Part shown: one piece after another, positions 1 through 64,000 of the stretch
How the letters are laid out: every line of letters begins with the position of its first letter
Numbering within the stretch: the stretch's first letter is position 1
From: an uncultured Acidobacteriota bacterium
Lineage (GTDB): Bacteria > Actinomycetota > Acidimicrobiia > Spongiisociales > ZC4RG35
Direction of reading: 5' to 3'
Length of the DNA: 64,000 nucleotides
Assembly (NCBI GenBank): GCA_963734115.1
Contig: CAVTFV010000006.1
Span: 227,122-291,121 of the forward strand
Notes under the pieces: generated by a model
Seen by the model: the letters and a program-made list of their open reading frames with translations, nothing else
What the model was told of the DNA's origin: nothing
Databases searched by the model: none
Position numbers and translations under genes: made by a program

Positions 1-317
1 CACTCGTCCCGGGCGAACCGCCACCCGATCTCGACGGCCGGTGTGAAATCAGTGCGGAACGTCGGGACGGCGAGGCCGCAGAACCCAACCAACCTGGGCG
101 CCCAGGTCGTATTGACCGCCCACAACCCATAGCCGAACTCCTCGAAATGAAGTTCGATCGTCCGCATCATCTGATCCGACTCCTCGGCGGTGAGCACCCG
201 GGGAAAGTGCTCCATCACCTCGGGGTCGGCGTTCAGGGCCGCAAAAGCGGCCCGGTCGTCGTCGCTCCACCTTCGGAGCACCAGGCGCTCGGTGTGGATC
301 GTGGGCCCGGTCTCCAT
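1..317 (-). CDS. GNAT family N-acetyltransferase (RimJ/RimL-like), partial: N-terminal ~105 aa in window, C-terminus beyond the window edge
   Basis: Minus-strand frame is open from the ATG at 317..315 to position 1. The translation is METGPTIHTERLVLRRW...HFPRVLTAEESDQMMRTIELHFEEFGYGLWAVNTTWAPRLVGFCGLAVPTFRTDFTPAVEIGWRFARDEW, which contains the GNAT motif A region (VEIGWR). It is absent from the ORF track because no stop lies inside the window. Confidence 0.55.
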   Translation of the reverse strand, partial: METGPTIHTERLVLRRWSDDDRAAFAALNADPEVMEHFPRVLTAEESDQMMRTIELHFEEFGYGLWAVNTTWAPRLVGFCGLAVPTFRTDFTPAVEIGWRFARDE

Positions 318-381
318 GTGCCCAAGCGTAGGTAAAGCCGATCTGAGCAGGACCTTCACGGTCGGCGAGACCGAGCCGAAA

Positions 382-834
382 TCAGTCGATCTTCTTCCCG
401 ATCTTCTCGGCGGTGTCCTTGACGGAGTCGCCGGCCTTCTTGGCAGCGTCGCCAACTTCATCGACCGCATTGGACGCAGCCTTCTTGGTATTGCCGGCGA
501 CCTTCTCTGCGGTGTCGCCGACCTTGTCCGCCACATCAGAAGCGGCCTTCTTGGCGCCGTCCATCGCGTCCTCGACGAGGACACCTGTTTCCTTCAGTCG
601 GGGGATCACCTGGTCCGCCACATCGGATGCACGGTCATCACCGATGATCGGCCCCAACTTCGACTCGAACTTGGCGCGAGCCTCCGCCTCGGTCAGACCG
701 TAGAAGTCTTTTCTGCGATCCGACATGAACTTGGTGATCGCGGCGACGATCCCCACGACCAGCAGCACCTTGAACAGAGTTCTGAAGGCGTGGCTCTCGT
801 CGGTTGTGTCTGCGATGACTGTGGTGTCTGTCAT
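382..834 (-). CDS. Small membrane-anchored protein (150 aa): one N-terminal TM helix followed by degenerate Ala/Lys/Asp-rich 11-mer repeats (LEA/apolipoprotein-like; possible stress protein)
   Basis: ORF 382..855; internal ATG at 834 is preceded by GGAGGTGAAAAAG (strong SD). TM segment FKVLLVVGIVAAITKF. Repeats of the form KKAASDVADKVGDTAEKVAGNTKKAASNAVDEVGDAAKKAGDSVKDTAEKIG. Confidence 0.6.
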   Translation of the reverse strand: MTDTTVIADTTDESHAFRTLFKVLLVVGIVAAITKFMSDRRKDFYGLTEAEARAKFESKLGPIIGDDRASDVADQVIPRLKETGVLVEDAMDGAKKAASDVADKVGDTAEKVAGNTKKAASNAVDEVGDAAKKAGDSVKDTAEKIGKKID

Positions 835-942
835 CTTTTTCACCTCCATCGCCAACCATACAGATCAGACACCGGGACTTTTCGCGGCTTGACGCCAAGA
901 CCCTTCACCTTGGGGTGGGGCTTGCGTAGGTTCGACCGTGCA

Positions 943-1599
943 GTGATTCGACGGTTGGTCGCCGGCCTGATCGTGGTGGGCTTGGCATTCGGGATCTGGG
1001 CCCTGTGGCCTCGGGAGAACTCAGATCCCTCCCCTACGACTGTGCCTACCGCGATCGAGACAACAACCACGACGCTCGTGACAACGACCACCACTGCCGC
1101 TCCCACGACCTCCACGACCGAGGACACCCATGTCGTGGCCAGCGTCGAGGAGGCGGAGGAGATCCTGCGCACCCTCTGGTTCGGCTGGTTCGAAGGGATC
1201 TACAACCAGGACGAGAACCGGATACGTGAGGTGGTTGGGACTCAGGCGATGTTGGACGCGGCGCGGGAATCAGTTCGGGGTCATGGACTTTCACCGCACA
1301 ACCTCCTATCGAAGCGATGTCTATCGACTCAGACGGAAATCCTCAGATCGGACGAAGAGTGCCTCGTTGTTTGGATGGGCATCGATGTGCAGCGCCTTCA
1401 GGGGGGAGGTCGACAATCGCAGATGGTGACGGTGGCTCGTAGAGCCGATGACGATGTGGGTGTTGGCTTCTCACTTGGACGCACAGGGATGACCTATGGG
1501 ACGCAGATTGCGAGTCGGAGCTGCAGCCGGTTTCGTAATCGTCGCGGTTACCTCCGCGTTGCCGGCGATGGCTCAGGACCTATACGGCTTGTTGGGTGA
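943..1599 (+). CDS. Membrane-anchored hypothetical protein with a Thr-rich linker (signal-anchor RRLVAGLIVVGLAFGIWALW, then TTTTLVTTTTTAAPTTSTT, then a globular C-terminal part)
   Basis: In-frame GTG at 943 inside the long ORF 190..1599. The upstream part of that ORF is antisense to the 382..834 gene and is rejected. The 3-prime ~100 nt overlap the next gene in another frame, so the end is uncertain. Confidence 0.4.
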   Translation: MIRRLVAGLIVVGLAFGIWALWPRENSDPSPTTVPTAIETTTTTLVTTTTTAAPTTSTTEDTHVVASVEEAEEILRTLWFGWFEGIYNQDENRIREVVGTQAMLDAARESVRGHGLSPHNLLSKRCLSTQTEILRSDEECLVVWMGIDVQRLQGGGRQSQMVTVARRADDDVGVGFSLGRTGMTYGTQIASRSCSRFRNRRGYLRVAGDGSGPIRLVG

Positions 1600-2341
1600 C
1601 TACCGAGAGAAACCCAGTGACGCTCGGCCGTCGACCAGACTCACACGATGTCGCATCTCCGGCGGCGACGTCGTCGACTACGCCAATGACGACTCGGTTC
1701 CTTCCCGGCTCTATCCGAACATCGGGTTCGACCTGCTGGGCGAATGCTGGTACGTCACCAGCGCCGAGACCGACTACCAAATCATCCCGCTGAACCCCGA
1801 CGGCGGGGCAGAGCTCGTCCTGATCGTGGACGGTTCCCCTGGCCCGGCCGGATACTTTCGCCGTTGTACCTCGGAGCCGGGCGTTGCTGTCGACCCGTCG
1901 GCAGAGGCGTGGGAATACGTGGCCTCCTATGTCCATCCGCCCCCGACCCCTGACCTGAATCCAATTCCGGGCGATGGGGTCACGGGGCTCGAGACATTCG
2001 TGGGTGTGCCCATCCCAGGCGTCCATGACACCCAGCTGGCGAGCGGCACAGGCGCCACGCTCGACATCCATATCGAGGTGAGCGGGGTTGTCGTCGATTG
2101 GGGTGACGATCGAGTCGACACGTTCGCGGCCGACCAGGCCATCCTCGCCGGGTATCCGGACGGCGGTGCCAGACACATCTACGAGGTCAAGGACCTGGCC
2201 GGATACGACCTGTCCATCTCCTATGCGTGGACGGCGCGCTGGCGGGTGGCCGGCGAGGACTGGGAGCTTCTCGACGTGCCCGACACGACCACCTCGATCG
2301 CCTATCCGGTTGCCGAGATCGTCTCGGTCATAACCGACTAG
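1496..2341 (+). CDS. Secreted hypothetical protein (281 aa) with a cleavable signal peptide MGRRLRVGAAAGFVIVAVTSALPAMAQ
   Basis: Complete ORF with a Sec signal peptide and AxA-like cleavage motif (AMAQ). No recognisable catalytic motif. Confidence 0.55.
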   Translation: MGRRLRVGAAAGFVIVAVTSALPAMAQDLYGLLGDYREKPSDARPSTRLTRCRISGGDVVDYANDDSVPSRLYPNIGFDLLGECWYVTSAETDYQIIPLNPDGGAELVLIVDGSPGPAGYFRRCTSEPGVAVDPSAEAWEYVASYVHPPPTPDLNPIPGDGVTGLETFVGVPIPGVHDTQLASGTGATLDIHIEVSGVVVDWGDDRVDTFAADQAILAGYPDGGARHIYEVKDLAGYDLSISYAWTARWRVAGEDWELLDVPDTTTSIAYPVAEIVSVITD

Positions 2342-2365
2342 GAGCACGCTCATAGGGTTTCGCAG

Positions 2366-3234
2366 ATGACACTTCTGATCGGCACCGCCGCCGGGATGTT
2401 CGCTCTCGACAGTCCGGCAAGCCCAGTGGTCGCCGACACAAGCGATCAACCACATCGCCCGAGACGGCGAGGGCTGGTGGGCAGTGGACGGTGATGCTCG
2501 GATCCACCACAACGGTCAAGTCGTTGCCAGTGGTCCCGCACGACGCCACTCTCAATTGCGTCCTGCCAGTCGAGGAGACCATCTGGGTCGGCGCATCCAG
2601 CGCTCGGTTGTACCGGATCGACGGCGATGCACTCATCGAAGACCAGGGCTTCGCCAAGGCTCCGGGGCGGGCCGATTGGTACACGCCTTGGGGTGGCCCT
2701 CCTGATGTGAGATCCATGGCTGTCGACGGAGCGGGCACCCTGTTCCTCAACGTCCACGTTGGGGGCATCCTTCGTTACGACGACGCCGGCCCGAGTCCCA
2801 CCCTCGACATGGATTCGGATGTCCATCAGGTGATCGCGGATCCCTCCGTCGAGGGGCGAGTGCTGGCGGCCTGTGCTCGCGGTCTGGCACAGTCGGCCGA
2901 TGGCCAGGTCTTCACCTATCGCGACGAGGGTCTGCATGCGCCCTATTGCCGGGCGGTGGCATTCATCGGCGACACCGTGCTCATCTCGGCCTCGACCGGG
3001 CCGAGGTCGAACAAGGCCCGGCTCTACCGGGGAGACCTGACGACCGGACCCTTCGAGCACTGTCGAAACGGGCTCCCCGAGTGGTTCGACGACAACGTCG
3101 ATAGCCATTGCCTCGCAGTCGTCGACGGCTCGGTTTACGCCGGTCATGGCGGCACCGTTTGGAGATCAGACGACCACGGCGACAACTGGGCCGAGGCGGT
3201 TTCCGGCCTTCCTCACATCAACTGTCTGGCCTGA
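2366..3234 (+). pseudogene. BNR/Ycf48-like beta-propeller (sialidase-like glycosyl hydrolase superfamily) protein, split over three frames by two frameshifts near 2485-2495
   Basis: N-terminus MTLLIGTAAGMFALD (typical of BNR-repeat proteins) lies in frame 2 and stops at 2491. It continues as IARDGEGWWAVDGDARIHHNG in frame 0, and the main body (ORF 2491..3234, 247 aa) is in frame 1 with WYTPWGG/GTVWRSDDHGDNW propeller-like motifs. Confidence 0.45.
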
Positions 3235-3242
3235 AATGCGAA

Positions 3243-3268
3243 AGAGGGGCCACCGAGGTGGCCCCTCT
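3243..3268. terminator. Perfect GC-rich hairpin (AGAGGGGCCACC-GAG-GTGGCCCCTCT) between convergent genes; likely bidirectional terminator
   Basis: 12-bp perfect stem with a 3-nt loop, 9 bp after the stop of the + gene at 3234. On the minus strand it is followed by TTTCGCATTTC, downstream of the methyltransferase gene ending at 3398. Confidence 0.5.
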
Positions 3269-3397
3269 CACACTGGAGGAGGAAGAAAGTCCGAAGCTTG
3301 AGCTACTGACTTACCCCCATTGATTCGGCACCAGATCTGCCGGCTGAAGGGGTCGAACGACCCAATTGTCAGACCTTCGTCGCCAGCACCGACCACA

Positions 3398-4185
3398 TCA
3401 GGGGCAACGCTCCCGTCGATCAGGCAGACGCCACAGGCCGTCCTCTTCCTGGATCATCATGGGCAGGCCCTGCCATTCGCATTCGTCGTATTCCTCGACC
3501 CGGTCGATGCGCAGCCCGGCGCTGATCAAGGCATCCAGGGTCTCGCCGATGCCGTGGTTCCACCCGTAGTTGAGCGGGCTCCCGACCACACCCACTCCGG
3601 CATAGGTCTCGGTCTCTTCCTCACCCTCCGGCTCTTCGGTCTCGAAGTATGCGACGGTGGCCCGAAGCTCCTGGGGGTCGAGCCAATCCATCGCCCACAT
3701 CATGGGATGCCCCTCCCGCATGTAAAAGGTCCCGCCGGAGGCGAGGAAGTGTGCGACCACGTCTGCCCATTCCCTGATCTTCGGTATCCAGCAGATGGCG
3801 CCCACCCCGGTGTAGACGACATCGAAGGTCCCGTCGATCACATCCGGCGTGTCGTACAGCTCGGAGACCATCGAATCGGGCCGGAGTCCCGGACTGCTCG
3901 CTGAGATGCCTGGCCGCCTCGACCGATCGTTCCGACAGATCGGTGCCGGTCACTGTCGCCCCGAGCCGGGCCCACGAGATGGTGTCCGTCCCGATGTGAC
4001 ATTGCAGATGGAGCAGTGTCTTACCCGAAACGTCGAGTTTGTCCTTGTCGTAGGTGACGACTCCGCTCAGGTGTGTTGGGTCCGCGATGAACCTGGCGAC
4101 CCCGTACTCGTCTGAGTCCGTAGTGGATGGGGACACGAGCGTCCCAATTGGCCCGATTGGCCTCGCGGTAGTGGTCGAGCGGCAT
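3398..4185 (-). pseudogene. Class I SAM-dependent methyltransferase, interrupted by two frameshifts (about 4120 and about 3880)
   Basis: Three consecutive minus-strand frame segments: MPLDHYREANRANWDARVPIH (frame of ORF 4021..4410); SDEYGVARFIADPTHLSGVVTYDKDKLDVSGKTLLHLQCHIGTDTISWARLGATVTGTDLSERSVEAARHLSEQSG (ORF 3621..4217, SAM-binding motif I region); MVSELYDTPDVIDGTFDVVYTGVGAICWIP...FLASGGTFYMREGH (ORF 3398..3871, motif II/III region). Confidence 0.5.
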
Positions 4186-4329
4186 GGGCGAGTATGGCGG
4201 CGTAACGTCGTCCACACGGAGGAAATATGGCCCGTGTGACCGGCATCGGCGGCGTGTTCTTCCGCCTCCGGGCAGGTAGACGTTCAAGGAGTCCCGGGGT
4301 GGGAGATGAAGTCCCAGGCCTGGTCTCGC

Positions 4330-5414
4330 CCCAGGCCACGGGGACCGAGACGACGTCCGTCGGTGATCCGTCCTCGGCCGAGTGCCAGAAGACACGGATC
4401 GTCTCCCCACCGACGAACGGGTAATCGATCAGAAGGTGAAAGCTCCCCAGCATCCGGTGCCACAAGTGGCGGTGGCGAAGTCTTCATGGACCACGTTGCC
4501 GCCGGCATCCACGACTTCCAGACTCACCGTCGCCTCGAATACATTGGCAAAGCCGGTGACAGCGAGCGGTGCATTACCTGAACCGGATGCCGCCGAGTCG
4601 AGGTTGACCGAGTTGAGCTGATCGAGGAAGGCGTCCCGGCCCACCGGCTCGGCTCAGGTCGAGACCCTCCGTCCCGAAGGCGGTGACAGGCTGGCCGCCG
4701 ACCGTGAAGAGCACCTCGGAGATCTCCTCACCGTCGCTGGCGGTGTAGATCAACTGGTTGAGCATCGTCATGTCGGCGAGCAGGCCACCGGCGCCGTCGA
4801 GGAATGCCTCGTTCATGTCGACGGTGACGATCTGATCGCTCCGGGTGACACTCACAACCTCGACCGGCATCCGGGATGGAAGACTCGAATCCATCAGGCA
4901 GGAACAGCTCATCTGCAGTCAAGAGCTGCAATGCGGCGAGAGTGTCGTCAGCTTCTTGCGGTGGATAGGCGGTAGCAAAGAACGGCACCAGCGCCGGGTT
5001 ACCGGTGTTCGAGTTCTCGGGTGATTGGGTCAGGAAGACGAACACGGGCCTGGGCTCGTTCAGGACGGCGGTGCTCGTGGTCGCCGGGATAGTCGTGGTT
5101 GTCACCGTCGGCTCCGTGGTGACCGTCGTCGAGGCCTCAGGCTGGGTAGTGACCGTGGTCGGCACCGTCGAGGTCGTGGACGAGGCGACCGGGTCGACGT
5201 CGCCACCTCCCCTGGAGAGGAAGATCGGGATTGCGGCCAGCAGCAACACCACCAGGGCGGCTCCGGCAAACACGAGGACCGGACGGGGCTTGGAATCTTC
5301 ACGCTGGGTCACCGAAACCTCCTCAGGGAAAGGCGGGGGCTCCGGTGACATCGCCACCAGCCGGTCCGCAAGCTCTTTCATCTTTCGATCGTCTTTTCCG
5401 CTCATGACAGCCAC
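4330..5414 (-). pseudogene. Membrane-spanning anti-sigma factor with extracytoplasmic GerMN and Gmad2 (Ig-like) domains, cognate to the upstream ECF sigma; split over at least 4 frames. The 3-prime end is approximate
   Basis: ORF 4728..5414 has a cytoplasmic N-terminus, a TM helix (VLVFAGAALVVLLLAAIPIFL) and a Thr-rich linker. ORF 4574..4912 has a GerMN-like segment (VEVVSVTRSDQIVTVDMNEAFLDGAGG...VLFTVGGQPV). ORF 4429..4644 and ORF 4067..4465 have Gmad2-like segments (ATCGTGCWGAFTF; ETIRVFWHSAEDGSPTDVVSVPV). The start overlaps the sigma gene stop, which is the typical sigma/anti-sigma coupling. Confidence 0.45.
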
Positions 5415-5878
5415 TCCTCGAGGTGCTTTCGGGCGCGGGCCAAATGACGCTTCACAGCGCCCGGTGAGATCCCCATTTGCTCAGCAACGGAATCCACCGG
5501 GAGGTCGGCCCAATAGGTGAGCAGCACGGCGGCTCGCTGCTGCACCGAGAGGCGTTCCACCGCCTGCAGGACGTCGACATCGACCTCGTGTTGGGGAGAG
5601 GACTCCGGCGTCGCCGTCTTCATCTCCCGGAGCCGCCGCGACAGCGTGCTCCGATGGTGATCATTCGCCACGCTGAGCACGGCTCGGTAGAGGTAGGCCC
5701 TTCTATTGGTGACCTCGGGCCATTTCTTGGCCGAGAACGCCTTGAGACAGGCGTCGGTCACTACATCCGCGGCGTCGAATGGCCCAACCAGGCCAGTCGC
5801 ATACCTGGTGAGCTCGACGGCGTACGACCGATATACCTGCTCGTTGTCCATCACACCTGTGGCGGTGATCATGCCCAT
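5402..5878 (-). CDS. ECF-type RNA polymerase sigma-70 factor (158 aa)
   Basis: Region 2 (AVELTRYATGLVG...DVVTDACLKAF) and region 4 HTH (LPVDSVAEQMGISPGAVKRHLARARKHL). Followed by the anti-sigma gene, which is translationally coupled. Confidence 0.85.
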   Translation of the reverse strand: MGMITATGVMDNEQVYRSYAVELTRYATGLVGPFDAADVVTDACLKAFSAKKWPEVTNRRAYLYRAVLSVANDHHRSTLSRRLREMKTATPESSPQHEVDVDVLQAVERLSVQQRAAVLLTYWADLPVDSVAEQMGISPGAVKRHLARARKHLEEWLS

Positions 5879-5964
5879 GAGACGGAGCCGGGCCGGGTAT
5901 TGGGTGACAGCCCGTTAGGAAATGTGCGATCGGGGCCTGAGCGTGCAACGGCATACTGGGAACG

Positions 5965-6576
5965 ATGACGGGAAGGGGCCCGGATCGGGCTGCACTGAAC
6001 ACCTACCGCATCGAGACTCAGAGGCTCATCCTCGAGGTGCCTGCCGAGTCCGACGCCCCCACGCTGTTCGCTCTAGTGGGCGGTGAGGACCGACTCGAGG
6101 TCACCGCCGGTCTCCTCTGGGACGGGCCTGATGAAGTATCCGAGACCCTCGGATTCATCAGACAGGCGCAGACCGAGCGCTATGGCGACAGTGGATTTCA
6201 CTGGGCCCTCCGCGACCGCACCGGGACCATCTCGGGCTCCTCCGGAAGCGCCCTCGGCATGATCAGCGCCAGACCGAGCGGCGAGGCGGGGCGCGGAGAC
6301 GTCGGCTATTGGCTGGGGAAGCCGTATTGGGGGCAAGGGTTGATGAGCGAGGCGCTCGCCGCGGTGCTCGACCTCTGTTTCGGGGAGCTCGACCAGGTCA
6401 AGGTCGAGGCCGAGATCTTCACCACCAATGCCAGGAGCAAACGACTCGTCGAGAGCCTCGGGATGCAGCTCGAGGGGACCATCCGGTCTTCCCACCACAA
6501 ACGTGGGGAATGGGTCGACGCCCACATCTACGGGATCCTCCGCGAGGAGTGGCACCGGGCCCGACAGGAGTCTTGA
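5965..6576 (+). CDS. GNAT family N-acetyltransferase (RimJ/RimL-like, 203 aa)
   Basis: Intact ORF with GNAT motifs (GYWLGKPYWGQGLMSEALAAVLDLCFGELD). Confidence 0.8.
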   Translation: MTGRGPDRAALNTYRIETQRLILEVPAESDAPTLFALVGGEDRLEVTAGLLWDGPDEVSETLGFIRQAQTERYGDSGFHWALRDRTGTISGSSGSALGMISARPSGEAGRGDVGYWLGKPYWGQGLMSEALAAVLDLCFGELDQVKVEAEIFTTNARSKRLVESLGMQLEGTIRSSHHKRGEWVDAHIYGILREEWHRARQES

Positions 6577-6654
6577 CCGCTTCTTGAATAACACGCTGAT
6601 GCGGCCATGACCCTGCTTCTCGGACAGTAGGACCAACCGAAAAGGAGGTCCTAC

Positions 6655-7016
6655 ATGTTCAGAAAAGGTCTCGGCATATTCACGGCGGTAGCGGTCGCCT
6701 TGGTCGTGGTTGGTGTGGCATGGGCTGCGTCAGGAGACGATGGAGAAAACGACTCCAACTCCGAACCGGAGGTACCACGGCGACTACGAGGGTCTTACCA
6801 TCGTCGTCCCTGGTTACCGGCCCAACTTCCACCAGTCTCGACGACGCCGCATCGACGAGTCTCGATGACAGCAACACGAGCAGCACGATCGACGACAACG
6901 GCGGAGGTCGAGGCGGCAACGACGACCCAGCCGGTGACGACAACGACGGAGGTCGAGGCGGCAACGACGACCCAGCCGGTGACGACAACGGCGGCCACGG
7001 CGGCGACGACGGCTGA
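6655..7016 (+). CDS. Secreted Ser/Thr-rich and Asp/Gly/Asn-rich acidic low-complexity protein, copy 1 of a tandem paralogous pair; one frameshift near 6775
   Basis: RBS AAAAGGAGGTCC, then ATG. Signal-peptide-like N-terminus MFRKGLGIFTAVAVALVVVGVAWAASGDD. After the frameshift it continues in the frame of ORF 6720..7016 as TTATTRVLPSSSLVTGPTSTSLDDAASTSLDDSNTSSTIDDNGGGRGGNDDPAGDDNDGGRGGNDDPAGDDNGGHGGDDG, which is colinear with copy 2. Confidence 0.5.
6903..6992. repeat. Direct tandem repeat, 45 bp x 2 (ggaggtcgaggcggcaacgacgacccagccggtgacgacaacg), encoding the GGRGGNDDPAGDDND unit
   Basis: Identical 43-45 nt units start at 6903 and 6948. Confidence 0.6.
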
Positions 7017-7173
7017 ACGTCGGTTCGAGCCCACCCGAACGACCGCCCCAACTCCTGGGGGCGGTCGTTCATCTGTGTTCCACATCGTCTTGAGGTCTTC
7101 TTGAAAGACCCCTGATGCGGTGATGAGCCGCCATCTCTGACACTGGGACCAGGAACCTAAAAGGAGGTCCTCG

Positions 7174-7673
7174 ATGTTCAGAAAGATGATCGGTGTGTTC
7201 ACGGCGGTGGCGGCCGCGCTGCTACTGGTAGGCGTGGCGTTTGCATCGGGTGACGACGTCACCGATGACTCTGTCCCGGGCTCGCAGGGAACGACGGCGG
7301 GTTCGAACGTGTCGTCGTCATCGTCACTGGCGACCGGCTCTACCAACACCAGCCTGGACGACAGAACGTCGACGAGCCTTGAAGACAACGCGACCAGTAC
7401 GAGCCTCGATGACAACTCCACCACGAGCATCAGCCTGGTAGATACATCATCGACCAGCACCACTGTCGACACGACGACCAGCACCAGCGTGGACGACAAT
7501 CGACGCACAGCATCGATGATCGGGGCGGCGACGACAACAGCGGCCACGGCAACGGCGACGATGCCGGGGACGATGACAACAGCGGCCCCGGGAACAGCCA
7601 TGACGACCGAGACGGGGACGACAACAGCGGCCACGGCAACGGTGGCCATGACGACGACGGGGACCGGGGTTAG
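7174..7673 (+). CDS. Secreted Ser/Thr-rich and Asp/Gly-rich acidic protein, copy 2 of the tandem pair; one frameshift near 7500
   Basis: Almost identical RBS and start (AAAAGGAGGTCCTCGATGTTCAGAAAG). N-terminus MFRKMIGVFTAVAAALLLVGVAFASGDD, then ...SLDDRTSTSLEDNATSTSLDDN.... The C-terminal acidic tail SIDDRGGDDNSGHGNGDDAGDDDNSGPGNSHDDRDGDDNSGHGNGGHDDDGDRG is read in the -1 frame and ends at TAG 7671-7673. Confidence 0.5.
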
Positions 7674-8944
7674 ACCGGAGGTCCCAGCCAGACCCGAACG
7701 ACCGCTCCACCACCGGGGCGGTCGTTCATTTCCATCGCCCCACCTACTGATTCGGCGGTCCGTCGGACGATATCGAGCCCGAGCCCTGTCGAGCCGGCAC
7801 CGCTAACACCTCGCTCCGCGAGTCTCCTCGACGCGAATCCCGGTCCGTGATCGCTTACTTCGAGCCAAGGTCGGTCATCCACTGCCCCCACAGTCACGTC
7901 GAACGGGATTCCGGGATCTGTGTGGGAGAAGACATTCCCGATCAGCGCATCGACGACCGCCTCCACTGCTTCCTGCGATAGAGCCACCGGCGGGTGATCA
8001 TCCACATGCAGTGTCATCACCCTCCTTTGTTCCTCGGCCAACACCGCCCAGAACGAACACCGGGCTGTCACCACCGAGGAGAGGTCGGAGACACCGCCCC
8101 GACCAAGGGGCGCTGACCTGGTGGCCACTATGAGCTCGTCGATGGCCTGCTCGAGTCGGTCCACCTGACTCAGTACCTCGACGCGTTCGTCGTCGTCGGT
8201 CAGCTTCTCCGCCTGGAGTCTCAGCGATGTCAGTGGCGTGCGAAGGCGATGGGATAGGTCGGCCGCGGCCTCGCGCTCATCGGCAATCAGCTCCTCGAGC
8301 CGCCCGGCCAGCCAGTTGAACGACTCGCCGACTTCCCGTATCTCCTCGGGCTCGCCGACTTCAACACGTGCATCCAGATCCCCCTCGCCAAGCTGTCTCG
8401 CAGTCGAGGCCAGGTCGCTGATCGGCCGGACCAGGCGCTGACCCAGGCGATCGGCCACCCAGACCGCGATGGCCACCAACAACACGCCGAGGAGCGCCAA
8501 GAGGAGCCAGGCCTCGGCCACACCGTGGGTGAGCGTCTCGTCGGTGACGAAAACGTTGACGACCGCCGTGCCCGCCACTCCGATGACGGGAAGGGCATAT
8601 TCCCAACCACCTTCGACATCAGCGGAGATCGTGGCCTGTCGCTCGACCGAAGTCGGCACCAGGGTGCCCTGTCCGGTGATTGGCTCGCCGAGCACCGACC
8701 CGTCCGGGAGCACGACGATGGTCCCCGGATCGAGTGGCCCGAGTGCCGACTCGATGGCGCCGACGTCCTCGTTCAGACTCACGGTCAGGGCCAGGAGCGC
8801 AGCCGTCGATTGCGCGGTCCGCTCCGCCTCGAGCCGGGCCTGATCGCCGGCTTGTCGCCGGACCAGAAGGCCCAAGGGGATGAGAAGGGAGATCACGACG
8901 AGGCCGGTGGTGGCCAGGCTGAGGAGAGCGAGTCGTCGTCTCAC
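7670..8944 (-). CDS. Two-component sensor histidine kinase (N-terminal TM, HAMP, HisKA, HATPase_c)
   Basis: H-box SHRLRTPLTSLRL. G-boxes DHGPGF and GSTGLGLDIV. GTG start at 8944 overlaps the response-regulator stop (GTGA). Confidence 0.8.
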   Translation of the reverse strand: MRRRLALLSLATTGLVVISLLIPLGLLVRRQAGDQARLEAERTAQSTAALLALTVSLNEDVGAIESALGPLDPGTIVVLPDGSVLGEPITGQGTLVPTSVERQATISADVEGGWEYALPVIGVAGTAVVNVFVTDETLTHGVAEAWLLLALLGVLLVAIAVWVADRLGQRLVRPISDLASTARQLGEGDLDARVEVGEPEEIREVGESFNWLAGRLEELIADEREAAADLSHRLRTPLTSLRLQAEKLTDDDERVEVLSQVDRLEQAIDELIVATRSAPLGRGGVSDLSSVVTARCSFWAVLAEEQRRVMTLHVDDHPPVALSQEAVEAVVDALIGNVFSHTDPGIPFDVTVGAVDDRPWLEVSDHGPGFASRRLAERGVSGAGSTGLGLDIVRRTAESVGGAMEMNDRPGGGAVVRVWLGPPV

Positions 8945-9624
8945 CCGGAAGGATCGACCAGTTTCACCCCGACCCCGTGAACGGTGCGCAGATAGCGTGG
9001 GTCCTGAGCTGTCTCCCCTAGCTTGCTGCGTAGCCAGGAGAGATGGACGTCGACCGTCCGCTCGGCTCCCCCGTATGGCTCGCGCCATACCTCTGCCATC
9101 AAGGCTCGCTTGCTGACCACCTCTCCGGCCCGCTCGGCGAGAACGCGGAGCAAGTCGAATTCCTTCGGACTCAGATCGATGGGCTCGCCGGCCAGCGTCG
9201 CTTCACGCGCTGCCGGATCGATGATGAGGTCGCCGATCCGGATCGTGTCCTCGGATTCGCCCCCCGAGCCACGTCGGAGCAGGGCTCTCACCCGGGCTTC
9301 GAGTTGGGCCACGGAGAACGGCTTGACCAGGTAGTCGTCAGCACCCGAATCGAGGGTTCGGACCACGACTTCGTCAGCTCCCCGGGCAGTGATGACGATG
9401 ATCGGGACCTGGCTCACCGCCCGGATCATTCGCAACAGCTCGGTCCCATCGAGGTCGGGTAGCCCGAGGTCCATGACGACCAGATCGGGTTTTCCCTTGA
9501 CTGTCAACTGCAGTCCCTCGAGGGCTGCTGCGGCGCTCTCGACATCGTGACCCTGGGCAGCCAGAGCGTCGGCTACGAGACGTCTGATGTCGACGTCGTC
9601 TTCGATGAGCACGATCTGTGCCAT
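8941..9624 (-). CDS. OmpR-family response regulator (receiver plus winged-helix DNA-binding domain)
   Basis: Receiver motifs DLVVMDLGLPDLDG and a conserved lysine (LVKPF). C-terminal trans_reg_C domain (LSPKEFDLLRVLAERAGEVVSKRALMAEVW). Confidence 0.9.
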   Translation of the reverse strand: MAQIVLIEDDVDIRRLVADALAAQGHDVESAAAALEGLQLTVKGKPDLVVMDLGLPDLDGTELLRMIRAVSQVPIIVITARGADEVVVRTLDSGADDYLVKPFSVAQLEARVRALLRRGSGGESEDTIRIGDLIIDPAAREATLAGEPIDLSPKEFDLLRVLAERAGEVVSKRALMAEVWREPYGGAERTVDVHLSWLRSKLGETAQDPRYLRTVHGVGVKLVDPSG

Positions 9625-9694
9625 GTCGGCAGGTTATCCGCGAGTCGATTTCGGCCCAGGCTCCTTGAGGAAACCTTGATGTCTCGTTGACGAG

Positions 9695-10237
9695 ATGACT
9701 TCTGCTTCCTGGGAGAATGACAGGGTGAGCAAATGGGCAATCGCCGGAGCATGGGTGCTCGTCGCCGCACTGGCTACCACTCTGACGTGGCAGATCGTCA
9801 GCGCCGCCGACGCACAGGTGAGCGATCAGCCACCGTTGCAGGTGGCTCCGGCCTCGAGCACCTCGGACTCGATCACGTCCACGGCACCCACGTCCTCATC
9901 GACGAGTAGCAGTACTTCTTCCTCAACGAGCACCGTTCCGTCATCCTCGTCCTCGACGTCCCCGGGCTCGTCGTCGACTGATGCTCCGCCCGCCACCAAT
10001 GTGGCCTGGTCCTCGCGGACGATCCAGACCGGAGGGGGCGTCGTCGTCGTCAACTATCGACCAGATGAGGTGGTGCTGAGCTCGGCCGCCCCCGCCGCAG
10101 GATTCTCAGCGGACATCAAGAAGCAGGGTCCGCCCGAAGTGGACGTCGAGTTCGAGAGCGAATCGGCGAAGTATCGAGTCAGAGCAAGATGGGCGAACGG
10201 CGATCTGGCCGTGGAGACGGAGTCAGACCTCGACTAA
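9695..10237 (+). CDS. Membrane-anchored hypothetical protein with a Ser-rich linker and a small C-terminal beta domain; divergent from the two-component operon
   Basis: TM segment WAIAGAWVLVAALATTLTW, then a poly-Ser/Thr linker, then GGGVVVVNYRPDEVVLSSAAPAAGFSADIKKQG. Confidence 0.5.
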   Translation: MTSASWENDRVSKWAIAGAWVLVAALATTLTWQIVSAADAQVSDQPPLQVAPASSTSDSITSTAPTSSSTSSSTSSSTSTVPSSSSSTSPGSSSTDAPPATNVAWSSRTIQTGGGVVVVNYRPDEVVLSSAAPAAGFSADIKKQGPPEVDVEFESESAKYRVRARWANGDLAVETESDLD

Positions 10238-10641
10238 CAGACGAGAAGATCCCGGCCGGTCTGCTCCTCACGGAGCCGCACCACCAGGTGCTCGATCAGC
10301 TTCCACGCCAGCTCGGGATGGGACTTCACCAGGGGGCGGAACTCCCATTTGGAGATGACGAGGGTGGTCAGCTCGGTGTCAGCCATTACTGAGGCTGTGC
10401 GCGGACCATCGTCCACGAGAGCCATCTCGCCGAAGAACTCGCCCGGGCCCAGGGTCGCCACCGTCCTGCCGGCGCGTTGGACCTTCGCCTTGCCGTCGGT
10501 GATCAAATGGAAGCCGACTCCCCCATGACCTTCGGTCATGACCTCGGCGCCCTCGGTGTGAACCGTCGGTTTGGCGATGGCCAGAACCTTGTCCAGATCT
10601 CTCTTGCTCAGATCGCTGAGGAAGGGCACCCCACCCAGCAT
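10234..10641 (-). CDS. Stand-alone cyclic-nucleotide-binding (cNMP/CAP-family effector) domain protein, 135 aa
   Basis: cNMP-binding signature GEFFGEMALVDDGPRTASVMA. ATG at 10641 is preceded by AGGAGAG. The longer annotated ORF (to 10983) has an N-terminal extension antisense to the neighbouring gene start region. Confidence 0.7.
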   Translation of the reverse strand: MLGGVPFLSDLSKRDLDKVLAIAKPTVHTEGAEVMTEGHGGVGFHLITDGKAKVQRAGRTVATLGPGEFFGEMALVDDGPRTASVMADTELTTLVISKWEFRPLVKSHPELAWKLIEHLVVRLREEQTGRDLLVC

Positions 10642-10750
10642 CTGCAAACTCTCCTGCTTGGTGGCCAAGACGTCTCCTCCACTCGATGGACGGCGGCACG
10701 ATGATATCCGGCACAGGTCAAGCGCGCCGATACATGTAACGTGCGCAAAC

Positions 10751-13700
10751 GTGATCTGCAGCGTCTGTAACAGCGAAAACCCTGCCGGAAACAGATTCTG
10801 CGGGAACTGCGGCAATCCGTTCGCCATCGTCTGCTCGTCCTGTGGCGCATCCAACGAGCCGGGAACCCATTTCTGCGGCCAATGCGGGACCTCGCTGGCC
10901 AGTGCACAAGTTCCCGCCGCCCCCACTGTCACGGCCGAGCGCCGCCTGGTCACTGTCCTCTTTGCCGACCTGACCGGGTTCACCGAGTTCTCGGAGGGTC
11001 GCGATGCCGAGGACGTGAGGGACTTCCAGACGAGCTACTTCGACCAGAGCCGGCGGGTGATCCAGCTGTTCGGCGGGATCATCGAGAAGTTCATCGGGGA
11101 TGCCGTAATGGCGGTGTGGGGGGCCGAAACAGCGACCGAAGACGATGCCGAGCGCGCCATCCGTGCCGGATTCGAGCTCATCGACATCGTGGCCAAGCTC
11201 TCCGCCGATGTCGGCGCACCCGATCTGGGCCTCAGGGTTGGGATTCACACCGGTGAGGCAGCGGTCGGCCCCAACGACGATCGCATGGGATTCGTCACCG
11301 GCGACCTCGTCAACACCGCATCCCGTCTCCAAACGATCGCCGAGTCCGGGACCGTGCTGGTCGGTGACAACACACAGAAAGCAGCGCAACGCTCGATCGC
11401 TTTCGAAGCGGTCGGGTCTCAGGCGCTCAAGGGCAAGTCTCTGCCAGTGGCGGTCTGGCAAGCCACCAGAGTTCTATCCGAGCGGGCCGGGCGTGGCAAG
11501 GCCGAGTCCCTCGAGCCCCCGTTCGTGGGAAGGGCCAATGAGTTGCGTCTCCTGAAGGACCTTCTCGACGCCGTTGGAATCGAATCGAGGGCACGTCTGG
11601 TCTCCCTGGTCGGCGAGGCCGGAATCGGGAAGTCACGCCTGGTGTGGGAGTTTCTCAAGTACATCGATGGGTTGGTGGACACCATCTACTGGCACGAAGG
11701 CCGGTCCCTGGCCTATGGCGAAGGTGTCACTTTCTGGGCCATCTCGGAGATGATCAAGGGACGGGCCGGAATCGCCGAAGGCGACGACGATGAAACAGTC
11801 GCACGCCGCCTGGACGAGACCCTCGACACCTACGTCTCCGACTCGGGCGATCGTGCCTGGATGAGGCCGCGGCTGGCCGCGGTGCTCGGCGAGGGTGAAG
11901 CGCCGGGAGATCGTTCCGAGCTCGATGCCGCGGTGCGTGCTTTCTTCGGAGCAGTGGCCGATCAGGGGACCACGGTGCTCGTCTTCGAGGACTTGCACTG
12001 GGCGGATTCGGCCCTTATCGATTTCGTCGAGGACCTGACCGACTGGTGGCGGGATCGACCCATCCTCATCGTCACCATGGCCCGCCCCGACCTGCTCGAG
12101 CTAAAGCCATCTTGGGGCGCCGGTCGCCAAGGTGTCATCTCGGTCACCCTCGGTCCTATGTCGACAGAAGACATGCTCGAGTTGGTGCACGGCGCCGTCC
12201 CCGGGCTCCCCCAGACGTCTGCCGAGGCCATCGTGGAGCGCGCCGCCGGGATCCCGCTCTATGCAGTCGAGCTGTTGAGAGGTCTGCTCGCACAGGGACA
12301 ACTGGCCGGTGAGGCAGGGGACTATCGAGTTGTCGGCGACCTGGCCCAACTCGTGATCCCGGAATCGTTGCAGGCTGTCATCGGCGCCAGGCTCGATCGG
12401 CTAGGTGCAGATGAGAGGGCACTGATCCAGGATGCCGCAGTGCTCGGCCAGACCTTCAACGTCACCGGTCTGGCCGTTCTCACCGGGCGTGATGCCTCTG
12501 ACCTCGAGGGGCAACTGCAGTCACTCAGCCGCAGGGAGTTGATCGAGCCCGTCCGCGATATCCGCTCCGCTGATCGGGGCCAGTACCGGTTCCTCCAGGG
12601 ACTGATCCGCGATGTAGCGCTCGGCCGGCTCAGCCGTGAGAACCGACGGGCCCGTCATCTCGCCGTCGCCGAGTACCTGGAGAGTCTGGACGACCCGGAG
12701 CTCGCCGGGATCGTATCCGGGCATTATCTGCAGGCTCTTGAAACCTCCCCTGCGGGTGAGGCCAGGGACGTCATCCGGGACCGTGCCCTCCTCTCCATGA
12801 TCCAGGCTGCTGCCCGCGCCGCCGATCTCAAGTCAGATCAGCAAGTGCTCTCGATCTCTGAGAGCGCCTTGGAGATCGCAGACAACGACGAGGCGCGAGT
12901 CCCCTTCTGGGAGATGGTCATCGAGGCGGCTGGGCGATTGGCGAACCTCGAGAGTGCTGAACGGTACGCAGGCCTGGCCATGGCTCATCACCGCGCCAAT
13001 GGAGACCAGGTATCGCTGACCAGGGTGAGCAGAAAGTTCGCCCTCGGTTTGGTCGAGAACAACCAGCCCGAACGGGCGGTCGAGTTGCTTCGGCCCCTGG
13101 TCGAAAGCGACTTCGCCTCGGATCCGGAGCTCGCCCGCGCTGCCGTTGTGTACGCGCGCGGCCTGATGCTGAACCAGATGCCCGGCGTTGTCGAGGTAGC
13201 AGATCGCGCCCTTGCTGCGGTCGAGGAGTTGGATTTCATGCCGGAGATCATCGATGCCTTGATCACCAAAGGCACGGAGTTCGGCAAAGTAGGGAGGTTG
13301 TCAGAGGCCAGGATCATCCTCGAAGGCGCCATCGCCCTAGCCGAAGACCACCATCTGGGAAGTTCCATCGCCCGAGGGCAAGGCAACCTGGCCTACGTCC
13401 TATTCGGCCTTGACGATGCAGCCAGCCTCGCTGTGGCCGAGGACGCCTATCGGACCGCACAACGTCTCGGAAATCGCTCTCTCTTGCTGTTTCATGTTGG
13501 CCAGATGGCCATTGCCTACGTAGATATTGGGGAGTTCGAGAAGGCCGAGGAGGTCCTGGCCAACCCGCTCACAAGGGAGCAACCGCCGGCGGCGCGGGTC
13601 TACACCGCAAACGCAGAGTTGACCATGGCGGCTTGGCGAGGAGACACCGAAGTGGTTGAACGTCTCGACGCCGAGGTGACCCGGCTGATATCCGAGGTGG

Positions 13701-14179
13701 ACGATCCGCAGACGCGGAATTCCATTCGGGATATCAGGCTGAATGTGGCCCTGGCCAATGACGAGCTCGAACAAGCGTTTTCTCTAGCCGCCAACAGACT
13801 CGAGGAGTCCACCTGGGCCGAAGTCTCCGAGACGATCGGTCACTCACTTTTCGTCACAGCCCTGCTCGGCGATGCAGCGCGCTTCGCCCTGTTGACCCCT
13901 CTGTACGAGCGGCACCTGCCGCGTTTCAGCGACTACTACACGACGTGCCAGATCCTCGCCCCTGCCGTCGATGGGCCCGTCGACACGCGGGAAATCGACG
14001 CCATCATCGCTCGACGGAAGGGATGGGGATCAGTCGCCGACGTCGTCAGGTTCTCGGTCATCGCGGCGCCTTTCACCACGCCGGACAAGCGAGCGGAGTA
14101 TCTGTCGACCGCTCGGTCCATCGCCACCGAGCGGGGATGGCACGGGATCCTCAGGTTGATCGATTCACATTTGAGCTGA
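10751..14179 (+). CDS. Multidomain signalling protein: N-terminal double zinc ribbon (4 x CxxC), class III adenylate/guanylate cyclase domain, AAA/STAND-type ATPase (GEAGIGKSRL) and C-terminal TPR-like repeats (~1140 aa); family of actinobacterial AC-ATPase-TPR regulators but without a LuxR HTH
   Basis: Cyclase motifs LVTVLFADLTGFTEFSE and FIGDAVMAVWGA. Walker A SLVGEAGIGKSRLVWEF. Uninterrupted ORF to 14179. Start is uncertain: GTG 10751 is chosen to avoid the 70-bp antisense overlap with the cNMP gene, and the track ORF begins at TTG 10571. Confidence 0.75.
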   Translation: MICSVCNSENPAGNRFCGNCGNPFAIVCSSCGASNEPGTHFCGQCGTSLASAQVPAAPTVTAERRLVTVLFADLTGFTEFSEGRDAEDVRDFQTSYFDQSRRVIQLFGGIIEKFIGDAVMAVWGAETATEDDAERAIRAGFELIDIVAKLSADVGAPDLGLRVGIHTGEAAVGPNDDRMGFVTGDLVNTASRLQTIAESGTVLVGDNTQKAAQRSIAFEAVGSQALKGKSLPVAVWQATRVLSERAGRGKAESLEPPFVGRANELRLLKDLLDAVGIESRARLVSLVGEAGIGKSRLVWEFLKYIDGLVDTIYWHEGRSLAYGEGVTFWAISEMIKGRAGIAEGDDDETVARRLDETLDTYVSDSGDRAWMRPRLAAVLGEGEAPGDRSELDAAVRAFFGAVADQGTTVLVFEDLHWADSALIDFVEDLTDWWRDRPILIVTMARPDLLELKPSWGAGRQGVISVTLGPMSTEDMLELVHGAVPGLPQTSAEAIVERAAGIPLYAVELLRGLLAQGQLAGEAGDYRVVGDLAQLVIPESLQAVIGARLDRLGADERALIQDAAVLGQTFNVTGLAVLTGRDASDLEGQLQSLSRRELIEPVRDIRSADRGQYRFLQGLIRDVALGRLSRENRRARHLAVAEYLESLDDPELAGIVSGHYLQALETSPAGEARDVIRDRALLSMIQAAARAADLKSDQQVLSISESALEIADNDEARVPFWEMVIEAAGRLANLESAERYAGLAMAHHRANGDQVSLTRVSRKFALGLVENNQPERAVELLRPLVESDFASDPELARAAVVYARGLMLNQMPGVVEVADRALAAVEELDFMPEIIDALITKGTEFGKVGRLSEARIILEGAIALAEDHHLGSSIARGQGNLAYVLFGLDDAASLAVAEDAYRTAQRLGNRSLLLFHVGQMAIAYVDIGEFEKAEEVLANPLTREQPPAARVYTANAELTMAAWRGDTEVVERLDAEVTRLISEVDDPQTRNSIRDIRLNVALANDELEQAFSLAANRLEESTWAEVSETIGHSLFVTALLGDAARFALLTPLYERHLPRFSDYYTTCQILAPAVDGPVDTREIDAIIARRKGWGSVADVVRFSVIAAPFTTPDKRAEYLSTARSIATERGWHGILRLIDSHLS

Positions 14180-14868
14180 ATCGCCGCAGGATCCAGTCGA
14201 CCAGAAGGTCGCCGTCGGTGGTGCCATCGAGTGAGGCCAGACCCTCGTTCGCAGTCGCTTCCGGGATCAGGTTGCCCCGGCGGGACTCCATCAGCGCCTG
14301 CGAGTAGGCAGGGTCGAACTCGGGGTGGCCCTGAATGCCGATCATGTTCTCGCCCACGCCCAACATCGAGACCGGGCAATGTTCGTTCCAGCCCAGGATC
14401 TCAGCCCCTGGGGGCAGCTCCTCGATCTGATCCTGGTGTGAGGTGAGGACGGTGTAGGAGGGGCCGAGACCCAGGTCTCCCCTTACCTCCACCTCTTTGG
14501 CACCTACTCCCCACCCCCGTTCTGACTTGACCACGCGTGCCACCGAGAGCCTTGGCGATGAGCTGATGACCGAAGCAGACCCCGACGAACGGGACCTGCT
14601 CCTTCGCCACATCACGAACGAAGGCTTCGAGATCCCGGATCCACGGCTCGTCGTCATTGACCGAGTAACGAGACCCGGTCGTGATCCAGGCGTCGCACTC
14701 CCCCGGATCCGCAGGCAGCTGGCCACCGATGACGTCATAGACGACGATCTCCACCTCGGGATGGCCAGCGAACAGCCTCCGAAACATGTCCGGATAGTCC
14801 CCCGAGATGTGCTCGAACTCCGGCCGAACGTGATCACAGACGAGCAGACCTAGCCGCATGAGACTCAT
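14151..14868 (-). CDS. Class I glutamine amidotransferase-like protein (candidate gamma-glutamyl-amide hydrolase of the ethanolamine cluster); one frameshift near 14525
   Basis: N-terminal part is ORF 14401..14868 (VGVCFGHQLIAKALGG, catalytic Cys). The C-terminal part continues in the frame of ORF 14151..14837 (VVKSERGWGVGAKEVEV...MIGIQGHPEFD, catalytic His). Confidence 0.6.
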
Positions 14869-14888
14869 TTTCGCGCACCGTTATCGCC

Positions 14889-15812
14889 CTATGAGCCGAT
14901 GTTGGCGCGCGAGAACTGGGCGATCATGTCCCTGACCTTGTCTGGATTCTCCCAGACGTCAGAATCCCATATGGTCAGCACCTGGAATCCGGCTTCGCTG
15001 AGTCTGGCGAAGCGGGCTTCGTCTGCGAGCCGATCGAGCAGTGCGCCGTGATATCGCTGCGACAAAATCTCAATGATCTTGGCCGAATCCTCGATCCTGA
15101 AGTCCACACGGCCGATCCAGTCGTTGCCGCCGCTGTTGACCTGGCGGCGAAGGGCGACTCCCACATCACCGGCTAGTCGTTGAGCTCGCGCCTCGAGGCC
15201 CGTCTGGGGAGCGATGTAGTCCGGTGGACGATCCGCCAGGAGCTTTCGTATGACCCGAATCCCGTTGCGCCCGCGGGCAGCGAGTCTGTTGAGTAGGTCA
15301 TGCAGATTCCGATACGTAACCAGATTCATCGACCAGGCGTTATCGAGCGCCCGCTCAGTCCTCCCCGGGTGTTGACTCCCGGCGAGGAGGAATATTGTGA
15401 GAGCCGGCGATACAACTCGCACGCCGTTGAGAATTCGCAGATGATCCGACGGCAAGTCACAGTGATAGTGGACAACCGCCAAGCGGCGTCTTTTCCTCGC
15501 ACCTTGCCAGGGGATGATCGTGTGTACCGGATGGCGGAGCGTGTATCCGGGAATCCCCCACCAGGCCGCGGCCGAATGGTGCGACAGGTAACCCACTCCG
15601 GGCGAGTCGAGGACCGAAGCCATGAGCCGAGACGACTCGCTGATCGGAGCACCGGCAATCCTCATCACTTGGGGAGTAATGCGAATCAGCAGCCCATCTT
15701 CGACCAGGTCATACAGCTCATCGCCTCCGATTCCCCGATCCCACAATTGATGGCGGCTCACGACTCCGTGCTGGATTTCGGCCAGCCGCCAAATGGTCTC
15801 TCTTGCTCCCAC
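14889..15812 (-). CDS. DUF559 (Vsr-like endonuclease fold) protein with an N-terminal AbiEi_4-like antitoxin/HTH domain
   Basis: N-terminus IWRLAEIQHGVVSRHQLWDRGI...LYDLVEDGLLIRI. C-terminus GRVDFRIEDSAKIIEILSQRYHGALLDRLADEARFARLSEAGFQVLTIWDSDVWENP. Confidence 0.7.
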   Translation of the reverse strand: MGARETIWRLAEIQHGVVSRHQLWDRGIGGDELYDLVEDGLLIRITPQVMRIAGAPISESSRLMASVLDSPGVGYLSHHSAAAWWGIPGYTLRHPVHTIIPWQGARKRRRLAVVHYHCDLPSDHLRILNGVRVVSPALTIFLLAGSQHPGRTERALDNAWSMNLVTYRNLHDLLNRLAARGRNGIRVIRKLLADRPPDYIAPQTGLEARAQRLAGDVGVALRRQVNSGGNDWIGRVDFRIEDSAKIIEILSQRYHGALLDRLADEARFARLSEAGFQVLTIWDSDVWENPDKVRDMIAQFSRANIGS

Positions 15813-15864
15813 CCCGATGAGCGTGCCTCATCGCGAGGGTGCACACCACCCCCGTGTCCTTCTC

Positions 15865-15902
15865 GCGCACCGATCTCGGCCCCTCGGCCGAGATCGGTGC
15901 GC
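15865..15902 (-). terminator. Very stable hairpin (17-bp perfect stem GCGCACCGATCTCGGCC / GGCCGAGATCGGTGCGC, 4-nt loop) 23 nt downstream of the aldehyde dehydrogenase stop; likely I-shaped terminator of the glnA-like/SDR/aldH operon
   Basis: Read directly from the sequence. There is no U-tract, which is common for high-GC actinobacterial terminators. Confidence 0.45.
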
Positions 15903-15924
15903 GAAAACGGGTTCCGCGACCCCC

Positions 15925-17355
15925 TCAGTCGTTGGCGATGAAGACGGACTTGTACTCGGAGTAGTGGTCGAGGGCGGCCATGCCCTGTTCGCGGCCGATG
16001 CCCGATGCCTTGACGCCGCCAAAAGGTGCCTCGATGTGGACGCTGGAAGATGAGTTGATGGAGAGCATTCCGGTCTCGACGGCGCGGGCGACACGAAGGG
16101 CGCGACCGATGTCCCGGGTCCAGATGGAGCCGGACAACCCGTAAGGGGTGCTGTTCGCCAGGGCGATCGCCTCCGCCTCGCCATCGAACTCACTCAGGGC
16201 GACGACCGGGCCGAAGATCTCTTCCTGGACGATCCGCATCCCCACCCTGGCCCCGGTGAACACTGCCGGCGAGAGGAAGTTCCCGACGGGCCCGACCCTG
16301 TCCCCACCACAGACCAATTGCGCCCCCTGGTCGACGCCGATCTGTAGGTATCCCTCCACGGACTCCCGTTGCGCCGGGGTGATGAGCGGGCCGATTTCGG
16401 TGGCCTCGTCGGAGGTGTCGCCGACCACCAGGGTGCGGGCCCTATCCACGAATCGAGCTGCGAACTCGTCGTAGATCGATCGTTCCACAAGAACACGGCT
16501 GCGGGCGCAGCAATCCTGCCCGGCGTTGTCGTAGACGGCGAAGATCGAAGACTCGATACAGGCGTCGAGGTCGGCGTCGGCGAAGACGATGCCGGCCGAC
16601 TTCCCTCCTAGCTCCAAGGAGATCCGCTTGATGTCGGAGGCGGCCGCCGCCATGACCTCGGCTCCGACCTCGGTCGACCCGGTGAATGAGATCTTGCCCA
16701 CCGCCTCGTGCCTCACCAGCGCCGCCCCCGCCTCGGAGCCCTTCCCGGTGACGACGTTCAACACCCCGGGCGGCAGCCCCGCCTCGATAGCCAACGCGGC
16801 CAAGGCGAGAGCGGTGAGCGGAGTCAACTCGGCGGGCTTGACCACCACCGAGTTCCCCATTGCCAGCGCCGGAGCTGCCTTCCAGCTCAGGATCAGCATC
16901 GGGAAGTTCCACGGCGTAATGGCGGCACAGACCCCTATCGGCTCCCTGAAAGTCATCAAGGTCCCGTCGGCATTCCCGGGGATCGTCTGGCCGTGGAACT
17001 TGTCCACCGCCCCGGCGTAGAAGTCGAAGGTCGTGGCGACGGCGGCGATCTCGCCGCGAGCGGCCACTATCGGCTTGCCCGCATTGGTGGATTCGAGCGA
17101 GGCGAGCCTTTCCTGATCGCGGCGCACGAGATCGGCGATGCCCCGGAGCACATCGCGTCGACGTCGCACCGGCGTATTGCGCCATACGCCCTCATCGAAC
17201 CTTCGCCGGGCGACTTCCACCGCCGAAGCGACGTCATCTGGAGAAGCCCGGGTGACCGTCCCGATCTGCTCGCCTGTCGCCGGATTGTGGATCGGGGCCT
17301 CACCGCCGGACCCCGAGCGGCTCTCGCCATCGACGAAGGGATGGTGCTCGCTCAC
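15925..17355 (-). CDS. NAD(P)-dependent aldehyde dehydrogenase (476 aa); candidate gamma-glutamyl-aminoaldehyde dehydrogenase
   Basis: ALDH motifs ELGGKSAGIVFADADLD and the catalytic Cys region GQDCCARSRVLV. The start overlaps the upstream SDR stop (operon). Confidence 0.9.
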   Translation of the reverse strand: MSEHHPFVDGESRSGSGGEAPIHNPATGEQIGTVTRASPDDVASAVEVARRRFDEGVWRNTPVRRRRDVLRGIADLVRRDQERLASLESTNAGKPIVAARGEIAAVATTFDFYAGAVDKFHGQTIPGNADGTLMTFREPIGVCAAITPWNFPMLILSWKAAPALAMGNSVVVKPAELTPLTALALAALAIEAGLPPGVLNVVTGKGSEAGAALVRHEAVGKISFTGSTEVGAEVMAAAASDIKRISLELGGKSAGIVFADADLDACIESSIFAVYDNAGQDCCARSRVLVERSIYDEFAARFVDRARTLVVGDTSDEATEIGPLITPAQRESVEGYLQIGVDQGAQLVCGGDRVGPVGNFLSPAVFTGARVGMRIVQEEIFGPVVALSEFDGEAEAIALANSTPYGLSGSIWTRDIGRALRVARAVETGMLSINSSSSVHIEAPFGGVKASGIGREQGMAALDHYSEYKSVFIAND

Positions 17356-18131
17356 TCGGGTGTGACGTATGCGGCCGTGATCCCACCGTCGACCACGAAC
17401 TCTGTGCCGGTCACGTATGAGGACTCATCGGAAGCGAGCCAGAGGGCAGCCTTGGCCATCTCCGCCGCCTCGCCGAACCGGCCCATCGGGATGTGAACCA
17501 GACGCCGCTGCTTCTTCTCGTCGGTGTCGAGGAACTTCATCAGCAGCTCCGTCCGCAACGGTCCGGGGCAAAGGGCGTTGACCCTGATGTTCTCCCGGGC
17601 GTGGACCACGGCCAGCTCCCGGGTCATGGCGAGCACCGCGCCTTTCGATGCCGTGTAGGCAACCTGGGGTGTCGCTGCCCCGAGCAGGGCGACAAACGAG
17701 GCCGTGTTGATGATCGACCCACCGCCGGCGCGGCGCAGAGCGGGGATCCCGTACTTGCACCCGAGGAACACGCCCTTGGCGTTGATGTCCAAGGTGAGAT
17801 CCCAGACCTCGAGGTCGGTGGAGACGGCATCGTCGTCGGCAGCGTGCATGATCCCTGCGTTGTTGAACATCACATCGAGCCTGCCGTAGGACTCCTCAGC
17901 AGCCGCGACCATGGCCTCGCTGTCGTCGGCCGAGGAGACATCCGCCCGATGCGATGTCGCCTCCCCTCCGGCAGCTCTGACCATGTCGACCGTTTCCTCG
18001 GCGGCCGCCGCGTTGACGTCGACGGCCAGTACCGAGGAGCCCTCGGCGGCGAACAGCAGCGATGTCTCCCGGCCGATGCCGGACCCGGCACCGGTGATCA
18101 GGGCGACCTTCCCTTGGAGCCGACCGTTCAT
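17352..18131 (-). CDS. SDR-family short-chain dehydrogenase/reductase (259 aa)
   Basis: TGAGSGIG Rossmann motif, NNAG motif and the YTASK catalytic motif. ATG 18131 overlaps the upstream stop (ATGA). Confidence 0.85.
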   Translation of the reverse strand: MNGRLQGKVALITGAGSGIGRETSLLFAAEGSSVLAVDVNAAAAEETVDMVRAAGGEATSHRADVSSADDSEAMVAAAEESYGRLDVMFNNAGIMHAADDDAVSTDLEVWDLTLDINAKGVFLGCKYGIPALRRAGGGSIINTASFVALLGAATPQVAYTASKGAVLAMTRELAVVHARENIRVNALCPGPLRTELLMKFLDTDEKKQRRLVHIPMGRFGEAAEMAKAALWLASDESSYVTGTEFVVDGGITAAYVTPE

Positions 18132-19507
18132 ATCCGCTCGAAGTAGCGCCAGCGCTCCCAATCGGTGACCGAGTTGTCGAAGGCCTTCTGTTCCGTCTGA
18201 AAGAAGTGGGTGTAGTGCTCCTGCACTTCCGACCCGAAGGCCTGCTTGACGAACTCGGACGATGCGAACAGCTCGGTGGCGTCACGCAATGTGTAGGGGA
18301 CCCGGGGCAGCTCCTGGGCCTGGTAGACGTCGCCGAGGAATATCTCCGGCGCCTCGATCTTGTTGGCGATCCCATCCAGACCCGAGGCGAGCACGGCCGC
18401 ATAGGCCAGGTAGGGATTGGCATCGGCGCCGGGAATCCGGCATTCGATGCGCAAGCTCTCGCCATGGCCCACGACCCTGAACCCGGCCGTGCGGTTGTCA
18501 TAGCTCCAGCCCAGACGGGTCGGGGCCCAGGAGCCGTCCTGATATCGCTTGTAGGAGTTGATGGTCGGGGCGTAGAACACCATCAGCTCGGGAACATGGG
18601 CCATCCAACCGCCGAGGAACCATCTGAACTCGTCGGAGCCATGGACCGGGCCGAAGACCTCATCGCCAGGAAACGCATTGCTCTCCTCCGACCAGAGACT
18701 CACATGCAGATGGCAGGACGATCCGGCCTCAGACATGTCGGGCTTGGCCATGAAGGTGATGGAGACGCCGGTGCTGTCAGCGATCTCTTTCATCGCCTGC
18801 TTCATGATCGTGTGCCGGTCGGCCATGTCGAGAAGTTCGGTGAAGCGGATGTTCATCTCGTGCTGACCCCGGCCCCACTCCCCCTTGGAGTTCTCCACAG
18901 GGATGCCCGAAGCCGACAGATGACGCCGCACCTGGGCGTTGTAGAACTCCTCGCGGCTCCCCTGCAGCAGGTGGTAGTCCTCGATGTACCACCCGGCCGG
19001 ACGCATACCGTCGTACTTCTTCTCCGCAGCCTCTCGATAGGAGTCCTCGAAGAGGAAGAACTCGAGCTCCGATGCTCCCTTCGCGGTGTATCCCGATTCG
19101 GCCGCCGCCTCCAGCTGACGGCGAAGGACGGTGCGAGGGGCCACGGTGACCAGGTCGTCGGTCCGTGGGTCTTCGAGGTCGCACAGCACGAAGGCGGTGC
19201 GGTCGAGCCAGGTGGCGACCCGAAGCGTGCTGAGGTCGGGCACCATGTGGAAGTCCCCGTAACCCAGGTCCCAACTGGCGTACGTGTAGCCGGGGACAGG
19301 CTCCATCTCCATGTCGACGGTGAGCAGGTAGTCGCAGCCGTGGGTCCCGTGCTCGGATATCTCATCGAGGAAGTGGCTCGCCGTGAAGCGCTTCCCGTGA
19401 ACCCTCCCGTAGTGGTCGGTGAACGCGGTCACCACGGTGTCGACATCCTCGGAGGCGACCAGCGCCTCCAACTCGTCGATGCTGATCAAGCCCCGCAATT
19501 CGCCCAT
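18128..19507 (-). CDS. Glutamine synthetase family protein (GlnA3/GlnA4-like gamma-glutamyl-amine ligase, 459 aa)
   Basis: Intact ORF with GS catalytic-domain motifs (MAKPDMSEAGSSCHLHVSLW...). First gene of the operon with SDR and ALDH, and divergent from the ethanolamine permease. Confidence 0.85.
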   Translation of the reverse strand: MGELRGLISIDELEALVASEDVDTVVTAFTDHYGRVHGKRFTASHFLDEISEHGTHGCDYLLTVDMEMEPVPGYTYASWDLGYGDFHMVPDLSTLRVATWLDRTAFVLCDLEDPRTDDLVTVAPRTVLRRQLEAAAESGYTAKGASELEFFLFEDSYREAAEKKYDGMRPAGWYIEDYHLLQGSREEFYNAQVRRHLSASGIPVENSKGEWGRGQHEMNIRFTELLDMADRHTIMKQAMKEIADSTGVSITFMAKPDMSEAGSSCHLHVSLWSEESNAFPGDEVFGPVHGSDEFRWFLGGWMAHVPELMVFYAPTINSYKRYQDGSWAPTRLGWSYDNRTAGFRVVGHGESLRIECRIPGADANPYLAYAAVLASGLDGIANKIEAPEIFLGDVYQAQELPRVPYTLRDATELFASSEFVKQAFGSEVQEHYTHFFQTEQKAFDNSVTDWERWRYFERI

Positions 19508-19595
19508 TCGACGCGCTCCTTGCCCTCGGTTCGGTGCCAGGAGGGTAGGCCGGCGACAGCCCCGGCTGTCGCTGAATGGCGAATCAAAAAACTAC

Positions 19596-19614
19596 CGATG
19601 CGGACCGCATCGGC
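19596..19614. promoter_or_regulatory. Perfect palindrome CCGATGCGG-A-CCGCATCGG in the divergent intergenic region between the glnA-like operon and the ethanolamine permease; candidate operator
   Basis: 9-bp arms with a 1-nt spacer, too tight for an RNA hairpin loop. Lies 52 nt upstream of the permease ATG (19666). Confidence 0.35.
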
Positions 19615-19665
19615 GAGCACCTGCATTCCTATTCTCGGCGCCCACTCACCAAGGGAGGTACGTCT

Positions 19666-21210
19666 ATGTCGACCGAACGCAAGGTCGGCTCGGTCACCTA
19701 TCGGGACGTCGACCAGGGGTACTTCGACCAGCGGGGCTTGAAACGTCATGCCGGGGTGTGGATGCTGTGGGCCCTTGGAGTGGCCGCGGTCATCTCCGGT
19801 GACTTCTCCGGGTGGAACTTCGGTCTCGACGTCGGCGGGTTCGGCGGGCTCTTCGTCGCCACGATCGTCATCACGATCATGTACATAGGGCTCTGCTACT
19901 CCATCTCGGAGATGTCGCCTGCGCTACCTCACACCGGAGGCGCCTATTCCTTCGCCCGATCGTCGATGGGGCCCTGGGGTGGATTCATAACCGGGGTCGC
20001 AGAGAACATCGAGTACGTGGTGACACCGGTGGTGGTGGTGTACTTCGCCTCGATCTACGCGCAGAGCGTGTTCAACGACCTGTTCGGTTTCGAGCTCGGC
20101 CTGCCCTGGTGGTGGGTGATCTTCTATGCGATCTTCGTCGGGCTCAACATCATCGGGATCGAAGCGACGATGCGGTTCTCGGTGGTGATAGCTGTGATAT
20201 CGCTGGCGGTGCTGGCCGTGTTCTTCGTACTCGCCATTCCCGAACTTCGATGCGTCTCTGCTGACCAACATCGTCGCGGAGGAGGGCGGCACGTCGTTCC
20301 TCCCATTTGGGGTCGCCGGCATATTCGCCGCCTTGCCCTTCGCCATCTGGTTCTACCTGGCGATCGAGGAACTGCCCTTGGCCGCCGAGGAGTCGATGGA
20401 TCCGAAGCGGGACGTTCCGAGAGGGACGATGTGGGGATTGTGGACCTTGGTCATCACCGGAATGGGAGTCCTCTTCCTCAACACCGGGGTCGGTGATGGG
20501 GCCGAGGGGATCAGGACATCGGGTGAGCCTCTCCTGGACGGGTTCCGGCAGGTCCTGGGGAGCGATACCAGTGCCGCCATCCTCGGACTGTTCGCCCTCA
20601 CCGGGCTGATCGCCAGCTTCCACACCATCATCTATGCCTACGGGCGGAACATCTACTCGCTCTCGAGGGCGGGCTACTTCCCTCACTGGATGTCGATCAC
20701 CCACGGCAAGCGGAAGACGCCCTACGTGGCTCTTCTCCTCGGAGCGGTAGTAGGCCTGGCGCTGGCGTTCTTGTTGGACGGTCAGTACACCGGGACCGCC
20801 GGGGCGGCGCTGCTTGAGCATGGCGGTGTTCGGGGCGGTGATCTCCTACTTCATGCAGATGCTCTCCTTCATCCGGCTCAGGCGGAACATGCCGAACATC
20901 TCGCGGCCGTATCGGAGCCCGGTCGGGAATCTTCGGAGCGGCTGTCGCCGGTCTGATCGCCCTCATCTCGTTGGTGGCGTTGTTCTTCAATGACGCCTAT
21001 CGCCCCGGGGTATACGGGGTCGCCATATGGTTCGTCCTCGCCCTGCTCTATTTCGCCCTCTCCGGGCGGAACAAGCTGGTCCTGTCCCCCGAGGAGGAGT
21101 TCGCCATGACTCAGGGCGAGCACGGTCATCCCGAAGAGGAGGGATACGGCACGACGTCGGTCGCCGACACCACGGCCACCGACACGACGGTGCCAGACCC
21201 CCAGGCCTGA
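19666..21210 (+). pseudogene. Ethanolamine permease (APC-family Eat/EutP-like), interrupted by about 3 frameshifts (near 20240, 20810 and 20930)
   Basis: ATG 19666 is preceded by GGGAGG. Frame 1 runs up to ...VFFVLAIP and continues in frame 2 as NFDASLLTNIVAEEGGTSFLPFGVAGIFAALPFAIWFYLAIEELPLAAEE (ORF 20333..20956). The C-terminus is in a third frame (ORF 20971..21210: FFNDAYRPGVYGVAIWFVLALLYFAL...). Confidence 0.6.
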
Positions 21211-21221
21211 CCCTCGTTTTG

Positions 21222-21262
21222 GCGCGGAGATCCCACCCTATTTGGTCGGATCTCCGCGCCAG
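21222..21262. terminator. Perfect 13-bp inverted repeat GGCGCGGAGATCC-N15-GGATCTCCGCGCC between convergent genes (permease end 21210, crotonase end 21272)
   Basis: Seen directly. No U-tract on either strand. Confidence 0.35.
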
Positions 21263-21271
21263 AATCGTTGT

Positions 21272-22069
21272 CTAGCCCCCGAAGCGCTGATCGCGCCAGC
21301 GGATCGCCGCCTTGAGGCCCTCCTCTGCTGTGATGCGGTCGAATTCCTCGCGTTCGGGGGCCCGAGCGGCTTCGATCTCGGCGCCGAGCTCGACGCCTTC
21401 GATCAGAGCCTGACGGAAGCCGGCCGCCTCCCACGAGCGATTGAGGGCCCGCTTGGTGAGGGTCATCACTGCCGGGTCGACCACGGCCAGCTCCTGGGCC
21501 AGCCGCATCGTCTCAGCTTCCAGATCCTCCCGAGGGACCACCCGGTTGACCAACCCGATGCGATGCGCCTCTGTCGCCTCGAGCTTGTCGTGCCCGGTCA
21601 AGATCAGCTCCTTGGCCCGACGGGCCCCGATGAGCCATGGCATCACGTGGGCAACGACTGCCGACCCGAACCGGATCTCGGGCTGACCGAACACGGCATC
21701 GTCCGACGCCACCGCCAGATCGCACATCATCATCAGATCGCACCCGCCGGCGAGACAGTGGCCATGCACCTGGGCGATGATCGGCCGGGGGTGGTCGAAG
21801 ACCTCGAGCAAACGATCGAGGCTGTTGGTGAGACCCTCTGAGGCGCTCTCCGCTCCCGATTCCTCCGAGAGGTCGTATCCGGCGCAGAACGAGCGGCCGG
21901 CCCCGGCGATCACGATCACCCTGACCCCGGCGTCTTGGGCCGCCTGGCCCAGCGCATCCGACAGCGCCTCGACCAGGGCCGTGTCGAGGGCGTTCAGCTT
22001 CTCAGGTCGGTTCAGCGTGAGACGGCGTATCGGGCCAATGTCCTCGACCAGAAGAACCGGCCCACTCAT
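21272..22069 (-). CDS. Enoyl-CoA hydratase/isomerase (crotonase) family protein
   Basis: Crotonase fold motifs (RLTLNRPEKLNAL; AGAGRSFCAGYDL). Start ATG overlaps the upstream gene stop (ATGA). Confidence 0.85.
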   Translation of the reverse strand: MSGPVLLVEDIGPIRRLTLNRPEKLNALDTALVEALSDALGQAAQDAGVRVIVIAGAGRSFCAGYDLSEESGAESASEGLTNSLDRLLEVFDHPRPIIAQVHGHCLAGGCDLMMMCDLAVASDDAVFGQPEIRFGSAVVAHVMPWLIGARRAKELILTGHDKLEATEAHRIGLVNRVVPREDLEAETMRLAQELAVVDPAVMTLTKRALNRSWEAAGFRQALIEGVELGAEIEAARAPEREEFDRITAEEGLKAAIRWRDQRFGG

Positions 22070-24118
22070 CGAGGCATGATCAACGCATCGACCGCCACCG
22101 CTCCGGTGGGCCCGGCGATCACGGGATTGACGTCCATCGCCCTGATCTGCCCGGCTCCGTCGGCCGCCAGCTCTGAGAACCGAGCAATCACCTCGACCAG
22201 GGCGTCGATGTCTGCCGGTGGCCGACCCCGGACTCCGTCGAGAAGTGGGCGAATCCGAAGCCGATCCAGTGCTCGCCTCGCACCCGCAGTGTCGATAGGT
22301 GGCAGAACCGCTACCTGATCCGCCATGGTCTCGATGAGTCGGCCACCGGCGGAGATGATCACCACCGGGCCGAATTGGTCGTCGTCGACCATCCCGAGAC
22401 CGATCTCGACCCCATCGCGGGATCTGCTCGGCCAGTCATCACCTGGGGGCCGAGTCGTGGTCGCCATGATCACGGTATGCATCGCCGAGGCCGGCCTCGT
22501 CAGCGATGCCGACCACGACTCCGCCCACCTCGGTCTTGTGATCGACCGACTCGGCCGTCTTCAACACGAGGGGAAAGCCGATCCGCTCTGCCGCCTCCAG
22601 CAGCGCAGCCTCATCGCCAACGACCTCGAAGTGCGGCACAGGTATGCCATACGAAAGCAGGACCTGCAGCGCGGCGGCTTCGCCCGCCACCATCGGCACC
22701 GGGCTGGCTGGAGAGCTGAGTCTCCCCGACGCTGCGGGTCGTACCGACCGCATATGACGATCCAGCAAATGACGGATCGCCCGGAGCCCGGTCTCGGTGC
22801 CTTCCAATACCGCAACCCCTCCATCGCGGAGTCTTCCGGCCTGAGCCGGATCGACCGTCGTTGTCAGGTTGCTCAGGACCACCAAGGGCTTGCCGGTGCG
22901 GCCGGCCACCGTGAAGGCGGCGTCGGAGTAGGCGTAGTCGGGTTTCTCCTCGGCGGTGAGGTCGACACAGAAGGCGACCGCCCCCACCGCAGGGTCGTCG
23001 GCGACAGCTTGCAAGCATTCGACGAACACTTCCTCGGCGTCGCGGCCCGTGCCCCAGGCATCCACCGGATTGACCGGTTCGAGACCGGGGTCGAGGACCT
23101 TTGACAGCCGTGTCGTCGCCGCTCTCTCCCAGTGGTGGCAGTCGGACACCAGACGCGATCGGCGGTGTCGATGAGGAGTGCCCGTTCGCCTCCGGAATCA
23201 TGGACGGCGGCGAGACCCGATGCCGTGGCCCTCCGGCCAGTGGCGAACAACTCGACGGTGTCGGCCATCTCGTCCATGCTCCAGACACGGTGGACGCCAT
23301 GCGCCTCGAAGAGGGCCTCGTAGACGGCGTCATCACCGGCGATTCCCTCGGAATGCGTGGCAACCGCCTCCTGGCCCTTGCTCGTCGAGCCCACTTTCAA
23401 CGCGATGACGGGCACGTCCATCTCGTCGGCTCGGGCGAGGGCCTGCCGAAACCCATCCGGGTCTCGGACCGTCTCGAGAAACAGGGCAAGGACCCGTGTC
23501 GATTCCAGTTCGAGGGACCACCGCATGTAGGCGTCCATCGTCGTGTTGATCTCGAGACCGGTGGAGACGACGAGATTGAACCTGATCCCTCGCTGGTTGT
23601 GCAGCATGGCCGAGAACAACGAGCCGGAGTGGCTGAGAAAGGTCACCCCGCCGGGCCGCAGGTCTTCCGGTTGATAGAAGCCGCAAACCCGGATTCTCTC
23701 CTCGACATTGAGAAAGCCCATCCCGTTGCCACCACAGATCGGGACACCACCCTCATTGGCCAGGTCGCGGAGCCGATCTCGCAAGGAGCCCGCCACCCGC
23801 AGCCTCCCCGTGACAACTGGCGAAGATCGCCACTGATCGGGCGCCAATGCTCAGGGCCTTCTCCATCTCCGCTTCGAGTTGGCCGTTCGCGACGGCCAGC
23901 ACCGCCAGGTCCACCGATGAGCCGATGTCCTCCAGCGAAGGGACCGCCTCGATGCCATGCACGGTCTCGTAGCGAGGGTTGACGGCATGAACTGCGCCCT
24001 CGAAGCCGCCCGAGATCAGCTGTCTGATCGTCAGGTCGCCCACCGACCCGGCCCGCTCGCTGGCGCCGACGACAGCGATGGATCGGGCATTGAGCATGGG
24101 GTCGAGTGACATCATCAT
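22066..24118 (-). pseudogene. NDP-forming acyl-CoA synthetase (acetate--CoA ligase [ADP-forming]-like; CoA-binding, succinyl-CoA-synthetase-like and ATP-grasp domains fused), split into 4 frame segments
   Basis: ORF 23753..24118 has the CoA-binding domain (IAVVGASERAGSVG). ORF 22873..23847 has the ligase-CoA/flavodoxin-like domain. ORF 22439..23149 and ORF 22066..22482 carry the ATP-grasp domain (VLKTAESVDHKTEVGGVVVGI). Confidence 0.55.
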
Positions 24119-24127
24119 GAGGGGATC

Positions 24128-24143
24128 CTGAACGGCTGTTCAG
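24128..24143. promoter_or_regulatory. Palindromic operator candidate CTGAAC-GGCT-GTTCAG in the divergent region between the acyl-CoA synthetase operon and the TetR gene
   Basis: Perfect 6-bp inverted repeat arms with a 4-bp spacer. Five further copies or variants of the same motif occur in other promoter regions of this window. Confidence 0.45.
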
Positions 24144-24201
24144 CGTACCGGCGGCGACTCGGCCGCCGCAATGGTCGCCGACGCTGTGCCAAGATTGCCG
24201 G

Positions 24202-24813
24202 GTGAGCCCTCGACCCAGCCTGACAGCGACCCGACGCAACGAGATCCTGGCTGCCACCAGCGCCACCATCGCCGACAGGGGATTGTGCGAGACCCGGATC
24301 GCCGATATCGCAGACCACATCGGGGCCAGCCCCGCCCTGATCCTCTACTACTTCCCATCCAAGGCCGCCCTGGTGACCGAGGCGCTCGTCTATCAGGACC
24401 AGATGTTCCACGAGGCGGTCAAAGGCGAGCTGGACAACGCGACGACAGCCGCTGCCAAGCTCGACATCCTCATAGAAGCCAGTTGCCCCAAGCCATCTCG
24501 TGGCAATGGAGAGCTCGATGGATGGGTGCTGTGGCCGGCCGCCTGGGAGATGTCACGGCACGACCCGACACTGGCCGCCGCCCGCGCCCGGCTCGACGAG
24601 TCATGGCGGGCTCAGATCGCGGCGATCGTCGAAGAGGGGATCGCCGCCGGCGAGTTCACAGACGTCGATGCCTCCGACTTCTCCATCCAGCTCGCCGCGC
24701 TACTCGATGGGCTCGCCATCGAGGTCATGCTGCGGGACCCCACCGTGGACGCGGCACGGATGCGAAAGCTGGCGTTCGACTTCGTGGAGATGGCGCTCAA
24801 TACCCGTGTTTGA
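24202..24813 (+). CDS. TetR/AcrR-family transcriptional regulator (203 aa)
   Basis: N-terminal HTH (RRNEILAATSATIADRGLCETRIADIADHIGASPALILYYFPSKAAL). Confidence 0.85.
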   Translation: MSPRPSLTATRRNEILAATSATIADRGLCETRIADIADHIGASPALILYYFPSKAALVTEALVYQDQMFHEAVKGELDNATTAAAKLDILIEASCPKPSRGNGELDGWVLWPAAWEMSRHDPTLAAARARLDESWRAQIAAIVEEGIAAGEFTDVDASDFSIQLAALLDGLAIEVMLRDPTVDAARMRKLAFDFVEMALNTRV

Positions 24814-24825
24814 CCGACGCGATAC

Positions 24826-24841
24826 CTGAACAGCGGTTTAG
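24826..24841. promoter_or_regulatory. Operator-motif variant CTGAAC-AGCG-GTTTAG between the tetR stop and the potD-like start
   Basis: One mismatch to the CTGAAC-N4-GTTCAG palindrome. Confidence 0.35.
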
Positions 24842-24868
24842 TGTCTCGCGTAGCGCCGAGGAGGAAAC

Positions 24869-26161
24869 ATGGCCTATCACCCCCGGGAGAACTGGATCCC
24901 TCAAAACAGGAAGAGGGTCTACACCCGCAGGGACTTCCTGCAGCGAGCGGCACTCCTCGGGATCGCCCTCCCCGCCCTACCCAGCCTGCTCGCCGCATGC
25001 GCTGACCGGGAAGGTGGCGAGTCGGCTGAGCTCGCCGTGGGCACCCCAGCCAGCCCGGTGCAGCAACCATTGTTCGACGACAACCCAGCCATCGAGTCGG
25101 GGCTGGAGCCCGAGGCCGGGCCTCTCCTGTTGTACAACTGGGAGGACTACCTGAACCCGGAGACCATTCCGCTCGCTGCGGAGGCGCTCGGCGTCGATAT
25201 CCAGGTGACCACCTTCGTCAACGAGGAGGAAGCCCTCGCCCGTCTCTCGTCCGGCGAGGTTCAGTTCGACGTCTGGTTCCCCACCTCACAGCGAGTCCCG
25301 GTGGCGGTCGCCGCATCTCTCATCCAACCTGTCAATCACGACTACCTGCCCAACCTCCAGGCCAACGTATGGCCGCAGCTGGCCGATCCCTACTACGACC
25401 AGGGATCCCGCTACACGGTGCCTTACGTGACCTACACCACGGGCATCGGGTGGCGAGTCGACCTCGCCGACAGCGCCGACATCGAGGGCCAGGCCAACCC
25501 CTGGGATGTCTTCTGGAACGAGAAATACTCCGGGATGATCGGCATGCTCGATTCCTTCACCGATGTGATACCAGTCGCCCTGTTCCACAACGGGGTGGCC
25601 GACCCATCGCAAGCCACCGAGGCCGAATTGGTCGCCGCCGGTGACGCCCTGGTCGAGTTGATCGATCTCGTCGACATCAGATATCGGATCGATGGCAGTT
25701 ATGCCGGCCTGCCCGAGGGGAGATACGCGATCCATCAAGCATGGTCAGGCGACCTGGTCAACTCCCAGTACTTCTGGCCTGGTGGGGAGGATGAGGGGAC
25801 CACGCGATACCTGTGGCCCGCCAAAAGCGAGGGGTCGACCACCAAGGGGGCGATATCGAGTGACACCATGACAGTGCTCAAGGGCTCAGAGCGCCCTGTG
25901 CTGGCCCATGCGTTCCTCAATTACATGCTCGACGAGGCCAATGCACTGAAGAATTTCGAGTACGTCGGCTACCAGCCGCCACAAAACGGCCTCACTTCCG
26001 AGTATCTGATCAGCGAGGAATGGCTCCTTCCGCATCTGGCACCGGCGCTGGTAGCACCTGAGGACTTCGAGTTGGACTCGGCCTGGGTCCAGGGCCCGCT
26101 CGACGCGGCTACCGAGGCGGCGTGGGTCGAACAATGGAATCGGGCCAACTCGGGTGGCTGA
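24869..26161 (+). CDS. ABC transporter substrate-binding lipoprotein, PotD/PotF (polyamine) family, with Tat signal and lipobox (RRDFLQRAALLGIALPALPSLLAAC)
   Basis: Intact 430-aa ORF. First gene of an SBP-permease-permease operon. Confidence 0.85.
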   Translation: MAYHPRENWIPQNRKRVYTRRDFLQRAALLGIALPALPSLLAACADREGGESAELAVGTPASPVQQPLFDDNPAIESGLEPEAGPLLLYNWEDYLNPETIPLAAEALGVDIQVTTFVNEEEALARLSSGEVQFDVWFPTSQRVPVAVAASLIQPVNHDYLPNLQANVWPQLADPYYDQGSRYTVPYVTYTTGIGWRVDLADSADIEGQANPWDVFWNEKYSGMIGMLDSFTDVIPVALFHNGVADPSQATEAELVAAGDALVELIDLVDIRYRIDGSYAGLPEGRYAIHQAWSGDLVNSQYFWPGGEDEGTTRYLWPAKSEGSTTKGAISSDTMTVLKGSERPVLAHAFLNYMLDEANALKNFEYVGYQPPQNGLTSEYLISEEWLLPHLAPALVAPEDFELDSAWVQGPLDAATEAAWVEQWNRANSGG

Positions 26162-26180
26162 CTCGGTCGGATAGAGGGTC

Positions 26181-27125
26181 ATGCCCACCAATCTCGCCTC
26201 TGGGGCCGAGTACGCGACGGTAGGGCAAAAAAGATGGGTGTGGCCTGGCTTTGCCCTTCCCGGTGTGCTCTGGCTGATTCTCCTCTTCCTGGTCCCGTTC
26301 TACGCGGTGTTTGCGATCGCGATGGGCCAGCTCGACCCGATTCTGCAGAGGGCCACACCGGAGTGGAACCCGTTCTACTGGGACCTGACCGTCATGGGCG
26401 AGGCCTTCGCCGAGCTGTTCGGCGGTCAGCTTGGCGTGATCGCCCTTCGAACCCTGGCCTATGTCTTCATCGCATCGCTCATCTGTGTCCTCGTCGGATA
26501 CCCGGTCGCATACTTCGTGTCGAGAAGGGCAGGGCGATGGCGTTGGCTGTGGCTGCTGTTGATCCTGGCGCCTTTCTGGATCAACTACCTGATGCGGATG
26601 ATGTCCTGGGTGAATCTGCTCAGCCCGGACGGTCAGGTCAACAGGTGGCTGACCACCATCGCAAGCTGGTTCTCCATCGAGTTCGTGCCGCCCGACTGGC
26701 TCGCCGGCAATCACGTCGTCGTCATCCTCGGGCTGGTCTACGGCTACATCCCGTTCTTCATCCTCCCTCTCTTCGCCGCCTTGGACCGGATCGATGAAGC
26801 CACGCTTGAAGCCTCGCGCGACCTCGGGGCCAACAATGCGCAGACCTTCTGGCGAGTGACCTGGCCACTGTCTCGAAACGGGGTACTCGGGGGCCTGGTC
26901 ATCATCATGCTCCCGATGTTCGGTGACTACTACACACCCAACCTCTTGTCGGGATCGCCTCGCACCCGGATGTACGGAAACACAATCGACCAATTCATCA
27001 ATCAGACCACCAGTGGGGGCGCGGTTGGCGCGGCCTTGACCATCATCCTGATGATCTTCATCGCCGGTCTGATGGTGTATTACCTCCGCTCGATCTCTCA
27101 GGCGTCGCAGGAGGCACGAGAGTGA
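26181..27125 (+). CDS. ABC transporter permease (PotB/PotH-like)
   Basis: Six predicted TM segments. ABC permease EAA-like region (IDEATLEASRDLGANNAQTFWRVTWPL). Confidence 0.85.
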   Translation: MPTNLASGAEYATVGQKRWVWPGFALPGVLWLILLFLVPFYAVFAIAMGQLDPILQRATPEWNPFYWDLTVMGEAFAELFGGQLGVIALRTLAYVFIASLICVLVGYPVAYFVSRRAGRWRWLWLLLILAPFWINYLMRMMSWVNLLSPDGQVNRWLTTIASWFSIEFVPPDWLAGNHVVVILGLVYGYIPFFILPLFAALDRIDEATLEASRDLGANNAQTFWRVTWPLSRNGVLGGLVIIMLPMFGDYYTPNLLSGSPRTRMYGNTIDQFINQTTSGGAVGAALTIILMIFIAGLMVYYLRSISQASQEARE

Positions 27126-28024
27126 CAACGACCAGCCCCTCACGGCTCCGGTCGGCGATTGCCAACCCCTGGGGCAAATCGCGGATGCTGCCTCTAGTCA
27201 CGCTGCTGTACGTCCTCTGGTCCATCATCCCGGTGGGAATAGCGGTCCTGTTCTCGTTCAATTCGGGTAGGTCGAGAAGTACCTGGCAGGGGTTTTCCAC
27301 TCGCTGGTACGTTGGTGATCCGGCTGCCGCAGAATCGGTGTTGTACGACCCCTCTCTCCGGTTTGCGCTCAACCAAAGCCTCAAACTGGCCATCCTGACC
27401 ATGCTCGTCGCGACTCCCATAGGAGTCGCCCTTGCGCTCGGTCTGGCGAGGTGGCGAGGACGAGGGGTCAAGGCGTCCAATCTGTTGATGCTGATCCCCC
27501 TGGTAACCCCCGAGATCGTGATGGGGGTGGCCCTGTTTCTGGTCTTCGCCGAGGTTTACGACTTCGTTCCCTTTGGAACCTGGACTCAGTTCCTGGGACA
27601 TGTCACGTTCTCGATTTCCTTTGTGGTGATCATCGTTCGGGGGCGTCTGTTTGCCATTGGCAGGGACTACGAGGAAGCCGCCATGGACCTTGGGGCTTCC
27701 CAATTCGAGGCGATGCGCCGCGTGCTCCTCCCCCTTCTCGCTCCAGCGCTTGTCGCCAGCCTCGCCATCGTCTTCGCCATCTCAATCGACGATTTCGTCA
27801 TCAGCCAATTCCTGATCGGGGGCGCGGAGACCGTGACCATCCCGGTGCAGCTCTACTCGGGTGCCCGACTTGCTCCGCCACCTTCCCTCAACGCCTTGGC
27901 CACCATCCTGATGGTGGTAACCATCGGCGCCATCACGATTGCCGGGCTTCTATTTCGCGCCCTGGGCAAACGACGAGGCGAAAGGGCCTCAGCCCTGGAG
28001 TCGGTGGCCGGTTTCGAGATGTGA
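27122..28024 (+). CDS. ABC transporter permease (PotC/PotI-like)
   Basis: Start overlaps the previous stop. EAA motif (YEEAAMDLGASQFEAMRRVLLPLLAP). Confidence 0.85.
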   Translation: MTTTSPSRLRSAIANPWGKSRMLPLVTLLYVLWSIIPVGIAVLFSFNSGRSRSTWQGFSTRWYVGDPAAAESVLYDPSLRFALNQSLKLAILTMLVATPIGVALALGLARWRGRGVKASNLLMLIPLVTPEIVMGVALFLVFAEVYDFVPFGTWTQFLGHVTFSISFVVIIVRGRLFAIGRDYEEAAMDLGASQFEAMRRVLLPLLAPALVASLAIVFAISIDDFVISQFLIGGAETVTIPVQLYSGARLAPPPSLNALATILMVVTIGAITIAGLLFRALGKRRGERASALESVAGFEM

Positions 28025-28027
28025 GGG

Positions 28028-28570
28028 TCAGACGGTCAATCTGACGATTGGCCTCGATTCGTTGCGGCGGATCAGCTCGACGAAGCCATGCTCGTCGAAC
28101 ATGCTCAACGTGCCGGTGAAATAGTCCACTGCGGAGCTGCGAGGGCCATCGACCGGGTACGCCTCGATGACTTCGGCCCCCTCGTGCCTGGCGAAAGCGA
28201 TGGCGGCGCTCAGCAGCCCTGCTCCGACGCCCCGCTTCCTGTAACCCGTGCGTACGACGAAGCAATTGATCGACCAGGGCTCCAAGTCGTCGACCCGCTT
28301 GAGCAGCCGGGACCGGTCGAGCGTCGGGAACTCGTGACGCGGGCCGACCTGGACCCAGCCGACCGGATCATCCCCGACGTAGCCAAGCAAGCCTGGCGGG
28401 CGTCCTTCGGCCGCCACCTCGGCGAATCGATCACGGTTGTCCCGCTTGTCTCCGAAACCATCGTCAGGTCTGCGCCAGTGCATACAGAAGCAACTTCTGG
28501 CGACGCCACGATCACCGAAGACCACCTCCATGTCGGGAAATCTGTCCGGGGTGAGAGGCCGGCTGGTCAT
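28028..28570 (-). CDS. GNAT family acetyltransferase (180 aa)
   Basis: Motif A region (GYRKRGVGAGLLSAAIAFARHEGAEVIEAYPV). Start chosen at the internal ATG (MTSRPL...). Confidence 0.65.
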   Translation of the reverse strand: MTSRPLTPDRFPDMEVVFGDRGVARSCFCMHWRRPDDGFGDKRDNRDRFAEVAAEGRPPGLLGYVGDDPVGWVQVGPRHEFPTLDRSRLLKRVDDLEPWSINCFVVRTGYRKRGVGAGLLSAAIAFARHEGAEVIEAYPVDGPRSSAVDYFTGTLSMFDEHGFVELIRRNESRPIVRLTV

Positions 28571-28610
28571 CAGCCCGAGATCGGTCTCGCTCGCGTGTGA
28601 CCAGGTCTTA

Positions 28611-28805
28611 CTAGGCACCCATCGGCTCCTCGGCCTCACAGTGTGGGCCGAAGACGAGCTCGATGATCTCCGCTTCGGACTCGGGGATCACCGGGCGTTG
28701 CCCCGGCTCGGGAGGTGCGTACCGCCACCAAAACTTGCGTAGCGATGTCTGTCGGCGCTCTTCGTCGAGGTGCCTGATCATCTCGAATCCTGTGCTGGTG
28801 AACAT
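28611..28805 (-). CDS. Small hypothetical protein (64 aa) immediately upstream of the GNAT gene
   Basis: ORF only. No recognisable motif. Confidence 0.25.
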   Translation of the reverse strand: MFTSTGFEMIRHLDEERRQTSLRKFWWRYAPPEPGQRPVIPESEAEIIELVFGPHCEAEEPMGA

Positions 28806-28889
28806 CCGACTTCCTTCCGACGACTACGGTCAACCGTATGTCATGATGCGGACAGGAACTGTCCGCATAACCAGAAAGAATCAGAACCC

Positions 28890-29843
28890 ATGGACAGCGC
28901 CGAACGTCTGCTCAAGCTCCTTGCCCTGCTCGAGGGACGTATCGACTGGACCGCCGACGAGCTGGCGAACCGTCTCGCGGTGACCCCGAGGACGGTGCGT
29001 CGTGACATCACCCGCCTCCGCAGCCTCGGCTACCCGGTGGAGGCTGTGGCCGGCCCCGGCGGCGGGTACCGGCTCGGAGCCGGGGGCAAGCTCCCCCCTT
29101 TGCTCCTCGACGACGAGGAGGCCCTGGCGGTGGCCCTGGGGCTCCGAGTGGCGACGGCGACGGCTGTAGGCGGTCTGGAAGTGGCGTCGCTATCTGCCCT
29201 GTCGAAGTTGGAGCACGTCCTTCCCCCGAGACTCCGTACCCAACTGGAGGACATCTCCGAGGCCACGGTGTCGACCGTGAGCACATCCGCATACTCCGTC
29301 GATCACGGGTCGCTCGCGGTGGCTGCATCGGCGGCACGCACCCGACAGAGGATGCGCTTCGGATACGTCGACAACCAAGGCCAAGTCTCTGAGAGACACA
29401 CCGAGCCGCTCCGGCTCGTTCACACCGGACGTCGGTGGTACCTGGTTGCCTTCGATCTCGATCGCGACGACTGGCGCACCTTCCGATTGGATCGTCTCTC
29501 CGAGCCCTGGGTGACAGGGATGCGATCCACTCGTAGGCCCGAACCGGACCCGGTCGAATTCGTCCAGCGGGGAGTCGCGATCGAGGCTTACGCTCAGCGC
29601 GCCGAGGTCAGGCTGGCGGCCTCGATGGACCACGTCGCCCACATGATCCCGGCCACCGTCGGCGCTCTGGAGGCACTGGACGCCGACACCACCCGTCTCG
29701 TCATCGGTGCCGATGACATGAGCTGGCTGGCGCGTTACCTGCTCAGCCTGCCCTGGGAGTTCGAGGTGGAATCACCCGAGGAGCTGAGCAAAGAACTGCG
29801 GAAGATCGGGCGTCGGCTTCTAGCCGCCCGTCACTCCTCCTGA
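28890..29843 (+). CDS. WYL-domain transcriptional regulator (N-terminal HTH + WYL ligand-binding domain, YafY-like)
   Basis: HTH (LLKLLALLEGRIDWTADELANRLAVTPRTVRRDITRL...GYPVEA) and WYL domain (RMRFGYVDNQGQVSERHTEPLRLVHTGRRWYLVAFD). Confidence 0.8.
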   Translation: MDSAERLLKLLALLEGRIDWTADELANRLAVTPRTVRRDITRLRSLGYPVEAVAGPGGGYRLGAGGKLPPLLLDDEEALAVALGLRVATATAVGGLEVASLSALSKLEHVLPPRLRTQLEDISEATVSTVSTSAYSVDHGSLAVAASAARTRQRMRFGYVDNQGQVSERHTEPLRLVHTGRRWYLVAFDLDRDDWRTFRLDRLSEPWVTGMRSTRRPEPDPVEFVQRGVAIEAYAQRAEVRLAASMDHVAHMIPATVGALEALDADTTRLVIGADDMSWLARYLLSLPWEFEVESPEELSKELRKIGRRLLAARHSS

Positions 29844-30940
29844 TCTTCCTCGTACTCGGGGTCCAGGTCCTCGGTGGCGGTCCCTGTCTCCGACACGATC
29901 CTGAGGGCGTCCTGCGGGAACTGGAGTGCGACCTTGTCGGGCCAGTCCCAGGCGAATGACCCACCCTGATTGGGGATGGTCACCTGGACCGTCCCCACCT
30001 CCTCGACGGTGACCAGGACATTGAGGAGTGGCCCGGCGAACACGACCCTCTCGATCTCACCCACCAGGATGTTCTCGCCGCCGAAGTCGGGGGCGTGGAT
30101 CCCAACACGCTCCGGGCGGATGCTCACGGTTACCTCTCCGGTCGCTCCGTCCCGGTCGACGCAGCCCAGCTCTCTGCCGCCCAGCCGGATTCGACCCGGG
30201 CCGACCGCCTCGGCATACATCAGGTTGGAGACACCGAGGAAGTCGGCGATATAGCTGGACCGAGGGGCCTCGTAGATCTCCGACGGCGTGCCCATCTGCT
30301 CGATCGTGCCCTCGGTCATGACTGCGATGCGGTCTGACATCGTCAGGGCCTCTTCCTGATCGTGAGTGACATAGATGAACGTGATCTCCAGATCCTCCTG
30401 GAGACGCTTCAGCTCGACCTGGAGCGCCTTGCGCAACTTGGCATCGAGGGCGCCCAGCGGCTCATCCAACAGCAGCACGGAGGGGTTCAACACGAGGGAC
30501 CGGGCCAGCGCGACGCGTTGCTGCTGGCCGCCGGACAGCTGGGTGGGCTTCCGGGACTCCATGCCGGTGAGACGCACCTTCTCGAGGGCGTCGGCCACCC
30601 GCCCCTGCTGCTCCGACTTGGGCACGTCCCTGTAACGAAGCCCGAAGGCGACGTTCGAGGCCACATCCATGTGCGGGAACAGGGCGTAGCTCTGGAACAC
30701 CGTGTTCACCGGCCGCTTGTGAGGAGGGGTCCCTGCCTGATCGGTCCCGTCGATGAGGATGGCGCCGCTGTCCGGCCGCTCGAACCCAGCAATCAGACGC
30801 AGCGTCGTGGTCTTGCCGCAGCCGGACGGCCCGAGCAGGGAAAAGAACTCGCCGTCCTCGATCCGGAGATTGATGTGATCGACCGCCGGGTTCTCCCCGA
30901 AGTACTTGGCCAGATCGACCAGTTCGACGACGCCGCTCAT
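29831..30940 (-). CDS. ABC transporter ATP-binding protein (PotA/PotG-like, with C-terminal TOBE domain)
   Basis: Walker A GPSGCGKTT, signature LSGGQQQRVALAR, Walker B LLLDEP. Confidence 0.9.
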   Translation of the reverse strand: MSGVVELVDLAKYFGENPAVDHINLRIEDGEFFSLLGPSGCGKTTTLRLIAGFERPDSGAILIDGTDQAGTPPHKRPVNTVFQSYALFPHMDVASNVAFGLRYRDVPKSEQQGRVADALEKVRLTGMESRKPTQLSGGQQQRVALARSLVLNPSVLLLDEPLGALDAKLRKALQVELKRLQEDLEITFIYVTHDQEEALTMSDRIAVMTEGTIEQMGTPSEIYEAPRSSYIADFLGVSNLMYAEAVGPGRIRLGGRELGCVDRDGATGEVTVSIRPERVGIHAPDFGGENILVGEIERVVFAGPLLNVLVTVEEVGTVQVTIPNQGGSFAWDWPDKVALQFPQDALRIVSETGTATEDLDPEYEEDQEE

Positions 30941-30964
30941 GAGTCGGGCGAGTCTACGGTCGGC

Positions 30965-32329
30965 TCATCCGCTGATGACGGCCGCAAAGCCGTCGAGGGT
31001 CTCCAGGTAACGGTCGATGTCCTCGACCGTGTGCTGGACCGAGATCAGCCACTGCTCACCCTTGCCCCACGGGGGCAGGAACACGCCGCGGTTGTACTGA
31101 TACAACCAGGCGGCTTGGGCGTAGCGGCCGTCGACGGCGAGGAAGTCGCGATAGGTGCGCATCGGCTCGGCGCAGTAGATGACACTGCCCTTGGCCCCGG
31201 CGGTCGCCACATGGGCAGTCAGGCCGTGCCGACCGACCACCTCGTTGGCGCCCTTCTCCATTCGGCTCTGGATCTGATCGAGATGTTCGTAGGTCTCTTC
31301 GACCATGACCTCGGTGAGCATCGCTTTGGCGGCGGCCATCGAGAGGGGGTTGCCGTTGAACGTGCCGACCTGCTCGTAGGTCCCGTCCACGATGTGGCTC
31401 ATCACCTCGTCGGTTCCACCGATTGCCGAGATGGGAAGACCCCCACCGAGGGCTTTGGCCAGACAGACGATGTCGGGCTGGACGCCAAAACGCCGGGTGG
31501 CTCCTCCCTTGCCCACTGTGAGACCCGTCTTGACCTCGTCGAAGGTCAGGATGGCATCGTGTTTCCGGGTCAGGTCACGGAGACCCTGGAGGAATCCGGG
31601 CTGAGGAAGCAAGATTCCGCAGTTCTGCAGGATCGGCTCGACGATTACCCCGGCGATCGTGCCCTCGTTTGCCTCGAAGAGCTGGCTCACCACGCCGAGA
31701 TCATTGAACGGCGCCACCAGGGCGAGATCGACGATCGCCTGGGGGATGCCACCACCCGCAGCAACGCTCTTCGGATGTGAGGCCGAACCGAGCCCGTCCT
31801 CGTTCCACACCGAGACCATCACGGAGTCGTGATGACCGTGGTAGCCACCCTCGAACTTGATGATCAGGTCCCGCCCGGTGATAGCCCGCATGAGATGGAC
31901 CGCGTCCATGGTCGATTCGGTGCCCGAGTTGCCAAACCGCCACATCGTCATCCCGTATCTCCGTGTGAGCTCCTCGGCGACGAGGATCGCGTCCGCCGTT
32001 GGTTGGGCGAAGTGCGTCCCTTTACGGACGCGCTCCGTGACAGCCGCAACCACGGCCGGATGGGCGTGTCCGGCGAGCATGGCGCCATAACCCCCGTGCA
32101 GGTCGACGTACTCGTTGCCATCCACGTCCCAAACCCTGGATCCCAGACCGCGATCGATCCATATCGGCTGCGGGTCCGAGATCTGCCAGCTAGAGGTGAC
32201 GCCCCCGGCCAATGAGCGGCCGGCACGGTCTCCCATCTCGGTCGCCTGCGGCGCCCGATCCAGAAAACTCCGCCGCTCTGTTGCGATCAAGTCATCGAGA
32301 GCCGAGACTTCCGCGTCCACGGAGGACAT
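30965..32329 (-). CDS. Class III (omega) aminotransferase, PLP-dependent (putrescine/GABA-aminotransferase-like)
   Basis: PLP-lysine region TFDEVKTGLTVGKGG. Fold-type I class III motifs. Start at the internal ATG 32329 (MSSVDAEV...). Confidence 0.85.
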   Translation of the reverse strand: MSSVDAEVSALDDLIATERRSFLDRAPQATEMGDRAGRSLAGGVTSSWQISDPQPIWIDRGLGSRVWDVDGNEYVDLHGGYGAMLAGHAHPAVVAAVTERVRKGTHFAQPTADAILVAEELTRRYGMTMWRFGNSGTESTMDAVHLMRAITGRDLIIKFEGGYHGHHDSVMVSVWNEDGLGSASHPKSVAAGGGIPQAIVDLALVAPFNDLGVVSQLFEANEGTIAGVIVEPILQNCGILLPQPGFLQGLRDLTRKHDAILTFDEVKTGLTVGKGGATRRFGVQPDIVCLAKALGGGLPISAIGGTDEVMSHIVDGTYEQVGTFNGNPLSMAAAKAMLTEVMVEETYEHLDQIQSRMEKGANEVVGRHGLTAHVATAGAKGSVIYCAEPMRTYRDFLAVDGRYAQAAWLYQYNRGVFLPPWGKGEQWLISVQHTVEDIDRYLETLDGFAAVISG

Positions 32330-32351
32330 GAGCCACCTTCCTTTCGGTATC

Positions 32352-32367
32352 CTGACTCGCTGTTCAG
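32352..32367. promoter_or_regulatory. Operator-motif variant CCTGA-CTCGCT-GTTCAGG in the divergent region between the aminotransferase and Rieske oxygenase 1
   Basis: Right half-site identical to the other sites. Left half-site lacks one A (CTGAC vs CTGAAC). Confidence 0.3.
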
Positions 32368-32405
32368 GATACACTGAGACCACCACGGCGGCAGGAGAGA
32401 TCGGG

Positions 32406-33782
32406 ATGAATCCGGCACCGGTTGACCCGGAACAGATCAGCAGGGTCCTCGATCCATTCGGTTCGAGCCTCACCTTCCCTGCCGAGGTCTATCTCTCGGA
32501 GGACGTCCTGGCCTGGGAACGACAGCACCTCTGGCAGTCGACGTGGAACTGCGTGGGGCGTCTCGACGAGCTCGTTACCCCTGGTCAGCTTCGTGCCATC
32601 GATGTCGGCGGCGAGGGCGTCCTTCTCAGCAGGGATGCGGATGGAGCCTTGCGCGCCTTCTCCAATGTGTGTCGTCATCGGGGTCACGAGCTGGCGCCGA
32701 TCGGTGATGCCTTCGACGCCCGCCAGATCCGCTGCCCGTATCACAGCTGGTCGTATCGATTCGATGGGAGTCTCCGCACCGCTCCCCGCTTCACCCAGAG
32801 CGACGACTTCGACACATCCGAGTACCCGTTGGCCGATCTCGGGGTTGCCGTGTATGGGGGATGGGTGTGGATCGATCTCTCGGGGACGGCTCCCGCCATC
32901 GAGGACCATTTCGGGAATCTCGCCGACATCATTGCTCCGTACGAGACCGATCGGCTGATCACGGCGGCAACTCATTCCTACGTCGTCGACGCCAACTGGA
33001 AGACCATCATCGAGAACTACAACGAGTGCTACCACTGCTCCTCGATCCATCCGGAGTTGTGCGAAGTGACGCCCCCCGACAGCGGGTATGACCACATCCC
33101 CACCGGGATGTGGTGCGGGGGGACGATGGATCTCAAGTCGCACGCGGTCACGATGTCCCTCGACGGCTCGTCGAAAGGGATCAACTTCAGAAACCTGACC
33201 GGAAAGCTCGATCGGCAGGTGTGGTACCTGACCGTGATCCCGAACCTTCTTCTCTCGATTCATCCCGACTACGTCATGACCCATCGCCTCACCCCAGTCG
33301 GGATCGACCAGACCCACATCGAATGCTCCTGGCTGTTCCCGCCCGAGGCATTCGAGCTCGAGGGTTTCGACCCGGCCTACGCCGTCGACTTCTGGGACAT
33401 CACCAATCATGAGGACTGGGCCGCCTGCGAGTCGGTTATGCGGGGGGTCAAGAACCGGGGGTTCCGGCCCGGCCCGCTGTCGGGTTGGGAGGGCACCGTC
33501 TACCAATTCCTCAACATCATGTCCCACGCCTACCTCGGTCGAAGGCCTAGTCGTCCCCACGGTGCCCACCCGGGAGATTGCGGGAAACCGTTACCTGAGG
33601 TACCTGGGCCCGTATTTGGGCCTATGGGGACGGAGAAGAGCGCCACCACACCTCCCAGCTTTGATATGTTCGGCGAATGGCCGAGATCAAGACTCAGAAG
33701 AACGACGACAGCGTGGAAGACTTCATCGCCGGGATCGAGGACGATCGGAAGCGGGAGGACTCGAAGGCTCTCCTCGGCATGA
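32406..33782 (+). CDS. Rieske [2Fe-2S] ring-hydroxylating/demethylating oxygenase alpha subunit (GbcA/CntA/Stc2-like). The 3-prime ~70 codons look like read-through, so the true end is probably near 33560
   Basis: Rieske motif CRHRGHEL...CPYHSW. Mononuclear iron site ENYNECYHCSSIHPEL. The tail is P/R/S/T low-complexity and overlaps the next gene. Confidence 0.7.
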   Translation: MNPAPVDPEQISRVLDPFGSSLTFPAEVYLSEDVLAWERQHLWQSTWNCVGRLDELVTPGQLRAIDVGGEGVLLSRDADGALRAFSNVCRHRGHELAPIGDAFDARQIRCPYHSWSYRFDGSLRTAPRFTQSDDFDTSEYPLADLGVAVYGGWVWIDLSGTAPAIEDHFGNLADIIAPYETDRLITAATHSYVVDANWKTIIENYNECYHCSSIHPELCEVTPPDSGYDHIPTGMWCGGTMDLKSHAVTMSLDGSSKGINFRNLTGKLDRQVWYLTVIPNLLLSIHPDYVMTHRLTPVGIDQTHIECSWLFPPEAFELEGFDPAYAVDFWDITNHEDWAACESVMRGVKNRGFRPGPLSGWEGTVYQFLNIMSHAYLGRRPSRPHGAHPGDCGKPLPEVPGPVFGPMGTEKSATTPPSFDMFGEWPRSRLRRTTTAWKTSSPGSRTIGSGRTRRLSSA

Positions 33783-34081
33783 TGCAGAGGGTGACCGGGG
33801 AAAAGCCGAAAATGTGGGGCCCGAGCATCGTCGGGTTCGGGGATCATCACTACAAGTACGAAACCGGCCGCGAAGGCGATTGGTTCAAGATCGGCTTCTC
33901 TCCCCGTAAGCAGAACCTGACCGTCTATGTGAGGGCTACATCCCGGCGGACGATCCCCTGTTCACCAAGCTTGGGAAATTCACGCACCGGCAAGGCGTGC
34001 CTCTACATCAAGCGGCTCGAGGACGTCGACGCTGGGATTCTTGAGAAGGTGGTGAAACGGGCGCACGACAACGTCGGCTGA
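33677..34081 (+). CDS. DUF1801 (YdhG-like) family protein, with a compensating frameshift pair (about 33925 and about 33985)
   Basis: MWGPSIVGFGDHHYKYETGREGDWFKIGFSPRKQNLTVYV, then EGYIPADDPLFTKLGKFTHRQG in another frame, then KACLYIKRLEDVDAGILEKVV back in the original frame. Confidence 0.5.
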   Translation: MAEIKTQKNDDSVEDFIAGIEDDRKREDSKALLGMMQRVTGEKPKMWGPSIVGFGDHHYKYETGREGDWFKIGFSPRKQNLTVYVRATSRRTIPCSPSLGNSRTGKACLYIKRLEDVDAGILEKVVKRAHDNVG

Positions 34082-34085
34082 GGTC

Positions 34086-35258
34086 TCACCCGGTTAGCGG
34101 TCGCACCCCTCGTTTCCTCAGCTGGGCGGCGATGATGAGGCGTTGGATCTCGGAGGTGCCCTCCCAGATGCGGTCGACACGAAGCTCCCTGAAGAAGCGC
34201 TCCGCCACGTTCTCCCGCATGAACCCCCGACCCCCGAATATCTGCACCGCCCGGTCGGCGACCCGGTTGGCCATCTCCGACGCATAGAGCTTGGCCATGG
34301 AGCACTGGGCGTGCTGCACCTTGAGATCGGCGCCCTCGTCGATTGCCCGCGCCGTCTCGTAGGTCATGAGCCGCGCCGCCCACAACTCGGTGAGCGAGTC
34401 GGCCAGCATGAACTGAATCGCCTGGTAGTCGGCGATAGGTGCGCCGTACGCCTCCCGCTCCTCGGCAAACGCGGTTGCCTCCTCGATCAGACGCTCAGCA
34501 GCGCCGCAACATCGGGCAGCGATCATCAGCCGCTCATATCGGAACCAGGCGTGGGAGAAGCTCATCCCGTCGCCCTCGCTCCCCACCAGGTTCTCCGCCG
34601 GGACCCTGACATCGGTGAACTTCATCTCCCAGTGATGGTGGCTGTAGGTATGCGAGTACTCAGGCACCCGGACGCACTCCACCCCCGGCGTGTCCATATC
34701 GACGAAGAACAGGACGTGCCGGCCGGCGTTGGGGCCGTCGGTCAGCTTTGCCTGGAAGAACACATAGGCGGCGAGATTGGCCGAGGTGACGTGCCACTTC
34801 ACCCCGTCGAGCACGTACTCCTCACCATCGCGGCGGGCAGTGGCCTCGATCCCATCGACGTCGGACCCGGCCCCCTCCTCGGTGATGGCATAGCACTCGT
34901 GGATGTCGCCATCGACAGTGGGCCGAATCCAGGTCTGGATCTGGTGGTCGGTGGCGACGTCCTCGATCCACGACGGCCCGGTTGACACCACCCAGCCGAG
35001 CGCATTGGTCACCCTCCCGGTCTGCTCCTGGATCAAGACCTGAGCCAGCATGCTGTATCCGGGGCCGCCGAGTCTCTCTGACATGTTGATCGAGGTGAGG
35101 GCCAGCTCGCGTGCCCGCTCCTTGTGCTCCTTCAGCACGTTCTCGGGGATCTCGCCCCGATTCATCTCCGCCTCCACCTCCCAGGGAATCAGCTCGTCGA
35201 CGAAGGCTCGAGCCCGTTCCTGGAGTGCGCGTTCGGCAGTGGTGAGTGAGATGCTCAT
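34086..35258 (-). CDS. Acyl-CoA dehydrogenase family protein (390 aa)
   Basis: ACAD motifs (CYAITEEGAGSDV; QIFGGRGFMRENVAERFFRELRVDRIWEGTSEIQ). ATG overlaps the upstream ALDH stop (ATGA). Confidence 0.85.
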   Translation of the reverse strand: MSISLTTAERALQERARAFVDELIPWEVEAEMNRGEIPENVLKEHKERARELALTSINMSERLGGPGYSMLAQVLIQEQTGRVTNALGWVVSTGPSWIEDVATDHQIQTWIRPTVDGDIHECYAITEEGAGSDVDGIEATARRDGEEYVLDGVKWHVTSANLAAYVFFQAKLTDGPNAGRHVLFFVDMDTPGVECVRVPEYSHTYSHHHWEMKFTDVRVPAENLVGSEGDGMSFSHAWFRYERLMIAARCCGAAERLIEEATAFAEEREAYGAPIADYQAIQFMLADSLTELWAARLMTYETARAIDEGADLKVQHAQCSMAKLYASEMANRVADRAVQIFGGRGFMRENVAERFFRELRVDRIWEGTSEIQRLIIAAQLRKRGVRPLTG

Positions 35259-36706
35259 CCCAGATTGAGGTAGATCTGCTTCTCTTCGAGATAGGACTCG
35301 ATGCCCCAGGGACCGAGCTCGCGGCCCACACCCGAGGTCTTGTACCCGCCCCAGATCGATTCGGTCGGCGCCGGTTGGCTGTCGTTCACCCAGACGACCC
35401 CGGCCTTGATGCCCCGGGCCACCTTCATCGCACGCTTGACGTCCGTGGTCCATACCGCAGCCGCCAGGCCGTAGGTCGTGTCGTTGGCGATCCGGATGGC
35501 GTCGTCCTCGTCAGAGAACGGGATGACCGCCATCACCGGCCCGAAGATCTCCTCCCGGGCGATAAGAGCGGAATTGTCGACATCGGTGAAGATCGTCGGC
35601 GGGACGAAGTACCCACCGGCCAGCCCGGGATCCGAGGGCACGGCACCTTCATAGGCAACCGCCGCCGACTCCCGACCCGAGCCCACGTAGGAGAGCACCT
35701 TTTCCTTGTGCTCCGAGGAGATCAGCGGGCCCATGGTCGTCTCCGAGTCGAGACCACTCCCCACCTTGATCCGGGCAGCCTCGTCGATCATCGAAGAGAC
35801 AGCGTCGTCGTAGATGGCCTTCTCGACGAGAACGCGGCTTCCCGCAGAGCAGACCTCGCCGCTGTTGGCGAAGATCCCGGCGCAGGTCCCATCGATGGCG
35901 GATTCGAAATCGGCGTCGGCGAAGATCAGGTTGGGCGACTTGCCGCCGAGCTCGAGGGTCACTCGCTTCAGGGTCTCGGACGCCTCCCTGGAGATGATCT
36001 TCCCCACCTCCACCGAGCCGGTGAAGGAGACCTTGTCGACACCGGGGTGGGCGACGAGCGGCGCACCGGCCTCGGGGCCGAATCCGGTGAGGAGGTTGAA
36101 CACACCGGGTGGGGCGCCGGCCTCATCGAGGATTCGAGCGAGTTCGATGGCGGTGAGCGGAGTCTGCTCGGCCGGCTTGAGGATCGTGGTGCAGCCAGCA
36201 GCGAGCGCCGGCGCGATCTTCTGGCTGGCCATCAAGATCGGGTAGTTCCAGGGCGTGATCAGGGCGGCGACGCCAACCGGCTCCTTGATCACCAGACTCA
36301 TCGCATCGGGCCCGACGGGCGGGATGGAGCCCATCACCTTGGTCGCCCACCCGGCGTAGTACTCGAACATGTAGGCGGCCTCGTCGACGTCCCAGATGGC
36401 GTCGCCAAGGGGCTTGCCATTGTCCAGGGTCTCGAGCTCGGCGAGCCGGTCCCGGTCGTTTCGGATGATCTCGGCTACCCGGAAGAGGAGGGCGGCCCGG
36501 TCGCGTGGCGCCGACAGCGCTCCCCAGGTTCCGTCATCGAAGGCGCGGCGGGCGGCAGCGACGGCGATATTGGCGTCCTCGGGCCCCGCCGACGCGATCT
36601 GCTCCAACACTTCTCCGGTGGCCGGGTTGAAAGTCTCGAAGTGCTCACCGGAGCGCGGGTCTACCCATTTGCCGTCGATGTAGAGCTGTCTCACGCCTGC
36701 CTCCAT
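35255..36706 (-). CDS. Aldehyde dehydrogenase (betaine-aldehyde/aminobutyraldehyde dehydrogenase-like, 483 aa)
   Basis: ELGGKSPNLIFADAD. Catalytic Cys in ANSGEVCSAGSRVLV. Confidence 0.9.
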   Translation of the reverse strand: MEAGVRQLYIDGKWVDPRSGEHFETFNPATGEVLEQIASAGPEDANIAVAAARRAFDDGTWGALSAPRDRAALLFRVAEIIRNDRDRLAELETLDNGKPLGDAIWDVDEAAYMFEYYAGWATKVMGSIPPVGPDAMSLVIKEPVGVAALITPWNYPILMASQKIAPALAAGCTTILKPAEQTPLTAIELARILDEAGAPPGVFNLLTGFGPEAGAPLVAHPGVDKVSFTGSVEVGKIISREASETLKRVTLELGGKSPNLIFADADFESAIDGTCAGIFANSGEVCSAGSRVLVEKAIYDDAVSSMIDEAARIKVGSGLDSETTMGPLISSEHKEKVLSYVGSGRESAAVAYEGAVPSDPGLAGGYFVPPTIFTDVDNSALIAREEIFGPVMAVIPFSDEDDAIRIANDTTYGLAAAVWTTDVKRAMKVARGIKAGVVWVNDSQPAPTESIWGGYKTSGVGRELGPWGIESYLEEKQIYLNLG

Positions 36707-36742
36707 TGGGCGTACCGATGCCTTGCGACGGTAACACTACGG

Positions 36743-36758
36743 CTGAACCGCCGTTCAG
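36743..36758. promoter_or_regulatory. Palindromic operator candidate CTGAAC-CGCC-GTTCAG, 37 bp upstream of the aldH-acd operon start
   Basis: Perfect half-sites. Confidence 0.45.
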
Positions 36759-36794
36759 AAAACCAGGGACGAAGTGGCCAGTTCGGCAGCGAAG

Positions 36795-37997
36795 TCACCG
36801 CTGCGGATCGCCCCGTCGATGGTCCCGCTCCCGTTCACGTGCTCGCCAGCGAGAAACATCCTGCCCAACGGCCGAGCCAACGACGTCGAGCATCTCTCGC
36901 TGACCGGGCCCGATGAGGGAATAGCTGCCGCCTGACAATGGATCGGAGCTCCAGTCGGCGACCACGGGCGGACCGTCGATCATCGCCTCCGGTGCGGCGC
37001 GGGCGAGACGGAAAATCGTGTTTTCCCGAAGTGGCGAGACCCCCGCCTCCGACCCGGCAAAGCCGGTGACGGCACGACGCACCGAACCGGACGTCCCGAG
37101 CCCGGTCCAATACCAGGCGGGTATGTCCGTGTCCTGTCTGCGGAACATCGGCGGCGGGTCGGCCGTGGCGATGGCCACCTTGAGTCCCGATGCCCATGGT
37201 CAGCATCTTGATTACGTGAGCGACCTCGTCGGGCAACTCCGGTTCGAACGTCATTTGCTTCAACACGCCGAGGGGGACGGCGAGTACCAGAGCTGAGGCA
37301 GCGAAGTCCTCGTGAGGGGTCACGACGGCCACCTCGTCCGGCGTCTGGCGAATCGAGATCGCCTGGACACCGAGGCGCAGATCGAGACCCGGGGCGAGGG
37401 CGAAGGCGAGACGGTCGTTGCCGCCCTCGATCCGAACATATGTCCCCTCATCTCCTATCCCGAATTCCTCGCCGATCTCGGCGGCCGCAATCGACCTAAG
37501 CGGGGCGCCGGCGGTCCCCTGGAGACGAGATCGAAGGATGGACAGCGCCGGACTCGTGTCGCCAAGCCCGTCGAGAACCTCCTGTGCACTCATCGACAGC
37601 CAGCCTCTCCGACCCCAACTCCTCCATCCGATCGGCCAGGAGCCGGGCGAGACGCACATGCTCCTCATCGGCGATCGGTGGGCCACCTACCGGATCGCGA
37701 GAGATGAAGTCCATCCCGGTGTCGATGAGCCCGAGCCCGAGCTCGTGGGCGAGACCGATCACTGCGGTCTGCGACGTCGAGATCCACTCGCCCCCCAGCT
37801 CGACGATCTCGCCATTGTGCATTCTGTGCGACCAGAGACGACCGCCGACCCGTTGCCTCGGCCTCGAGAACCAGAACGTCGAGCCCTCGATCGGCCAGTC
37901 GCCGAGCCGCGACCAGGCCCGCCACCCCGGCGCCGACCACGATCACCTGACGAGGAGAGCTGCCATTCATAAGCGAAGCGAGGGTATGCCGGTCCAT
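36795..37997 (-). pseudogene. Flavin-containing amine oxidase (putrescine/monoamine oxidase family), fragmented by at least 4 frameshifts
   Basis: FAD dinucleotide-binding N-terminus QVIVVGAGVAGLVAARRLADRGLDVLVLEAE (ORF 37665..37997). MHNGEIVELGGEWI (ORF 37496..37822). Central and C-terminal amine-oxidase segments are in ORFs 36835..37686 and 36795..37178. Confidence 0.5.
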
Positions 37998-38012
37998 GGC
38001 TAGATTGCCGCC

Positions 38013-40004
38013 GTGCCCGAGGGAACACCGGAGTACCCGGTCAGAGTCGACCGCCGTGTGTTCGTCCCGATGGATGACGGTGTCACGATCGCCCTCACCG
38101 TCTATCAGCCCGATAGCGACAACGATGGCCCCTACCCGACCATCGTCGAGTCCCTGCCCTATCGCAAGGACGACGCCTTCTACTCCAGCGACTGGGCCAC
38201 CTACGCATACATGGCCGGGAGAGGCTTCGCCGGCGTGCGCATCGACATCAGGGGAACCGGCGCCTCCACCGGGATCATCGAGGACGAGTACGTGCCTAGG
38301 GAGCAGGAGGACACGCTGCAGGTCTTCCGCTGGCTCGCCGAACAGGAGTGGTGCAGCGGGAATCTCGGCATGTGGGGCGTGTCGTGGGGGGGATTCAGCT
38401 CACTTCAGACCGCCATGCTCCGCCCGCCCCAGCTAAAGGCCATCGCCCCCGTCCACGCCACCCACGACCGATTCGCTTGCGACGTCCACTACACGGGCGG
38501 ATCACTGCATGCGCAGGAACAGGTGGATTGGCCACCGTCGATGGTGATTTGCAACGCGCTGCCCCCCGACCCGGACATCGTCGGCGATGGTTGGTACGGG
38601 CAATGGATGGACCGGTTGGAAAGCACGCCGCAGTGGCCCGGGATCTGGCTTCGTCATCAGCGTCGCGACGAGTACTGGCTTCACGGCTCGCCCTGTGCCG
38701 ATTACGGAGCTATCCAATGCCCCACCCTTCTCATCGGTGGTTGGGTCGACGGATACATCGACGGGATGCTGGCCATGGCGGAGCATCTGACTTGCCCCAC
38801 CCGGACCGTAATCGGGCCCTGGGGCCACTATCGGCCTTCCACAGGTTGCCCGGGACCGGGCCTCGACCATCTCGATCTCCTCGCCAGGTGGTTCGGCCAT
38901 CACCTCAGGGGTGACGAGAACGGTGTGATGGACATGCCTGAGGTCACCGCCTACATCCGCACCGGCACGCCGTATGACGGTCCGACCCGTCCGCCTTTCA
39001 ACGACCCGCCGACACCCGGATACTGGCGAGCCGAGCCGGCGTGGCCTCCAGCCGACCGCATCAGGCTCGATCTCTCCTTGGACAGTCTTCGCCACGACGC
39101 CACGACCTGGTCGGGACCGCAATGGGTCGGCGTCCACGCCCCGGCTTGGGACCGAGCGGGAAAGGGCAGTGCCGATTCGACCGAGGACGATGCCCACTCG
39201 GTCACCTTCGAGACGGACCCCTTCGATGGGCCGCTAGAGATCCTGGGGGCCCCTGAGATCGAGCTGGCGGTGGCGAGCGACAAGACTGTCGGCGTCGTTG
39301 CCGCCAGGCTCCTCGCCATCTCGCCGGCCGGGGACGGTCACCTGATCACCAGGGGCAACCGCAACCTGGCATTCCCAGATGACCTGTCGACACCCGTGCC
39401 GATCGTGCCCGGGACATCGTTCATGGTCCGCTTCCCGCTGTTGACCACCTCGGCGGTCGTGCCCGCAGGCTGGCGTTTGCGACTTGCCCTATCTGGCGCG
39501 GACTTCCCGGTCGTTTGGCCGCCCGGAGAGGGGTTCACCCTGACCTTCGACCCAAGCCGATCCGCGCTGCGTCTGCCCACCGTCCCGGCGCGCGACGAGG
39601 AAGCCAGGATCCTCGTGCCCGCCCCGATACCTCTTCCCCAGCCTCCCGGTCTCGAGGAGGACGACAGGGGGCACGCTCAGGTCGAGCGGGAGGGCTCCAC
39701 CACCTCCTACAAGCGGCATCGTTACTCCCGGGAGTTTCAACCACAGCGGGCCGATCTGACCTACAGCTCGGACGAGAACTGGTTCGTGAGTGTGGACGAC
39801 GACGATCCGGCTTCGACCCGGGTCCGGTCCGACGCGGAGTCGACCATGGAGCGCCCAGGTTGGAAGGTCACCACTCGGGGCAGTTTGGAGCTGTCGGCTG
39901 ACGCCGATGCATTCCACCTCAGGGTCGAGCTGACCGCCCTCCACGACGACCAAGTCGTGTTCACCCGGACCTGGGACGACAGGGTGCCGAGGGAGTGGGC
40001 CTGA
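38013..40004 (+). CDS. CocE/NonD-family alpha/beta hydrolase (X-Pro dipeptidyl-peptidase S15-like, 663 aa)
   Basis: Nucleophile elbow GVSWGG. Conserved CocE/NonD N-terminal region (VPMDDGVTIALTVYQP...TIVESLPYRKDD) and C-terminal beta-sandwich. Confidence 0.85.
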   Translation: MPEGTPEYPVRVDRRVFVPMDDGVTIALTVYQPDSDNDGPYPTIVESLPYRKDDAFYSSDWATYAYMAGRGFAGVRIDIRGTGASTGIIEDEYVPREQEDTLQVFRWLAEQEWCSGNLGMWGVSWGGFSSLQTAMLRPPQLKAIAPVHATHDRFACDVHYTGGSLHAQEQVDWPPSMVICNALPPDPDIVGDGWYGQWMDRLESTPQWPGIWLRHQRRDEYWLHGSPCADYGAIQCPTLLIGGWVDGYIDGMLAMAEHLTCPTRTVIGPWGHYRPSTGCPGPGLDHLDLLARWFGHHLRGDENGVMDMPEVTAYIRTGTPYDGPTRPPFNDPPTPGYWRAEPAWPPADRIRLDLSLDSLRHDATTWSGPQWVGVHAPAWDRAGKGSADSTEDDAHSVTFETDPFDGPLEILGAPEIELAVASDKTVGVVAARLLAISPAGDGHLITRGNRNLAFPDDLSTPVPIVPGTSFMVRFPLLTTSAVVPAGWRLRLALSGADFPVVWPPGEGFTLTFDPSRSALRLPTVPARDEEARILVPAPIPLPQPPGLEEDDRGHAQVEREGSTTSYKRHRYSREFQPQRADLTYSSDENWFVSVDDDDPASTRVRSDAESTMERPGWKVTTRGSLELSADADAFHLRVELTALHDDQVVFTRTWDDRVPREWA

Positions 40005-40016
40005 ACCGCCGTTCAA
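40001..40016. promoter_or_regulatory. Operator-motif CTGAAC-CGCC-GTTCAA, 14 bp upstream of the Rieske oxygenase 2 start
   Basis: Identical to the 36743 site except for the last base. Confidence 0.4.
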
Positions 40017-40029
40017 CTACCCTCGTTCC

Positions 40030-41130
40030 ATGGAGCCGACACTTCATCGGGACCGGTATGTCGAAGCCGATTGGTACGCCAAAGAGGTGTCGAGAGTCTT
40101 CGAGCGACAGTGGTTTTGCGTCGGTCGCGAGGAGGAAATCCCCGAACCGGGCGACCATTTGGTCTGCGACGTCGTCGGCGAATCGATCATCGTCACCAGG
40201 ACACGAGACGATGACCTGGCGGCGTATGTCAATCTCTGCCGTCATCGCGGCTCGCAGCTGACCGACGCTGTCGGCAAGCCGTCGCAATCGGAATTAGGCC
40301 CGACCGGCACGTTCAAAGGCTCGATTCAATGCCCGTACCACGCCTGGACCTATGCCTTCGATGGCCGGCTGCGGGCCGCACCGTTCCTCGACGAGGAAGA
40401 CGGTCTCCACAAAGACGACCTGCCGCTGCACCATGTCGGGGTTGAGACCTGGGCCGGGTTCGTCTGGGTCCACCTCTACCCGGAGACGGCCGGGCCTATA
40501 ACCGGCCAGTTCCAGGAGTCAGAGGCGTATCTGGCGAACTATCCGTTGGCCGACCTGCGGACCGCAGTCCGAATCGTCTACCCGGTAGCGGCCAACTGGA
40601 AGGCTCTGGTGGAGAACTACAACGAGTGCTACCACTGCGGCCCGGTTCACCCCGAATTGGTGGAGCTGGTGCCTGCCTTCAGACAGCGCGGCGGCTCCGA
40701 GCTGGATTGGGATAGTGGCATCCCCCATCGGGACGGCGCGTGGACCTTCACCGCGAGCGGGACGACCAATCGTCTGCCGTTCCCCGGACTCACCACCGAG
40801 GAACAAGAGCGGCACAAGGGCCAGCTCGTCTACCCGAACCTCATGCTCAGTCTCTCCGCGGATCACGTCGCCGCCTTCACTCTGTGGCCCCACGGCCCCG
40901 CGTTCACCACAGTGGTATGCGATTTCCTATTCCATCCTGACGAGATCGGGAAGCCTGAATTCGATCCCTCGGACGCCGTCGAGTTCTGGGATATGGTCAA
41001 CCGCCAGGACTGGAAGATCTGCGAGTCGGTGCAGAGAGGGATGTCGTCTCGCCGGTTCACCACCGGGTTCTATGCCCCAATGGAGGACTACTCGATGGAC
41101 ATCCGGCGGTATCTCGATGGTCTGATGTGA
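40030..41130 (+). CDS. Rieske [2Fe-2S] oxygenase alpha subunit (second paralogue, 366 aa)
   Basis: CRHRGSQL...CPYHAW. ENYNECYHCGPVHPEL. Confidence 0.85.
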   Translation: MEPTLHRDRYVEADWYAKEVSRVFERQWFCVGREEEIPEPGDHLVCDVVGESIIVTRTRDDDLAAYVNLCRHRGSQLTDAVGKPSQSELGPTGTFKGSIQCPYHAWTYAFDGRLRAAPFLDEEDGLHKDDLPLHHVGVETWAGFVWVHLYPETAGPITGQFQESEAYLANYPLADLRTAVRIVYPVAANWKALVENYNECYHCGPVHPELVELVPAFRQRGGSELDWDSGIPHRDGAWTFTASGTTNRLPFPGLTTEEQERHKGQLVYPNLMLSLSADHVAAFTLWPHGPAFTTVVCDFLFHPDEIGKPEFDPSDAVEFWDMVNRQDWKICESVQRGMSSRRFTTGFYAPMEDYSMDIRRYLDGLM

Positions 41131-42290
41131 CCGACTACCGGGTTGCGGTCCTCGGGTTGGGAGGGATTGGCAGTGCCGCCGCCTACTGGGCATCCCGTCG
41201 CCTCGGCGGAGACGTCCTCGGTGTAGAGCAATTCGAGCTTGGTCACCCCCGGGGCGGGTCAGAGGATCACAGCCGGATCATCCGGCTGTCCTATCACACC
41301 CCGGCCTATGTCGAACTGGCCAAGGCGGCGTACGCGGCGTGGGAGCAGGTAGAGGTGGACTCCGGCGAGCAACTCATCCTCAGGACTGGTGGGCTGGATC
41401 TCGCACCGGCCGGAGCCTCCATTGGTCTCGACGACTATCGAGAGTCGATGACCGCTTCCTCGGTTCCCTTCGAGGAGCTCGACGCCGAAGAGGTCATGAG
41501 ACGCTGGCCTCAGTGGAGTCTGAGCGAGGACGTGACCGCGCTCTACCAAGAGCAATCCGGCATCGCCATGGCCTCGAGGGCCAATGCCACACATCGACGG
41601 CTTGCCCGGGACAACGGTGCGTTCCTGATGGAGGGGGCCGAAGTCGGTGCCATCAAGGAGGTCGACGGCGAGGTCGAGATCGAAGTCGACGGCAAGGTCC
41701 AGCGAGTCGGATCGTTGATCGTCGCCGCCGGGGCATGGACACCGATCGTCTTGGGTCGGATTGGAGTCGATGTCCCCCTCGAAGTGACCTTGGAGCAGGT
41801 CGTCTACATGGAGGCGGCCGACCCCATGTCGTTCCATCCGTCCCGATTCCCCATCTGGATCTGGATGGACGAGCCGTCGTTCTACGGCTTCCCGATATTC
41901 GGAGAACCGGCGGTCAAGATCGCCTGGGATCGATGTGAGATCGTTACCGACCCCGAGAGCCGGAGCTTCGATCCCCGCGATGACGTGACCGAGGCGGTCA
42001 GGGGGTTCGCGGCCCGGCACCTCCCCCAAGCCGTCGGCCCGGTCCGTCTGGCCAAGACCTGTCTCTACACCCTGACGCCCGACCGAGACTTCCTACTCGA
42101 CAGGGTTCCCGGCACCACGAACATCTTCACGGTCGTCGGGGCGGGCCACGCATTCAAATTCGCCTCATTGCTCGGGCGGATCCTGGTCGACCTGGCCGTC
42201 GACGGCGCCACGAGCCACGACATCTCCGCGCTCGCCGCCGACCGGCCCATCCTCCGAGAGAAGGATCCTGTGCGGTCCTACATGGTGTAG
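41127..42290 (+). CDS. FAD-dependent N-methyl amino-acid oxidase (monomeric sarcosine oxidase / N-methyltryptophan oxidase family)
   Basis: N-terminal FAD motif VAVLGLGGIGSAAAY. Conserved Cys in LAKTCLYTLTPDRDFLLD. ATGA overlap with the Rieske gene. Confidence 0.85.
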   Translation: MTDYRVAVLGLGGIGSAAAYWASRRLGGDVLGVEQFELGHPRGGSEDHSRIIRLSYHTPAYVELAKAAYAAWEQVEVDSGEQLILRTGGLDLAPAGASIGLDDYRESMTASSVPFEELDAEEVMRRWPQWSLSEDVTALYQEQSGIAMASRANATHRRLARDNGAFLMEGAEVGAIKEVDGEVEIEVDGKVQRVGSLIVAAGAWTPIVLGRIGVDVPLEVTLEQVVYMEAADPMSFHPSRFPIWIWMDEPSFYGFPIFGEPAVKIAWDRCEIVTDPESRSFDPRDDVTEAVRGFAARHLPQAVGPVRLAKTCLYTLTPDRDFLLDRVPGTTNIFTVVGAGHAFKFASLLGRILVDLAVDGATSHDISALAADRPILREKDPVRSYMV

Positions 42291-42340
42291 ACGCCCGCCG
42301 GGGTCAAGTACCCGCCTTGTGGGGCCGATTTCTTCCCGAC

Positions 42341-44145
42341 ATGGACTCTCTCTCCATGAAGAGAAGGCGCGTCCAGGAAGCGCAGCACGATACGGAGCGG
42401 CTCGCCGCCCTCAATGAGCTCTCCGCTGCGTTGTACGAATACGACTCTGCCGAGGCGGTGACGGTGGCCGACTCCGCAATCGCCCTCGCCGACGCTGTTG
42501 GAGACGGAGCTGCTCGCGCTTGGGCCCTTCACCACAAGGGCTGGGCGCTGAGCTCCATGGGTCGTCTCGACGACGCTCTCGACTCGCAACTGTCGGCCCG
42601 CGGTCAGTTCGAGCTGGAAGGGAACATGAGCGGCGTCGCCAATGCCCTGATGGCGATCGGCGACCTGTACGGGGATGTCGGGGACACCTCGACTGCACTG
42701 GAGTACCTGGATCGAGCCCGGGCACCTCTCAGGCTGGCCGACGACGAGCTCGGTGTGGGACTGCTGACGAATCTCACCGGGATCGCCCTGAGCCACGAGG
42801 CGAGGCACGAGGAAGCCCTCGATCTCTTCGAGCAGGCCGAAGCCGTGTATCTGCGGCTGGGAGATGAGCTGCGGGTGGGCACCGCGAAGATCAATCAGGG
42901 ATTCGAGCTTCTCGCCCTCGCCGCTGCAGGCAACGATGACGAACGAAAACAATCGATCGAGCGGGTCGGAGAGCTTGCGGCCGAGGTAGTTGAGAGGGGC
43001 GAGCGACTGGGAGACGACGGGCGACATACCACCGCCTACGGGAGGTCGCTGCGAGCCCACGTCCTCGCCGCCACCGGCCATGTCGACGATGCGATCGATG
43101 CGGCGGTGATCGCCGAGAACGAGGCCACATCCGGAGGACTCGACCAGCTGGCCGTCGAGCTCGCCCTGGATCGCGCCGGATGGCTATCGGCGCCGGCCGC
43201 AACGAAGAGGCGGGAATCCTCGTGGAGGAAGCAGCAGACCGCAGCAAGAGGCTGGACATGAAGCGGTTGCTGGTGAGGGCGACCGCTCTTCGGGCAGACC
43301 TGCTCGAGGCATTCGGCGACTATGCCGGGGCGCTGGCCTGTCACAGGGAGTACCACCGCCTCGACGGAGACCTGCACACTGATCAGGCGGAGCGACGGGC
43401 CAGTCTCGCCACTACGCGTTTCCAGGTCGAACGTGCTCGCCAAGAGGCCGAACTGGCGCGGGTGCGGGTATCCGAGCTGGAGGCGTTGGACCACGACAAG
43501 CGTGAGTTCCTGGCCAGCATCAGCCACGAGCTACGCACACCACTGGCGGCGGTCCTGGGATTCGCCAGCGAGCTATCCGACTCGTGGGACGTGTTCGAGC
43601 CTGAGGAGGCGCGCTCGCTGGTCCGCCTCATCGCCAGCCAGTCGGCCGATATCTCCAGCATCGTCGACGACCTGCTGACAGTGACGAGGCTCGAAGCGGG
43701 GACCATGACGTTCTACCCATCGGCGGTGGCCGTCCGAGAGCACCTGGCCGACATGGTCGAGACGTCAGGAAGGGAGTCCGGACGAAGCATCTCCTGGCGG
43801 GGCGACGCCGTCGTATGGGCCGATCCGAACCGTCTCCGGCAAATCGTCCGCAACCTCATCACCAATGCCATCCGCTACGGGGGCGAGGAGATCGCGGTAC
43901 TCGTCTCGTCCGATGCAACAGGGGCCAGCATCGAGATCAAGGACTCTGGCGGCCCGATTCCCCCGGGCCGGGTCGCGACCATGTTCGAGCCGTTCGTCCA
44001 CGCTGACAGCGGGGGCCGCACTCCCAACTCGGTGGGCCTGGGACTCGCCGTTGCGAGAAGCCTGGCCCGGATCATGGGTGGTGAGCTCGACTACCGACAC
44101 GATGGTGGATCCGTGTTCCGGCTCGCGCTGCCCGTACCGGACTGA
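42341..44145 (+). CDS. Cytoplasmic sensor histidine kinase with an N-terminal TPR-repeat region (HisKA + HATPase_c); one frameshift near 43190
   Basis: TPR-like region in ORF 42317..43261. Continues in ORF 43180..44145 with the H-box SISHELRTPL and ATPase motifs (NLITNAIRYGG; DSGGPIPP; GLGLAVARSL). Confidence 0.6.
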
Positions 44146-44151
44146 TCGCCC

Positions 44152-45116
44152 CTAGGCCGGGACTGCCCAACAGGCGGCTGCAGTGAGGGCGCCTACCGGC
44201 GTTGGCCCTGGGTCATCGGTGGGACATCGAGCCGCGATCTCCGGCGCGAGGGTCCCTGACTGGAGCAAAGGGCATCGGGGATGAAAACGGCATCCCGAAG
44301 GGATCCGGGCCGGATCTGGTATCTCCCCGATCAGGATCTGCTGCTCCATCTCCCTCGTCTCAGGTACCACCGACAGCAAAGCCCGGGTGTAGGGATGCCG
44401 GGGGTTCTCGAGGATCTGCTCGGTCGGACCCGTCTCGACAATCCGGCCCAGGTACATGACAGCGACTCGGTCGGCGATATTCCAGGCGAGACCGAGATCG
44501 TGGGTGACCACGAGGATGGCCAATCCGGTCTCGTCCACGAGACGACGCATCAAGGCCAGGATCTCGCCCCGGATGGATGCGTCGAGACTGGCCACCGGCT
44601 CGTCTGCCAGCAATAGGCGCGGCTCCATGACCATGGCCCCGGCGATGACGACACGCTGACGCTGACCCCCCGAGATCTCATGCGGATACAGGGGGAAGAA
44701 TCGCTCCGGTGGGCGAAGGCCGGCCCGCGACAGTGCCTGCGCCACCTGGTCCTGTTCGTTGCCGGCACCATGCTGGATGCGCAGTCCCTCGGCGACGACT
44801 TCGTAGATGGTCTGGCGGGGGTTCAGGGCGCCGGTGGGATCCTGGAAGACCATCTGGACGGTCGGATTGAAGATGGTCTGGACCTTCGGTCGCGCCGCCC
44901 TCCGTCCTCACTTTCGACCCTGATCTGACCGGAGGTCGGCTTCTGCAAGCCCTGGATGGCCCGGATCAGCGTCGTCTTCCCCGATCCCGACTCGCCGACC
45001 AGAGCCAGCACCTCGCCCGGCGATACATGCAGGGAGGCGCCATCGACCGCCCGAGCCGCCCCGAAGTGGACGTGCAGGTCCTCCACCTCGACCAGATTGG
45101 TCACACCAGCACGCAC
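44152..45116 (-). CDS. Peptide/opine-type ABC transporter ATP-binding protein (DppF/OppF-like); one frameshift near 44860
   Basis: Walker A GESGSGKTT in ORF 44823..45116. The remainder is in ORF 44152..44853 (signature ISGGQRQRVVIAGA; Walker B LLLADEP). Confidence 0.65.
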
Positions 45117-46063
45117 GCGGCACTCCTCTCCACGCCCGACGAACGCAACTCGGGCTCTGCCGGCAGACAGGCGTCATGGGCCAAGGGGCATCGAGGATGG
45201 AAAGGACACCCTTGGGGCAGGTTGCCGGGGGTCGGCGGGTCACCACCCAGGCCCGACGGCGCCATCCGCGAGGTGTCGTCACCGATCGTGGGAAACGCCG
45301 CGGCCAGGGCTCTCGTGTAGGGATGGGCGGCTTTCTCGAAAACGTCCCAGGCAGGGCCCTCTTCAACAATCCGACCTGCGTACATCACCGCCAGCCGCCG
45401 GCAGGCGTAGGTGAGCACCGAGAGATCGTGCGTTATGAACATCAAGGTCAGATCTCGCTCCTTTTTGAGATCGTCGAGCAAGGCCAGCACCTGGGCCTGG
45501 ACCATGAGGTCGAGTGCAGTGGTCGGCTCGTCGGCGATGAGGAGGAGCGGGTCGCAGGCCAGGGCCATGGCGATGAGCACCCGCTGTCTCTGGCCACCCG
45601 ACAGCTGATGTGGGTAGGAGTCGGCCCGGGCCGCGGGCAGGCCGACCCGCCTGAGGAGATCGACGACACGTTCGTTGGCCGCGCTCTCGTTGGCGGCGGT
45701 CTGGTGGACCAACATCGGCTCGGCGATCTGGTCGCCCACCGTCTGCACCGGGTTCAGCGCGTGAAGCGCCCCCTGGAAGATGATGGCCCCCGACGTCCAT
45801 CGCGCCGCTCTCAACCCTCCCGGAGTGAGGTGGAGGACGTCTTTCCCATCCAGGGTGATCTGCCCGGTTACTTCGGTGCCGGCTGGGAGGAGTCGGAGAA
45901 GCGCATTGGCCAGGGTCGACTTGCCGCAGCCGGATTCGCCGGCAAGACCGAGCGAATCTCCCTTCTCCACATCGAAACTCACCCCACGCACCGCCGGCAC
46001 GTCCCCACCGTGCCCGTGATATGTGACCATGAGATCTCGCACCGAGAGCATCGGCTCGCTCAT
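45101..46063 (-). CDS. Peptide-type ABC transporter ATP-binding protein (DppD/OppD-like)
   Basis: GESGCGKST. LSGGQRQRVLIAMALA. Start at the internal ATG 46063, overlapping the permease stop. Confidence 0.85.
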   Translation of the reverse strand: MSEPMLSVRDLMVTYHGHGGDVPAVRGVSFDVEKGDSLGLAGESGCGKSTLANALLRLLPAGTEVTGQITLDGKDVLHLTPGGLRAARWTSGAIIFQGALHALNPVQTVGDQIAEPMLVHQTAANESAANERVVDLLRRVGLPAARADSYPHQLSGGQRQRVLIAMALACDPLLLIADEPTTALDLMVQAQVLALLDDLKKERDLTLMFITHDLSVLTYACRRLAVMYAGRIVEEGPAWDVFEKAAHPYTRALAAAFPTIGDDTSRMAPSGLGGDPPTPGNLPQGCPFHPRCPLAHDACLPAEPELRSSGVERSAACVLV

Positions 46064-46953
46064 CGGCCCCGGCTCAGTCTCGGGTTGGCGATCTCCTCCA
46101 AGGTCCGTCCGATGAGGGTGAAGGCGAGGACCACCGCCAGGATGCCCAGACCGGCGGGGACGAAGTACCACCACGCGTTCAGCGACAGGGCGCCGTTGAC
46201 GAAAGCCTCCTCCAGGGTCTTCCCCCACGACGCGGCCGAGGGATCACCAAGTCCCAGAAACGCCAGAGTCGTCTCGGTGAGGATGGATATGGGAACCGCC
46301 AGCGTGGCGTTGGCCAGGATCAACCCCATCACGTTGGGCAGGATGTGACGGTTGACGATGTGGCTGCCGCTCGCCCCCAACGAACGGGCCCGATCTACGA
46401 AGAGCCGCTGTTTGACCGTGAGGACCTGGGCGCGAATGAGACGCGCGGTCGACGGCCATGAGGTGATCCCGATCACGAAGATGATGTTCCAGACGTTTCT
46501 CCCCAGGACCGAAGCCAGGACGATGGCGAGGGGCAGGAATGGGATGACGAGGAACCACTCGGTGAGCCTCATCAGGGCGGCATCGGGCCTGCCTCCGACG
46601 AATCCGGCGATGATTCCAACCACAGATCCGATGAGAATGGTCAACAACGTGGCTGCCAGCCCAACGAAGAGGCTGACCCGAGAGCCCCAGACGAATTGCG
46701 CCCACACCGATCGTCGGATGTAGTCGGTGCCCAGCGGGGCGAACTCACTTGGGGGCGCCCATTGCGGATTTCCTTGGGCTCGGGCGTACACCGGGCTCAA
46801 CTCCCTGGCGTCGGCCAGCAGCGGGGCGGCCAACGCCATCAAGACGAACAACAGCAGCACACCGAGGCCGATCATGCCTCCCCTCGAGCTGCGGAACTCC
46901 TTCCACACCCGGCCCGCGGTGGCACGTCGGCGCTGCATGGCGAGACTGGTCAT
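46060..46953 (-). CDS. ABC transporter permease (DppC/OppC-like)
   Basis: Six TM segments. BPD_transp_1 motif region. N-terminal OppC_N-like segment. Confidence 0.85.
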   Translation of the reverse strand: MTSLAMQRRRATAGRVWKEFRSSRGGMIGLGVLLLFVLMALAAPLLADARELSPVYARAQGNPQWAPPSEFAPLGTDYIRRSVWAQFVWGSRVSLFVGLAATLLTILIGSVVGIIAGFVGGRPDAALMRLTEWFLVIPFLPLAIVLASVLGRNVWNIIFVIGITSWPSTARLIRAQVLTVKQRLFVDRARSLGASGSHIVNRHILPNVMGLILANATLAVPISILTETTLAFLGLGDPSAASWGKTLEEAFVNGALSLNAWWYFVPAGLGILAVVLAFTLIGRTLEEIANPRLSRGR

Positions 46954-47876
46954 TGGCCCTCCACCCGCGGGTCGAGCCAGCTGTAGGTGAGGTCGGCGAT
47001 CAGGTTGAAGACGATCACCGCTGCGCTGAAGAGGAGGAAGAGCGCCTGGAGCATGGGGAGATCCGGGCCGCGGATGGCGTCGGCAGTCGCCTTGCCCAGC
47101 CCGGGCCAGGAGTACACCGCCTCCACGGCGATTGCCCCGGACAGGATGAACCCGAAGTTGATCGCTGTGAGAGTCACCACCGGCAACAAAGCGTTGGGCA
47201 CTGCATGACGATTGCGGACGACGACGTCGCGGAGGCCCTTGGCCCGTGCCACCGTGAGATAGTCCTCACCCATGACATCGAGCAGCGAGCTGCGGGTGAC
47301 CAGGGTGTACTCGCCGAGATAGGCCAGGGTCAGGGTCAGAGCGGGTAAGAACATGTGATAGGCCTGATCGGCGAGACGAGCGAGCCCGGTCTCGCCCGAT
47401 CCGGCGGTGGTGATCCCGCCCACCGGGAACCAACCCAGGAGGACGGCAAAGATGACCAGGAGGATCATGCCCAGCCAGAAATCGGGCATGGAGTAGAACA
47501 CCATCGTCCCGGAGGTGATGGAGTGGTCCTTCCACGTGTTCCTCCGCCAGGCCGCGATGATCCCGCCGATGGTGCCGATGACGGCGGACAGGATCGACGA
47601 GATCCCGATCAGGGCCAAAGTGGCCGGGATCGCGGCGACGATCTCGTTCCATACCGGCTGACGGCTCTGATAGGAGAGACCGAAGTTGAGCTGGGCCGTC
47701 TCCCTCAGGTAGAGCAGGAACTGGGTGCCAATCGGCTGGTCCAGCCCGAAAGCCACCCTCAGGTTGTCCAGCGTCTCCTGTGGCACGTTGCGGCCACGGA
47801 ACAGCGACCCGATCGGGTCGGTCTGCACCACGCGAAACAAGAAGAAGTTGACCACCAGGACGAAGACGAGCGTCAC
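46950..47876 (-). CDS. ABC transporter permease (DppB/OppB-like). The 5-prime end is probably longer, with a frameshift near 47880
   Basis: Body intact. Immediately upstream, in the -1 frame, RLIGRKVLGSL matches the canonical OppB N-terminus. Confidence 0.7.
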   Translation of the reverse strand: MTLVFVLVVNFFLFRVVQTDPIGSLFRGRNVPQETLDNLRVAFGLDQPIGTQFLLYLRETAQLNFGLSYQSRQPVWNEIVAAIPATLALIGISSILSAVIGTIGGIIAAWRRNTWKDHSITSGTMVFYSMPDFWLGMILLVIFAVLLGWFPVGGITTAGSGETGLARLADQAYHMFLPALTLTLAYLGEYTLVTRSSLLDVMGEDYLTVARAKGLRDVVVRNRHAVPNALLPVVTLTAINFGFILSGAIAVEAVYSWPGLGKATADAIRGPDLPMLQALFLLFSAAVIVFNLIADLTYSWLDPRVEGQ

Positions 47877-47949
47877 GAGGGAGCCCAGGACCTTGCGCCC
47901 GATTAGCCGTCCCCGCCCCCGTCCCGTCGTTCGATCCCTCGTCAGACGT

Positions 47950-49722
47950 TCACTCCCGTTCGTCGGCCGTAGAACGGTTCCGCATCGCCAAAAAGACTCC
48001 CGCGATCACTATCACCGCTGCAGCGATACCGCCCCAGAGGAGCCAGTTGATGCCGGAGCCGTCATCTGCGGCCGCCCCGATCGGGGTGAGCTCGATGTAG
48101 CCCGGCGAGGTGTTGTTGAAGATGACCGGCCCGATCTCGGCCGGCTGCCTTACCCAGCCCTCGAAGGTGTCGGTGCGGTAGGCCTGGAGATCGGGGGCGA
48201 GGAATATCGGTATGTAGATGGCGGATTCGTGGAACAGGGTGAGCATGTCGTGGACGATCTCGAGCCGGGCGTCCGGATCCACCTCCTGGTTCTGGGCCGT
48301 GTACATGGCGTCATACTCGGGGTCGAACCAGTTGGCGTCGTTGAAATTGCCCAACTCCCCCTCGGTGAAATTGACCAGCATCGGGTCGGGGTCTACGAAG
48401 GGCACCCAACCCCAATAAAAGGTGTCGTAGGTGCCGTCGACGATGACACCGAACAAAGCATCCTGGTCGTACGCCTCGAGAGTGACGCCGATGCCGATCG
48501 CCTCCATCCATCCCACCATCAAATCCCCGATCGGGCCCGCATTGTCGCCGTCGGTGTTCACCGCATGCCGGATCACGAGTGGGTTGGTCCCATCGGGCAT
48601 CTCCCTGATCCCGTCACCGTCCGAATCGAGATAGCCGGCGTCGTCGAGGATTTGGTTGGCCAAATCGGGGTCGTACTCGAGCCGGTCCTCCTCGGGGATC
48701 TCGGGAAGCCATTTCGGGTCTGCCGACGCGCTCACCGTCTCCAACCGAGAGGCATGGCCAAACTCCAGATCCTCGATCACTGCATCCCGATCCACCCCGT
48801 GGGCAATCGCCCGTCGCACGTTGATGTCGAGCAGCGCCGGATGAGGCTGACCCTCGGCTGCCCCGCCGTTGATGGCGATCTCGTCGAAGCCACCCTGATG
48901 ACCCTCGATGACCTCGATGTTCTCGTCCGCCTCGAGTGTGTCCCAGGAGCTGGCAGGAATGCTCTGCGCCGCATCGAGCTCACCCCGCTGCAGAGCGGCC
49001 ACCATCGCATCCGGATTCTCGAAAAGCCGGAAGATGATCTCGTCATAGGGAGGCTCCTCGCCTTCCCAGCCCCAATAACTGGGGTTGGCATCCATGACAA
49101 CGGTCTGGCCTGGGGTGAACTCTGACAGGACGAATGGGCCGCTTCCCACGCCGTCGTCGGCGGCGTACTGGGTCGCAGCGTCGTAGTCGGTTGCGATCGG
49201 CTCCCAAATGTGCTTGGGCACCAAATAGACGTCCATCGTGGGCAGCTTGGGATCGGGCACCGAAGAGACGAGCTGGACGGTGCGCTCATCGACGACCGTC
49301 GCCTCGATGTTCGCCACTGTCGAGATCTGGTTGTCCCACCCTTGTTCTCGAGCGGTGTTGATGTTCCAGACGACATCCTCGGCGGTGAGAGGCTCACCGT
49401 CTGACCAGGTCAGGCCTTCACGGAGGGTGTAGATGTATTCCAGCCCGGGCTGAATCTCCTCCCAGGATTCGGCCAGACCGGGCGTCGTGGCGAAATCATC
49501 TGCTGCCTTGTCGGTAAGCGTCGCGTACTGAAGGTTCCAGATCTCGTATACCGGCACGGTGTAGCCCGACGTCGGGTTGATCACCTCCCAGTCCTGGGTC
49601 AGCCCGATCCGAAGAGTGATTTGATCATCCTCCTCCTGGGCAGAGGCGACCGGGACCAGGGAAAGGGCAACCACGGCGGTAACCAGCGACACGACTAGAC
49701 GTCTCATCTTCTGACTCTCCAT
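47950..49722 (-). CDS. ABC transporter substrate-binding protein, family 5 (DppA/OppA-like, 590 aa), with signal peptide
   Basis: Signal peptide MRRLVVSLVTAVVALSLVPVASAQ. SBP_bac_5 fold size and motifs. Confidence 0.9.
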   Translation of the reverse strand: MESQKMRRLVVSLVTAVVALSLVPVASAQEEDDQITLRIGLTQDWEVINPTSGYTVPVYEIWNLQYATLTDKAADDFATTPGLAESWEEIQPGLEYIYTLREGLTWSDGEPLTAEDVVWNINTAREQGWDNQISTVANIEATVVDERTVQLVSSVPDPKLPTMDVYLVPKHIWEPIATDYDAATQYAADDGVGSGPFVLSEFTPGQTVVMDANPSYWGWEGEEPPYDEIIFRLFENPDAMVAALQRGELDAAQSIPASSWDTLEADENIEVIEGHQGGFDEIAINGGAAEGQPHPALLDINVRRAIAHGVDRDAVIEDLEFGHASRLETVSASADPKWLPEIPEEDRLEYDPDLANQILDDAGYLDSDGDGIREMPDGTNPLVIRHAVNTDGDNAGPIGDLMVGWMEAIGIGVTLEAYDQDALFGVIVDGTYDTFYWGWVPFVDPDPMLVNFTEGELGNFNDANWFDPEYDAMYTAQNQEVDPDARLEIVHDMLTLFHESAIYIPIFLAPDLQAYRTDTFEGWVRQPAEIGPVIFNNTSPGYIELTPIGAAADDGSGINWLLWGGIAAAVIVIAGVFLAMRNRSTADERE

Positions 49723-49791
49723 TCAGGTTTGACCTAGCGCAATGTATCCGTCTCGATCACCCTCTGACGCCGAATCGCCTGACCTTGAATC

Positions 49792-49807
49792 CTGAATGAC
49801 GATTCAG
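49792..49807. promoter_or_regulatory. Palindrome CTGAAT-GACG-ATTCAG in the divergent region between dppA-like and the aminomethyltransferase gene; variant of the CTGAAC-N4-GTTCAG motif
   Basis: Perfect 6-bp arms. Confidence 0.35.
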
Positions 49808-49850
49808 TCTTCCCCGATTACAGTGATCCGACCCAGGCGAGGTTGCAGAC

Positions 49851-51050
49851 TTGATCCGCGAGACACCGTTTCATCCCAGGACCAGCGAGGCCAACAAGAC
49901 GGGGTTGTGGAGCCATTGGTCGGGATATCTGGCCACCGACCGCTATCAGATGTCCGACAAGTTCGAGTACTTCGCCATCAGGAACTCGGCGGCGGTCATC
50001 GACACCTCCCCTCTCTACAAGTATCGGATCACCGGATCAGACGCCGAGAGCTTCCTTGCCGGCGTCCTGGCACGTGACATCCGGAAATGCCGTCCCGGGC
50101 AGGCGCACTACACGGTGTGGTGTGACGACGACGGTTGGGTGGTAGAAGACGGCGTCATCCTCCGTCACAGCGACGACGAGTTCCTGCTCACCGCTGCCGA
50201 GCCCAACATGGCCTATTTGCAGGACCTCGTCGGCCAGATGGCGGTCCAGATCGAGGATGTCTCGGACGATTTCGGAGCGCTCGCCCTGCAGGGCCCGTAC
50301 GCCAGGGAGATCCTCAAGCAACTTGCTCCGGAAATGGAGGAGATCGGCTACTTCCATCTCACTCCGGCCAAAGTGGGCAACGCCGCGGTGACCATCTCCC
50401 GTACCGGCTACACCGGAGATCTGGGGTACGAGATCTGGGTGGAAAGGGACGACGCAGTCGGTGTATGGGACACGCTCTTCGAAGTGGCGGCGCCCTATGG
50501 GGTCATCCCGGCCGGCCAGACCGCTTTGCTCATCGCCCGCATCGAGGCAGGGCTGGTCCTGATCGATGTCGACTTCTACTCCGCCCGCTACGCCTGGAAC
50601 GACGACCAGCGAACCACCCCCCACGAGCTGGGGCTGGGGTGGATGCTCCGTGACCTCCCTTCCGACGACAGAGCCTTCATTGGTCGGCGCGCCGTCGAGC
50701 GCGAGCTGGCAGACGGCACGTCCCGGTGGAAGACGGTCGGAATAATGGTCGACTTCGAAGACTGGAATCGCGTCTACAACGAACGTGGGGTCATCCCCCC
50801 CAAGGATCACACCCCCGAACACGGCGGAATGATGATCTACGACGAGAACCTGGAGCGGATCGGGTACACGCCCAGCTTCGTCTACTCACCGATGGCTCAG
50901 CGACACGTCGGGATCGCCCGAGTCCGTCCCGAGCACGCCGCGCTCGGGACCGAGGTGAGCCTCGAGGTCACCATCGATCATCGCTACGACGTGGTGAGGG
51001 CCAATGTGAGCCGTCTTCCCTTCTTCAACCCACCGAGAAAGACTGCCTGA
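49851..51050 (+). CDS. Aminomethyltransferase (glycine-cleavage T-protein / DmdA-like) family protein
   Basis: GcvT-family fold motifs (YTGDLGYEIWV; folate-binding C-terminal barrel). Confidence 0.85.
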   Translation: MIRETPFHPRTSEANKTGLWSHWSGYLATDRYQMSDKFEYFAIRNSAAVIDTSPLYKYRITGSDAESFLAGVLARDIRKCRPGQAHYTVWCDDDGWVVEDGVILRHSDDEFLLTAAEPNMAYLQDLVGQMAVQIEDVSDDFGALALQGPYAREILKQLAPEMEEIGYFHLTPAKVGNAAVTISRTGYTGDLGYEIWVERDDAVGVWDTLFEVAAPYGVIPAGQTALLIARIEAGLVLIDVDFYSARYAWNDDQRTTPHELGLGWMLRDLPSDDRAFIGRRAVERELADGTSRWKTVGIMVDFEDWNRVYNERGVIPPKDHTPEHGGMMIYDENLERIGYTPSFVYSPMAQRHVGIARVRPEHAALGTEVSLEVTIDHRYDVVRANVSRLPFFNPPRKTA

Positions 51051-51057
51051 GGTAGAC

Positions 51058-52653
51058 ATGCCGGCCAAGAAGAAGTTCGACGCAATCGTCATCGGTGGCG
51101 GCCACAACGGCCTGGTCAACGGGGCCTATCTCGCTAAAGCTGGGCTGAGCACCGTCATCCTCGAGCGAAGGCATTTGGTCGGCGGCGCCGCCATCACCGA
51201 GGAGCTGCACCCGGGGTTCAGCTTCACCACCTTCTCCTACGCATTGAGCCTGCTCCGCCCCGAGATCATCCACGAGTTGGAGTTGACCAAGCACGGCTTC
51301 ATGCCCCTGCTGATGCCCTCGACGTTCGCCCCGACCGAGGACGGCGACTACATCTTGTTGGGGCAGGACAAGAACGAGAACCACCACGAGATCTCCCGGC
51401 ACTCGCCCCACGACGCCGATGCCTACGACGCCTACGGGCACATGATGGAACAGGTGGTCCACGCCATCAGACCGCTGATGGACTCGATCCCGCCCGACAT
51501 CACCTCCAAGGACCCCGAGGAGCGGGCACGGATGGCGGCGATCGGCTCATACCTCGCCGATCTACCTCCCGGCGTCCTGCACGACATGATCCGGCTGATG
51601 ACCGGAAGTGCCGCCGACATCCTGGAGGACTACTTCGAGTCGGATCTCATGCAAGGGCTCCATGCATCATCGGGCATCATCGGCACCAAAGTCGGGCCAC
51701 GTTCCCAAGGCTCGGGCCTCGTCCTCCTCTATCACTCGTTCGGCGAGCACGACGGCGCCTATGGTGCCTGGGCTTTCCATAAGGGAGGCAACGGCGGGTT
51801 CACCCAGGTCCTGGCCCGGGCCGCCGAGTCGTTCGGCGCCGAGATCAGACTCGAGTCGCCCGTCGACCACGTTGTCACGAAGAACGGCCGGGCCGTCGGC
51901 GTGATGCTCGAAGACGGGACCGAGTTGGAGGCAAGGACGGTGGTGAGCGCCGTGGACCCCCGGCGCACCTTCATGCAATTGGTCGATCCTCGGGAGTTGC
52001 CGACCGATCTCGTGGAGAACATCCGCCGTTTCAAGTTCCAGGGGACCTCGGCCAAGGTCAACTTCGCCCTCGACGCCAATCCCACCTACCCCGGTCTCGA
52101 GGGCAAGTCGGACCACTACCGCGGATTCATCAATATGGGCCCCTCACTCGACTATCTGGAGCGCGCCTTCGACGACGCCAAGTATGGGTGGTACTCCCAG
52201 AAGCCGTACATCGACGGGTGCATCCAGTCCAACGTGGATCCAGACATGGCGCCACCCGGCAAAGCGGTCATGTCTTGCTTCATCCAGTACGCCCCATATC
52301 ACCTGAGGGAGAGCGACTGGGACACCGAGCGGGACCGGTTCGGCGACGTCGTGCAGAAGACGCTGGAGGGTTTCTTTCCAGGCTTCGGCGACTTGGTGCT
52401 CCACCGGGAGGTGGTCACCCCCCTCGATATCGAGAGGGTTGTCGGCCTCACCGAAGGCAACATCTTCGCCGGCGAGTTCCTGGCCCCCCAGATGTTCTTC
52501 TTCCGTCCCGCCCCAGGCTGGAACCAATACCGCACCCCGATCGAGGGCTACTACCAGTGCGGCTCTGGAACCCACCCCGGCGGATGCGTCATGGGCGCGC
52601 CCGGCCGCTTCGCCTCACAGCAAATCCTCGGGGACCTGGCCAAGAAGAAATAG
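51058..52653 (+). CDS. NAD(P)/FAD-dependent oxidoreductase of the phytoene-desaturase (CrtI-like) family
   Basis: N-terminal FAD motif DAIVIGGGHNGLVNGAYLAKAG. 531 aa. Confidence 0.8.
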   Translation: MPAKKKFDAIVIGGGHNGLVNGAYLAKAGLSTVILERRHLVGGAAITEELHPGFSFTTFSYALSLLRPEIIHELELTKHGFMPLLMPSTFAPTEDGDYILLGQDKNENHHEISRHSPHDADAYDAYGHMMEQVVHAIRPLMDSIPPDITSKDPEERARMAAIGSYLADLPPGVLHDMIRLMTGSAADILEDYFESDLMQGLHASSGIIGTKVGPRSQGSGLVLLYHSFGEHDGAYGAWAFHKGGNGGFTQVLARAAESFGAEIRLESPVDHVVTKNGRAVGVMLEDGTELEARTVVSAVDPRRTFMQLVDPRELPTDLVENIRRFKFQGTSAKVNFALDANPTYPGLEGKSDHYRGFINMGPSLDYLERAFDDAKYGWYSQKPYIDGCIQSNVDPDMAPPGKAVMSCFIQYAPYHLRESDWDTERDRFGDVVQKTLEGFFPGFGDLVLHREVVTPLDIERVVGLTEGNIFAGEFLAPQMFFFRPAPGWNQYRTPIEGYYQCGSGTHPGGCVMGAPGRFASQQILGDLAKKK

Positions 52654-52709
52654 CCGAGGAACCGGTGGCAACAGGGCGTCGTTGATAGCCTTGTCCTCCG
52701 GGAGAAAAG

Positions 52710-54092
52710 ATGGCGTCGCGCCGAGAATTGGCCCTAGTTGTCGCCTTATTGCTGATCCTCGCCGCCTGCACCGAGTCGGCCACACCTCCACAACCGACGG
52801 CACCACCCGACGCCTTTGCCTCGACCCCGACGATCGGACCCACGACAACCACGGGACCAGCGCCCACCACATCCCTCGACCTCGAGCGGGTCGTGCTGCA
52901 AAGGGTGGATCCGGTGTCGTTGGAGCCGAGGACCGCCTTCGAGCCGATCCCGATGGGCGACGCGCTCTGGGGACAGGTCGCTTCGCCCGATGGCAGATAT
53001 CTGGCGGCCACGGTCGATGCCGACGGAAGCGGGGCCCCCGAGATGCGTCTCGTCGATCTCCAGTCCTGGACGCCGGTGGCGTCTTGGCCCGGGTCTGGCG
53101 ACTTCATGTTCCATATCGACCAACACGGAAGCGTCTTCTACGTCACCTATGGCGCTACCGCCGAACTTCGATTCGCCGCAACCGACTCATCCGGATCGAC
53201 ACTGATTGCATCCCTGCCCACCGAATATTGGGTGTGGGGGGCGGAGTCGGTCACAGAGACTCTCTTCCTGCTCTATGGCACCAAGCCGGCCGAATCCGGG
53301 TTGGAGGGTCAAGAGCAAGTGTTCGTCGCCACGGTCCAGCTCGATGAAGCCGGGCCAGTCCTGACCGAGATCTCAATGCCCGGAGTGGTGGTTGGGCAGG
53401 TCGAACCAGTCAGTCAGGGGCCCTGGGCAGGGTATCTCTATACCTCGCCCTCCTTCACTTGGGACCCGGTTGGTGCACGACTCTTGGTGGTCCACGGGGA
53501 TGAGGACGTGATATCGGAGGTGAACATCGCAACAGGCGAAGTCGTCGAGCACGCGGTGGCTGGGACCGTCGATCTCCAATTGGGAGCCAGACGAATGAGT
53601 GCCCTCAGCTCGGACGCCGGGTCCCTCCACGTCGCCACCCGCACCGTGGAACTCGTCGAGGACGACGACGACTGGATGGTCATCACCAGGCCCACCGGGG
53701 TGAAGACAATCGACACCACGACATGGGAGATGATGGCCCGAACGGATGAACCGATCTCGGACATCTGGGTCTCGCCGACTGGGGCCTTGCTCGGATCTGG
53801 CTATACGACTGAGGAGTCGGAATCGATAGCTGTGCAGGATTCAACCGGCCTCTATCTGCTCGATGGCTCGAATCTGGGCGTTCGAGTTCATTACCCGCCG
53901 GAGACTCCCGATCAATGGTGGGGACCGGTGTCTTTCACTGATTCAGGGTCGATCGCCTACGCCTCCACCTGGGTTCAAACCCCGAGAGTGAACGCCATCG
54001 AGATGGCCACCGGGGAATTCCTCTCCACTGCGGAAGGCACCGATACGTTGGAGATGATCGGGCCGGTAGGGGTACTCGCCAGCAATCGCTAA
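52710..54092 (+). CDS. Putative lipoprotein (460 aa, lipobox LLILAAC), probably beta-propeller-like; function unknown
   Basis: Signal peptide plus Cys lipobox. RBS GGGAGAAAAG. Confidence 0.7.
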   Translation: MASRRELALVVALLLILAACTESATPPQPTAPPDAFASTPTIGPTTTTGPAPTTSLDLERVVLQRVDPVSLEPRTAFEPIPMGDALWGQVASPDGRYLAATVDADGSGAPEMRLVDLQSWTPVASWPGSGDFMFHIDQHGSVFYVTYGATAELRFAATDSSGSTLIASLPTEYWVWGAESVTETLFLLYGTKPAESGLEGQEQVFVATVQLDEAGPVLTEISMPGVVVGQVEPVSQGPWAGYLYTSPSFTWDPVGARLLVVHGDEDVISEVNIATGEVVEHAVAGTVDLQLGARRMSALSSDAGSLHVATRTVELVEDDDDWMVITRPTGVKTIDTTTWEMMARTDEPISDIWVSPTGALLGSGYTTEESESIAVQDSTGLYLLDGSNLGVRVHYPPETPDQWWGPVSFTDSGSIAYASTWVQTPRVNAIEMATGEFLSTAEGTDTLEMIGPVGVLASNR

Positions 54093-54101
54093 CTTGCCCC
54101 G

Positions 54102-54506
54102 ATGCTGGAGACACGGCCCGAGCTAGCGGGATCGCTGGACGAGGACCTGGTTGGCTGGCTGACGACTGTCACCGAGTCCGGCCAACCGCAGAGCTCGGTG
54201 GTCTGGTTCCTCCGCGAAGGCGACGACCTGCTCGTCTACAGCAGACCCGACGCGACAAAGATGCGCAACATCTCAGCCAATCAGAAGGTCGCCTTCAATC
54301 TCCGCACGGACCCAATGGGAGATTCGATGACCAGTCTCGAGGGGACCGCCTCCATCGTCGATTCTCCCACACCGCCTCATCACGATTCCGCCTACTTCGC
54401 CAAGTACCAGGGCCAGATCAAGCGGCTCGGCTGGACCCCGGAGCAATTCTCCGACGATTACTCAGCCCTGATCCGGATCACGGTCACCCGCGTTCGGTCC
54501 TGGTAG
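54102..54506 (+). CDS. Pyridoxamine 5-prime-phosphate oxidase-like (PPOX class, probably F420-dependent) family protein
   Basis: Split-barrel signature (LVGWLTTVTESGQPQSSVVWFLREGDDLLVYS). Confidence 0.75.
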   Translation: MLETRPELAGSLDEDLVGWLTTVTESGQPQSSVVWFLREGDDLLVYSRPDATKMRNISANQKVAFNLRTDPMGDSMTSLEGTASIVDSPTPPHHDSAYFAKYQGQIKRLGWTPEQFSDDYSALIRITVTRVRSW

Positions 54507-54665
54507 CCCGCAATAACCAGCGGACAGTCGAGAGCCAGGTATCAACCAGCCGACTGCCGCTCTTTCTCTTGCCAAGCGGACACCAGGCGCACATCGAACT
54601 GCAGGACACGTGAAAGAGGCGGGGAACGGGGAGGTCGCGGGCGATTAGCTCACGACCGAGAGGGC

Positions 54666-54702
54666 GGAAGAAGGGGTCGTCTCCGGACGGCCCCTTCTTT
54701 TC
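54666..54702 (+). terminator. Intrinsic terminator: hairpin GAAGAAGGGGTCGTC-TCCG-GACGGCCCCTTCTT followed by TTTCG
   Basis: Long GC-rich stem followed by a short T-tract, in the 280-bp intergenic region downstream of the PPOX gene. Confidence 0.5.
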
Positions 54703-54787
54703 GTCAAAGAGCAGGTATCAGGGCCTGACACATCGACTCCTACCACCGACGGGAGCAAATCGCTCCCGATACGGGAAGGGAGAGACC

Positions 54788-55487
54788 ATGTCAACGAGTG
54801 CTACCCAGCCGGGTACCACCACAAGGACAGGACGTTCGGGTAAGGGTCTCGGCATCGCCGCGACCGCTCTCGCCATCGTCATCGCCGCCGGCTTCGTGTT
54901 CGCTATCAATCAGGGGAACGAAGTCACAGGGTCCGGAGTCAACGAGTTGTCCGGTCCGGCGGAGATCGCTGCCGCTCGCCACGCCGAGCGGGTTCGGCTC
55001 AGTGAGCTGGCGGCGCAGACCGCAGTTCGTCCGGCCGGTTCTGCCGAACTGGCCAGGCTCAACGAGCTAGCTGCACAGGTCAAGGCGGAGTCACATCCGG
55101 CAGTTCAACATCGAGAAGACCAAGATGGAGCTGGCGGCGCAGACCGCAGTTCGTCCGGCCGGTTCTGCCGAACTGGCCAGGCTCAACGAGCTAGCTGCAC
55201 AGGTCAAGGCGGAGTCGCATCCTGCGTTCAACATCGAGAAGACCAAAATGGAGCTGGCCGGACAGCTGGCCGTTGTCAACGAGCATCCGGGGCTCAACCC
55301 CGAGAAAACCAGGATGGAAATGCTGATCAACAAGCTCGATGAGCGGATCTACGTTCCGAGCATCGTGCTTCCCAGCGTCGCTACGAGCTACTGGAGCGAG
55401 GGCAACCTCGACCTCAGACGAGCACAAGCGAAGGCTCAGCAGCCAACCGAGCTGAATCAGCCAGACTGGGACAATCGGATGCCCTGA
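54788..55487 (+). CDS. Membrane-anchored protein with 41-aa tandem repeats (ELAAQTAVRPAGSAELARLNELAAQVKAESHPAFNIEKTKM) x2 plus a degenerate third; one frameshift in repeat 1 (near 55100)
   Basis: RBS GGGAAGGGAGAG. N-terminal TM LGIAATALAIVIAAGFVFAI. Reading continues in ORF 55125..55487 after a 1-nt insertion relative to repeat 2. Confidence 0.55.
55004..55260. repeat. Intragenic tandem repeat, unit 123 bp (copy 1 is 124 bp because of one extra base), 2 full copies plus a partial third
   Basis: Copies start at 55004 and 55128 with more than 95% identity. A third partial copy starts at 55251. Confidence 0.7.
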
Positions 55488-55511
55488 CGGAAACGTCGAA
55501 ACAACCAGGAG

Positions 55512-55535
55512 AAGGGCCGCCGCAAGGCGGCCCTT
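55512..55535 (+). terminator. Intrinsic terminator: AAGGGCCGCC-GCAA-GGCGGCCCTT followed by TCCTATT
   Basis: Perfect 10-bp stem with a tetraloop, 25 nt after the stop of the repeat-protein gene. Confidence 0.55.
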
Positions 55536-55751
55536 TCCTATTGGCACCGTCAGAAGAATCCCCGACACCGGCACGATCCAGTGGTGTAGGTTCGGAAGCC
55601 GTTTTTCAAGGGAGGCTGCACCCAGCAAGGGTGTATCACTGGGCTCGGCATGTGGCGCTGATGGAGCCCGGGTCATTCGGGGCGGTGGTGGCCACGCAGG
55701 TCGAGCCCGGCGCGGCGATCACCCCAAGGGAGTGCCGAGGAGGAGAAGACC

Positions 55752-58700
55752 ATGAGCGTGCAGCAAACGGACCAGCCTTGGGATTTCGTATGCAATCCGG
55801 ATAATGAATCGATGTGCGCCAACCTCCTGCGGGATGATTCACCACTGGTTCCGGAAGAGGAAGAGCAGGCTCCGCCCGAGGGTCTCGAGCATTTCGTTCT
55901 CGTTCATCCCGATCAGGTGGTCATCAATGTCCCGATCGGGGTAACGATCGATTTCGACCAGTTCGGGTTACAGCCGGTCGAGCCTCGCGATTTCTTTCTG
56001 TCGGAGGAAGTGGCAGACGACGAACTGGAAGAGGCTCAGCGTGTGCTCGAACTCCTCGGCAGAGGAGAGTCGATGGCCAGACAGTCGTCATCTACAAGCT
56101 CAAGAATCCCGACGGATGATCTGTTTCAGACGATCAACCGGGTTCAGGAGAAGACCGGTTTTCCGGCGAGCCCGCACTACCTGATGAAGCCCGCACCAAA
56201 GTGGAGATACGGTCCCCACGGCAATGTGGCGCAGACTCGACCCGGCCCACAAATGGAGACGATCTGAAGGTCACCGGACCTGACAGTGCGGCACCTAGCG
56301 GGCGTGTGATCGTGATCGACACCGGAGGCAACGGCAATCTCTCTGCCATTGGCATTTCCGTCGCCGAGCCGGAACCGAACCCCAACCCACCTAACGGGCT
56401 GCTGCCGGAAGCCGTCGGCCATGGCACCTTCGCCGCCTCAATCGCCAAGAAATACAACCCTGGTTTGAACGTCGAGCTGTACCGGGCAAGCTCGACGAAC
56501 GGGATCCTCGATGAGATTTGGGGTTTTGGCCGCGTTTCGGAGGGCCCAGCCCGCCTCGGGTGACGTGTTGAGCCTGTCATTCGGCACGTACCCGGCCGGC
56601 CGAAAATATGAGCCGGTGATCCTTCCACGCGCCCTCGAATATTGCCTTCAAGGCTCAGCCGTCGTCGCCGCCAGCGGCAACGACGGTCCGACCACGTACC
56701 GTCCCAGCTCTACCCAGCGTCACGATCGGATGTGCTCGGAGTGAGCGCTCTGGACAAAACTTGGCAACCGCCGGTGTGGGCGAACGTCGGTGATGTCTCC
56801 GCACCCGGGGTGGATGTGGTCGGCTGGTACCACGACAAGACCGACTGGGAGCCTGGCGGTGTGGAGCGGCACCTCGTTCGCCACGCCGTACACGCGGCTT
56901 GCCTTGCCTCAGGGGGGATTTGTTAGCGCGGTGACCGAGGAGGGCGACCAACTGATCCTGCTCGCTGAGCGGGATCCAACTGCCTGCGTCGTGACCTGTA
57001 ACGAGATCCTTTCCAAACCGGCGCCGAATGGCCAGTTGGCCGATGCTCATCGCGCCCTGGGAATCGCGCTTCGTTCATTGGGTGAGATCGACGATTCGAT
57101 CCGCGAGCTCGAGCTGGCCCGTGATGTCTATCGAGAGCACGGAAACGACGCGGGTTCGGCCGAGGCCATCATCTCACTGGCGGCCTCGGTGGCGATGTCA
57201 GGGAGACTCGACGATGGAATCGAGTTGCTCGAACCTTTACTTCATGAGAGTAGCGACGCCGTGCGGACCCACGCCCAAGTCCAGAAGGCCGGTCTCATCG
57301 CCCGAACCGGCGATCTCGAAGGGGCAATGGGTCTTTACCGCTTGGCAGAACCGGTCCTGAAGAGCTCGAACGATCTGCGCTGGCTCGCTCTCCTCTACAG
57401 CACCCGCGGCCTGGTACTGACCTATCAATCCGAGTTCGACAGGGCCGAGATCGACCTGCGGCTCGCCAGAGACCTCTTTCTCGATGCTCGATCGCGCCGC
57501 ACCGGCCGCCGAGATGGTGCACAACCTCGGTTTTGTCGCAGTTCAGAAAGGAGATATCGCCAGAGGGCTGTCGATCATGCTCGAGGCGGAGGAATTGTGG
57601 AAGCAAGCCGGTCTTCCCACCGAGGCGATCGCCTCCGATCGGTCATATGCCTACATGCTGGCCGGTCTACCCGGTGAGGCATTCCAGATCGCTCTGAGCA
57701 CGGCCCGCCGTCTCGGCTCCCAAGGCCATCAGCTGGAGCGGGCCGAGGCCCTCTACCTGGCGGCGCGGGCCGCCCTGGCTAGTGGTGATTCCAAATCTGC
57801 TGTCGAAGTTGCAGAGGAGGCGGCGCGATCTGGCAACTGACCAGGATCGTGAGTCATGGCGGCTGATGGCGAGGGTGGTGCTGGAGGAGGCCCGCTTTCG
57901 GGCCGGGATGCTGGGCGATCCGAAGGATCTGGTCGCGCTCGCCAGCGCCTTCTCCGCCCAGGGAAACTCTTCGGGCGAGGCGCATGCCCGTGCCTTGGCC
58001 TCGCTTCGATTCTTGGAAACGGGTGACCTGGCCGCCGCCGAGGAAAGCCTGGACACGATCGCGGCCGACGAGTCGATCCACACAGATCTTCCGGTGCGGC
58101 TGTTGGTGGCGGTGGCGAAAGCCGAGCTCCTGCTGGCCAAGGGCGACAGCGAGATGGCGACAGAGGTGCTCGAAAAGGCGGCGGATCTGGTCGACGGTCA
58201 CCGAATTCTTCTCAGCGCTACCGAGGCCAGAGCAGGTGTCAGCCTCCTCGCCGACGAGATCGCCGGCCTGGGACGCCGAGCGATCCACGAGGATGGACGA
58301 TCCGCAATCAGTTGGACCGAGAGATTCCGGGGAGCGTCGTTGCGGATCGCTCCGGTTGTCATGACTCCGGACACCGAACTGGGCGACCAACCTGGCCGAG
58401 CTGCGGGGGCTCGTCCGCGAGATAGAAGAGCTCACCCTCGAAGGTGAGGACACCAGCGAGCTGACCGCCGAGGTCAAGCGTCTGGAGCGCCGGATCGGTG
58501 ATCTATCGGTGGCCCGGGAGCAGGCTGCCGGCACCGTGGCGCCGGTAGGTGGCGTCGAGCAACTGGTCGACGCCCTGGGGTCACGTCAGATGCTCTATCT
58601 CTATCACGTGTCCGATCGCACCTGCGGCGAATTGGTGGGCCCGACGGGAAGCGAGCAAGTCGACTTGGGCGGGTCCGCCCGCCTGAGATTCCTCGCCCAT

Positions 58701-59518
58701 CATCTCCTCTCCGGGCTCCGCCGTGACTTCATGCTCCGGGGACGCAGTCTGAATCACCCGTCCCACGTGAAGGAAATGGTCCTGGAGCTGGCGAAGCATC
58801 TCCTCGCCCCGTTGGCCGGCAAAGGGCCCGATGCCGGTGATAGCCCCACCTCCCGACTTGGTCAGCTTGCCCTGGAACGCGATGGCTGCTGCTGTCGACC
58901 CAAGTCTCTCGGTGGTAGTGGCCCCGTCTGCGGGACAATGGATGCGGGCCGATCGCCAGGCTCGGCGATCTAAGCGGGTGAGTGTCGTGGCCGGGCCGAG
59001 ACTGGAGTACGCCGCCGCCGAGGCCGAGCGTGTCGCCGGGCTCTACGAAACGCCGGAGATCCTGGACGTGGACGGTGCCACGGTCGAAGCCGTGATCGAG
59101 ACAATGGGTCAATGCGATCGGTTCCACGCAGTGGCCCACACGAGGCTGAGGGACGACAACCCGATGTTCTCGGCACTGGAACTCGCTGACGGATACCTCA
59201 ATCTCTACGACCTCGAGGGGTTGGAGAGCGTCCCCGACACCGTCGTGCTGTCGGCCTGCGATTCCGCCCACGACAACGTCGTCGGAGGAAACGAGATGTA
59301 TGGCCTCACTTCCCTGCTCCTCTCCCGTGGGGCTCGGTCGATCATCGCAACGGTGGCGCCGATCCCGGACTCCCCTGATTCTGTGGAGGCCGTTGCCCGA
59401 ATTCATGAGAGTCTCAGCGCGGGTGCGTCTGCGGCGGCAGCTGTGCAGAGCGGCACAGACCGGTTTCGATGGTGCGGAGGTAGACCCCTCCCTGGCCTTC
59501 GTCGCCTACGGCGCTTGA
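55752..59518 (+). pseudogene. Large multidomain protein: acidic N-terminal region, subtilisin-like S8 serine peptidase, TPR-repeat region, C-terminal CHAT (caspase-like) domain (about 1250 aa); fragmented into about 9 frame segments
   Basis: Strong RBS GAGGAGGAGAAG at the ATG 55752. S8 catalytic motifs across segments: D-box VIVIDTGGNG, H-box GHGTFAAS, N-box AVVAASGNDG, S-box GTSFATP. TPR-like segments in ORFs 56790..57677, 57484..57840 and 57782..58447. CHAT N-lobe LYLYHVSDRT and catalytic region FHAVAHTRL...VLSACDSA (ORF 58831..59652). Probable end AFVAYGA* at 59518. Confidence 0.5.
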
Positions 59519-59525
59519 ACCAACA

Positions 59526-59560
59526 GGATGAGCCCCCCGCCACAGGCAAGGGGCTCATCC
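59526..59560 (+). terminator. Hairpin GGATGAGCCCC-N13-GGGGCTCATCC directly after the proposed stop of the S8-TPR-CHAT gene
   Basis: Perfect 11-bp stem. No U-tract. Confidence 0.4.
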
Positions 59561-59887
59561 ACTCCGTTAGCGAGGCCTGTGTGCCTCTGCCTTGTCACAT
59601 GGCGGGGCGAACAATGAGGCGTCGCAGGACCTGGGGCCGGTGCTTGACCTGAAGCCGGTTCTCCTTTGAGCGGTTGCCCAACCACCGCTGGACGGGGTTG
59701 TCGAGCTGCTCTCCGGGTCGAACCGTCCAAGCCCAGCGCCAAGTGGCTCTCGGGTCCTGGGGTTCGGACATGTTGCTCATGTCGCGCCTTTCCTCGCTCA
59801 CGGGCTCGTCGCCGGATGGCGACGATTCACTGAAGGAGAGGCATGGTCTCCGGCCGCTGATACCGGGAGTAGCGAATCAATCGAAGG

Positions 59888-60347
59888 TCAGAGGACGATC
59901 CACTCGGTCTTGACCGCTTCTTCACCCTCGATGCGGATGACGAATGCCACCGGCCCGTTGTAGACCCCTTCGAACTCAAAGCGGCCCTGGTCGTCGGACT
60001 CGGTCGTGAGAACCCTGGTGACGAGATGCAGCTCGACCGTCATGTGACCTGCTGGTTCGATCTGACCCATGAGCTGGCCGGCAGAACGGGTCGTACTCGA
60101 GGTCGATCAGCCATTCATCGGACTGGAAAGCGAGTATTCGCGCCGTGGCGACGCCGCGTACTCCCGTCGTAGCCGACTCCTCGCTCGAGTCGAACGAGAT
60201 TTGGGCCAACTCGGCGTCGATGTTGCGCCAAGAGAGGGCGGCCTTGGCGAAGTCGGTCACATCCGCAGGCGTCGGGTCGGATTCGTCGAATCCTCGCTTC
60301 AACAGCGAGACGAGATTCTCCTCTTGCTGGCTGGTCAACTCACTCAT
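59888..60347 (-). CDS. Putative sigma-factor partner protein (paralogue B): a ~60-aa N-terminal domain homologous to the upstream small gene, fused to a CarboxypepD_reg/transthyretin-like beta-sandwich; one frameshift near 60065
   Basis: ORF 59976..60347 (MSELTSQQEENLVSLLKRGFDESDPTPADVTDFAKAALSWRNIDAELAQISFD...) continues in ORF 59888..60070 (HMTVELHLVTRVLTTESDDQGRFEFEGVYNGPVAFVIRIEGEE). Confidence 0.45.
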
Positions 60348-60532
60348 CGGGGATCATCTCCTGGTTCGAACGCGTCAAAGGAGATGCGATCCAGCTCGGC
60401 ATCGATCGCACGCCATGAAAAAACCGCTTCGGCGAAAGCGGTCACATCCGCCGGCGGCTTGTCAGATCCGTCGAAGCCTTGCTGGAGAAGCAATACGAGC
60501 TCTTGCTCCTGTGGCTGTGTCGACTCCATCAC
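60344..60532 (-). CDS. Small protein (62 aa), paralogue A of the putative sigma-factor partner domain; translationally coupled to the sigma gene
   Basis: MMESTQPQEQELVLLLQQGFDGSDKPPADVTAFAEAVFSWRAIDAELDRISFDA is about 55% identical to the N-terminus of paralogue B. Overlaps the sigma stop and the next start. Confidence 0.5.
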   Translation of the reverse strand: MMESTQPQEQELVLLLQQGFDGSDKPPADVTAFAEAVFSWRAIDAELDRISFDAFEPGDDPR

Positions 60533-61125
60533 TGGTCATCACCTCCTGGTTGCAAAGAGTCGTCTCCTACGCCGCTGATACGCGCAGAAAGGGATGCTTT
60601 GAGACGTTCCAGACACCGCGATCTGGTGGGCCCCAGGCTCCCTATGGGACGACCGATGATCTCGGAGATCTCCTCGTAGCTGAGGGGTGGCTCGGTGGTG
60701 AGCAGACGGAGAAGCTGCTGACACTCGTCACTCAGGCTCCCGAAGGCGATGACGACCTCCCGAGCCTCCTCGTCTTCGACCAGCATCGATTCCAAAGAGG
60801 CCGATTCGTCGGGAACGTCGTACTGGAAATCGGTCGGTACGACCCGATCGCGCATCCCTTTCACCCGAAGCGCCTCGCGGCGACAGGTCGTCGCGAGCCA
60901 GCCGGGAAGCCGCTCCGGGTCGTCGATACGATGACAGTTCTCCACCAAGCGGAGCCAGACCGTCTGGCTGACGTCCTTGGCGGTGGCATCGTCGAGCCTG
61001 AAGCTTCGGGCGATCGACCAGACCATCTGGCCGAACCGATCGACCAACTCATTCCAGGCCGTTTGGTCACCGGAAGCAGCCATCGCCAGCAATTCACCAT
61101 GGGTGGCTTGCGACAGGGAGGCCAT
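60529..61125 (-). CDS. ECF-type sigma-70 factor (198 aa)
   Basis: Region 2 (MVWSIARSFRLDDATAKDVSQTVWLRLV) and region 4 (LSYEEISEIIGRPIGSLGPTRSRCLERL). Confidence 0.85.
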   Translation of the reverse strand: MASLSQATHGELLAMAASGDQTAWNELVDRFGQMVWSIARSFRLDDATAKDVSQTVWLRLVENCHRIDDPERLPGWLATTCRREALRVKGMRDRVVPTDFQYDVPDESASLESMLVEDEEAREVVIAFGSLSDECQQLLRLLTTEPPLSYEEISEIIGRPIGSLGPTRSRCLERLKASLSARISGVGDDSLQPGGDDQ

Positions 61126-61296
61126 CCGGTCAATCGTACGGACGGGGAGGGCCCGATCGGCCTCTAATAGGGGATTCTTTCTGTGGTGCGCGAAACGACC
61201 CCCGGGAAATCCCGGAGGTCGCTTCGCTTTCTGGCCCCCAATCGACCGTCGGTGTCAAGGCCCGACGGCCTCCCCCAGAGTCGGTATCGTCAGGGG

Positions 61297-61497
61297 TTAA
61301 CTGCAGGGATGCGGCCGGCGATCGACCTTGAACGACTCACGAATCGAGGTCAGACCCCGCCCGATCGCCTGGAACATCCGATCCTTGGCTCTGGGCTCAT
61401 CCGAGCGAGCGGCGTTCATGCGTCGGTGCTCGGCCGCCTCGGCCTGATAGCGCTGCATCTTCTCGAAAACCAGCGCCTCATTCATATAAAAGCTCAT
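61297..61497 (-). CDS. Small hypothetical protein (66 aa) with a strong RBS (GGAGGAGAGGACGAG-ATG) and unusually AT-rich 5-prime codons
   Basis: ORF plus Shine-Dalgarno only. No homology recognised. Confidence 0.3.
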   Translation of the reverse strand: MSFYMNEALVFEKMQRYQAEAAEHRRMNAARSDEPRAKDRMFQAIGRGLTSIRESFKVDRRPHPCS

Positions 61498-61569
61498 CTC
61501 GTCCTCTCCTCCACTCTGTGAACTTGCACACCGAGGAGAGACGATCGGACCAACCCTGATACAAGGACT

Positions 61570-62670
61570 TCAGCCGTTGGTTCTGATCACGATGAGGTTG
61601 TCAGCGGCCGACTCGGGGAACCACACTTCACCGGGTCGTCCCAGGATCTGGCGGACATTCCCCGGGTCGTGGGGCAGCACGTAGGTGTGGAACTGCTCGG
61701 TCGTCGGGTCGAAGCGGACCATGGAGTTCGACCCGAAATCACTCGCCCACACAATGTCCCGATCGTCGACGAACACGGCGTAGGTCTCGGGGCTGTCACC
61801 CGGGAGGTGCCACGTAGACCAGGTATCGGTGTCGGGGGTATACCGGCTCAGATTGCCCGCATTCCACTCACTGACCCATATCTGTCCCTGGGAATCGGAC
61901 CAAACCCTTCGCGCTCCTTGCTCGGGCGTGGGAGGCTCGATGACCGTGGCGGTGCGATCGGCCTCGATGCGGGCGATGTGAGACCCTGCCAGAGAGGCGT
62001 AATAGACAACCCCGTCCGGGGTGGTGGTGACTCCGTAGGGTCCCGGACCCTGCGGGGCGTCGAAGACGATCACCTCGCCCGTCCCCGGGTCGACGCATCC
62101 ATAGATCCCGTTTTGCCCGGTGAACCACAGCATGCCGTCGCCGTCGAAGCTGGCTGTGTTGAGGTTGGCATCGGGTCGGTCATCGGGAAGGGGATAAACC
62201 GTCACCTCGAGACTGACCGGATCGATAGCGACGATGGAGTTGAGCCCACCGTCGGTGACCCATGGCGTGCCTGCGTCGTCGACGATCACACCATGGGGAG
62301 CAGACCCCTCACCCAGAGGGGTGTGCCTTGTCTCCCCGGTGGCCGGGTTGAGCCATCCCAGCTCCCCGGTGTTCTGGGCCGTGTACCAGACCCCACCGCC
62401 GAGGGCCGGAGCGACGTCATGGGGACCGGATCCAGCCGGCACCGGGAATGACTCGAGGACCAACTCCTCGGGAGCCATCGTCGCAGGCTGGGTGGTCGGG
62501 GTGATCGTGGTTTCGGGCGCGGTGGTTTGTGTGGTGCTGGGCGCAGCGACTGTGGTCGTTGGAGCGAGGGAGGTCGTTCGAGCGACAGTCGGGGCAACCG
62601 TAGGATCGGCCGACCCGGTAGTGCAGGCCAATACCAAAACCATGATCAGCGCCGGCAACGAACGCCTCAT
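61570..62670 (-). CDS. Vgb-family (virginiamycin B lyase-like) beta-propeller lipoprotein (366 aa)
   Basis: Lipobox LVLACTTG plus a Thr/Pro-rich linker. Repeated propeller blades with GPHGV/GPYGV motifs (SGPHDVAPALGGGVWYT; GPGPYGVTTTPDGVVYY). Confidence 0.75.
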   Translation of the reverse strand: MRRSLPALIMVLVLACTTGSADPTVAPTVARTTSLAPTTTVAAPSTTQTTAPETTITPTTQPATMAPEELVLESFPVPAGSGPHDVAPALGGGVWYTAQNTGELGWLNPATGETRHTPLGEGSAPHGVIVDDAGTPWVTDGGLNSIVAIDPVSLEVTVYPLPDDRPDANLNTASFDGDGMLWFTGQNGIYGCVDPGTGEVIVFDAPQGPGPYGVTTTPDGVVYYASLAGSHIARIEADRTATVIEPPTPEQGARRVWSDSQGQIWVSEWNAGNLSRYTPDTDTWSTWHLPGDSPETYAVFVDDRDIVWASDFGSNSMVRFDPTTEQFHTYVLPHDPGNVRQILGRPGEVWFPESAADNLIVIRTNG

Positions 62671-62679
62671 GACCTCAGC

Positions 62680-63390
62680 CTATGCCGCCTCCCTGATGAG
62701 ACGAACCGCTTCCTCCACCCCACCGCTCCATGGCGCCCCATGTCCGGGCAGGACCCATTTTGCCGGTAACTTCTCAAGGCGATCGAGTGAGGCGAGCGCC
62801 TGTTCGGTGTCGAGGGTGAAAGGCGCCGGCTGGGGCCCGACGGCGCCGGTCAGAACGTGGCCTGTGGTCAACGCGTCTCCCACGAAGACTGCATCGACCG
62901 TCGGGACATGGAAGGCGACACTCCCCGGGGTGTGACCGGGGATATGGATCACCACGGGTGAACCGGGCAAGTCCAGCACCTGACCATCGGCGAAGGTGAC
63001 CACCTCGGAGACGGGGGTGACCTTCAGCCCACCCCGACGGCCGCTGTACCAGATGAACCGAGTGAGTGGGCCGATCTTGACCTTGCCCCAGGAGATGTCC
63101 TTCTTCACCTCGCCACGGGCCCGTGTGGCGTCGAGCTCGTGGACCAAGATGGGGACTCCCCGCTCCCGACGGAGACGCTCCGCGAACCCGATGTGATCGG
63201 TGTCGCCATGGGTGAGGATGACGGCACGTACATCGCCCAGGGAGCGCCCCATGGCGGTCAGCTCGGGCTCGAGCTCGTCCCAGAGACCGGGGAGCCCGGC
63301 ATCGACGATCGTGACCCCGCCGGCGTCCTCGACCAGATACACGTTGACCAGGTCGGAACCGATGCGATGCAGTGACGGCGCCAGTTTCAT
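62680..63390 (-). CDS. MBL-fold metallo-hydrolase (236 aa)
   Basis: HxHxDH motif ILTHGDTDH. Downstream metal ligands (HIPGHTPGS; LPGHG). Confidence 0.85.
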   Translation of the reverse strand: MKLAPSLHRIGSDLVNVYLVEDAGGVTIVDAGLPGLWDELEPELTAMGRSLGDVRAVILTHGDTDHIGFAERLRRERGVPILVHELDATRARGEVKKDISWGKVKIGPLTRFIWYSGRRGGLKVTPVSEVVTFADGQVLDLPGSPVVIHIPGHTPGSVAFHVPTVDAVFVGDALTTGHVLTGAVGPQPAPFTLDTEQALASLDRLEKLPAKWVLPGHGAPWSGGVEEAVRLIREAA

Positions 63391-63420
63391 CGAGACAGCC
63401 TAAGCAGCCTCGAAATGGGT

Positions 63421-64000
63421 TCAGTAGGCGTTGGCGACCATCAGCTCCTCGCAGGGGAAGAGAGTGATGACCTTGGCGCCGTCGGCGGTCACGACGAGCT
63501 CCTCTTCGATGCGGGCTGCGGAGCGCCCATCGGCCGCCGGTGCGTATGTCTCGAGGGCGAACACCATCCCCTCCTGGATCTCGATGGGGGCATCGATCGA
63601 GTTGAGACGGCTGATGATCGGCCGTTCGTGGAGGCCAACCCCCACCCCGTGGCCGAATTGGAGCCCGAAGGCATCCATCTCGTTCTCGAACCCGAATTCC
63701 TCGGCCTTGGGCCAAACCTTGGCGATTTCGTCGGTGCTGGCGCCCGGCTTGACCAGTTCGATTGCTGCGTCCATCCACTCCCGGGACTGCTTGAAGGCGT
63801 CCCGTTGCGCCTGGGTGGCCCGACCCACCACGAATGTGCGGTAGTAACACGTGCGGTAGCCGTTGAAGACGTGGATGATGTCGAAATACGCCTGGTCGCC
63901 CGGTCGGATCAATCGGTCGGAGAACACATGCGGGTGCGGGCTGCATCTCTCACCGGCGATCGAGTTGATGGCCTCGACGAACTCCGAGCCCATCTCGAAG
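63421..64000 (-). CDS. M24-family metallopeptidase (Xaa-Pro aminopeptidase/creatinase-like), C-terminal part; gene start lies beyond the window
   Basis: Pita-bread fold metal-ligand region (HGVGVGLHE; MVFALET). Frame open to the right edge. Confidence 0.7.
   Translation of the reverse strand, partial: FEMGSEFVEAINSIAGERCSPHPHVFSDRLIRPGDQAYFDIIHVFNGYRTCYYRTFVVGRATQAQRDAFKQSREWMDAAIELVKPGASTDEIAKVWPKAEEFGFENEMDAFGLQFGHGVGVGLHERPIISRLNSIDAPIEIQEGMVFALETYAPAADGRSAARIEEELVVTADGAKVITLFPCEELMVANAY

Follow-up and report, generated by a model that had tools for sequence, protein, structure and literature searches.

Phase-variable contingency loci work by slippage at simple-sequence repeats, and bacterial genome decay of the Mycobacterium leprae type is characterized by many pseudogenes. 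Natural indel mutation in bacteria is biased toward deletions. Modern long reads have a raw indel rate close to about 3 per kb, and the typical errors of a long-read consensus are homopolymer deletions. Long-read assemblies carry indel and frameshift errors that depend on coverage, and more of them are encountered in soil (PMC9262707; PMC13087279). The polishing of collapsed heterozygous regions leads to haplotype mixtures and to frameshifts in coding regions (PMC8092372).

The 64,000 nt of DNA analysed here (the window) contain about 50 frame-breaking indels, distributed across 18 of its 57 genes, as revealed by the alignment of intact proteins from ten or more related assemblies (Table 1). 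The remaining coding sequence, 39.8 kb, is devoid of frame breaks in the same alignments. A preliminary description had counted about 35 frameshifts. Their presence is upheld but the protein alignment raises their number. The accompanying list of affected genes was largely correct, except for dppB, and lacked two genes, one for a Rieske oxygenase and one for a 124-aa protein.

Codon-usage Viterbi decoding was applied as a first pass and showed many frame switches on the same strand. Taken alone, it called too many switches where genes truly begin or end, and it put a gene at 9.7-10.2 kb in the wrong frame; its use was restricted to this first pass. Events were located by frameshift-aware protein-to-DNA alignment of the relatives' intact proteins against the window, and exact positions were refined by DNA alignments. 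The nearest relatives are contigs of soil metagenomes assembled from long reads, Microflora Danica MAGs among them. We used the long-read-style relatives L009, L010, and L002 (87-91% DNA identity), the Microflora Danica MAG relatives L012 and L013, and as further relatives L011 (SPAdes), L003 (MEGAHIT), and the JGI contigs L004-L008 and L014-L017.

Table 1. Genes of the window with frame-breaking indels
Gene	Position	Strand	Events	Remarks
hyp124, hypothetical gene, 124 aa	943..1318	+	1268 +1	Intact in L009, L010
hyp292, hypothetical gene, 292 aa	2354..3231	+	2440 +1, 2538 +1	Described earlier as 'BNR-like'
SAM methyltransferase	3372..4185	-	3409 -1, 3872 +1, 4116 +1	Relatives' proteins carry PF08241
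GerMN/Gmad2 protein	4287..5405	-	4326 -1, ~4432 -1, 4653 +1, 4865 +1	Adjoins ECF sigma factor
Acidic secreted paralogue, copy 1	6655..7104	+	~6769 -1	Frame 0 to 2
Acidic secreted paralogue, copy 2	7174..7670	+	7501-7512, net 4-nt deletion	
Glutamine amidotransferase	14154..14868	-	14536 +1 (C)	Adjoining site is G or C in relatives
Amino-acid/ethanolamine permease	19666..21207	+	20242, 20814, 20925, all +1	513 aa in relatives
NDP-forming acyl-CoA synthetase	22069..24115	-	22417, 22437, 22458, 22467, 23122, 23152, 23792, all +1	680 aa in relatives
Rieske oxygenase alpha subunit	32406..33595	+	33540 +1, ~33577 +1	C-terminus shifted
DUF1801 gene	33677..34078	+	33933 -1, 33985 +1	Compensating pair; 17 codons between them out of frame
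Amine oxidase	36758..37970	-	36882, 37184, 37598, 37855, all +1	403 aa in relatives
TPR histidine kinase	42356..44142	+	43186 -1	Site is C or G in relatives
dppF-like ABC ATPase	44155..45116	-	44897-44903, net -1	
Membrane protein with 123-nt tandem repeats	54788..55484	+	55102 +1 (A)	
S8 peptidase	55631..56923	+	~10 events, 55730-56892: 55730, 56060, 56067, 56115, 56233, 56259, 56523, 56844, all +1; 56693, 56892, both -1	430 aa in L012
TPR-CHAT protein	56904..59515	+	57485, 57825, 58386, 58837, 59449, all +1	869 aa in L012, 868 aa in Illumina-derived L011
Anti-sigma-like partner of ECF sigma factor	59891..60353	-	60083 +1	CA at 60082-60083, C or A in relatives
Note: +1, the window has one extra base; -1, one base is missing in the window.

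The frameshifts described earlier for the 'BNR-like' gene (two), the glutamine amidotransferase (one), the permease (three), the DUF1801 gene (two, compensating), the TPR histidine kinase, the dppF-like gene, and the sigma partner B (one each) were all found. Both acidic paralogues are broken as described. Four events each were located in the GerMN gene and the amine oxidase gene, for which 'three or more' and 'four or more' had been given. The membrane protein break, described as ccggcagttc in one repeat copy versus cctgcgttc in the other, corresponds to the extra base at 55102. It is seen against the second repeat copy of the gene itself, the repeat spacing being 124 and then 123. For three other entries the breaks stand but their numbers or assignments do not. 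The methyltransferase carries three events, not two. The three frameshifts of the acyl-CoA synthetase hold as net frame changes but arise from seven one-base insertions, and the supposed S8-TPR-CHAT gene with about eight frameshifts consists of two genes with about 10 and five events, respectively. One further event, at 60423, is intergenic and lengthens a run of five A.

The dppB-like frameshift could not be sustained, as dppB (46953-47891) is in a single frame across 313 of 313 residues, with 92% identity. The apparent pair at 47372/47379 in this gene was discarded together with candidates at 27160, 40032, 54098, 60646, and 61216, all of which reflect start-site or alignment effects or errors in the relative. 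Two apparent in-frame stops at 9637-10116 trace back to an ORF called in L009 in antisense orientation; the true gene (9695-10237, plus strand) is intact and without frame break. A scan of the window for tRNAs and Rfam families, as possible borders of mobile elements, found none.

The events are strongly clustered. Statistics were computed on 48 events in 17 of 56 genes, before acidic copy 1 (~6769) and the second Rieske event (~33577) were added. Under a uniform rate, a mean of 30 genes was struck and the minimum was 19 over 200,000 simulations, versus 17 observed; none of the 200,000 simulations reproduced the observed concentration. The variance/mean ratio of events is 4.3 (2-kb bins), and the coefficient of variation of the inter-event gaps is 1.92 (simulated maximum 1.76). 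The probability that all 39.8 kb of clean genes remain clean under a uniform rate is 6e-15. The earlier statement that a uniform indel rate is inadequate is thus borne out by simulation, and more strongly than it was made, but its argument that no 3.4-kb ORF could survive was overstated (P = 0.058 for that one gene at the mean rate). The regions in which events concentrate are 0.5-5 kb long and have some 3 events per kb (~1.2-4.9, 20.2-23.8, 33.5-34.0, 36.9-37.9, and 55.1-60.4 kb). These clusters look regional more than gene-specific, as they span neighbouring genes and intergenic spacers, an adjacency viewed without a formal test. DNA identity to relatives is no lower inside the clusters, and the 55-57 kb region, despite about 11 events, is among the best stretches (92-94% identical to L012). 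Affected genes are no more polymorphic among relatives than clean ones (9.8% vs 9.1%), so this polymorphism does not explain where the clusters begin and end.

Forty insertions stand against 10 deletions (for 39:10, binomial p=4e-5). Of 37 insertions, 28 added a base unlike either of its neighbours, which confirms the earlier claim of breaks outside homopolymers, and only one of the 37 lies inside a run of at least three identical bases. The classic nanopore signature of homopolymer-linked, deletion-biased indels was looked for and is absent. The excess of insertions, together with their near absence from runs, indicates that the classic homopolymer mode is not the cause.

What characterizes the insertions is their relation to the alleles of the relatives. 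Of 32 insertions, 17 added a base that occurs among the relatives as an allele of the adjoining site (null 0.20, p=4e-5). With a strict criterion and region-specific nulls, 12 of 24 non-homopolymer insertions match while 3.2 are expected (0 of 200,000 simulations, P<5e-6), and 12 of 17 match where at least three relatives are available. The alleles for this test were taken from related populations, not from the source sample. At 60083, for example, the window reads CA and the relatives C or A; similarly, it reads GA for G or A (59449), AG for A or G (23152), and G+AAC for GAG or AAC (20242). For about half of the insertions, the few relatives sampled offer no matching allele. Of five single-base deletions, four hit alignment columns in which the relatives differ from one another (null 0.26, p=0.019).

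We thus consider it very likely, judging from the sequence comparisons, that the frameshifts are consensus errors from collapsed strain variation rather than mutations in a cell. The window is part of an Acidimicrobiia-like genome from an uncultured soil organism, and the source assembly is probably a long-read metagenome. Reads of at least two co-occurring strains were apparently collapsed into one consensus in some segments a few kb long. Where these strains differed by a single base, both alleles may have been written side by side, which would generate a 1-nt insertion; less often, neither may have been written, which would generate a 1-nt deletion. Each such event would throw out of frame a gene that is otherwise intact and under selection, and segments dominated by a single strain would emerge clean. 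The sequencing technology, the polisher, and the local strain mixing or low depth behind the regional clustering are what we infer. Insertion bias outside homopolymers is atypical for long reads, and it is explained only by the proposed doubling of alleles.

Random residual read errors might be considered instead, with low-depth segments resting on one to few noisy long reads and no mixing of strains. The density within clusters is indeed near the raw indel rate of long reads, the insertions that match no allele of the relatives would be accommodated, and a dependence of such errors on coverage is documented (PMC9262707). We nevertheless regard this as improbable, because random errors predict a match to the neighbouring allele in about 13-24% of cases, whereas 50-71% is observed. 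They also predict homopolymer enrichment, with no insertion bias or with a deletion bias, neither of which is seen, and they predict accompanying substitutions, whereas identity in the clusters is not reduced.

The relatives bear on whether any of these genes is broken in nature. The comparison with orthologues in related genomes, which had been proposed earlier, was run. It showed that each of the broken genes forms one uninterrupted ORF in the independently assembled relatives, Illumina assemblies of 87-91% DNA identity among them, and is intact in all relatives examined (L002, L003-L007, L009-L012, and L014-L017). Site-by-site checks found no frame break shared with any relative. The extra bases of the permease and of the acyl-CoA synthetase are missing from every relative examined; for the permease these relatives include L009, L010, and four Illumina contigs (L014-L017). 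In a metagenome scan, a query with the permease N-terminus retrieved relatives, and a query with a TPR-CHAT fragment retrieved none.

Adding or removing single bases restores full-length, conserved, stop-free proteins. These are 85-97% identical to close relatives (L009, L002, L012), except for the DUF1801 protein (73%) and the amine oxidase (67%), both of which have distant relatives only. The corrected GerMN protein is 93% identical to its L009 counterpart, and its four indels contrast with only 14 window-unique substitutions. According to the codon-usage Viterbi decoding, codon bias persists in the frame that follows each shift. The related long-read contig L002 has an extra base at the window equivalent of 52325, a defect of the same type that occurs there at lower density.

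Genuine recent pseudogenisation, with about 18 genes lost by locus-specific decay, is very hard to reconcile with these data, and we consider it highly unlikely. The frameshifts are present in the deposited sequence, and several of the affected genes, those for the S8 peptidase, the CHAT protein, the methyltransferase, and GerMN, belong to the accessory set and could be dispensable. Window-unique nonsynonymous changes are slightly elevated in affected genes: the ratio of changes at codon positions 1+2 to those at position 3 is 0.54, versus 0.27 in clean genes, but this stems largely from the methyltransferase, a divergent allele. Against decay stand the privacy of every break and the complete absence of nonsense codons in the 18 corrected genes, versus about 50 frameshifts. 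The S8 peptidase would have acquired up to 10 independent events in 1.3 kb while retaining 90% identity to its orthologue and its codon bias. The insertion excess is opposite to the bacterial deletion bias, most events are outside homopolymers, and core metabolic and transport genes (dppF, permease, acyl-CoA synthetase) are also struck. Moreover, the inserted base corresponds to the other allele of the site next to it, and no mutational process is known to act in this way.

Equally hard to accept is that the indels are real in another sense, namely that a soil Acidimicrobiia population carries dozens of recent, insertion-biased frameshifts in a few chromosomal segments. If so, the cause might possibly be error-prone repair or recombination on mismatched inter-strain heteroduplexes which leaves both alleles in tandem.

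Phase variation at contingency loci, or programmed recoding (ribosomal frameshifting or transcriptional slippage), has next to no chance of being correct: some clustered events do lie in surface, secreted, or regulatory genes, and the intergenic event at 60423 does extend a homopolymer, but insertions are nearly absent from runs, the 123-nt repeat found in the two stretches searched for repeats (6400-7800 and 54600-55600) is not a slippage tract, up to 10 shifts occur per gene and in both directions, orthologues are single-framed in all relatives with no conservation of shift sites, and metabolic enzymes are affected.

The preliminary description had left the choice between decay or phase variation and consensus errors. 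The former is rejected on the basis of the intact relatives, the lack of nonsense codons, the undiminished identity, and the indel spectrum; allele doubling and the polymorphic deletion columns favour consensus errors caused by strain heterogeneity. Such errors represent no new biology, and the value of the result is practical. Annotation of the window would wrongly present about one-third of its genes as pseudogenes or split ORFs, and downstream claims of gene loss built on these breaks would be wrong. This class of error can be recognized without reads, by private 1-nt insertions outside homopolymers that equal the relatives' alternative allele, by a lack of nonsense codons, and by divergence that is not raised. 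Applied to public MAGs whose reads are hard to obtain, the allele-doubling test could reveal consensus errors that stem from collapsed strains.

Among known systems, the frameshift errors of long-read assemblies (IDEEL-type truncated proteins [Sereika et al., 2022, PMC9262707]; nanoMDBG evaluation [PMC13087279]; proovframe [preprint, 10.1101/2021.08.23.457338]) resemble the present case in that single-base indels split conserved genes, are private to one assembly, can be removed with the help of relatives, and vary along and between contigs. In addition, the closest relatives are from long-read soil assemblies, one of which (L002) has the same defect. The textbook pattern consists of homopolymer deletions, whereas 80% of the events in the window are insertions, nearly all of them outside homopolymers. 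Decay of the Mycobacterium leprae type shares the many interrupted genes (18 of 57 here) and the several lesions per gene, but nonsense codons and large deletions are lacking in the window, divergence is not raised, and the lesions are insertion-biased, unshared, and at polymorphic sites. Phase-variable contingency loci share frame changes by one base in some secreted and regulatory genes, but the sites in the window are without repeat or homopolymer tracts, single genes carry many events, and housekeeping enzymes are among those struck. Haplotype-mixture polishing errors, as described for diploid genomes and metagenomes (Hapo-G; PMC8092372), likewise arise when reads of more than one haplotype enter the consensus, and they too coincide with variant sites and upset reading frames; for the window, the alleles of the source strains are deduced from related populations and not from the sample itself.

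The window has a G+C content of 64%, and its proteins are 91-94% identical to those of uncultured Acidimicrobiia from soil metagenomes. When scanned for tRNAs and Rfam families, it yielded neither. A first pass with a codon-usage Viterbi model returned numerous same-strand frame switches, and codon bias persists in the new frame after a shift. Syntenic relatives (L001-L017, see the table) were gathered to span the whole window, each of their intact proteins was aligned to it by a frameshift-aware dynamic programme, and breakpoints were sharpened on DNA alignments. These alignments put the number of frame-disrupting indels at about 50, in 18 of the 57 genes. The clustered frameshifts of the preliminary description are confirmed. 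Its gene list is largely right, including GerMN (three or more claimed, four events found), the two compensating shifts in DUF1801 (which put the 17 codons between them out of frame) and the break in the repeat gene, where an extra A is visible against the gene's own 123-nt repeat. Several counts had to be changed: the methyltransferase carries three events rather than two, the acyl-CoA synthetase seven single-base insertions (three net frame changes) rather than three, and the supposed single S8-TPR-CHAT gene with about eight frameshifts consists of two separate genes that carry about 10 and 5 events. The dppB gene, listed as frameshifted, is intact; the Rieske oxygenase and a 124-aa gene, both frameshifted, had been missed.

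The clustering is statistically overwhelming. For an interim tally of 48 events affecting 17 of 56 genes, a uniform model hit 30 genes on average and at minimum 19 in 200,000 simulations, which bears out the earlier statement that a uniform indel rate cannot explain the distribution. The variance/mean ratio is 4.3 (2-kb bins), and the 39.8 kb of event-free genes would jointly stay clean with a probability of 6e-15. The clusters span adjacent genes, and alignments to relatives show single-base differences in their intergenic spacers, too. Because both are affected, the clusters look regional more than gene-specific. Polymorphism among the relatives is not higher in affected genes than in clean ones.

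Coordinates of indel clusters, example sites, genes and related loci (window positions unless a locus is named)
Feature	Position	Remarks
Event clusters	about 1.2-4.9, 20.2-23.8, 33.5-34.0, 36.9-37.9, 55.1-60.4 kb	
Spacer differences (examples)	3259, 59836-59883, 60354, 60423	within clusters
Insertion	60083	window CA; L012 C; L013 and L011 A
Insertion	59449	window GA; relatives G or A
Insertion	23152	window AG; relatives A or G
Insertion	20242	window G+AAC; relatives GAG or AAC
Insertion in repeat gene	55102	extra A
Methyltransferase gene	3372-4185	
Acidic secreted protein genes	6655-7104, 7174-7670	tandem copies; Asp-, Asn-, Gly-, Ser-, Thr-rich
Extra 531 bp	6553-7083	
Ser/Thr-rich protein gene	9695-10237 (+)	180 aa, intact
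Rejected gene call	L009 8949-9431 (-); window 9637-10116	antisense ORF
GATase to acyl-CoA synthetase genes	14154-24115	
Membrane protein gene repeats	55004-55274	123-nt (41-codon) tandem repeats, 84-98% identical
S8 to sigma factor genes	55631-61134	
S8 and CHAT genes of L001	L001 16699-21599	divergently oriented
Extra base in L002	L002 11268 (window-equivalent 52325)	
L009, ENA, ctg..._8x_l	0.4-24.2 kb	about 91% DNA identity
L010, ENA contig_485	0.6-21.2 kb	about 91%
L014-L017, JGI contigs	16.4-23.7 kb	87-91%
L003, MEGAHIT k141 contig	21-42 kb	72-80%
L004-L008, JGI contigs	parts of 28-42 kb	78-82%
L002, ENA contig_11692	41.1-57.3 kb	87% to 52.7 kb, 70-75% beyond
L001, GCA_046128585.1	41.1-52.7 kb	77%
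L012, L013, Microflora Danica MAGs	48.5-64 kb	89% and 82-83%
L011, SPAdes MAG	56.7-64 kb	83%

Every affected gene is a single intact ORF in every relative, short-read assemblies included, and up to seven independent contigs lack the insertions of the permease and acyl-CoA synthetase genes. The corrected proteins have no in-frame stops and are 85-97% identical to those of close relatives (L009, L002, L012); DUF1801 (73%) and the amine oxidase (67%) have distant relatives only. DNA identity to relatives is not reduced inside the clusters, 55-57 kb being among the best-matching stretches, and GerMN carries four indels versus only 14 lineage-specific substitutions. Affected genes show a mild rise in window-unique changes at the first and second codon positions, owing mainly to the methyltransferase. 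Its gene has 99 window-unique substitutions over 815 sites versus 25 and 39 in two relatives; irrespective of the three frameshifts, it resembles a divergent allele, possibly acquired by recombination.

Insertions outnumber deletions 40:10 (p=4e-5, calculated for 39:10). In 28 of 37 cases the inserted base matches neither neighbour, in line with the earlier remark that several breaks lie outside homopolymers, and only 1/37 lies in a run of three or more identical bases. The most telling property is that the extra base usually equals the other allele at an adjoining polymorphic site. This allele doubling applies to 17/32 insertions (null 0.20, p=4e-5). In a strict test, restricted to non-homopolymer insertions and using region-specific nulls, 12 of 24 match versus 3.2 expected, which was equalled in none of 200,000 simulations; at sites with three or more relatives, 12 of 17 match. 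For half of the insertions, none of the few relatives sampled offers a matching allele. Four of five single-base deletions fall on columns polymorphic among relatives (p=0.019).

Random error at low depth alone, without strain mixing, accounts for the regional pattern but does not explain why inserted bases match alleles, why homopolymers are not enriched and why insertions prevail; we consider it improbable. The private nature of the indels, the indel-only damage, the insertion excess, the avoidance of homopolymers and the allele match argue against real mutations; pseudogenisation, which would moreover require that a gene still 90% identical to its orthologue had taken as many as 10 independent hits, is very improbable. 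Phase variation or programmed frameshifting, lacking repeat tracts, slippery sites and conservation of the shifts, is the least credible reading.

Some observations concern gene content. L009 and L010 have one copy of the small secreted gene and lack the extra 531 bp; both window copies are frameshifted. A gene call in L009 proved to be antisense to the real gene, whose Ser/Thr-rich product is probably secreted. Genes for GATase, aldehyde dehydrogenase, short-chain dehydrogenase, a glutamine-synthetase-like protein, amino-acid permease, enoyl-CoA hydratase and NDP-forming acyl-CoA synthetase have identical order in L009, and this neighbourhood suggests a putative amine or ethanolamine catabolic cluster of the gamma-glutamylation type. 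The S8 peptidase, TPR-CHAT, small anti-sigma-like and ECF sigma factor genes lie together in the window and align with L011-L013 (in L011 and L012 the ORFs were checked); they may form a signalling or protease module that is conserved. The titles of both Microflora Danica MAGs read "uncultured Acidobacteriota bacterium"; same-gene homologues in other records are labelled Acidimicrobiia or Actinomycetota, and the former label may be wrong. Long-read relatives have private single-base indels (L010 3332, 3349 (window coordinates), 10077; L009 15812, 19528), most of them between genes and most in short runs of G or C.

The frameshifts are not a real genomic feature, and we consider it highly likely that the frame-breaking events are artefacts. 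Between decay or phase variation and assembly error, both offered previously, the former is rejected and the latter is supported in its strain-heterogeneity form. Most simply, SNPs that distinguish co-assembled strains would have entered the consensus as "both alleles", giving an insertion, or as "neither allele", giving a deletion. Such consensus writing would entail the insertion bias, the non-homopolymer context, no nonsense codons, no added divergence and events confined to some contig segments. We infer, rather than show, which sequencing technology and polisher were used and what set the segment boundaries. The nearest relatives come from long-read soil metagenome assemblies, which fits a consensus error. 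One extra base in L002 garbles the C-terminus of its FAD oxidoreductase (P0091, 539 aa; only 83% of the query is aligned), so related long-read contigs bear the same error type at lower density. The analysis yields a useful read-free diagnostic for collapsed-strain consensus errors. Published work is also consistent with the strain-mixing account: coverage-dependent frameshift errors are documented for long-read assemblies, especially from soil (PMC9262707; PMC13087279), and so are haplotype mixtures and coding frameshifts that arise when collapsed heterozygous regions are polished (PMC8092372).

Follow-up and report, generated by a model that had tools for sequence, protein, structure and literature searches.

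We find that a 16-bp palindrome, CTGAAC-N4-GTTCAG, recurs at promoters of a ~30-kb gene island within the window (the whole 64,000-nucleotide stretch of DNA analysed here), and we conclude that it most probably serves as operator for the product of the gene at 24202-24813, a BetI-like TetR-family repressor (Table 1). The motif lies at promoters, is conserved among relatives, co-occurs with the TetR gene and resembles the palindrome of BetI promoters; from these observations we infer that the window TetR binds it. The conserved core of the predicted regulon would comprise the operons for an NDP-forming acyl-CoA synthetase (ACS) with enoyl-CoA hydratase and for PotD-like ABC uptake, together with an aminotransferase/ATPase operon, the divergent GbcA-like Rieske oxygenase, and an aldehyde dehydrogenase/acyl-CoA dehydrogenase (ALDH/ACAD) operon. 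A Dpp-type transporter and a GcvT-family gene appear to be frequent members, and a Rieske-2/sarcosine-oxidase-type operon appears to be a lineage-specific addition.

Table 1. Predicted operators, candidate regulator and putative target operons in the window (scores in PWM bits)
Feature	Position	Strand	Description
Weak candidate operator O8, CTGAATGGCGAATCAA	19572..19587		Divergent spacer; 15.0 bits
Putative target: NDP-forming acyl-CoA synthetase, then enoyl-CoA hydratase	21272..24118	-	Pfam CoA_binding_2, Succ_CoA_lig, ECH_1
Predicted operator O1, core 24128-24143, CTGAACGGCTGTTCAG	24124..24147		ACS/tetR divergent spacer; 29.7 bits
Predicted extended -10 of tetR, TGcCAAGAT	24187..24195	+	6 nt before GTG
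TetR-family regulator, 203 aa	24202..24813	+	N-terminal HTH and BetI-type C-terminal domain; candidate binder
Predicted operator O2, CTGAACAGCGGTTTAG	24826..24841		Between tetR stop and SBP start; 23.8 bits
Putative target: PotD/PotF-like solute-binding protein (SBP) and two ABC permeases	24869..28024	+	Pfam SBP_bac_8, BPD_transp_1
Putative target: class-III aminotransferase, then ABC ATPase	29831..32329	-	Pfam Aminotran_3, ABC_tran+TOBE_2
Predicted operator O3, CTGACTCGCTGTTCAG, extended arms GTATCCTGA/TCAGGATAC	32352..32367		Aminotransferase/Rieske-1 divergent spacer; 29.0 bits
Putative target: Rieske oxygenase 1 (GbcA-like), then DUF1801 protein	32406..34081	+	Pfam Rieske, Ring_hydroxyl_A, DUF1801
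Putative target: BADH-like aldehyde dehydrogenase, then acyl-CoA dehydrogenase	34086..36706	-	Pfam Aldedh 1.3e-172, Acyl-CoA_dh domains
Predicted operator O4, CTGAACCGCCGTTCAG	36743..36758		Upstream of ALDH-ACAD operon; 24.0 bits
Predicted operator O5, CTGAACCGCCGTTCAA	40001..40016		Overlaps peptidase S15 stop codon; 20.0 bits
Putative target: Rieske oxygenase 2 (GbcA-like), then monomeric sarcosine/N-methyltryptophan-oxidase-type flavoenzyme	40030..42290	+	Pfam
Putative target: DppABCDF-type peptide ABC transporter	44152..49722	-	Pfam SBP_bac_5, BPD_transp_1, OppC_N, ABC_tran, oligo_HPY
Weaker predicted operator O7, CTGACTCTCCATTCAG	49711..49726		Overlaps dppA start codon and RBS; 17.0 bits
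Predicted operator O6, CTGAATGACGATTCAG	49792..49807		dppA/GcvT divergent spacer; 28.4 bits
Putative target: GcvT-family aminomethyltransferase, then flavin amine-oxidase/CrtI-family oxidoreductase	49851..52653	+	Pfam GCV_T, GCV_T_C, Amino_oxidase

The six sites of the original prediction (O1 to O6) were recovered letter for letter, with 0 mismatches to CTGAAC-N4-GTTCAG at 24128 and 36743, 1 at 24826 and 40001, and 2 at 32352 and 49792; a seventh match, with 2 mismatches, lies at 7013. By raw count alone the excess over chance is weak: that is, 7 matches with at most 2 mismatches vs. 2.54 +/- 1.61 in shuffles, with 7 being reached by 3 of 100 shuffles. The significance of the palindrome is carried, strongly, by its position and conservation. 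On a gene map of the window drawn from Pfam and NCBIfam, all six sites fall in non-coding DNA, which makes up only 3.5% (1343/38582 bp) of positions 15925-54506, and the claim that none lies inside a coding body holds; the one site on a boundary is 40001, where the TGA doubles as the stop codon of the peptidase gene that precedes it. When every 6-N(0-10)-6 palindrome in the intergenic segments was enumerated without bias, CTGAAC-N4 came out on top, and those ranked next were the same element in a shifted register. A 24-nt PWM was trained exclusively on sites from loci whose TetR is at most 85% identical, so that the window and its close relatives were left out; it finds 8 matches of at least 14 bits in the window vs. 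0.07 expected (~100-fold enrichment; maximum of 2 in 100 Markov simulations), all of them within or at the edge of the non-coding DNA. These include the six sites and two further ones absent from the original prediction, O7 and O8. The match at 7013 scores 5.1 bits and is therefore a chance match. The fuller operator extends over ~22-24 bp, as tAtc-CTGAAC-nGCn-GTTCAG-gaTa, and conservation extends to positions unused in site selection, with 75% of sites having the central GC and 65% the A(-2)/T(+19) flanks.

The comparison with relatives for which the original prediction had called covered 80 loci from Acidimicrobiia species-representative genomes, with TetR identity from 98% down to 44%. The hosts are uncultured soil Acidimicrobiia. 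The loci were retrieved via two peptides of the TetR HTH, so that all share the recognition helix and co-occurrence is measured only where TetR is present. Of the 80 loci, 74 have a site of at least 13 bits adjoining the TetR orthologue, and no strong site was found near the TetR gene in the other 6. The consensus is unchanged over four tiers of TetR identity, from at least 86% down to 44-55%, and in the tetR-upstream and aminotransferase/Rieske-1 spacers the operator stays invariant while the sequence around it has diverged (for O3, down to 46% TetR identity). The same slots recur (ACS|TetR, TetR|SBP, aminotransferase|Rieske, ALDH/ACAD, DppA and GcvT), the sites track the same target genes where gene order changes, and at most 3 of about 210 matches in the 80 loci lie inside a CDS; these results support the proposal of one multi-operon amine-catabolism regulon. 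The site remains in front of the TetR gene whichever of at least five different neighbours (ACS, amine oxidase, ECH, SBP and unknown) precedes that gene, and its persistence beside TetR in rearranged contexts, together with the BetI-like palindrome, favours the adjacent TetR as candidate binder, as had been suggested.

The candidate repressor, the only TetR encoded in the window, matches TetR_N (4.3e-11) and TetR_C_6 (7.1e-21) in Pfam. Its best NCBIfam match is BetI, below the cut-off (77 bits vs. 201 bits; 71 vs. 118 bits for a second BetI cut-off), and its identity to E. coli BetI is 26%. The closest solved structures by sequence, 4kwa, 4jnn, 4nel and 4ich (E about 1e-21, residues 12-197), are uncharacterised structural-genomics TetR regulators whose PDB molecule names state no function and therefore add nothing on mechanism. 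The predicted extended -10 lies only 6 nt before the tetR GTG, which implies a leaderless mRNA; a TGnCAnnAT block is kept across orthologues at 60-89% TetR identity, and the operator-to-block spacer varies by ~25 nt. Since O1 is centred ~66 nt upstream of this predicted leaderless start, autoregulation is not evident in the window's clade. Thus the proposed copy in tetR's own divergent spacer is indeed located there, but it overlaps the ACS -10 rather than offering evidence that tetR controls itself.

Five of the predicted promoters have a common geometry. At the SBP, Rieske-1, ACS, ALDH and Rieske-2 promoters, a -10-like TAnnnT box shares sequence with the operator or lies right next to it, an arrangement to be expected of a repressor; the boxes, the leaderless starts and the direction of control are all read from sequence and are putative. 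No -35 elements were identified at these promoters, where a sigma-70 consensus scan finds nothing. O1 overlaps a -10-like TACGCT at 24142-24147, on the minus strand, in the ACS promoter. A gap of 9 nt separates the operator from the ACS start codon (ATG, minus strand) and one of 58 nt from that of tetR (GTG). The GTA flank of O1 is conserved, and an O1-type site occupies the ACS|TetR slot in 52 loci, with further loci having other upstream neighbours. ACS is split over several frames in the window's assembly and is a single frame in loci L001 and L028. O2 lies 12 nt past the tetR stop and 27 nt ahead of the SBP ATG, and its GTTTAG variant creates a -10-like TAGTGT at 24839-24844; an O2-type site (TetR|SBP) is present in 50 loci, 40 of which have TAnnnT at offset -2. 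O3, which is followed by a -10-like TACACT at 32370-32375, is separated by 22 nt from the start codon of the aminotransferase (ATG at 32329, minus) and by 38 nt from that of Rieske-1 (ATG at 32406); there are 38 such sites in about 37 loci, and 24 of 35 loci have TAnnnT at +3. Between O4 and the ALDH start codon (ATG, minus) are 36 nt, and a -10-like TAGTGT occurs on the minus strand at 36734-36739. The O4 orthologue scores 30.8 bits in L082 and has a 1-bp spacer insertion in L081, and at least 13 other loci carry sites upstream of ACAD/ALDH.

O5 lies 13 nt upstream of the Rieske-2 ATG, abutting the -10-like TACCCT (40018-40023) of a predicted leaderless promoter, and part of its left half is formed by the conserved end of the peptidase gene. 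A TAnnCT box is kept in 7 of 7 orthologous Rieske-2 junctions; the operator is present in 2 of these (the window and L084, at 15.1 bits), and an O5-type operator was found neither in the other 5 nor in any locus with the Rieske-2 module elsewhere. The Rieske-2 promoter site is thus present as predicted but poorly conserved, and is lineage-specific. O6 sits 11 nt upstream of a -10-like TACAGT (49819-49824); the dppA start codon (ATG, minus) is 69 nt away on one side and that of GcvT (TTG) 43 nt away on the other. The orthologues of O6 in L081 and L082 score 26.8 and 22.6 bits, respectively, and GcvT and DppA also carry sites in rearranged loci. O7 is conserved in L081 (17.5 bits), L082 (15.4) and L084 (12.1). 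O8 is flanked by the genes for a glutamine-synthetase-like protein (18128-19507, minus) and an amino-acid permease (19666 onward, plus). It is kept, with some differences in sequence, in L001, L002, L004, L005, L009 and L012; its function is uncertain because its right half-site is poor.

Functional labels for the target operons stand on family matches, but mostly under curated cut-offs, and the original 'polyamine' and 'demethylase' labels are to be read with this qualification. The PotF/PotD NCBIfam matches of the SBP are weak, and the synteny of its operon is conserved. The aminotransferase matches (transaminase, GSA-aminomutase-like) and those of the GcvT/amine-oxidase operon are under cut-off, as are those of Rieske oxygenase 1 (best match GbcA, 198 bits vs. 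670 bits), Rieske oxygenase 2 (GbcA, 177 bits) and the aldehyde dehydrogenase (BADH, 567 bits vs. 669 bits). The flavoenzyme matches N-methyl-L-tryptophan oxidase above cut-off (286 bits vs. 257 bits).

The palindrome could be a real operator bound by another factor, either the WYL-domain HTH regulator encoded inside the island (28770-29843) or an unlinked one, with TetR merely a regulated neighbour. A WYL regulator is present in 29 loci, and sites are present in 29 of these 29; however, a median of 3 sites is found in the 30 loci that lack a WYL homologue although over 6 kb of their downstream flank is available, the GNAT/WYL divergent spacer (28640-28769) has no site, TetR is the only regulator that constantly adjoins the motif, and the motif fits a BetI-type operator architecture. 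We therefore consider a different binder unlikely. Quite unlikely, too, is that TetR binds the sites but activates, or acts dually, at some promoters, such as those of tetR and dppA. With its centre around -66 relative to the predicted tetR start, O1 would suit such a role, as would O6, ~60-70 nt upstream of a candidate dppA -10 box, and some TetR-family proteins, such as LuxR/HapR, are described as both activating and repressing (PMC2628434). At five promoters, however, the operator and the -10 box overlap or adjoin, which is the position of a repressor. Furthermore, BetI and most TetR-family members are repressors.

Two other explanations would dispense with a DNA-binding protein. That the element is an RNA hairpin, a terminator or a REP-like repeated extragenic palindrome is highly improbable. 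Any palindrome can fold, and 2 of the 6 sites fold clearly better than shuffles (z -3.5 and -3.25), but 3 of the 6 fold like shuffles (z -0.09 to -0.70) and one is marginal (z -2.1). No T-tracts or terminator-like sites were found at the operators; the sites are found in front of genes and in divergent spacers, whereas convergent or intra-operon spacers, for example 21001-21271 and 47877-47949, have none; and the arms are conserved in sequence, not by compensatory changes, with CTGACT and GTTTAG breaking pairing and yet being conserved. A functionless chance or compositional recurrence can draw on the modest excess in simple counting (7 vs. 2.5) and on the 7013 match, which is indeed chance, but is effectively refuted by the PWM enrichment, the exclusive non-coding location, and the presence of sites in 74 of 80 species-level genomes with diverged spacers.

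According to the preferred reading, that the palindrome is a TetR operator, a TetR dimer would bind the ~22-24-bp inverted repeat, which overlaps or abuts the predicted -10 box of at least six promoters in the island. Bound TetR would block RNA polymerase until a pathway-related small molecule, probably a quaternary, N-methylated or poly-amine or a derivative, occupies the C-terminal domain and causes release. As a regulon prediction, this is solid and conventional in kind.

The nearest characterised relative of the window TetR is BetI, the choline-responsive TetR-family repressor of E. coli betIBA/betT (operator betO), which likewise has a TetR_N HTH and a BetI-type TetR_C_6. The E. coli betI-betT spacer carries TTGATT-GGAC-GTTCAA, which BetI-repressible synthetic promoters also bear, as seen in a BetI-gate promoter primer (PMC7058928); it has the same 6-N4-6 core as CTGAAC-nGCn-GTTCAG in the window. 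The Acidimicrobiia PWM scores it at 17.3 bits, the unique best in 8 kb of the bet region (next 4.8; 0.7% of shuffles reach 17.3), and because the PWM uniquely picks the palindrome of BetI-repressible promoters, we consider the element BetI-like. In both systems the site lies in a divergent spacer adjoining the regulator gene, and the targets, which in the window are predicted and include a BADH-like ALDH, belong to quaternary or methylated amine metabolism. The systems differ in that the window TetR is far under the BetI equivalog cut-offs and that profile searches found no BetA or BetT homologues among the island ORFs. After addition of choline, E. coli BetI retains one site only, that in the betI-betT spacer (PMC5934670), whereas the window has at least 6-8 predicted operators, over uptake and catabolic operons, not osmoprotectant synthesis. 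The window host, moreover, is of an actinobacterial lineage with predicted -10-only, partly leaderless promoters. Among Actinobacteria, KstR/KstR2 (cholesterol catabolism) and AmtR (nitrogen) are multi-operon TetR-family repressors, and their regulons were defined largely via conserved promoter-region motifs. They differ from the window system in operator sequences, ligand domains and pathways, but have the arrangement proposed here: one repressor, with a short palindromic operator repeated before many catabolic and uptake operons.

A pattern search for the palindrome CTGAAC-N4-GTTCAG returned, at their exact coordinates, all six sites placed by the original prediction at 24128, 24826, 32352, 36743, 40001, and 49792, together with a seventh match at 7013. 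Counted simply, the matches exceed expectation only slightly (seven vs. 2.54 ± 1.61 expected, with seven reached in 3 of 100 shuffles), too weak an excess to decide, so that the case must rest on position, motif quality, and conservation.

With respect to position, we mapped genes by Pfam and NCBIfam scans and used homology-based annotation with the curated map as coding mask; a GC3/ORF-based mask was dropped, having over-extended N-termini and wrongly masked the intergenic site 32352. Non-coding DNA makes up 1343 of the 38,582 bp (3.5%) of 15925-54506 (window G+C 63.8%), and all six sites lie in it and outside coding bodies, as had been claimed, the boundary case being 40001, whose TGA is the stop codon of the peptidase gene. 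Six random positions would all be non-coding with a chance of ~5e-9 (non-coding DNA taken, with generous padding, as ~4%). With respect to motif quality, we scored the window with a 24-nt position weight matrix (PWM). Its training set, 158 sites from loci with a TetR at most 85% identical to that of the window, leaves out both the window and relatives close to it, so that the matrix is independent of them. Matches of at least 14 bits number eight, vs. 0.07 expected and a maximum of two in 100 simulations, and a wide gap in the score distribution separates the lowest of the eight, 19572, from 7013, which was rejected as a chance match. The two new sites are weak: 49711 overlaps the dppA start codon, 19572 lies in the glutamine-synthetase-like/permease divergent spacer, and both recur in relatives. 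In an unbiased enumeration of all 6-N(0-10)-6 palindromes in intergenic segments, CTGAAC-N4 ranks first, followed by versions of itself shifted in register.

Genes, candidate operators (O1-O8, with mismatches to CTGAAC-N4-GTTCAG and PWM score), and putative −10-like boxes in the window; paired scores are family match vs. curated cut-off
Feature	Position	Strand	Remarks
ECF sigma factor	5402-5878	−	upstream of island
Palindrome match	7013		2 mismatches; 5.1 bits
1202-aa protein	10571-14179	+	double zinc ribbon, adenylate/guanylate cyclase, AAA ATPase, TPR repeats
ALDH	15925-17355	−	
SDR	17352-18161	−	
Glutamine-synthetase-like	18128-19507	−	
O8	19572		15.0 bits; new
Amino-acid permease	19666 to ~21000	+	split
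Enoyl-CoA hydratase	21272-22069	−	
NDP-forming acyl-CoA synthetase (ACS)	22066-24118	−	split
O1	24128		0 mismatches; 29.7 bits
ACS box TACGCT	24142-24147	−	overlaps other end of O1; flanking GTA conserved
TetR (TetR_N + BetI-type TetR_C_6)	24202-24813	+	
O2	24826		1 mismatch; 23.8 bits
SBP operon box TAGnnT	24839-24844		overlaps last 3 nt of operator; 40/50 loci
Solute-binding protein (SBP) + two permeases	24869-28024	+	SBP PotD/PotF-like, far below cut-off
GNAT	28028-28639	−	
WYL/HTH regulator	28770-29843	+	
ABC ATPase	29831-30940	−	
Aminotransferase (AT3)	30965-32329	−	class III, below cut-off
O3	32352		2 mismatches; 29.0 bits
Rieske-1 box TACACT	32370-32375		begins 3 nt past operator; 24/35 loci
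Rieske oxygenase 1	32406-33782	+	GbcA-like, 198 vs. 670
DUF1801	33677-34081	+	
Acyl-CoA dehydrogenase (ACAD)	34086 to ~35258	−	
ALDH	35255-36706	−	BADH-like, 567 vs. 669
ALDH box TAGTGT	36734-36739	−	3 nt from O4; read from window sequence
O4	36743		0 mismatches; 24.0 bits
Amine-oxidase fragment	36835-37686	−	
Peptidase S15	38013-40004	+	read as CocE/NonD-type domain pair
O5	40001		1 mismatch; 20.0 bits
Rieske-2 box TACCCT	40018-40023		1 nt past O5, 6 nt before ATG; 7/7 junctions
Rieske oxygenase 2	40030-41130	+	GbcA-like, 177 vs. 670
Sarcosine/N-methyltryptophan-oxidase type (DAO)	41127-42290	+	N-methyl-L-tryptophan/sarcosine oxidase type, 286 vs. 257, passes
TPR histidine kinase	42317-44145	+	split
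DppFDCBA	44152-49722	−	
O7	49711		17.0 bits; new
O6	49792		2 mismatches; 28.4 bits
GcvT-family protein	49851-51050	+	aminomethyltransferase, below cut-off
Amine-oxidase/CrtI-family protein	51058-52653	+	
460-aa ORF	52710-54092	+	coding-like composition; no Pfam match; possibly same operon as the GcvT/amine-oxidase genes before it

Several genes of the window are split over overlapping ORFs of different frame (ACS, 22066-24118; permease, 19666-20956; amine oxidase, 36835-37950; TPR histidine kinase, 42317-44145; DppF, 44152-45101). The split genes are whole in relatives (ACS in one frame in the homologous loci L001 and L028, the kinase as a single 596-aa gene in L081), and relatives carry splits in other genes, which suggests indel errors of long-read metagenome assemblies and not true pseudogenes. 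The PWM scan of the window found no site at the 1202-aa cyclase/ATPase gene or the ECF sigma factor gene.

TetR homologues number in the hundreds, nearly all from uncultured Acidimicrobiia of soil metagenomes, and we compared 80 loci of species-representative genomes, drawn from the orthologue alignment, with TetR identities from 98% down to 44%; since these loci were found through helix-turn-helix (HTH) peptides, all share the recognition helix, and the co-occurrence covers TetR-bearing genomes. The nearest, L001, shares only ~92% DNA identity with the window, and gene order is kept: ACS(−), TetR(+), SBP, two permeases ... ATPase(−), AT3(−), Rieske(+) ... ACAD(−), ALDH(−). The footprint expected in related genomes was found: a site of at least 13 bits adjoins the TetR gene in 74 of the 80 loci. 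A first copy of the motif (up to two mismatches) precedes the TetR start by 45-80 bp in most loci and by more in some of the most distant, a second copy lies 15-26 bp past the TetR stop, and a third, equivalent to 32352, lies ~7.5 kb downstream. The ACS/TetR slot carries the motif in 52 loci, TetR/SBP in 49-50, and AT3/Rieske in ~37, and ACAD/ALDH, GcvT, and DppA have sites upstream as well, also where gene order has changed. At most three of ~210 matches of at least 13 bits fall within homology-defined coding sequence, all three in an ACAD N-terminus that is probably over-extended. Two of the six loci without a strong TetR-adjacent site have no island genes near TetR (L074) or ACAD only (L075), and their TetRs therefore look like paralogues.

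The motif consensus is the same in all four TetR identity tiers, and in alignments of the ACS/TetR and AT3/Rieske spacers the operator is an invariant island in diverged sequence. Positions outside the search pattern are also conserved (75% of sites have GC at the centre and 65% have A(-2)/T(+19)), which makes the element one of ~22-24 bp: tAtc-CTGAAC-nGCn-GTTCAG-gaTa. In the most distant clade (TetR 44-46%; L064, L065, L068, L076, L078, L080) a flavin amine-oxidase gene replaces ACS on the divergent side of tetR, and the spacer between them holds two operators, not one. Record labels look inconsistent: many of the closest relatives (L001, L002, L004, L005, and other MFD loci) are filed as 'uncultured Acidobacteriota bacterium', and the TetR and island of these relatives are 74-98% identical to those of genomes labelled Acidimicrobiia/Actinomycetota. 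A search with 10 kb of the island against a plasmid collection gave short ABC-ATPase matches only, and no close plasmid relative.

The operators stand at fixed offsets from conserved TAnnnT (−10-like) hexamers. The overlap of the SBP operator with its TAGnnT box accounts for the conserved GTTTAG 'mismatch' of that operator, and a repressor on the operators would occlude the −10-like boxes, an overlap that is the classical position for promoter occlusion. As a sigma-70 consensus/terminator scan of 24000-24900 returned no −35 element and no sigma-70 consensus promoter, we infer all promoters from the conserved TAnnnT boxes only. Conserved −10-like boxes 6-7 nt ahead of the start codons of Rieske-2 (40018-40030) and tetR (24187-24202) imply that both mRNAs may be leaderless; for tetR, a conserved TGnCAnnAT block 6 nt before the GTG suggests an extended −10. 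The site at 24128 had been assigned to TetR's own divergent promoter. It does lie in the ACS/tetR spacer, but its centre is at ~−66 from the predicted tetR start in the window's clade, vs. ~−40 in the clade whose TetR is 60-69% identical, the difference coming from ~25 nt of variation in the length of the spacer between them; it is thus primarily an ACS operator, and autoregulation of tetR in the window's clade is uncertain.

The candidate binder proposed originally, the TetR protein, fits the operator. The product of 203 aa carries an N-terminal HTH domain (PF00440 TetR_N, 4.3e-11, residues 15-60) and a C-terminal PF13977 TetR_C_6 domain (7.1e-21), as fits the ~200-aa size and the all-helical ligand/dimerisation domain of the TetR family, and is homologous over its full length to solved TetR structures, the closest of which are uncharacterised TetRs. 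Its gene is the only TetR-family gene found in the window by the Pfam/NCBIfam scans, the inverted repeat of 22-24 bp that adjoins it falls in the ~15-30 bp range of palindromic TetR-family operators, and, while its upstream neighbour changes (at least five kinds), no other regulator gene stays beside the motif throughout. Binding of the motif by the WYL regulator is unlikely: its gene is absent from 30 loci that still carry a median of three sites, and its promoter region has no motif site. An RNA hairpin, intrinsic terminator, or REP element is rejected, since no terminator-like sites were found in the scan of 24000-24900, folding z-scores at three of the six sites are −0.09 to −0.70, and no motif copies occur in convergent or intra-operon spacers. 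Chance recurrence is rejected by the PWM enrichment, the recurrence of promoter slots, the 74 of 80 loci, and the invariant islands in spacers. A less likely rival is that TetR acts as an activator or dual regulator at some promoters, possibly at tetR and dppA. We conclude that the observation is confirmed and that a regulon of TetR and its operators, with TetR as the candidate binder, is supported by sequence comparison.

In loci fetched around Rieske-2 homologues and then scanned, the rightward pair 49792 and 49711 has equivalents of 26.8 and 17.5 bits in L081 and of 22.6 and 15.4 bits in L082, and in L084 the dppA-start site alone remains (12.1 bits); the ALDH-upstream site 36743 has an equivalent in L082 (30.8 bits) and, with a 1-bp spacer insertion, in L081. 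The Rieske-2 site 40001, whose left half is borrowed from the peptidase gene's conserved ...EWA-stop terminus, has an equivalent only in L084 (15.1 bits), is missing from five other orthologous junctions, and is absent wherever the peptidase-Rieske2-oxidase-Dpp module lies apart from the TetR island (L085-L090); we rate it as a weaker, lineage-specific member. The peptidase S15, Rieske-2, sarcosine-oxidase-type, and DppABCDF genes (38013-49722) recur in L085-L089 as a stand-alone set, away from the TetR island and without operator, which suggests that some lineages took a mobile functional module into the regulon. In one lineage (L086 and L087, 7946-8507), an insertion between peptidase S15 and Rieske-2 carries a PemK-type toxin gene preceded by a small ORF, and genes for an AbiEi-domain protein and a phage T4 gp19-like protein lie nearby.

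Family matches, most of them below curated cut-offs, point to a regulon for amine uptake and catabolism. The island also holds flavin amine oxidases and an acyl-CoA synthetase/dehydrogenase/hydratase set, and a route from amine through aldehyde, acid, and acyl-CoA to a beta-oxidation-like sequence, with an N-demethylation side module, is plausible. A bolder reading, which we hold only tentatively and consider rather doubtful, is that the BetI-like TetR acts as master switch for at least eight operons in a conserved island of ~30-35 kb, which would encode an undescribed catabolic route for a methylated amine or polyamine in soil Acidimicrobiia that are widespread and uncultured. PotD-like uptake would there be followed by a GbcA-like Rieske oxygenase of new specificity, aminotransferase, ALDH, NDP-forming acyl-CoA synthetase, acyl-CoA dehydrogenase, and enoyl-CoA hydratase, with Dpp, a CocE-type hydrolase, sarcosine oxidase, and GcvT demethylation as side module; if true, the operator map would be a ready-made means of defining the extent of the pathway and of screening for its inducer. 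More broadly, the analysis maps, with good support, the regulon (operator and PWM, targets both core and peripheral) of a catabolic island for nitrogen-rich compounds conserved over dozens of species-level lineages of uncultured soil Acidimicrobiia, in which, to our knowledge, no experimental genetics exist. Knowing the TetR ligand would be a short way to learn on what substrate the GbcA-like Rieske oxygenases and the remaining pathway act, and the TetR/operator pair could become a new orthogonal repressor/operator part.

Literature searches returned no description of the palindrome or of a comparable Acidimicrobiia, TetR, or polyamine regulon; an Rv3066 hit was discarded, being mutagenesis primers only. 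The best family match of TetR is BetI (NCBIfam), yet the scores are below the cut-offs (TIGR03384, 77.3 vs. 201.3 bits; NF001978, 70.8 vs. 118), and TetR is 26% identical to E. coli BetI. Among ORFs of 15.9-54.5 kb there is neither a GMC-type choline dehydrogenase nor a BCCT transporter, that is, no betA/betT linkage; the betB-like gene is the BADH-like ALDH, at 567 bits under its 669-bit cut-off. The window motif is an inverted repeat of betO type (TGA..-N4-..TCA). The E. coli genome and a primer of PMC7058928 supplied the betO-type sequence, which is not printed in Shimada 2018 or in the BetI-engineering paper; the primer, for a BetI-gate promoter, carries the betI-betT spacer element. This element, TTGATTGGACGTTCAA (aTTGATT-GGAC-GTTCAAt), scores 17.3 bits with the Acidimicrobiia PWM, as the unique best match in the 8-kb bet region (next best 4.8; 0.7% of shuffles reach 17.3). 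With a BetI-like TetR and a PWM match to the bet element, operator class matches regulator class. The original reading is refined in the ~22-24-bp operator, the two added weak sites (49711 and 19572), its −10-like overlap, the distinction of core from lineage-specific members, the likeness to the BetI-promoter palindrome, and the doubt about tetR autoregulation in the window's clade. The system is of a known kind and changes no paradigm: a standard TetR-operator system in which a BetI-like TetR repressor would act through a palindromic operator on a local catabolic regulon of several operons. What sets it apart is mainly its reach (at least 6-8 operators over ~30 kb) and the fact that many uncultured Acidimicrobiia of soil conserve it.

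Follow-up and report, generated by a model that had tools for sequence, protein, structure and literature searches.

A probable ECF54-type locus with separate subtilase and TPR-CHAT protease genes and interrupted reading frames

In the window analysed here (the whole stretch of DNA, 64,000 nucleotides long), signatures of a subtilase, of TPR repeats and of a CHAT protease lie beside an ECF sigma factor gene, and the coding signal switches frame repeatedly over positions 55752–59518 of the forward strand. The initial annotation read these signatures as one giant S8-TPR-CHAT gene, frameshifted perhaps because a toxic function was being silenced or because its expression was phase-variable, and likened it to conflict systems. 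Does the locus encode such a fusion, are its frame breaks biological, and what might its proteases do next to a sigma factor? The best explanation overall, which we consider likely, is a known ECF54-type module that contains two protease genes and in which the frame breaks are assembly errors. The features of the locus are collected in Table 1.

Table 1. Features of the protease–sigma locus, in window coordinates.
Feature	Coordinates	Strand	Remarks
Distal ECF-type promoter-like motif, GTATCA-N15-CTCT	54539..54563	+	Upstream of repeat-protein gene; position conserved in L005 and L006
Proximal promoter-like motif, GTATCAGGGCCTGACACATCGACTCC	54715..54740	+	73 nt before ATG 54788; site kept in L001, L005 and L006
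Membrane-anchored 41-aa-repeat protein gene	54788..55487	+	232 aa after removal of an extra base at ~55102
Tandem 123-nt (41-aa) repeat	55004..55274	+	Two full copies and a partial third; families D1 and D2 from repeat search
Terminator-like hairpin, GGGCCGCC-GCAA-GGCGGCCC, then TTTCCTATT	55513..55543 (about)	+	Read by eye; 3′ of repeat-protein gene
Non-coding leader of S8/TPR-CHAT operon	55545..55751	+	~200 nt; conserved; predicted long hairpin; ends in SD GGAGGAG and ATG 55752
Subtilase (Peptidase S8) gene	55752..56926	+	390 aa after repair of 10 indels (mapped against intact L003); 91% identical to L003
TPR-CHAT protease gene	56931..59518	+	860 aa after removal of 5 single-base insertions; GTG start
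GC-rich 16-bp hairpin	59526..59560	.	Between convergent TPR-CHAT and p61 genes; likely bidirectional terminator
p61	59598..59780	-	Small basic Trp-rich ORF
Promoter-like motif, GTATCA-N16-CCTCT	59837..59863	-	Upstream of p61; GGTATCA and CCTCT invariant in 5 relatives
p150	59888..60347	-	152 aa once one extra base at ~60083 is removed; directly downstream of sigma gene
p62	60344..60532	-	Intact, 62 aa; paralogue of p150 N-terminal helical domain, 52–59% identical
ECF sigma factor gene	60529..61125	-	Intact, 198 aa; 90–95% identical in relatives
Promoter-like motif, GTATCA-N16-CTCT	60556..60581	-	Within 3′ end of sigma gene, just upstream of p62/p150
p66	61297..61497	-	Small conserved ORF; first gene of sigma operon
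Promoter-like motif, GTATCA-N16-TCTCT	61537..61562	-	Upstream of p66-sigma operon; candidate autoregulated promoter

Two adjacent protease genes

Frame repair followed by a Pfam search supported each of the domains that had been proposed, namely Peptidase_S8 (49.9 bits, cut-off 21.8; E = 3.8e-13), CHAT (84.8 bits, cut-off 24; E = 9.1e-24) and TPR_12 (E = 9.6e-8). All of the motifs named in the initial annotation were found in the repaired ORFs. The Asp/His/Ser triad and oxyanion Asn of the subtilase occur in order in VIVIDTG, GHGTF, ASGNDG (within AASGNDG) and GTSFATP, behind an N-terminal extension of ~180 aa, and the best match to a solved subtilisin has an E-value of 2.4e-8. The CHAT His/Cys dyad lies in FHAVAHTRL and LSACDSA, with H731, H735 and C775 invariant in an alignment of 12 homologues, and the 860-aa protein opens directly with TPR repeats. 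tblastn with P0001 and P0002 recovered TPR-CHAT as six consecutive pieces, each shifted by +1 in frame; with the insertions at 57485, 57825, 58386, 58836 and 59449 removed, the protein is 87% identical to P0001 and contains no stops.

The estimated total of about 1250 aa was correct (390 + 860), but it is divided between two neighbouring genes. A single fused S8-TPR-CHAT protein is ruled out by the stop, 4 nt and start that separate the genes in the window, L002 and L003. In the window, the repaired subtilase ends ...HAACLASGGIC, followed by TAG at 56924–56926, 4 nt and GTG at 56931, and the same spacing is found in intact relatives. Four relatives (L001, L002, L003 and L005) encode the two proteins separately, with S8 at 365–420 aa as called and TPR-CHAT at 860 aa, or 832 aa in L001 because that contig's own indels shorten the call. 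Nor do the 56 database homologues support two protease folds on a shared TPR scaffold, as none of them contains PF00082 and PF12770 together. In the window, the subtilase and TPR-CHAT are encoded by separate genes that are translationally coupled.

Upstream of the protease operon lies the repeat-protein gene, which is found as two ORF pieces in different frames. Its product consists, in order, of a basic N-terminus, one TM helix and a helical repeat region predicted to lie outside the cell; homologues without frame breaks have 174 aa in L001 and ~233 aa in L005, and the repeat copy number varies among relatives. The extra base at 55102 falls between repeat copies and is visible internally as a spacing of 124 rather than 123 nt. 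The membrane anchor and 41-aa repeat of the initial annotation are both present, with the repeat extending over just two full copies and part of a third; Tandem Repeats Finder reported nothing on it.

The ~200-nt leader ahead of the subtilase gene was likewise borne out, but it follows one terminator-like hairpin rather than two strong terminators. Weak terminator-like Rfam matches overlap this hairpin, and an automated scan here returned only a 5-pair stem at 55519–55531. The leader can be aligned over six relatives, although the S8 coding DNA of L001 and L002 cannot. RNAalifold predicted 58 pairs in the leader, of which just three are compensatory; no Rfam family matches it, and nhmmer matches to it are confined to this genus.

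Origin of the frame breaks

The frame breaks themselves are present, at about 15 small indels (10 in S8 and five in TPR-CHAT) instead of the roughly eight first counted. They are not unique to the protease genes: the repeat-protein gene, p150 and an AA_permease gene at 19576–21210 of the window are also split, and indels of the same type occur in promoter and spacer DNA (59835 and 59849). In the 17 kb that were compared, 19 coding indels are specific to the window, and 15 of these are packed into 5.6 kb (binomial p = 4e-5); the flanks at 49.8–54.5 kb and 60.4–64 kb have none.

These breaks are very probably long-read metagenome consensus errors, rather than mutation, silencing or phase variation. 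Consensus error is the best explanation because repair leaves no stop in 1250 codons, constraint is undiminished, most insertions lie away from repeats and related contigs carry indel clusters of their own. The dN/dS of the repaired window genes is 0.22, compared with 0.19–0.20 for intact pairs; window-specific (singleton) amino-acid changes number 43, compared with 41 in the intact sister; and changes by codon position are 34/18/83, compared with 32/31/81. As judged from contexts read by eye, none of the 14 single-base insertions is in a simple-sequence tract, and nine of them do not copy an adjacent base. In L005, a permease-like gene (46950–47876), an SBP gene and the sigma gene are split; in L006, a GcvT gene is 95–98% identical and yet lies in three frames; and in L001, a Vgb-like gene is in four pieces. 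L005 and L006 belong to the Microflora Danica MAG catalogue, which was built from Nanopore data alone, with Flye for assembly and a single round of Medaka (PMC12313526). From these relatives, we infer that the window is also of Nanopore origin.

Many of the single-base insertions are A or T and lie outside homopolymers, unlike textbook Nanopore error, and the cluster spans four functionally linked genes, as would be expected from co-decay of an abandoned module. It is conceivable, but improbable, that the frameshifts are real and that the whole module (repeat protein, S8, TPR-CHAT and p150) was inactivated in this lineage and is now decaying, for example because the proteases were harmful or useless. 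This would explain why the indels are limited to those four adjacent genes between clean flanks, and why the insertions do not resemble typical homopolymer errors. However, a pseudogene was rejected on the lack of nonsense codons, the unraised dN/dS and the lack of a lineage-specific excess of change, which argue equally against the silencing of a toxic function, and the codon-position pattern is one of purifying selection. Some 17 indels without accompanying neutral substitutions would be implausible in decaying genes, and large deletions are absent. Moreover, similar clusters hit conserved metabolic genes on the sister long-read contigs, and the split permease gene lies elsewhere in the window.

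A biological switch over a dangerous protease, whether phase variation or programmed frameshifting, would account for many frame changes packed into one locus, but is effectively refuted, as the sites lack simple-sequence tracts, most insertions are non-duplicative, bypass would be needed at about 15 independent sites, orthologues are uninterrupted and the same type of indel occurs in promoter or spacer DNA and in other genes.

The sigma operon and its ECF54 context

The convergent ECF sigma factor was correctly recognised: it qualifies as an ECF-type sigma-70 factor with sigma2 and sigma4 only, and matches TIGR02937 (sigma70-ECF) over residues 23–177 with 62.5 bits (cut-off 42.9) and Sigma70_r2 with E = 3.3e-10. 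Its duplicated partner genes were also recognised; p62 and p150 have an N-terminal domain in common. p150 homologues are intact at 150–153 aa, with identities of up to 91%. In p150, a pair of N-terminal helices is joined through a disordered linker to an eight-strand β-sandwich at the C-terminus. In the AF2 model, pLDDT is 61–71 for the helices, below 50 for the linker (residues 37–69) and mostly 73–94 over residues 71–151, with 67 for the final two. On the CarboxypepD_reg fusion that had been proposed for this partner, a β-sandwich is confidently modelled, but the p150 match to PF13620 is weak (E = 0.012) and below the gathering score. Within the p150 family, 18 of 24 members match PF13620 at E ≤ 0.1, the best at 2.7e-4, and Foldseek searches with p150 returned generic β-sandwiches only. 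p61 has no Pfam or NCBIfam match; it occurs in four relatives, at 90–93% identity in three and at 64% in L001. No anti-sigma domain was matched in p62, p150, p61 or p66 by Pfam or NCBIfam.

The association of the protease genes with the sigma factor and its partner extends well beyond this genus. Across 77 distant TPR-CHAT loci, a sigma gene lies within 6 kb in 63, a p150 homologue in 59 and an S8 gene in 44; the Geodermatophilus chilensis locus L059, for instance, has the same module. In the tallied arrangements, the sigma and p150 genes are nearly always adjacent and co-directional, with exceptions such as L034. No further conserved gene family is common to more than 13 of the 77 loci. The window locus is a further copy of a widespread actinobacterial module of ECF sigma factor, p150, cytoplasmic TPR-CHAT and, usually, a cytoplasmic subtilase.

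This module matches the published gene context of the ECF group ECF54, to which the sigma factor is provisionally assigned by gene context. The architecture had seemed to be without a standard name; its neighbourhood was described by Huang, Pinto, Fritz and Mascher in 2015, as summarised in PMC8999054 and PMC7826278. In these summaries of ECF54 (section 3.3 of PMC8999054; PMC7826278), the context comprises carboxypeptidase, subtilase and CHAT proteins with no recognised anti-sigma factor, and regulation by proteolysis is proposed. A named example of the group is SFT86700.1. The window locus likewise encodes an actinobacterial ECF sigma factor without a recognisable anti-sigma domain protein, next to a subtilase, a CHAT protein and a candidate carboxypeptidase-regulatory-like protein (here p150, with its weak PF13620 match). 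It differs in that the S8/TPR-CHAT operon of this genus is convergent to the sigma operon, in the addition of p62 as a short paralogue of the partner's N-terminus, and in a promoter-like motif common to p61, p66 and the repeat membrane protein.

This motif, GTATCA-N15–18-CTCT, is a new lead from sequence and is promoter-like. It has four matches in the 64-kb window against 0.17 expected, all at this locus and all correctly oriented, upstream of the sigma operon, p62/p150, p61 and the repeat-protein gene. Relatives retain it at these positions. The S8/TPR-CHAT operon has no upstream GTATCA-N16-CTCT. At the distant loci, the motif precedes the sigma gene in 15 cases and p150 in four, with the background at chance level; in its strict form it lies upstream of just 15 of the 63 distant sigma genes.

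Possible roles of the proteases

A stepwise circuit may be sketched from these parts, although the odds are somewhat against its being right as a whole. In it, p150 would be a minimal anti-sigma factor whose two N-terminal helices hold sigma and whose disordered linker joins them to the β-sandwich. The TPR array would read a cytoplasmic signal and activate the CHAT protease which, with or upstream of the subtilase, would cut p150 and perhaps also its short paralogue p62. Once released, the sigma factor would transcribe from GTATCA-N16-CTCT promoters. Besides the sigma operon itself, its predicted targets are p61, the gene for the repeat membrane protein and p62/p150, the last of which would reset the circuit by negative feedback. 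The proteases are thereby placed upstream of sigma in the pathway, and a protease operon that has its own conserved leader in place of the motif fits that placement. The fold model of p150, its position directly downstream of sigma, the soluble parts and the distribution of the motif favour the circuit; inspection of the translated sequences found no signal peptide or TM segment in S8, TPR-CHAT or p150. Sigma binding and cleavage of p150 are steps that we infer, and the helices assigned to the former are those modelled at lower confidence.

Less likely, the proteases are outputs: sigma would turn on S8 and TPR-CHAT against other cellular or foreign targets, in stress proteolysis or an abortive-infection-like response, with p150 as an accessory or a substrate. 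In at least 23 loci, the sigma, p150 and CHAT genes are co-directional and adjacent, so that CHAT is probably co-transcribed with sigma and could be output as well as input, and Casas-Pastor et al. state that gene context does not separate regulators from targets (PMC7826278). Amino-acid identity between close relatives is 48% for S8, compared with 80% for TPR-CHAT, as expected if the subtilase meets variable targets. On the other hand, the S8/TPR-CHAT operon of this genus is convergent to sigma and lacks the motif that marks the four other transcription units, no conserved effector or substrate gene lies nearby, and a match to a defence family is absent.

The likeness to conflict systems that was first noticed holds in part: a TPR-CHAT protein beside an ECF sigma factor recalls both Csx29/Csx30/RpoE and DdvA, but effector and defence genes are missing. 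Gasdermin-associated proteases with repeat domains, of caspase/CHAT or subtilase type, reportedly act as activators (Johnson et al. 2022). The locus encodes proteases of these types, but no gasdermin gene lies beside the module at any of 83 loci examined, and a gasdermin-protease system was rejected on this and on its metabolic neighbours. Type III-E Craspase comprises gRAMP/Cas7-11, the TPR-CHAT protein Csx29, Csx30, Csx31 and the ECF sigma factor RpoE (PMC10028731). Both systems link a cytoplasmic TPR-CHAT protein genetically to an ECF sigma factor and to a small protein that could keep hold of sigma up to its own cleavage, and the CHAT catalytic cores are detectably similar. However, the similarity to Csx29 covers ~85 residues around the dyad, with a generic TPR region here; p150 bears no relation to Csx30; the locus includes a subtilase; and a Craspase or type III-E system was rejected, as gRAMP (Cas7-11), Csx30/Csx31, a CRISPR array or other CRISPR-Cas genes, an RNA-guided activator and a PADLOC family match are lacking.

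In DdvA, a TPR-CHAT module is likewise proposed to liberate an ECF sigma factor by acting as a site-1-like protease (PMC11506125). DdvA is a single transmembrane protein in which an N-terminal zinc anti-sigma domain is followed by a TM helix and, in the periplasm, by TPR-CHAT, and it controls a CBASS/CRISPR island; here, the proteins are separate and soluble, with no TM segment or ZAS motif, and no defence genes were found at this locus. A DdvA-type anti-sigma factor was rejected, as the 860-aa protein starts with TPR and shows no TM segment by inspection. Two protease families are also encoded together in the SAVED-CHAT/PCaspase system of type III-B CRISPR, where the CHAT enzyme acts on the second protease (bioRxiv 10.1101/2023.06.23.546230). 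In contrast, the present locus has no SAVED sensor or cOA signalling, its second protease is a subtilase and not a caspase, and any cascade is hypothetical.

A module for phage defence or cell death, along the lines of gasdermin-protease systems or Craspase, is very unlikely. Its support comes from the CHAT core, which resembles Csx29 (E ~6e-7 to PDB craspase chains) and weakly matches PADLOC BovA, and from the ECF sigma partner found in type III-E and DdvA systems (PMC10028731; PMC11506125). Yet a search next to the orthologues revealed no conserved effector beside the module in 77 loci, whether gasdermin, Cas, CBASS or another, PADLOC gave no family-level match, and metabolic genes in synteny flank the module both in the window and in relatives, which argues that it is not a mobile island.

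The boldest form of the protease-upstream circuit is possible, if doubtful: the ECF54 module would work as a sigma switch that is gated by proteases and located entirely in the cytoplasm, in which p150 is a previously unrecognised minimal anti-sigma factor with a linker cleavable by TPR-CHAT and a sharply varying subtilase, and GTATCA-N16-CTCT marks the output. If so, it would constitute a CRISPR-independent, phylum-wide counterpart of the Craspase–Csx30–RpoE and DdvA circuits. Such a switch might sense an intracellular invader or a damage signal, and its sigma output in this genus would include the repeat membrane protein.

Two adjacent protease genes

The initial annotation described a single fused, frameshifted S8-TPR-CHAT gene. 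In the unrepaired sequence at 55752-59518 (+), stop-free segments with subtilase, TPR and CHAT motifs alternate among all three frames, and CHAT alone scores well in the raw fragments (3.5e-22), with weak matches for S8 and TPR. A stitched 1307-aa translation returned 56 database homologues, none of which combines PF00082 with PF12770. The closest three (P0001-P0003; 79-85% identical, 832-860 aa) are TPR-CHAT proteins covering 64% of the query, and the contigs encoding them have a neighbourhood syntenic with the window. In the relatives, an S8 gene (called at 365-420 aa) immediately precedes a TPR-CHAT gene (860 aa in loci L002 and L003), and the opposite strand encodes proteins of 61, 150 and 62/63 aa and a 198-aa ECF sigma factor.

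Locus L003, identical in sequence to the MAG contig L005, carries the same allele as the window in intact form (88.7% nucleotide identity across window 55557-59606), and was the reference for mapping every protease-gene indel (Table). Once these indels are removed, both ORFs lack internal stops. The repaired S8 protein is 91% identical to that of L003, taken as called there (421 codons, from an ATG further upstream); a start at the ATG at 55752 gives 390 aa. The repaired TPR-CHAT protein has 860 aa and is 87% identical. With the frames corrected, Pfam supports the proposed domains (Peptidase_S8, 3.8e-13; CHAT, 9.1e-24; TPR_12, 9.6e-8), and the catalytic residues of both proteases are in place.

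The fusion itself does not stand: none of the 56 homologues has both domains, the genes are separate in relatives, and a stop and a new start lie between them. The S8 protein ends in ...HAACLASGGIC, followed by TAG at 56924-56926, and TPR-CHAT starts at a GTG at 56931. The junction read earlier as '...GTSFATPYTRLALPQGGFVSAVTEEGD' is wrong-frame read-through caused by the 1-nt deletion at 56890. Elsewhere in the window, the TPR region of P0001/P0002 gave a weak tblastn match (24-25% identity) to another gene, probably for an unrelated regulator of TPR or MalT-like type.

Table. Coordinates of features and frame breaks in the window
Feature	Position	Strand	Remark
Amino-acid permease gene	19576-21210	+	split
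Weak TPR match	42365-43216	+	P0001/P0002 TPR region
460-aa protein gene	52710-54092		beside locus
Promoter-like motif	54539-54563	+	before repeat membrane protein
Motif with CTCC (fifth site)	54715-54740	+	73 nt before repeat gene
Repeat membrane protein gene	54788-55487	+	extra base at 55102
123-nt (41-aa) repeat	55004-55274		L001 7924-8448; L005 7861-8559
Non-coding leader	55545-55751	+	about 200 nt
S8 gene	55752-56926	+
S8 indels vs L003 (n=10)	56060 +2, 56114 +1, 56233 +1, 56259 +1, 56520 +1, 56638 +1, 56660 -4, 56689 -1, 56844 +1, 56890 -1	+
TPR-CHAT gene	56931-59518	+
TPR-CHAT indels vs L003 (n=5)	57485, 57825, 58386, 58836, 59449	+	all single-base insertions
p61 promoter-region insertions	59835, 59849		window-specific
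Promoter-like motif	59837-59863	-	before p61
p150 gene	59888-60347	-	extra base at about 60083
p62 gene	60344-60532	-	L002 4729-4920
ECF sigma gene	60529-61125	-
Promoter-like motif	60556-60581	-	within sigma 3' end, before p62/p150
Promoter-like motif	61537-61562	-	before p66-sigma

Frame breaks and their probable origin

Frame breaks are not confined to the protease genes, as had been supposed. The repeat-protein gene carries an extra base, visible in the tandem repeat as a copy spacing of 124 nt up to the site and 123 nt beyond it; removing one base yields a 232-aa ORF. The gene for p150, a small protein encoded beside sigma, has another, and its intact homologues are 150-153 aa long and up to 91% identical. 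Two further window-specific insertions lie in the promoter region of p61, a small ORF on the same strand. Far from the locus, an amino-acid permease gene is split: by Pfam, AA_permease positions 13-158 fall in ORF 19576-20496, but 199-360 in ORF 20333-20956, which lies in a different frame. The protease locus is thus not the only place with frameshifts. The split was flagged by a codon-usage frame tracker, which suggested a second permease shift near 20770-20950, and then confirmed by Pfam. The tracker mostly marks ordinary gene boundaries: its candidate at 7670-9624 comprises histidine-kinase and response-regulator genes side by side, and at 22611-24320 only one of three ORFs has a Pfam match, which does not confirm a split. 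Frameshift mapping by GC3 frame plot or by a crude ORF picker was swamped by noise.

L005 and L006 served to polarise window-specific indels across 17 kb. Fifteen of the 19 coding indels fall inside 5.6 kb (54788-60347; binomial p = 4e-5), and the cluster is therefore real as a sequence feature. The initial annotation suggested that this density could reflect biology, through silencing or phase variation. Decay long enough for about 15 indels should leave neutral substitutions, and is disfavoured for that reason: the repaired genes, about 1250 codons, contain no nonsense codon, and TPR-CHAT has 43 singleton amino-acid changes in the window versus 41 in the intact sister (outgroup L002), a codon-position pattern of 34/18/83 versus 32/31/81, and a dN/dS of 0.22 versus 0.19-0.20 in intact pairs. 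Slippage or phase variation would not give the observed insertions either: nine of 14 single-base insertions (seven A, two T; contexts read by eye) duplicate no neighbouring base.

Similar clusters occur in sister contigs. L005 has eight insertions in 2.6 kb (window coordinates 47099-49735), which break up two genes that are whole in the window, one permease-like (46950-47876) and one for a solute-binding protein; L005 also has a broken sigma gene. L006 has indels throughout, and its GcvT gene is spread over three frames, yet is 95-98% identical to that of the window. In L001 (window coordinates 57.0-62.3 kb), a Vgb-lyase-like gene lies in four pieces, and the odd N- and C-termini of P0003 are the product of such contig indels. 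L005 and L006 are Microflora Danica MAGs, from a catalogue built on Nanopore-only data with Flye and one Medaka round (PMC12313526), and the window's sigma sequence has the same record source pattern (NCBI and ENA) as that of L005. Given the absence of stops, intact selection, the non-duplicative insertions, the same clusters in sister contigs and the Nanopore-only origin of sister MAGs, the frame breaks are very probably local consensus errors. One might speculate that strain heterogeneity at a variable locus promoted them. The case warns that small indels, when clustered in a long-read MAG consensus, can give the look of giant pseudogenes or odd fusions.

The locus is variable among relatives. 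Over window 55823-56653, compared with L001, L002 and L004, the subtilase alleles are deeply divergent, the window/L003/L005 type sharing 48% amino-acid identity with the L001/L002 type, against about 80% for TPR-CHAT and 90-95% for sigma. The 460-aa protein beside the locus is variable likewise (50-55% versus 81%), and together the two genes suggest a hypervariable or recombining zone. Copy number of the 123-nt repeat also varies: the membrane protein reaches about 232 aa in the window and in L005, and 174 aa in L001. Tandem Repeats Finder reported no repeat in 54.5-61.5 kb; another repeat search did detect it.

Gene neighbourhood and the ECF54 group

Scanning a TPR-CHAT alignment against one genome per species identified 578 relatives, and the best 80 are almost all Actinomycetota, among them Acidimicrobiia, Acidothermaceae, Kribbella, Nonomuraea, Micromonospora, Actinoplanes, Umezawaea and Geodermatophilus. 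Candidate culturable carriers among the relatives include Geodermatophilus, Kribbella antiqua, Nonomuraea cavernae and Actinoplanes subglobosus. The two closest MAGs, L005 and L006, are labelled 'uncultured Acidobacteriota'; nearly all relatives of the module, and L004 (Acidimicrobiia), which is the genome next in closeness, are Actinomycetota. The MAGs may be mislabelled, or the taxon of the window is uncertain.

Neighbours were tallied by tblastn of the window proteins against fetched loci. Within 6 kb of the TPR-CHAT gene, 63 of 77 distant loci encode an ECF sigma factor, 59 a p150 homologue and 44 an S8 protease. Gene order varies, S8>sigma>p150>CHAT being common; the tallied arrangements almost always place sigma and p150 side by side in the same direction, with exceptions such as L034. 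The gasdermin-like or effector genes envisaged beside orthologues did not emerge: among further neighbours, for which effectors, gasdermin and a 4Fe-4S protein were sought, no family was common to more than 13 of the 77 loci, and PADLOC returned no defence-family match.

The gene set is the published context of ECF54. Section 3.3 of PMC8999054, citing Huang et al. 2015, lists carboxypeptidase-, subtilase- and CHAT-domain proteins there, describes the anti-sigma factor as not recognised and gives control by proteolysis as proposed; PMC7826278 places ECF54 among groups without a canonical regulator. The link between protease and ECF sigma drawn in the initial annotation is thus real, but not new. 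A literature search found no experimentally characterised ECF54 member.

The 'carboxypeptidase' component of this context is probably p150 (152 aa after repair), encoded directly 3' of sigma in most loci. CarboxypepD_reg matches 18 of 24 family members weakly. In an AF2 model of p150, two N-terminal helices (residues 3-22 and 28-39) are followed by a linker predicted as disordered (37-69; pLDDT below 50) and then by an eight-strand beta-sandwich (71-151; mostly pLDDT 73-94), for which Foldseek gave generic beta-sandwich matches alone (E above 0.01). This genus alone has p62 inserted between sigma and p150; it is a short paralogue of the helical N-terminal domain of p150, and its copy in L002 has separately lost 1 nt from an A run. 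Geodermatophilus chilensis (L059, 8744-14402) has two p150 paralogues, one of 154 aa after sigma and one of 156 aa after the S8 gene on the opposite strand, an arrangement suggestive of p150-like proteins partnering both sigma and the protease.

Candidate promoter and proposed control of the sigma factor

Dyad motifs were enumerated 5' of 64 sigma genes and compared with random control regions; enumeration without background gave GC-rich noise alone. TGTATC-N15-18-GCTC matched 10 times 5' of the 64 genes and twice in 320 controls. The form GTATCA-N15-18-CTCT occurs four times in the 64-kb window (0.17 expected; 0 of 100 shuffles reach four), in this locus only, each time correctly oriented and 5' of a gene (Table). 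The sites are kept at matching positions in relatives wherever the contig covers them. Across all loci, a looser motif lies within 350 nt 5' of sigma in 15 cases and 5' of p150 in four, and its other 89 matches in 3.1 Mb equal chance expectation by our own base-frequency estimate. We infer from these patterns that the motif is a candidate cognate, autoregulated promoter of the ECF sigma factor.

The motif is absent upstream of the S8/TPR-CHAT operon, which is preceded by a non-coding leader conserved across the genus even where S8 coding DNA is unalignable. The leader has a predicted long hairpin with three compensatory pairs and little covariation; it matched no Rfam family, and nhmmer detected it within the same genus only. 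A TGTATC in this leader was rejected as an ECF promoter, its downstream element being mismatched and the hexamer not conserved in L002 or L006.

Two precedents connect TPR-CHAT proteases with sigma control: Csx29 cleaves Csx30, leading to release of RpoE (PMC10028731), and the TPR-CHAT part of DdvA has been proposed as a site-1 protease (PMC11506125). The likeness of the window's TPR-CHAT protein to Csx29 is restricted to the CHAT core. The most economical mechanism would have p150 act as a minimal anti-sigma factor encoded directly 3' of sigma. The TPR array would activate the TPR-CHAT protease, which, alone or in cascade with the subtilase, would cleave the p150 linker, and sigma could then transcribe its own operon, p62/p150, p61 and the repeat membrane protein. 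By eye, in the translated sequences, the last of these is the only protein of the locus with a signal peptide or TM segment. The main rival holds that the proteases are outputs of sigma, and many loci do have sigma, p150 and CHAT co-directional.

ECF54 is a widespread actinobacterial sigma group, and this locus, judged by its gene context, adds one member to an experimentally uncharacterised kind. The handles that it offers, namely a candidate anti-sigma factor in p150, a candidate cognate promoter motif and a small predicted regulon, are modest new leads. Should the proteases release sigma, control of ECF sigma factors by TPR-CHAT proteases would gain a third, independent example.
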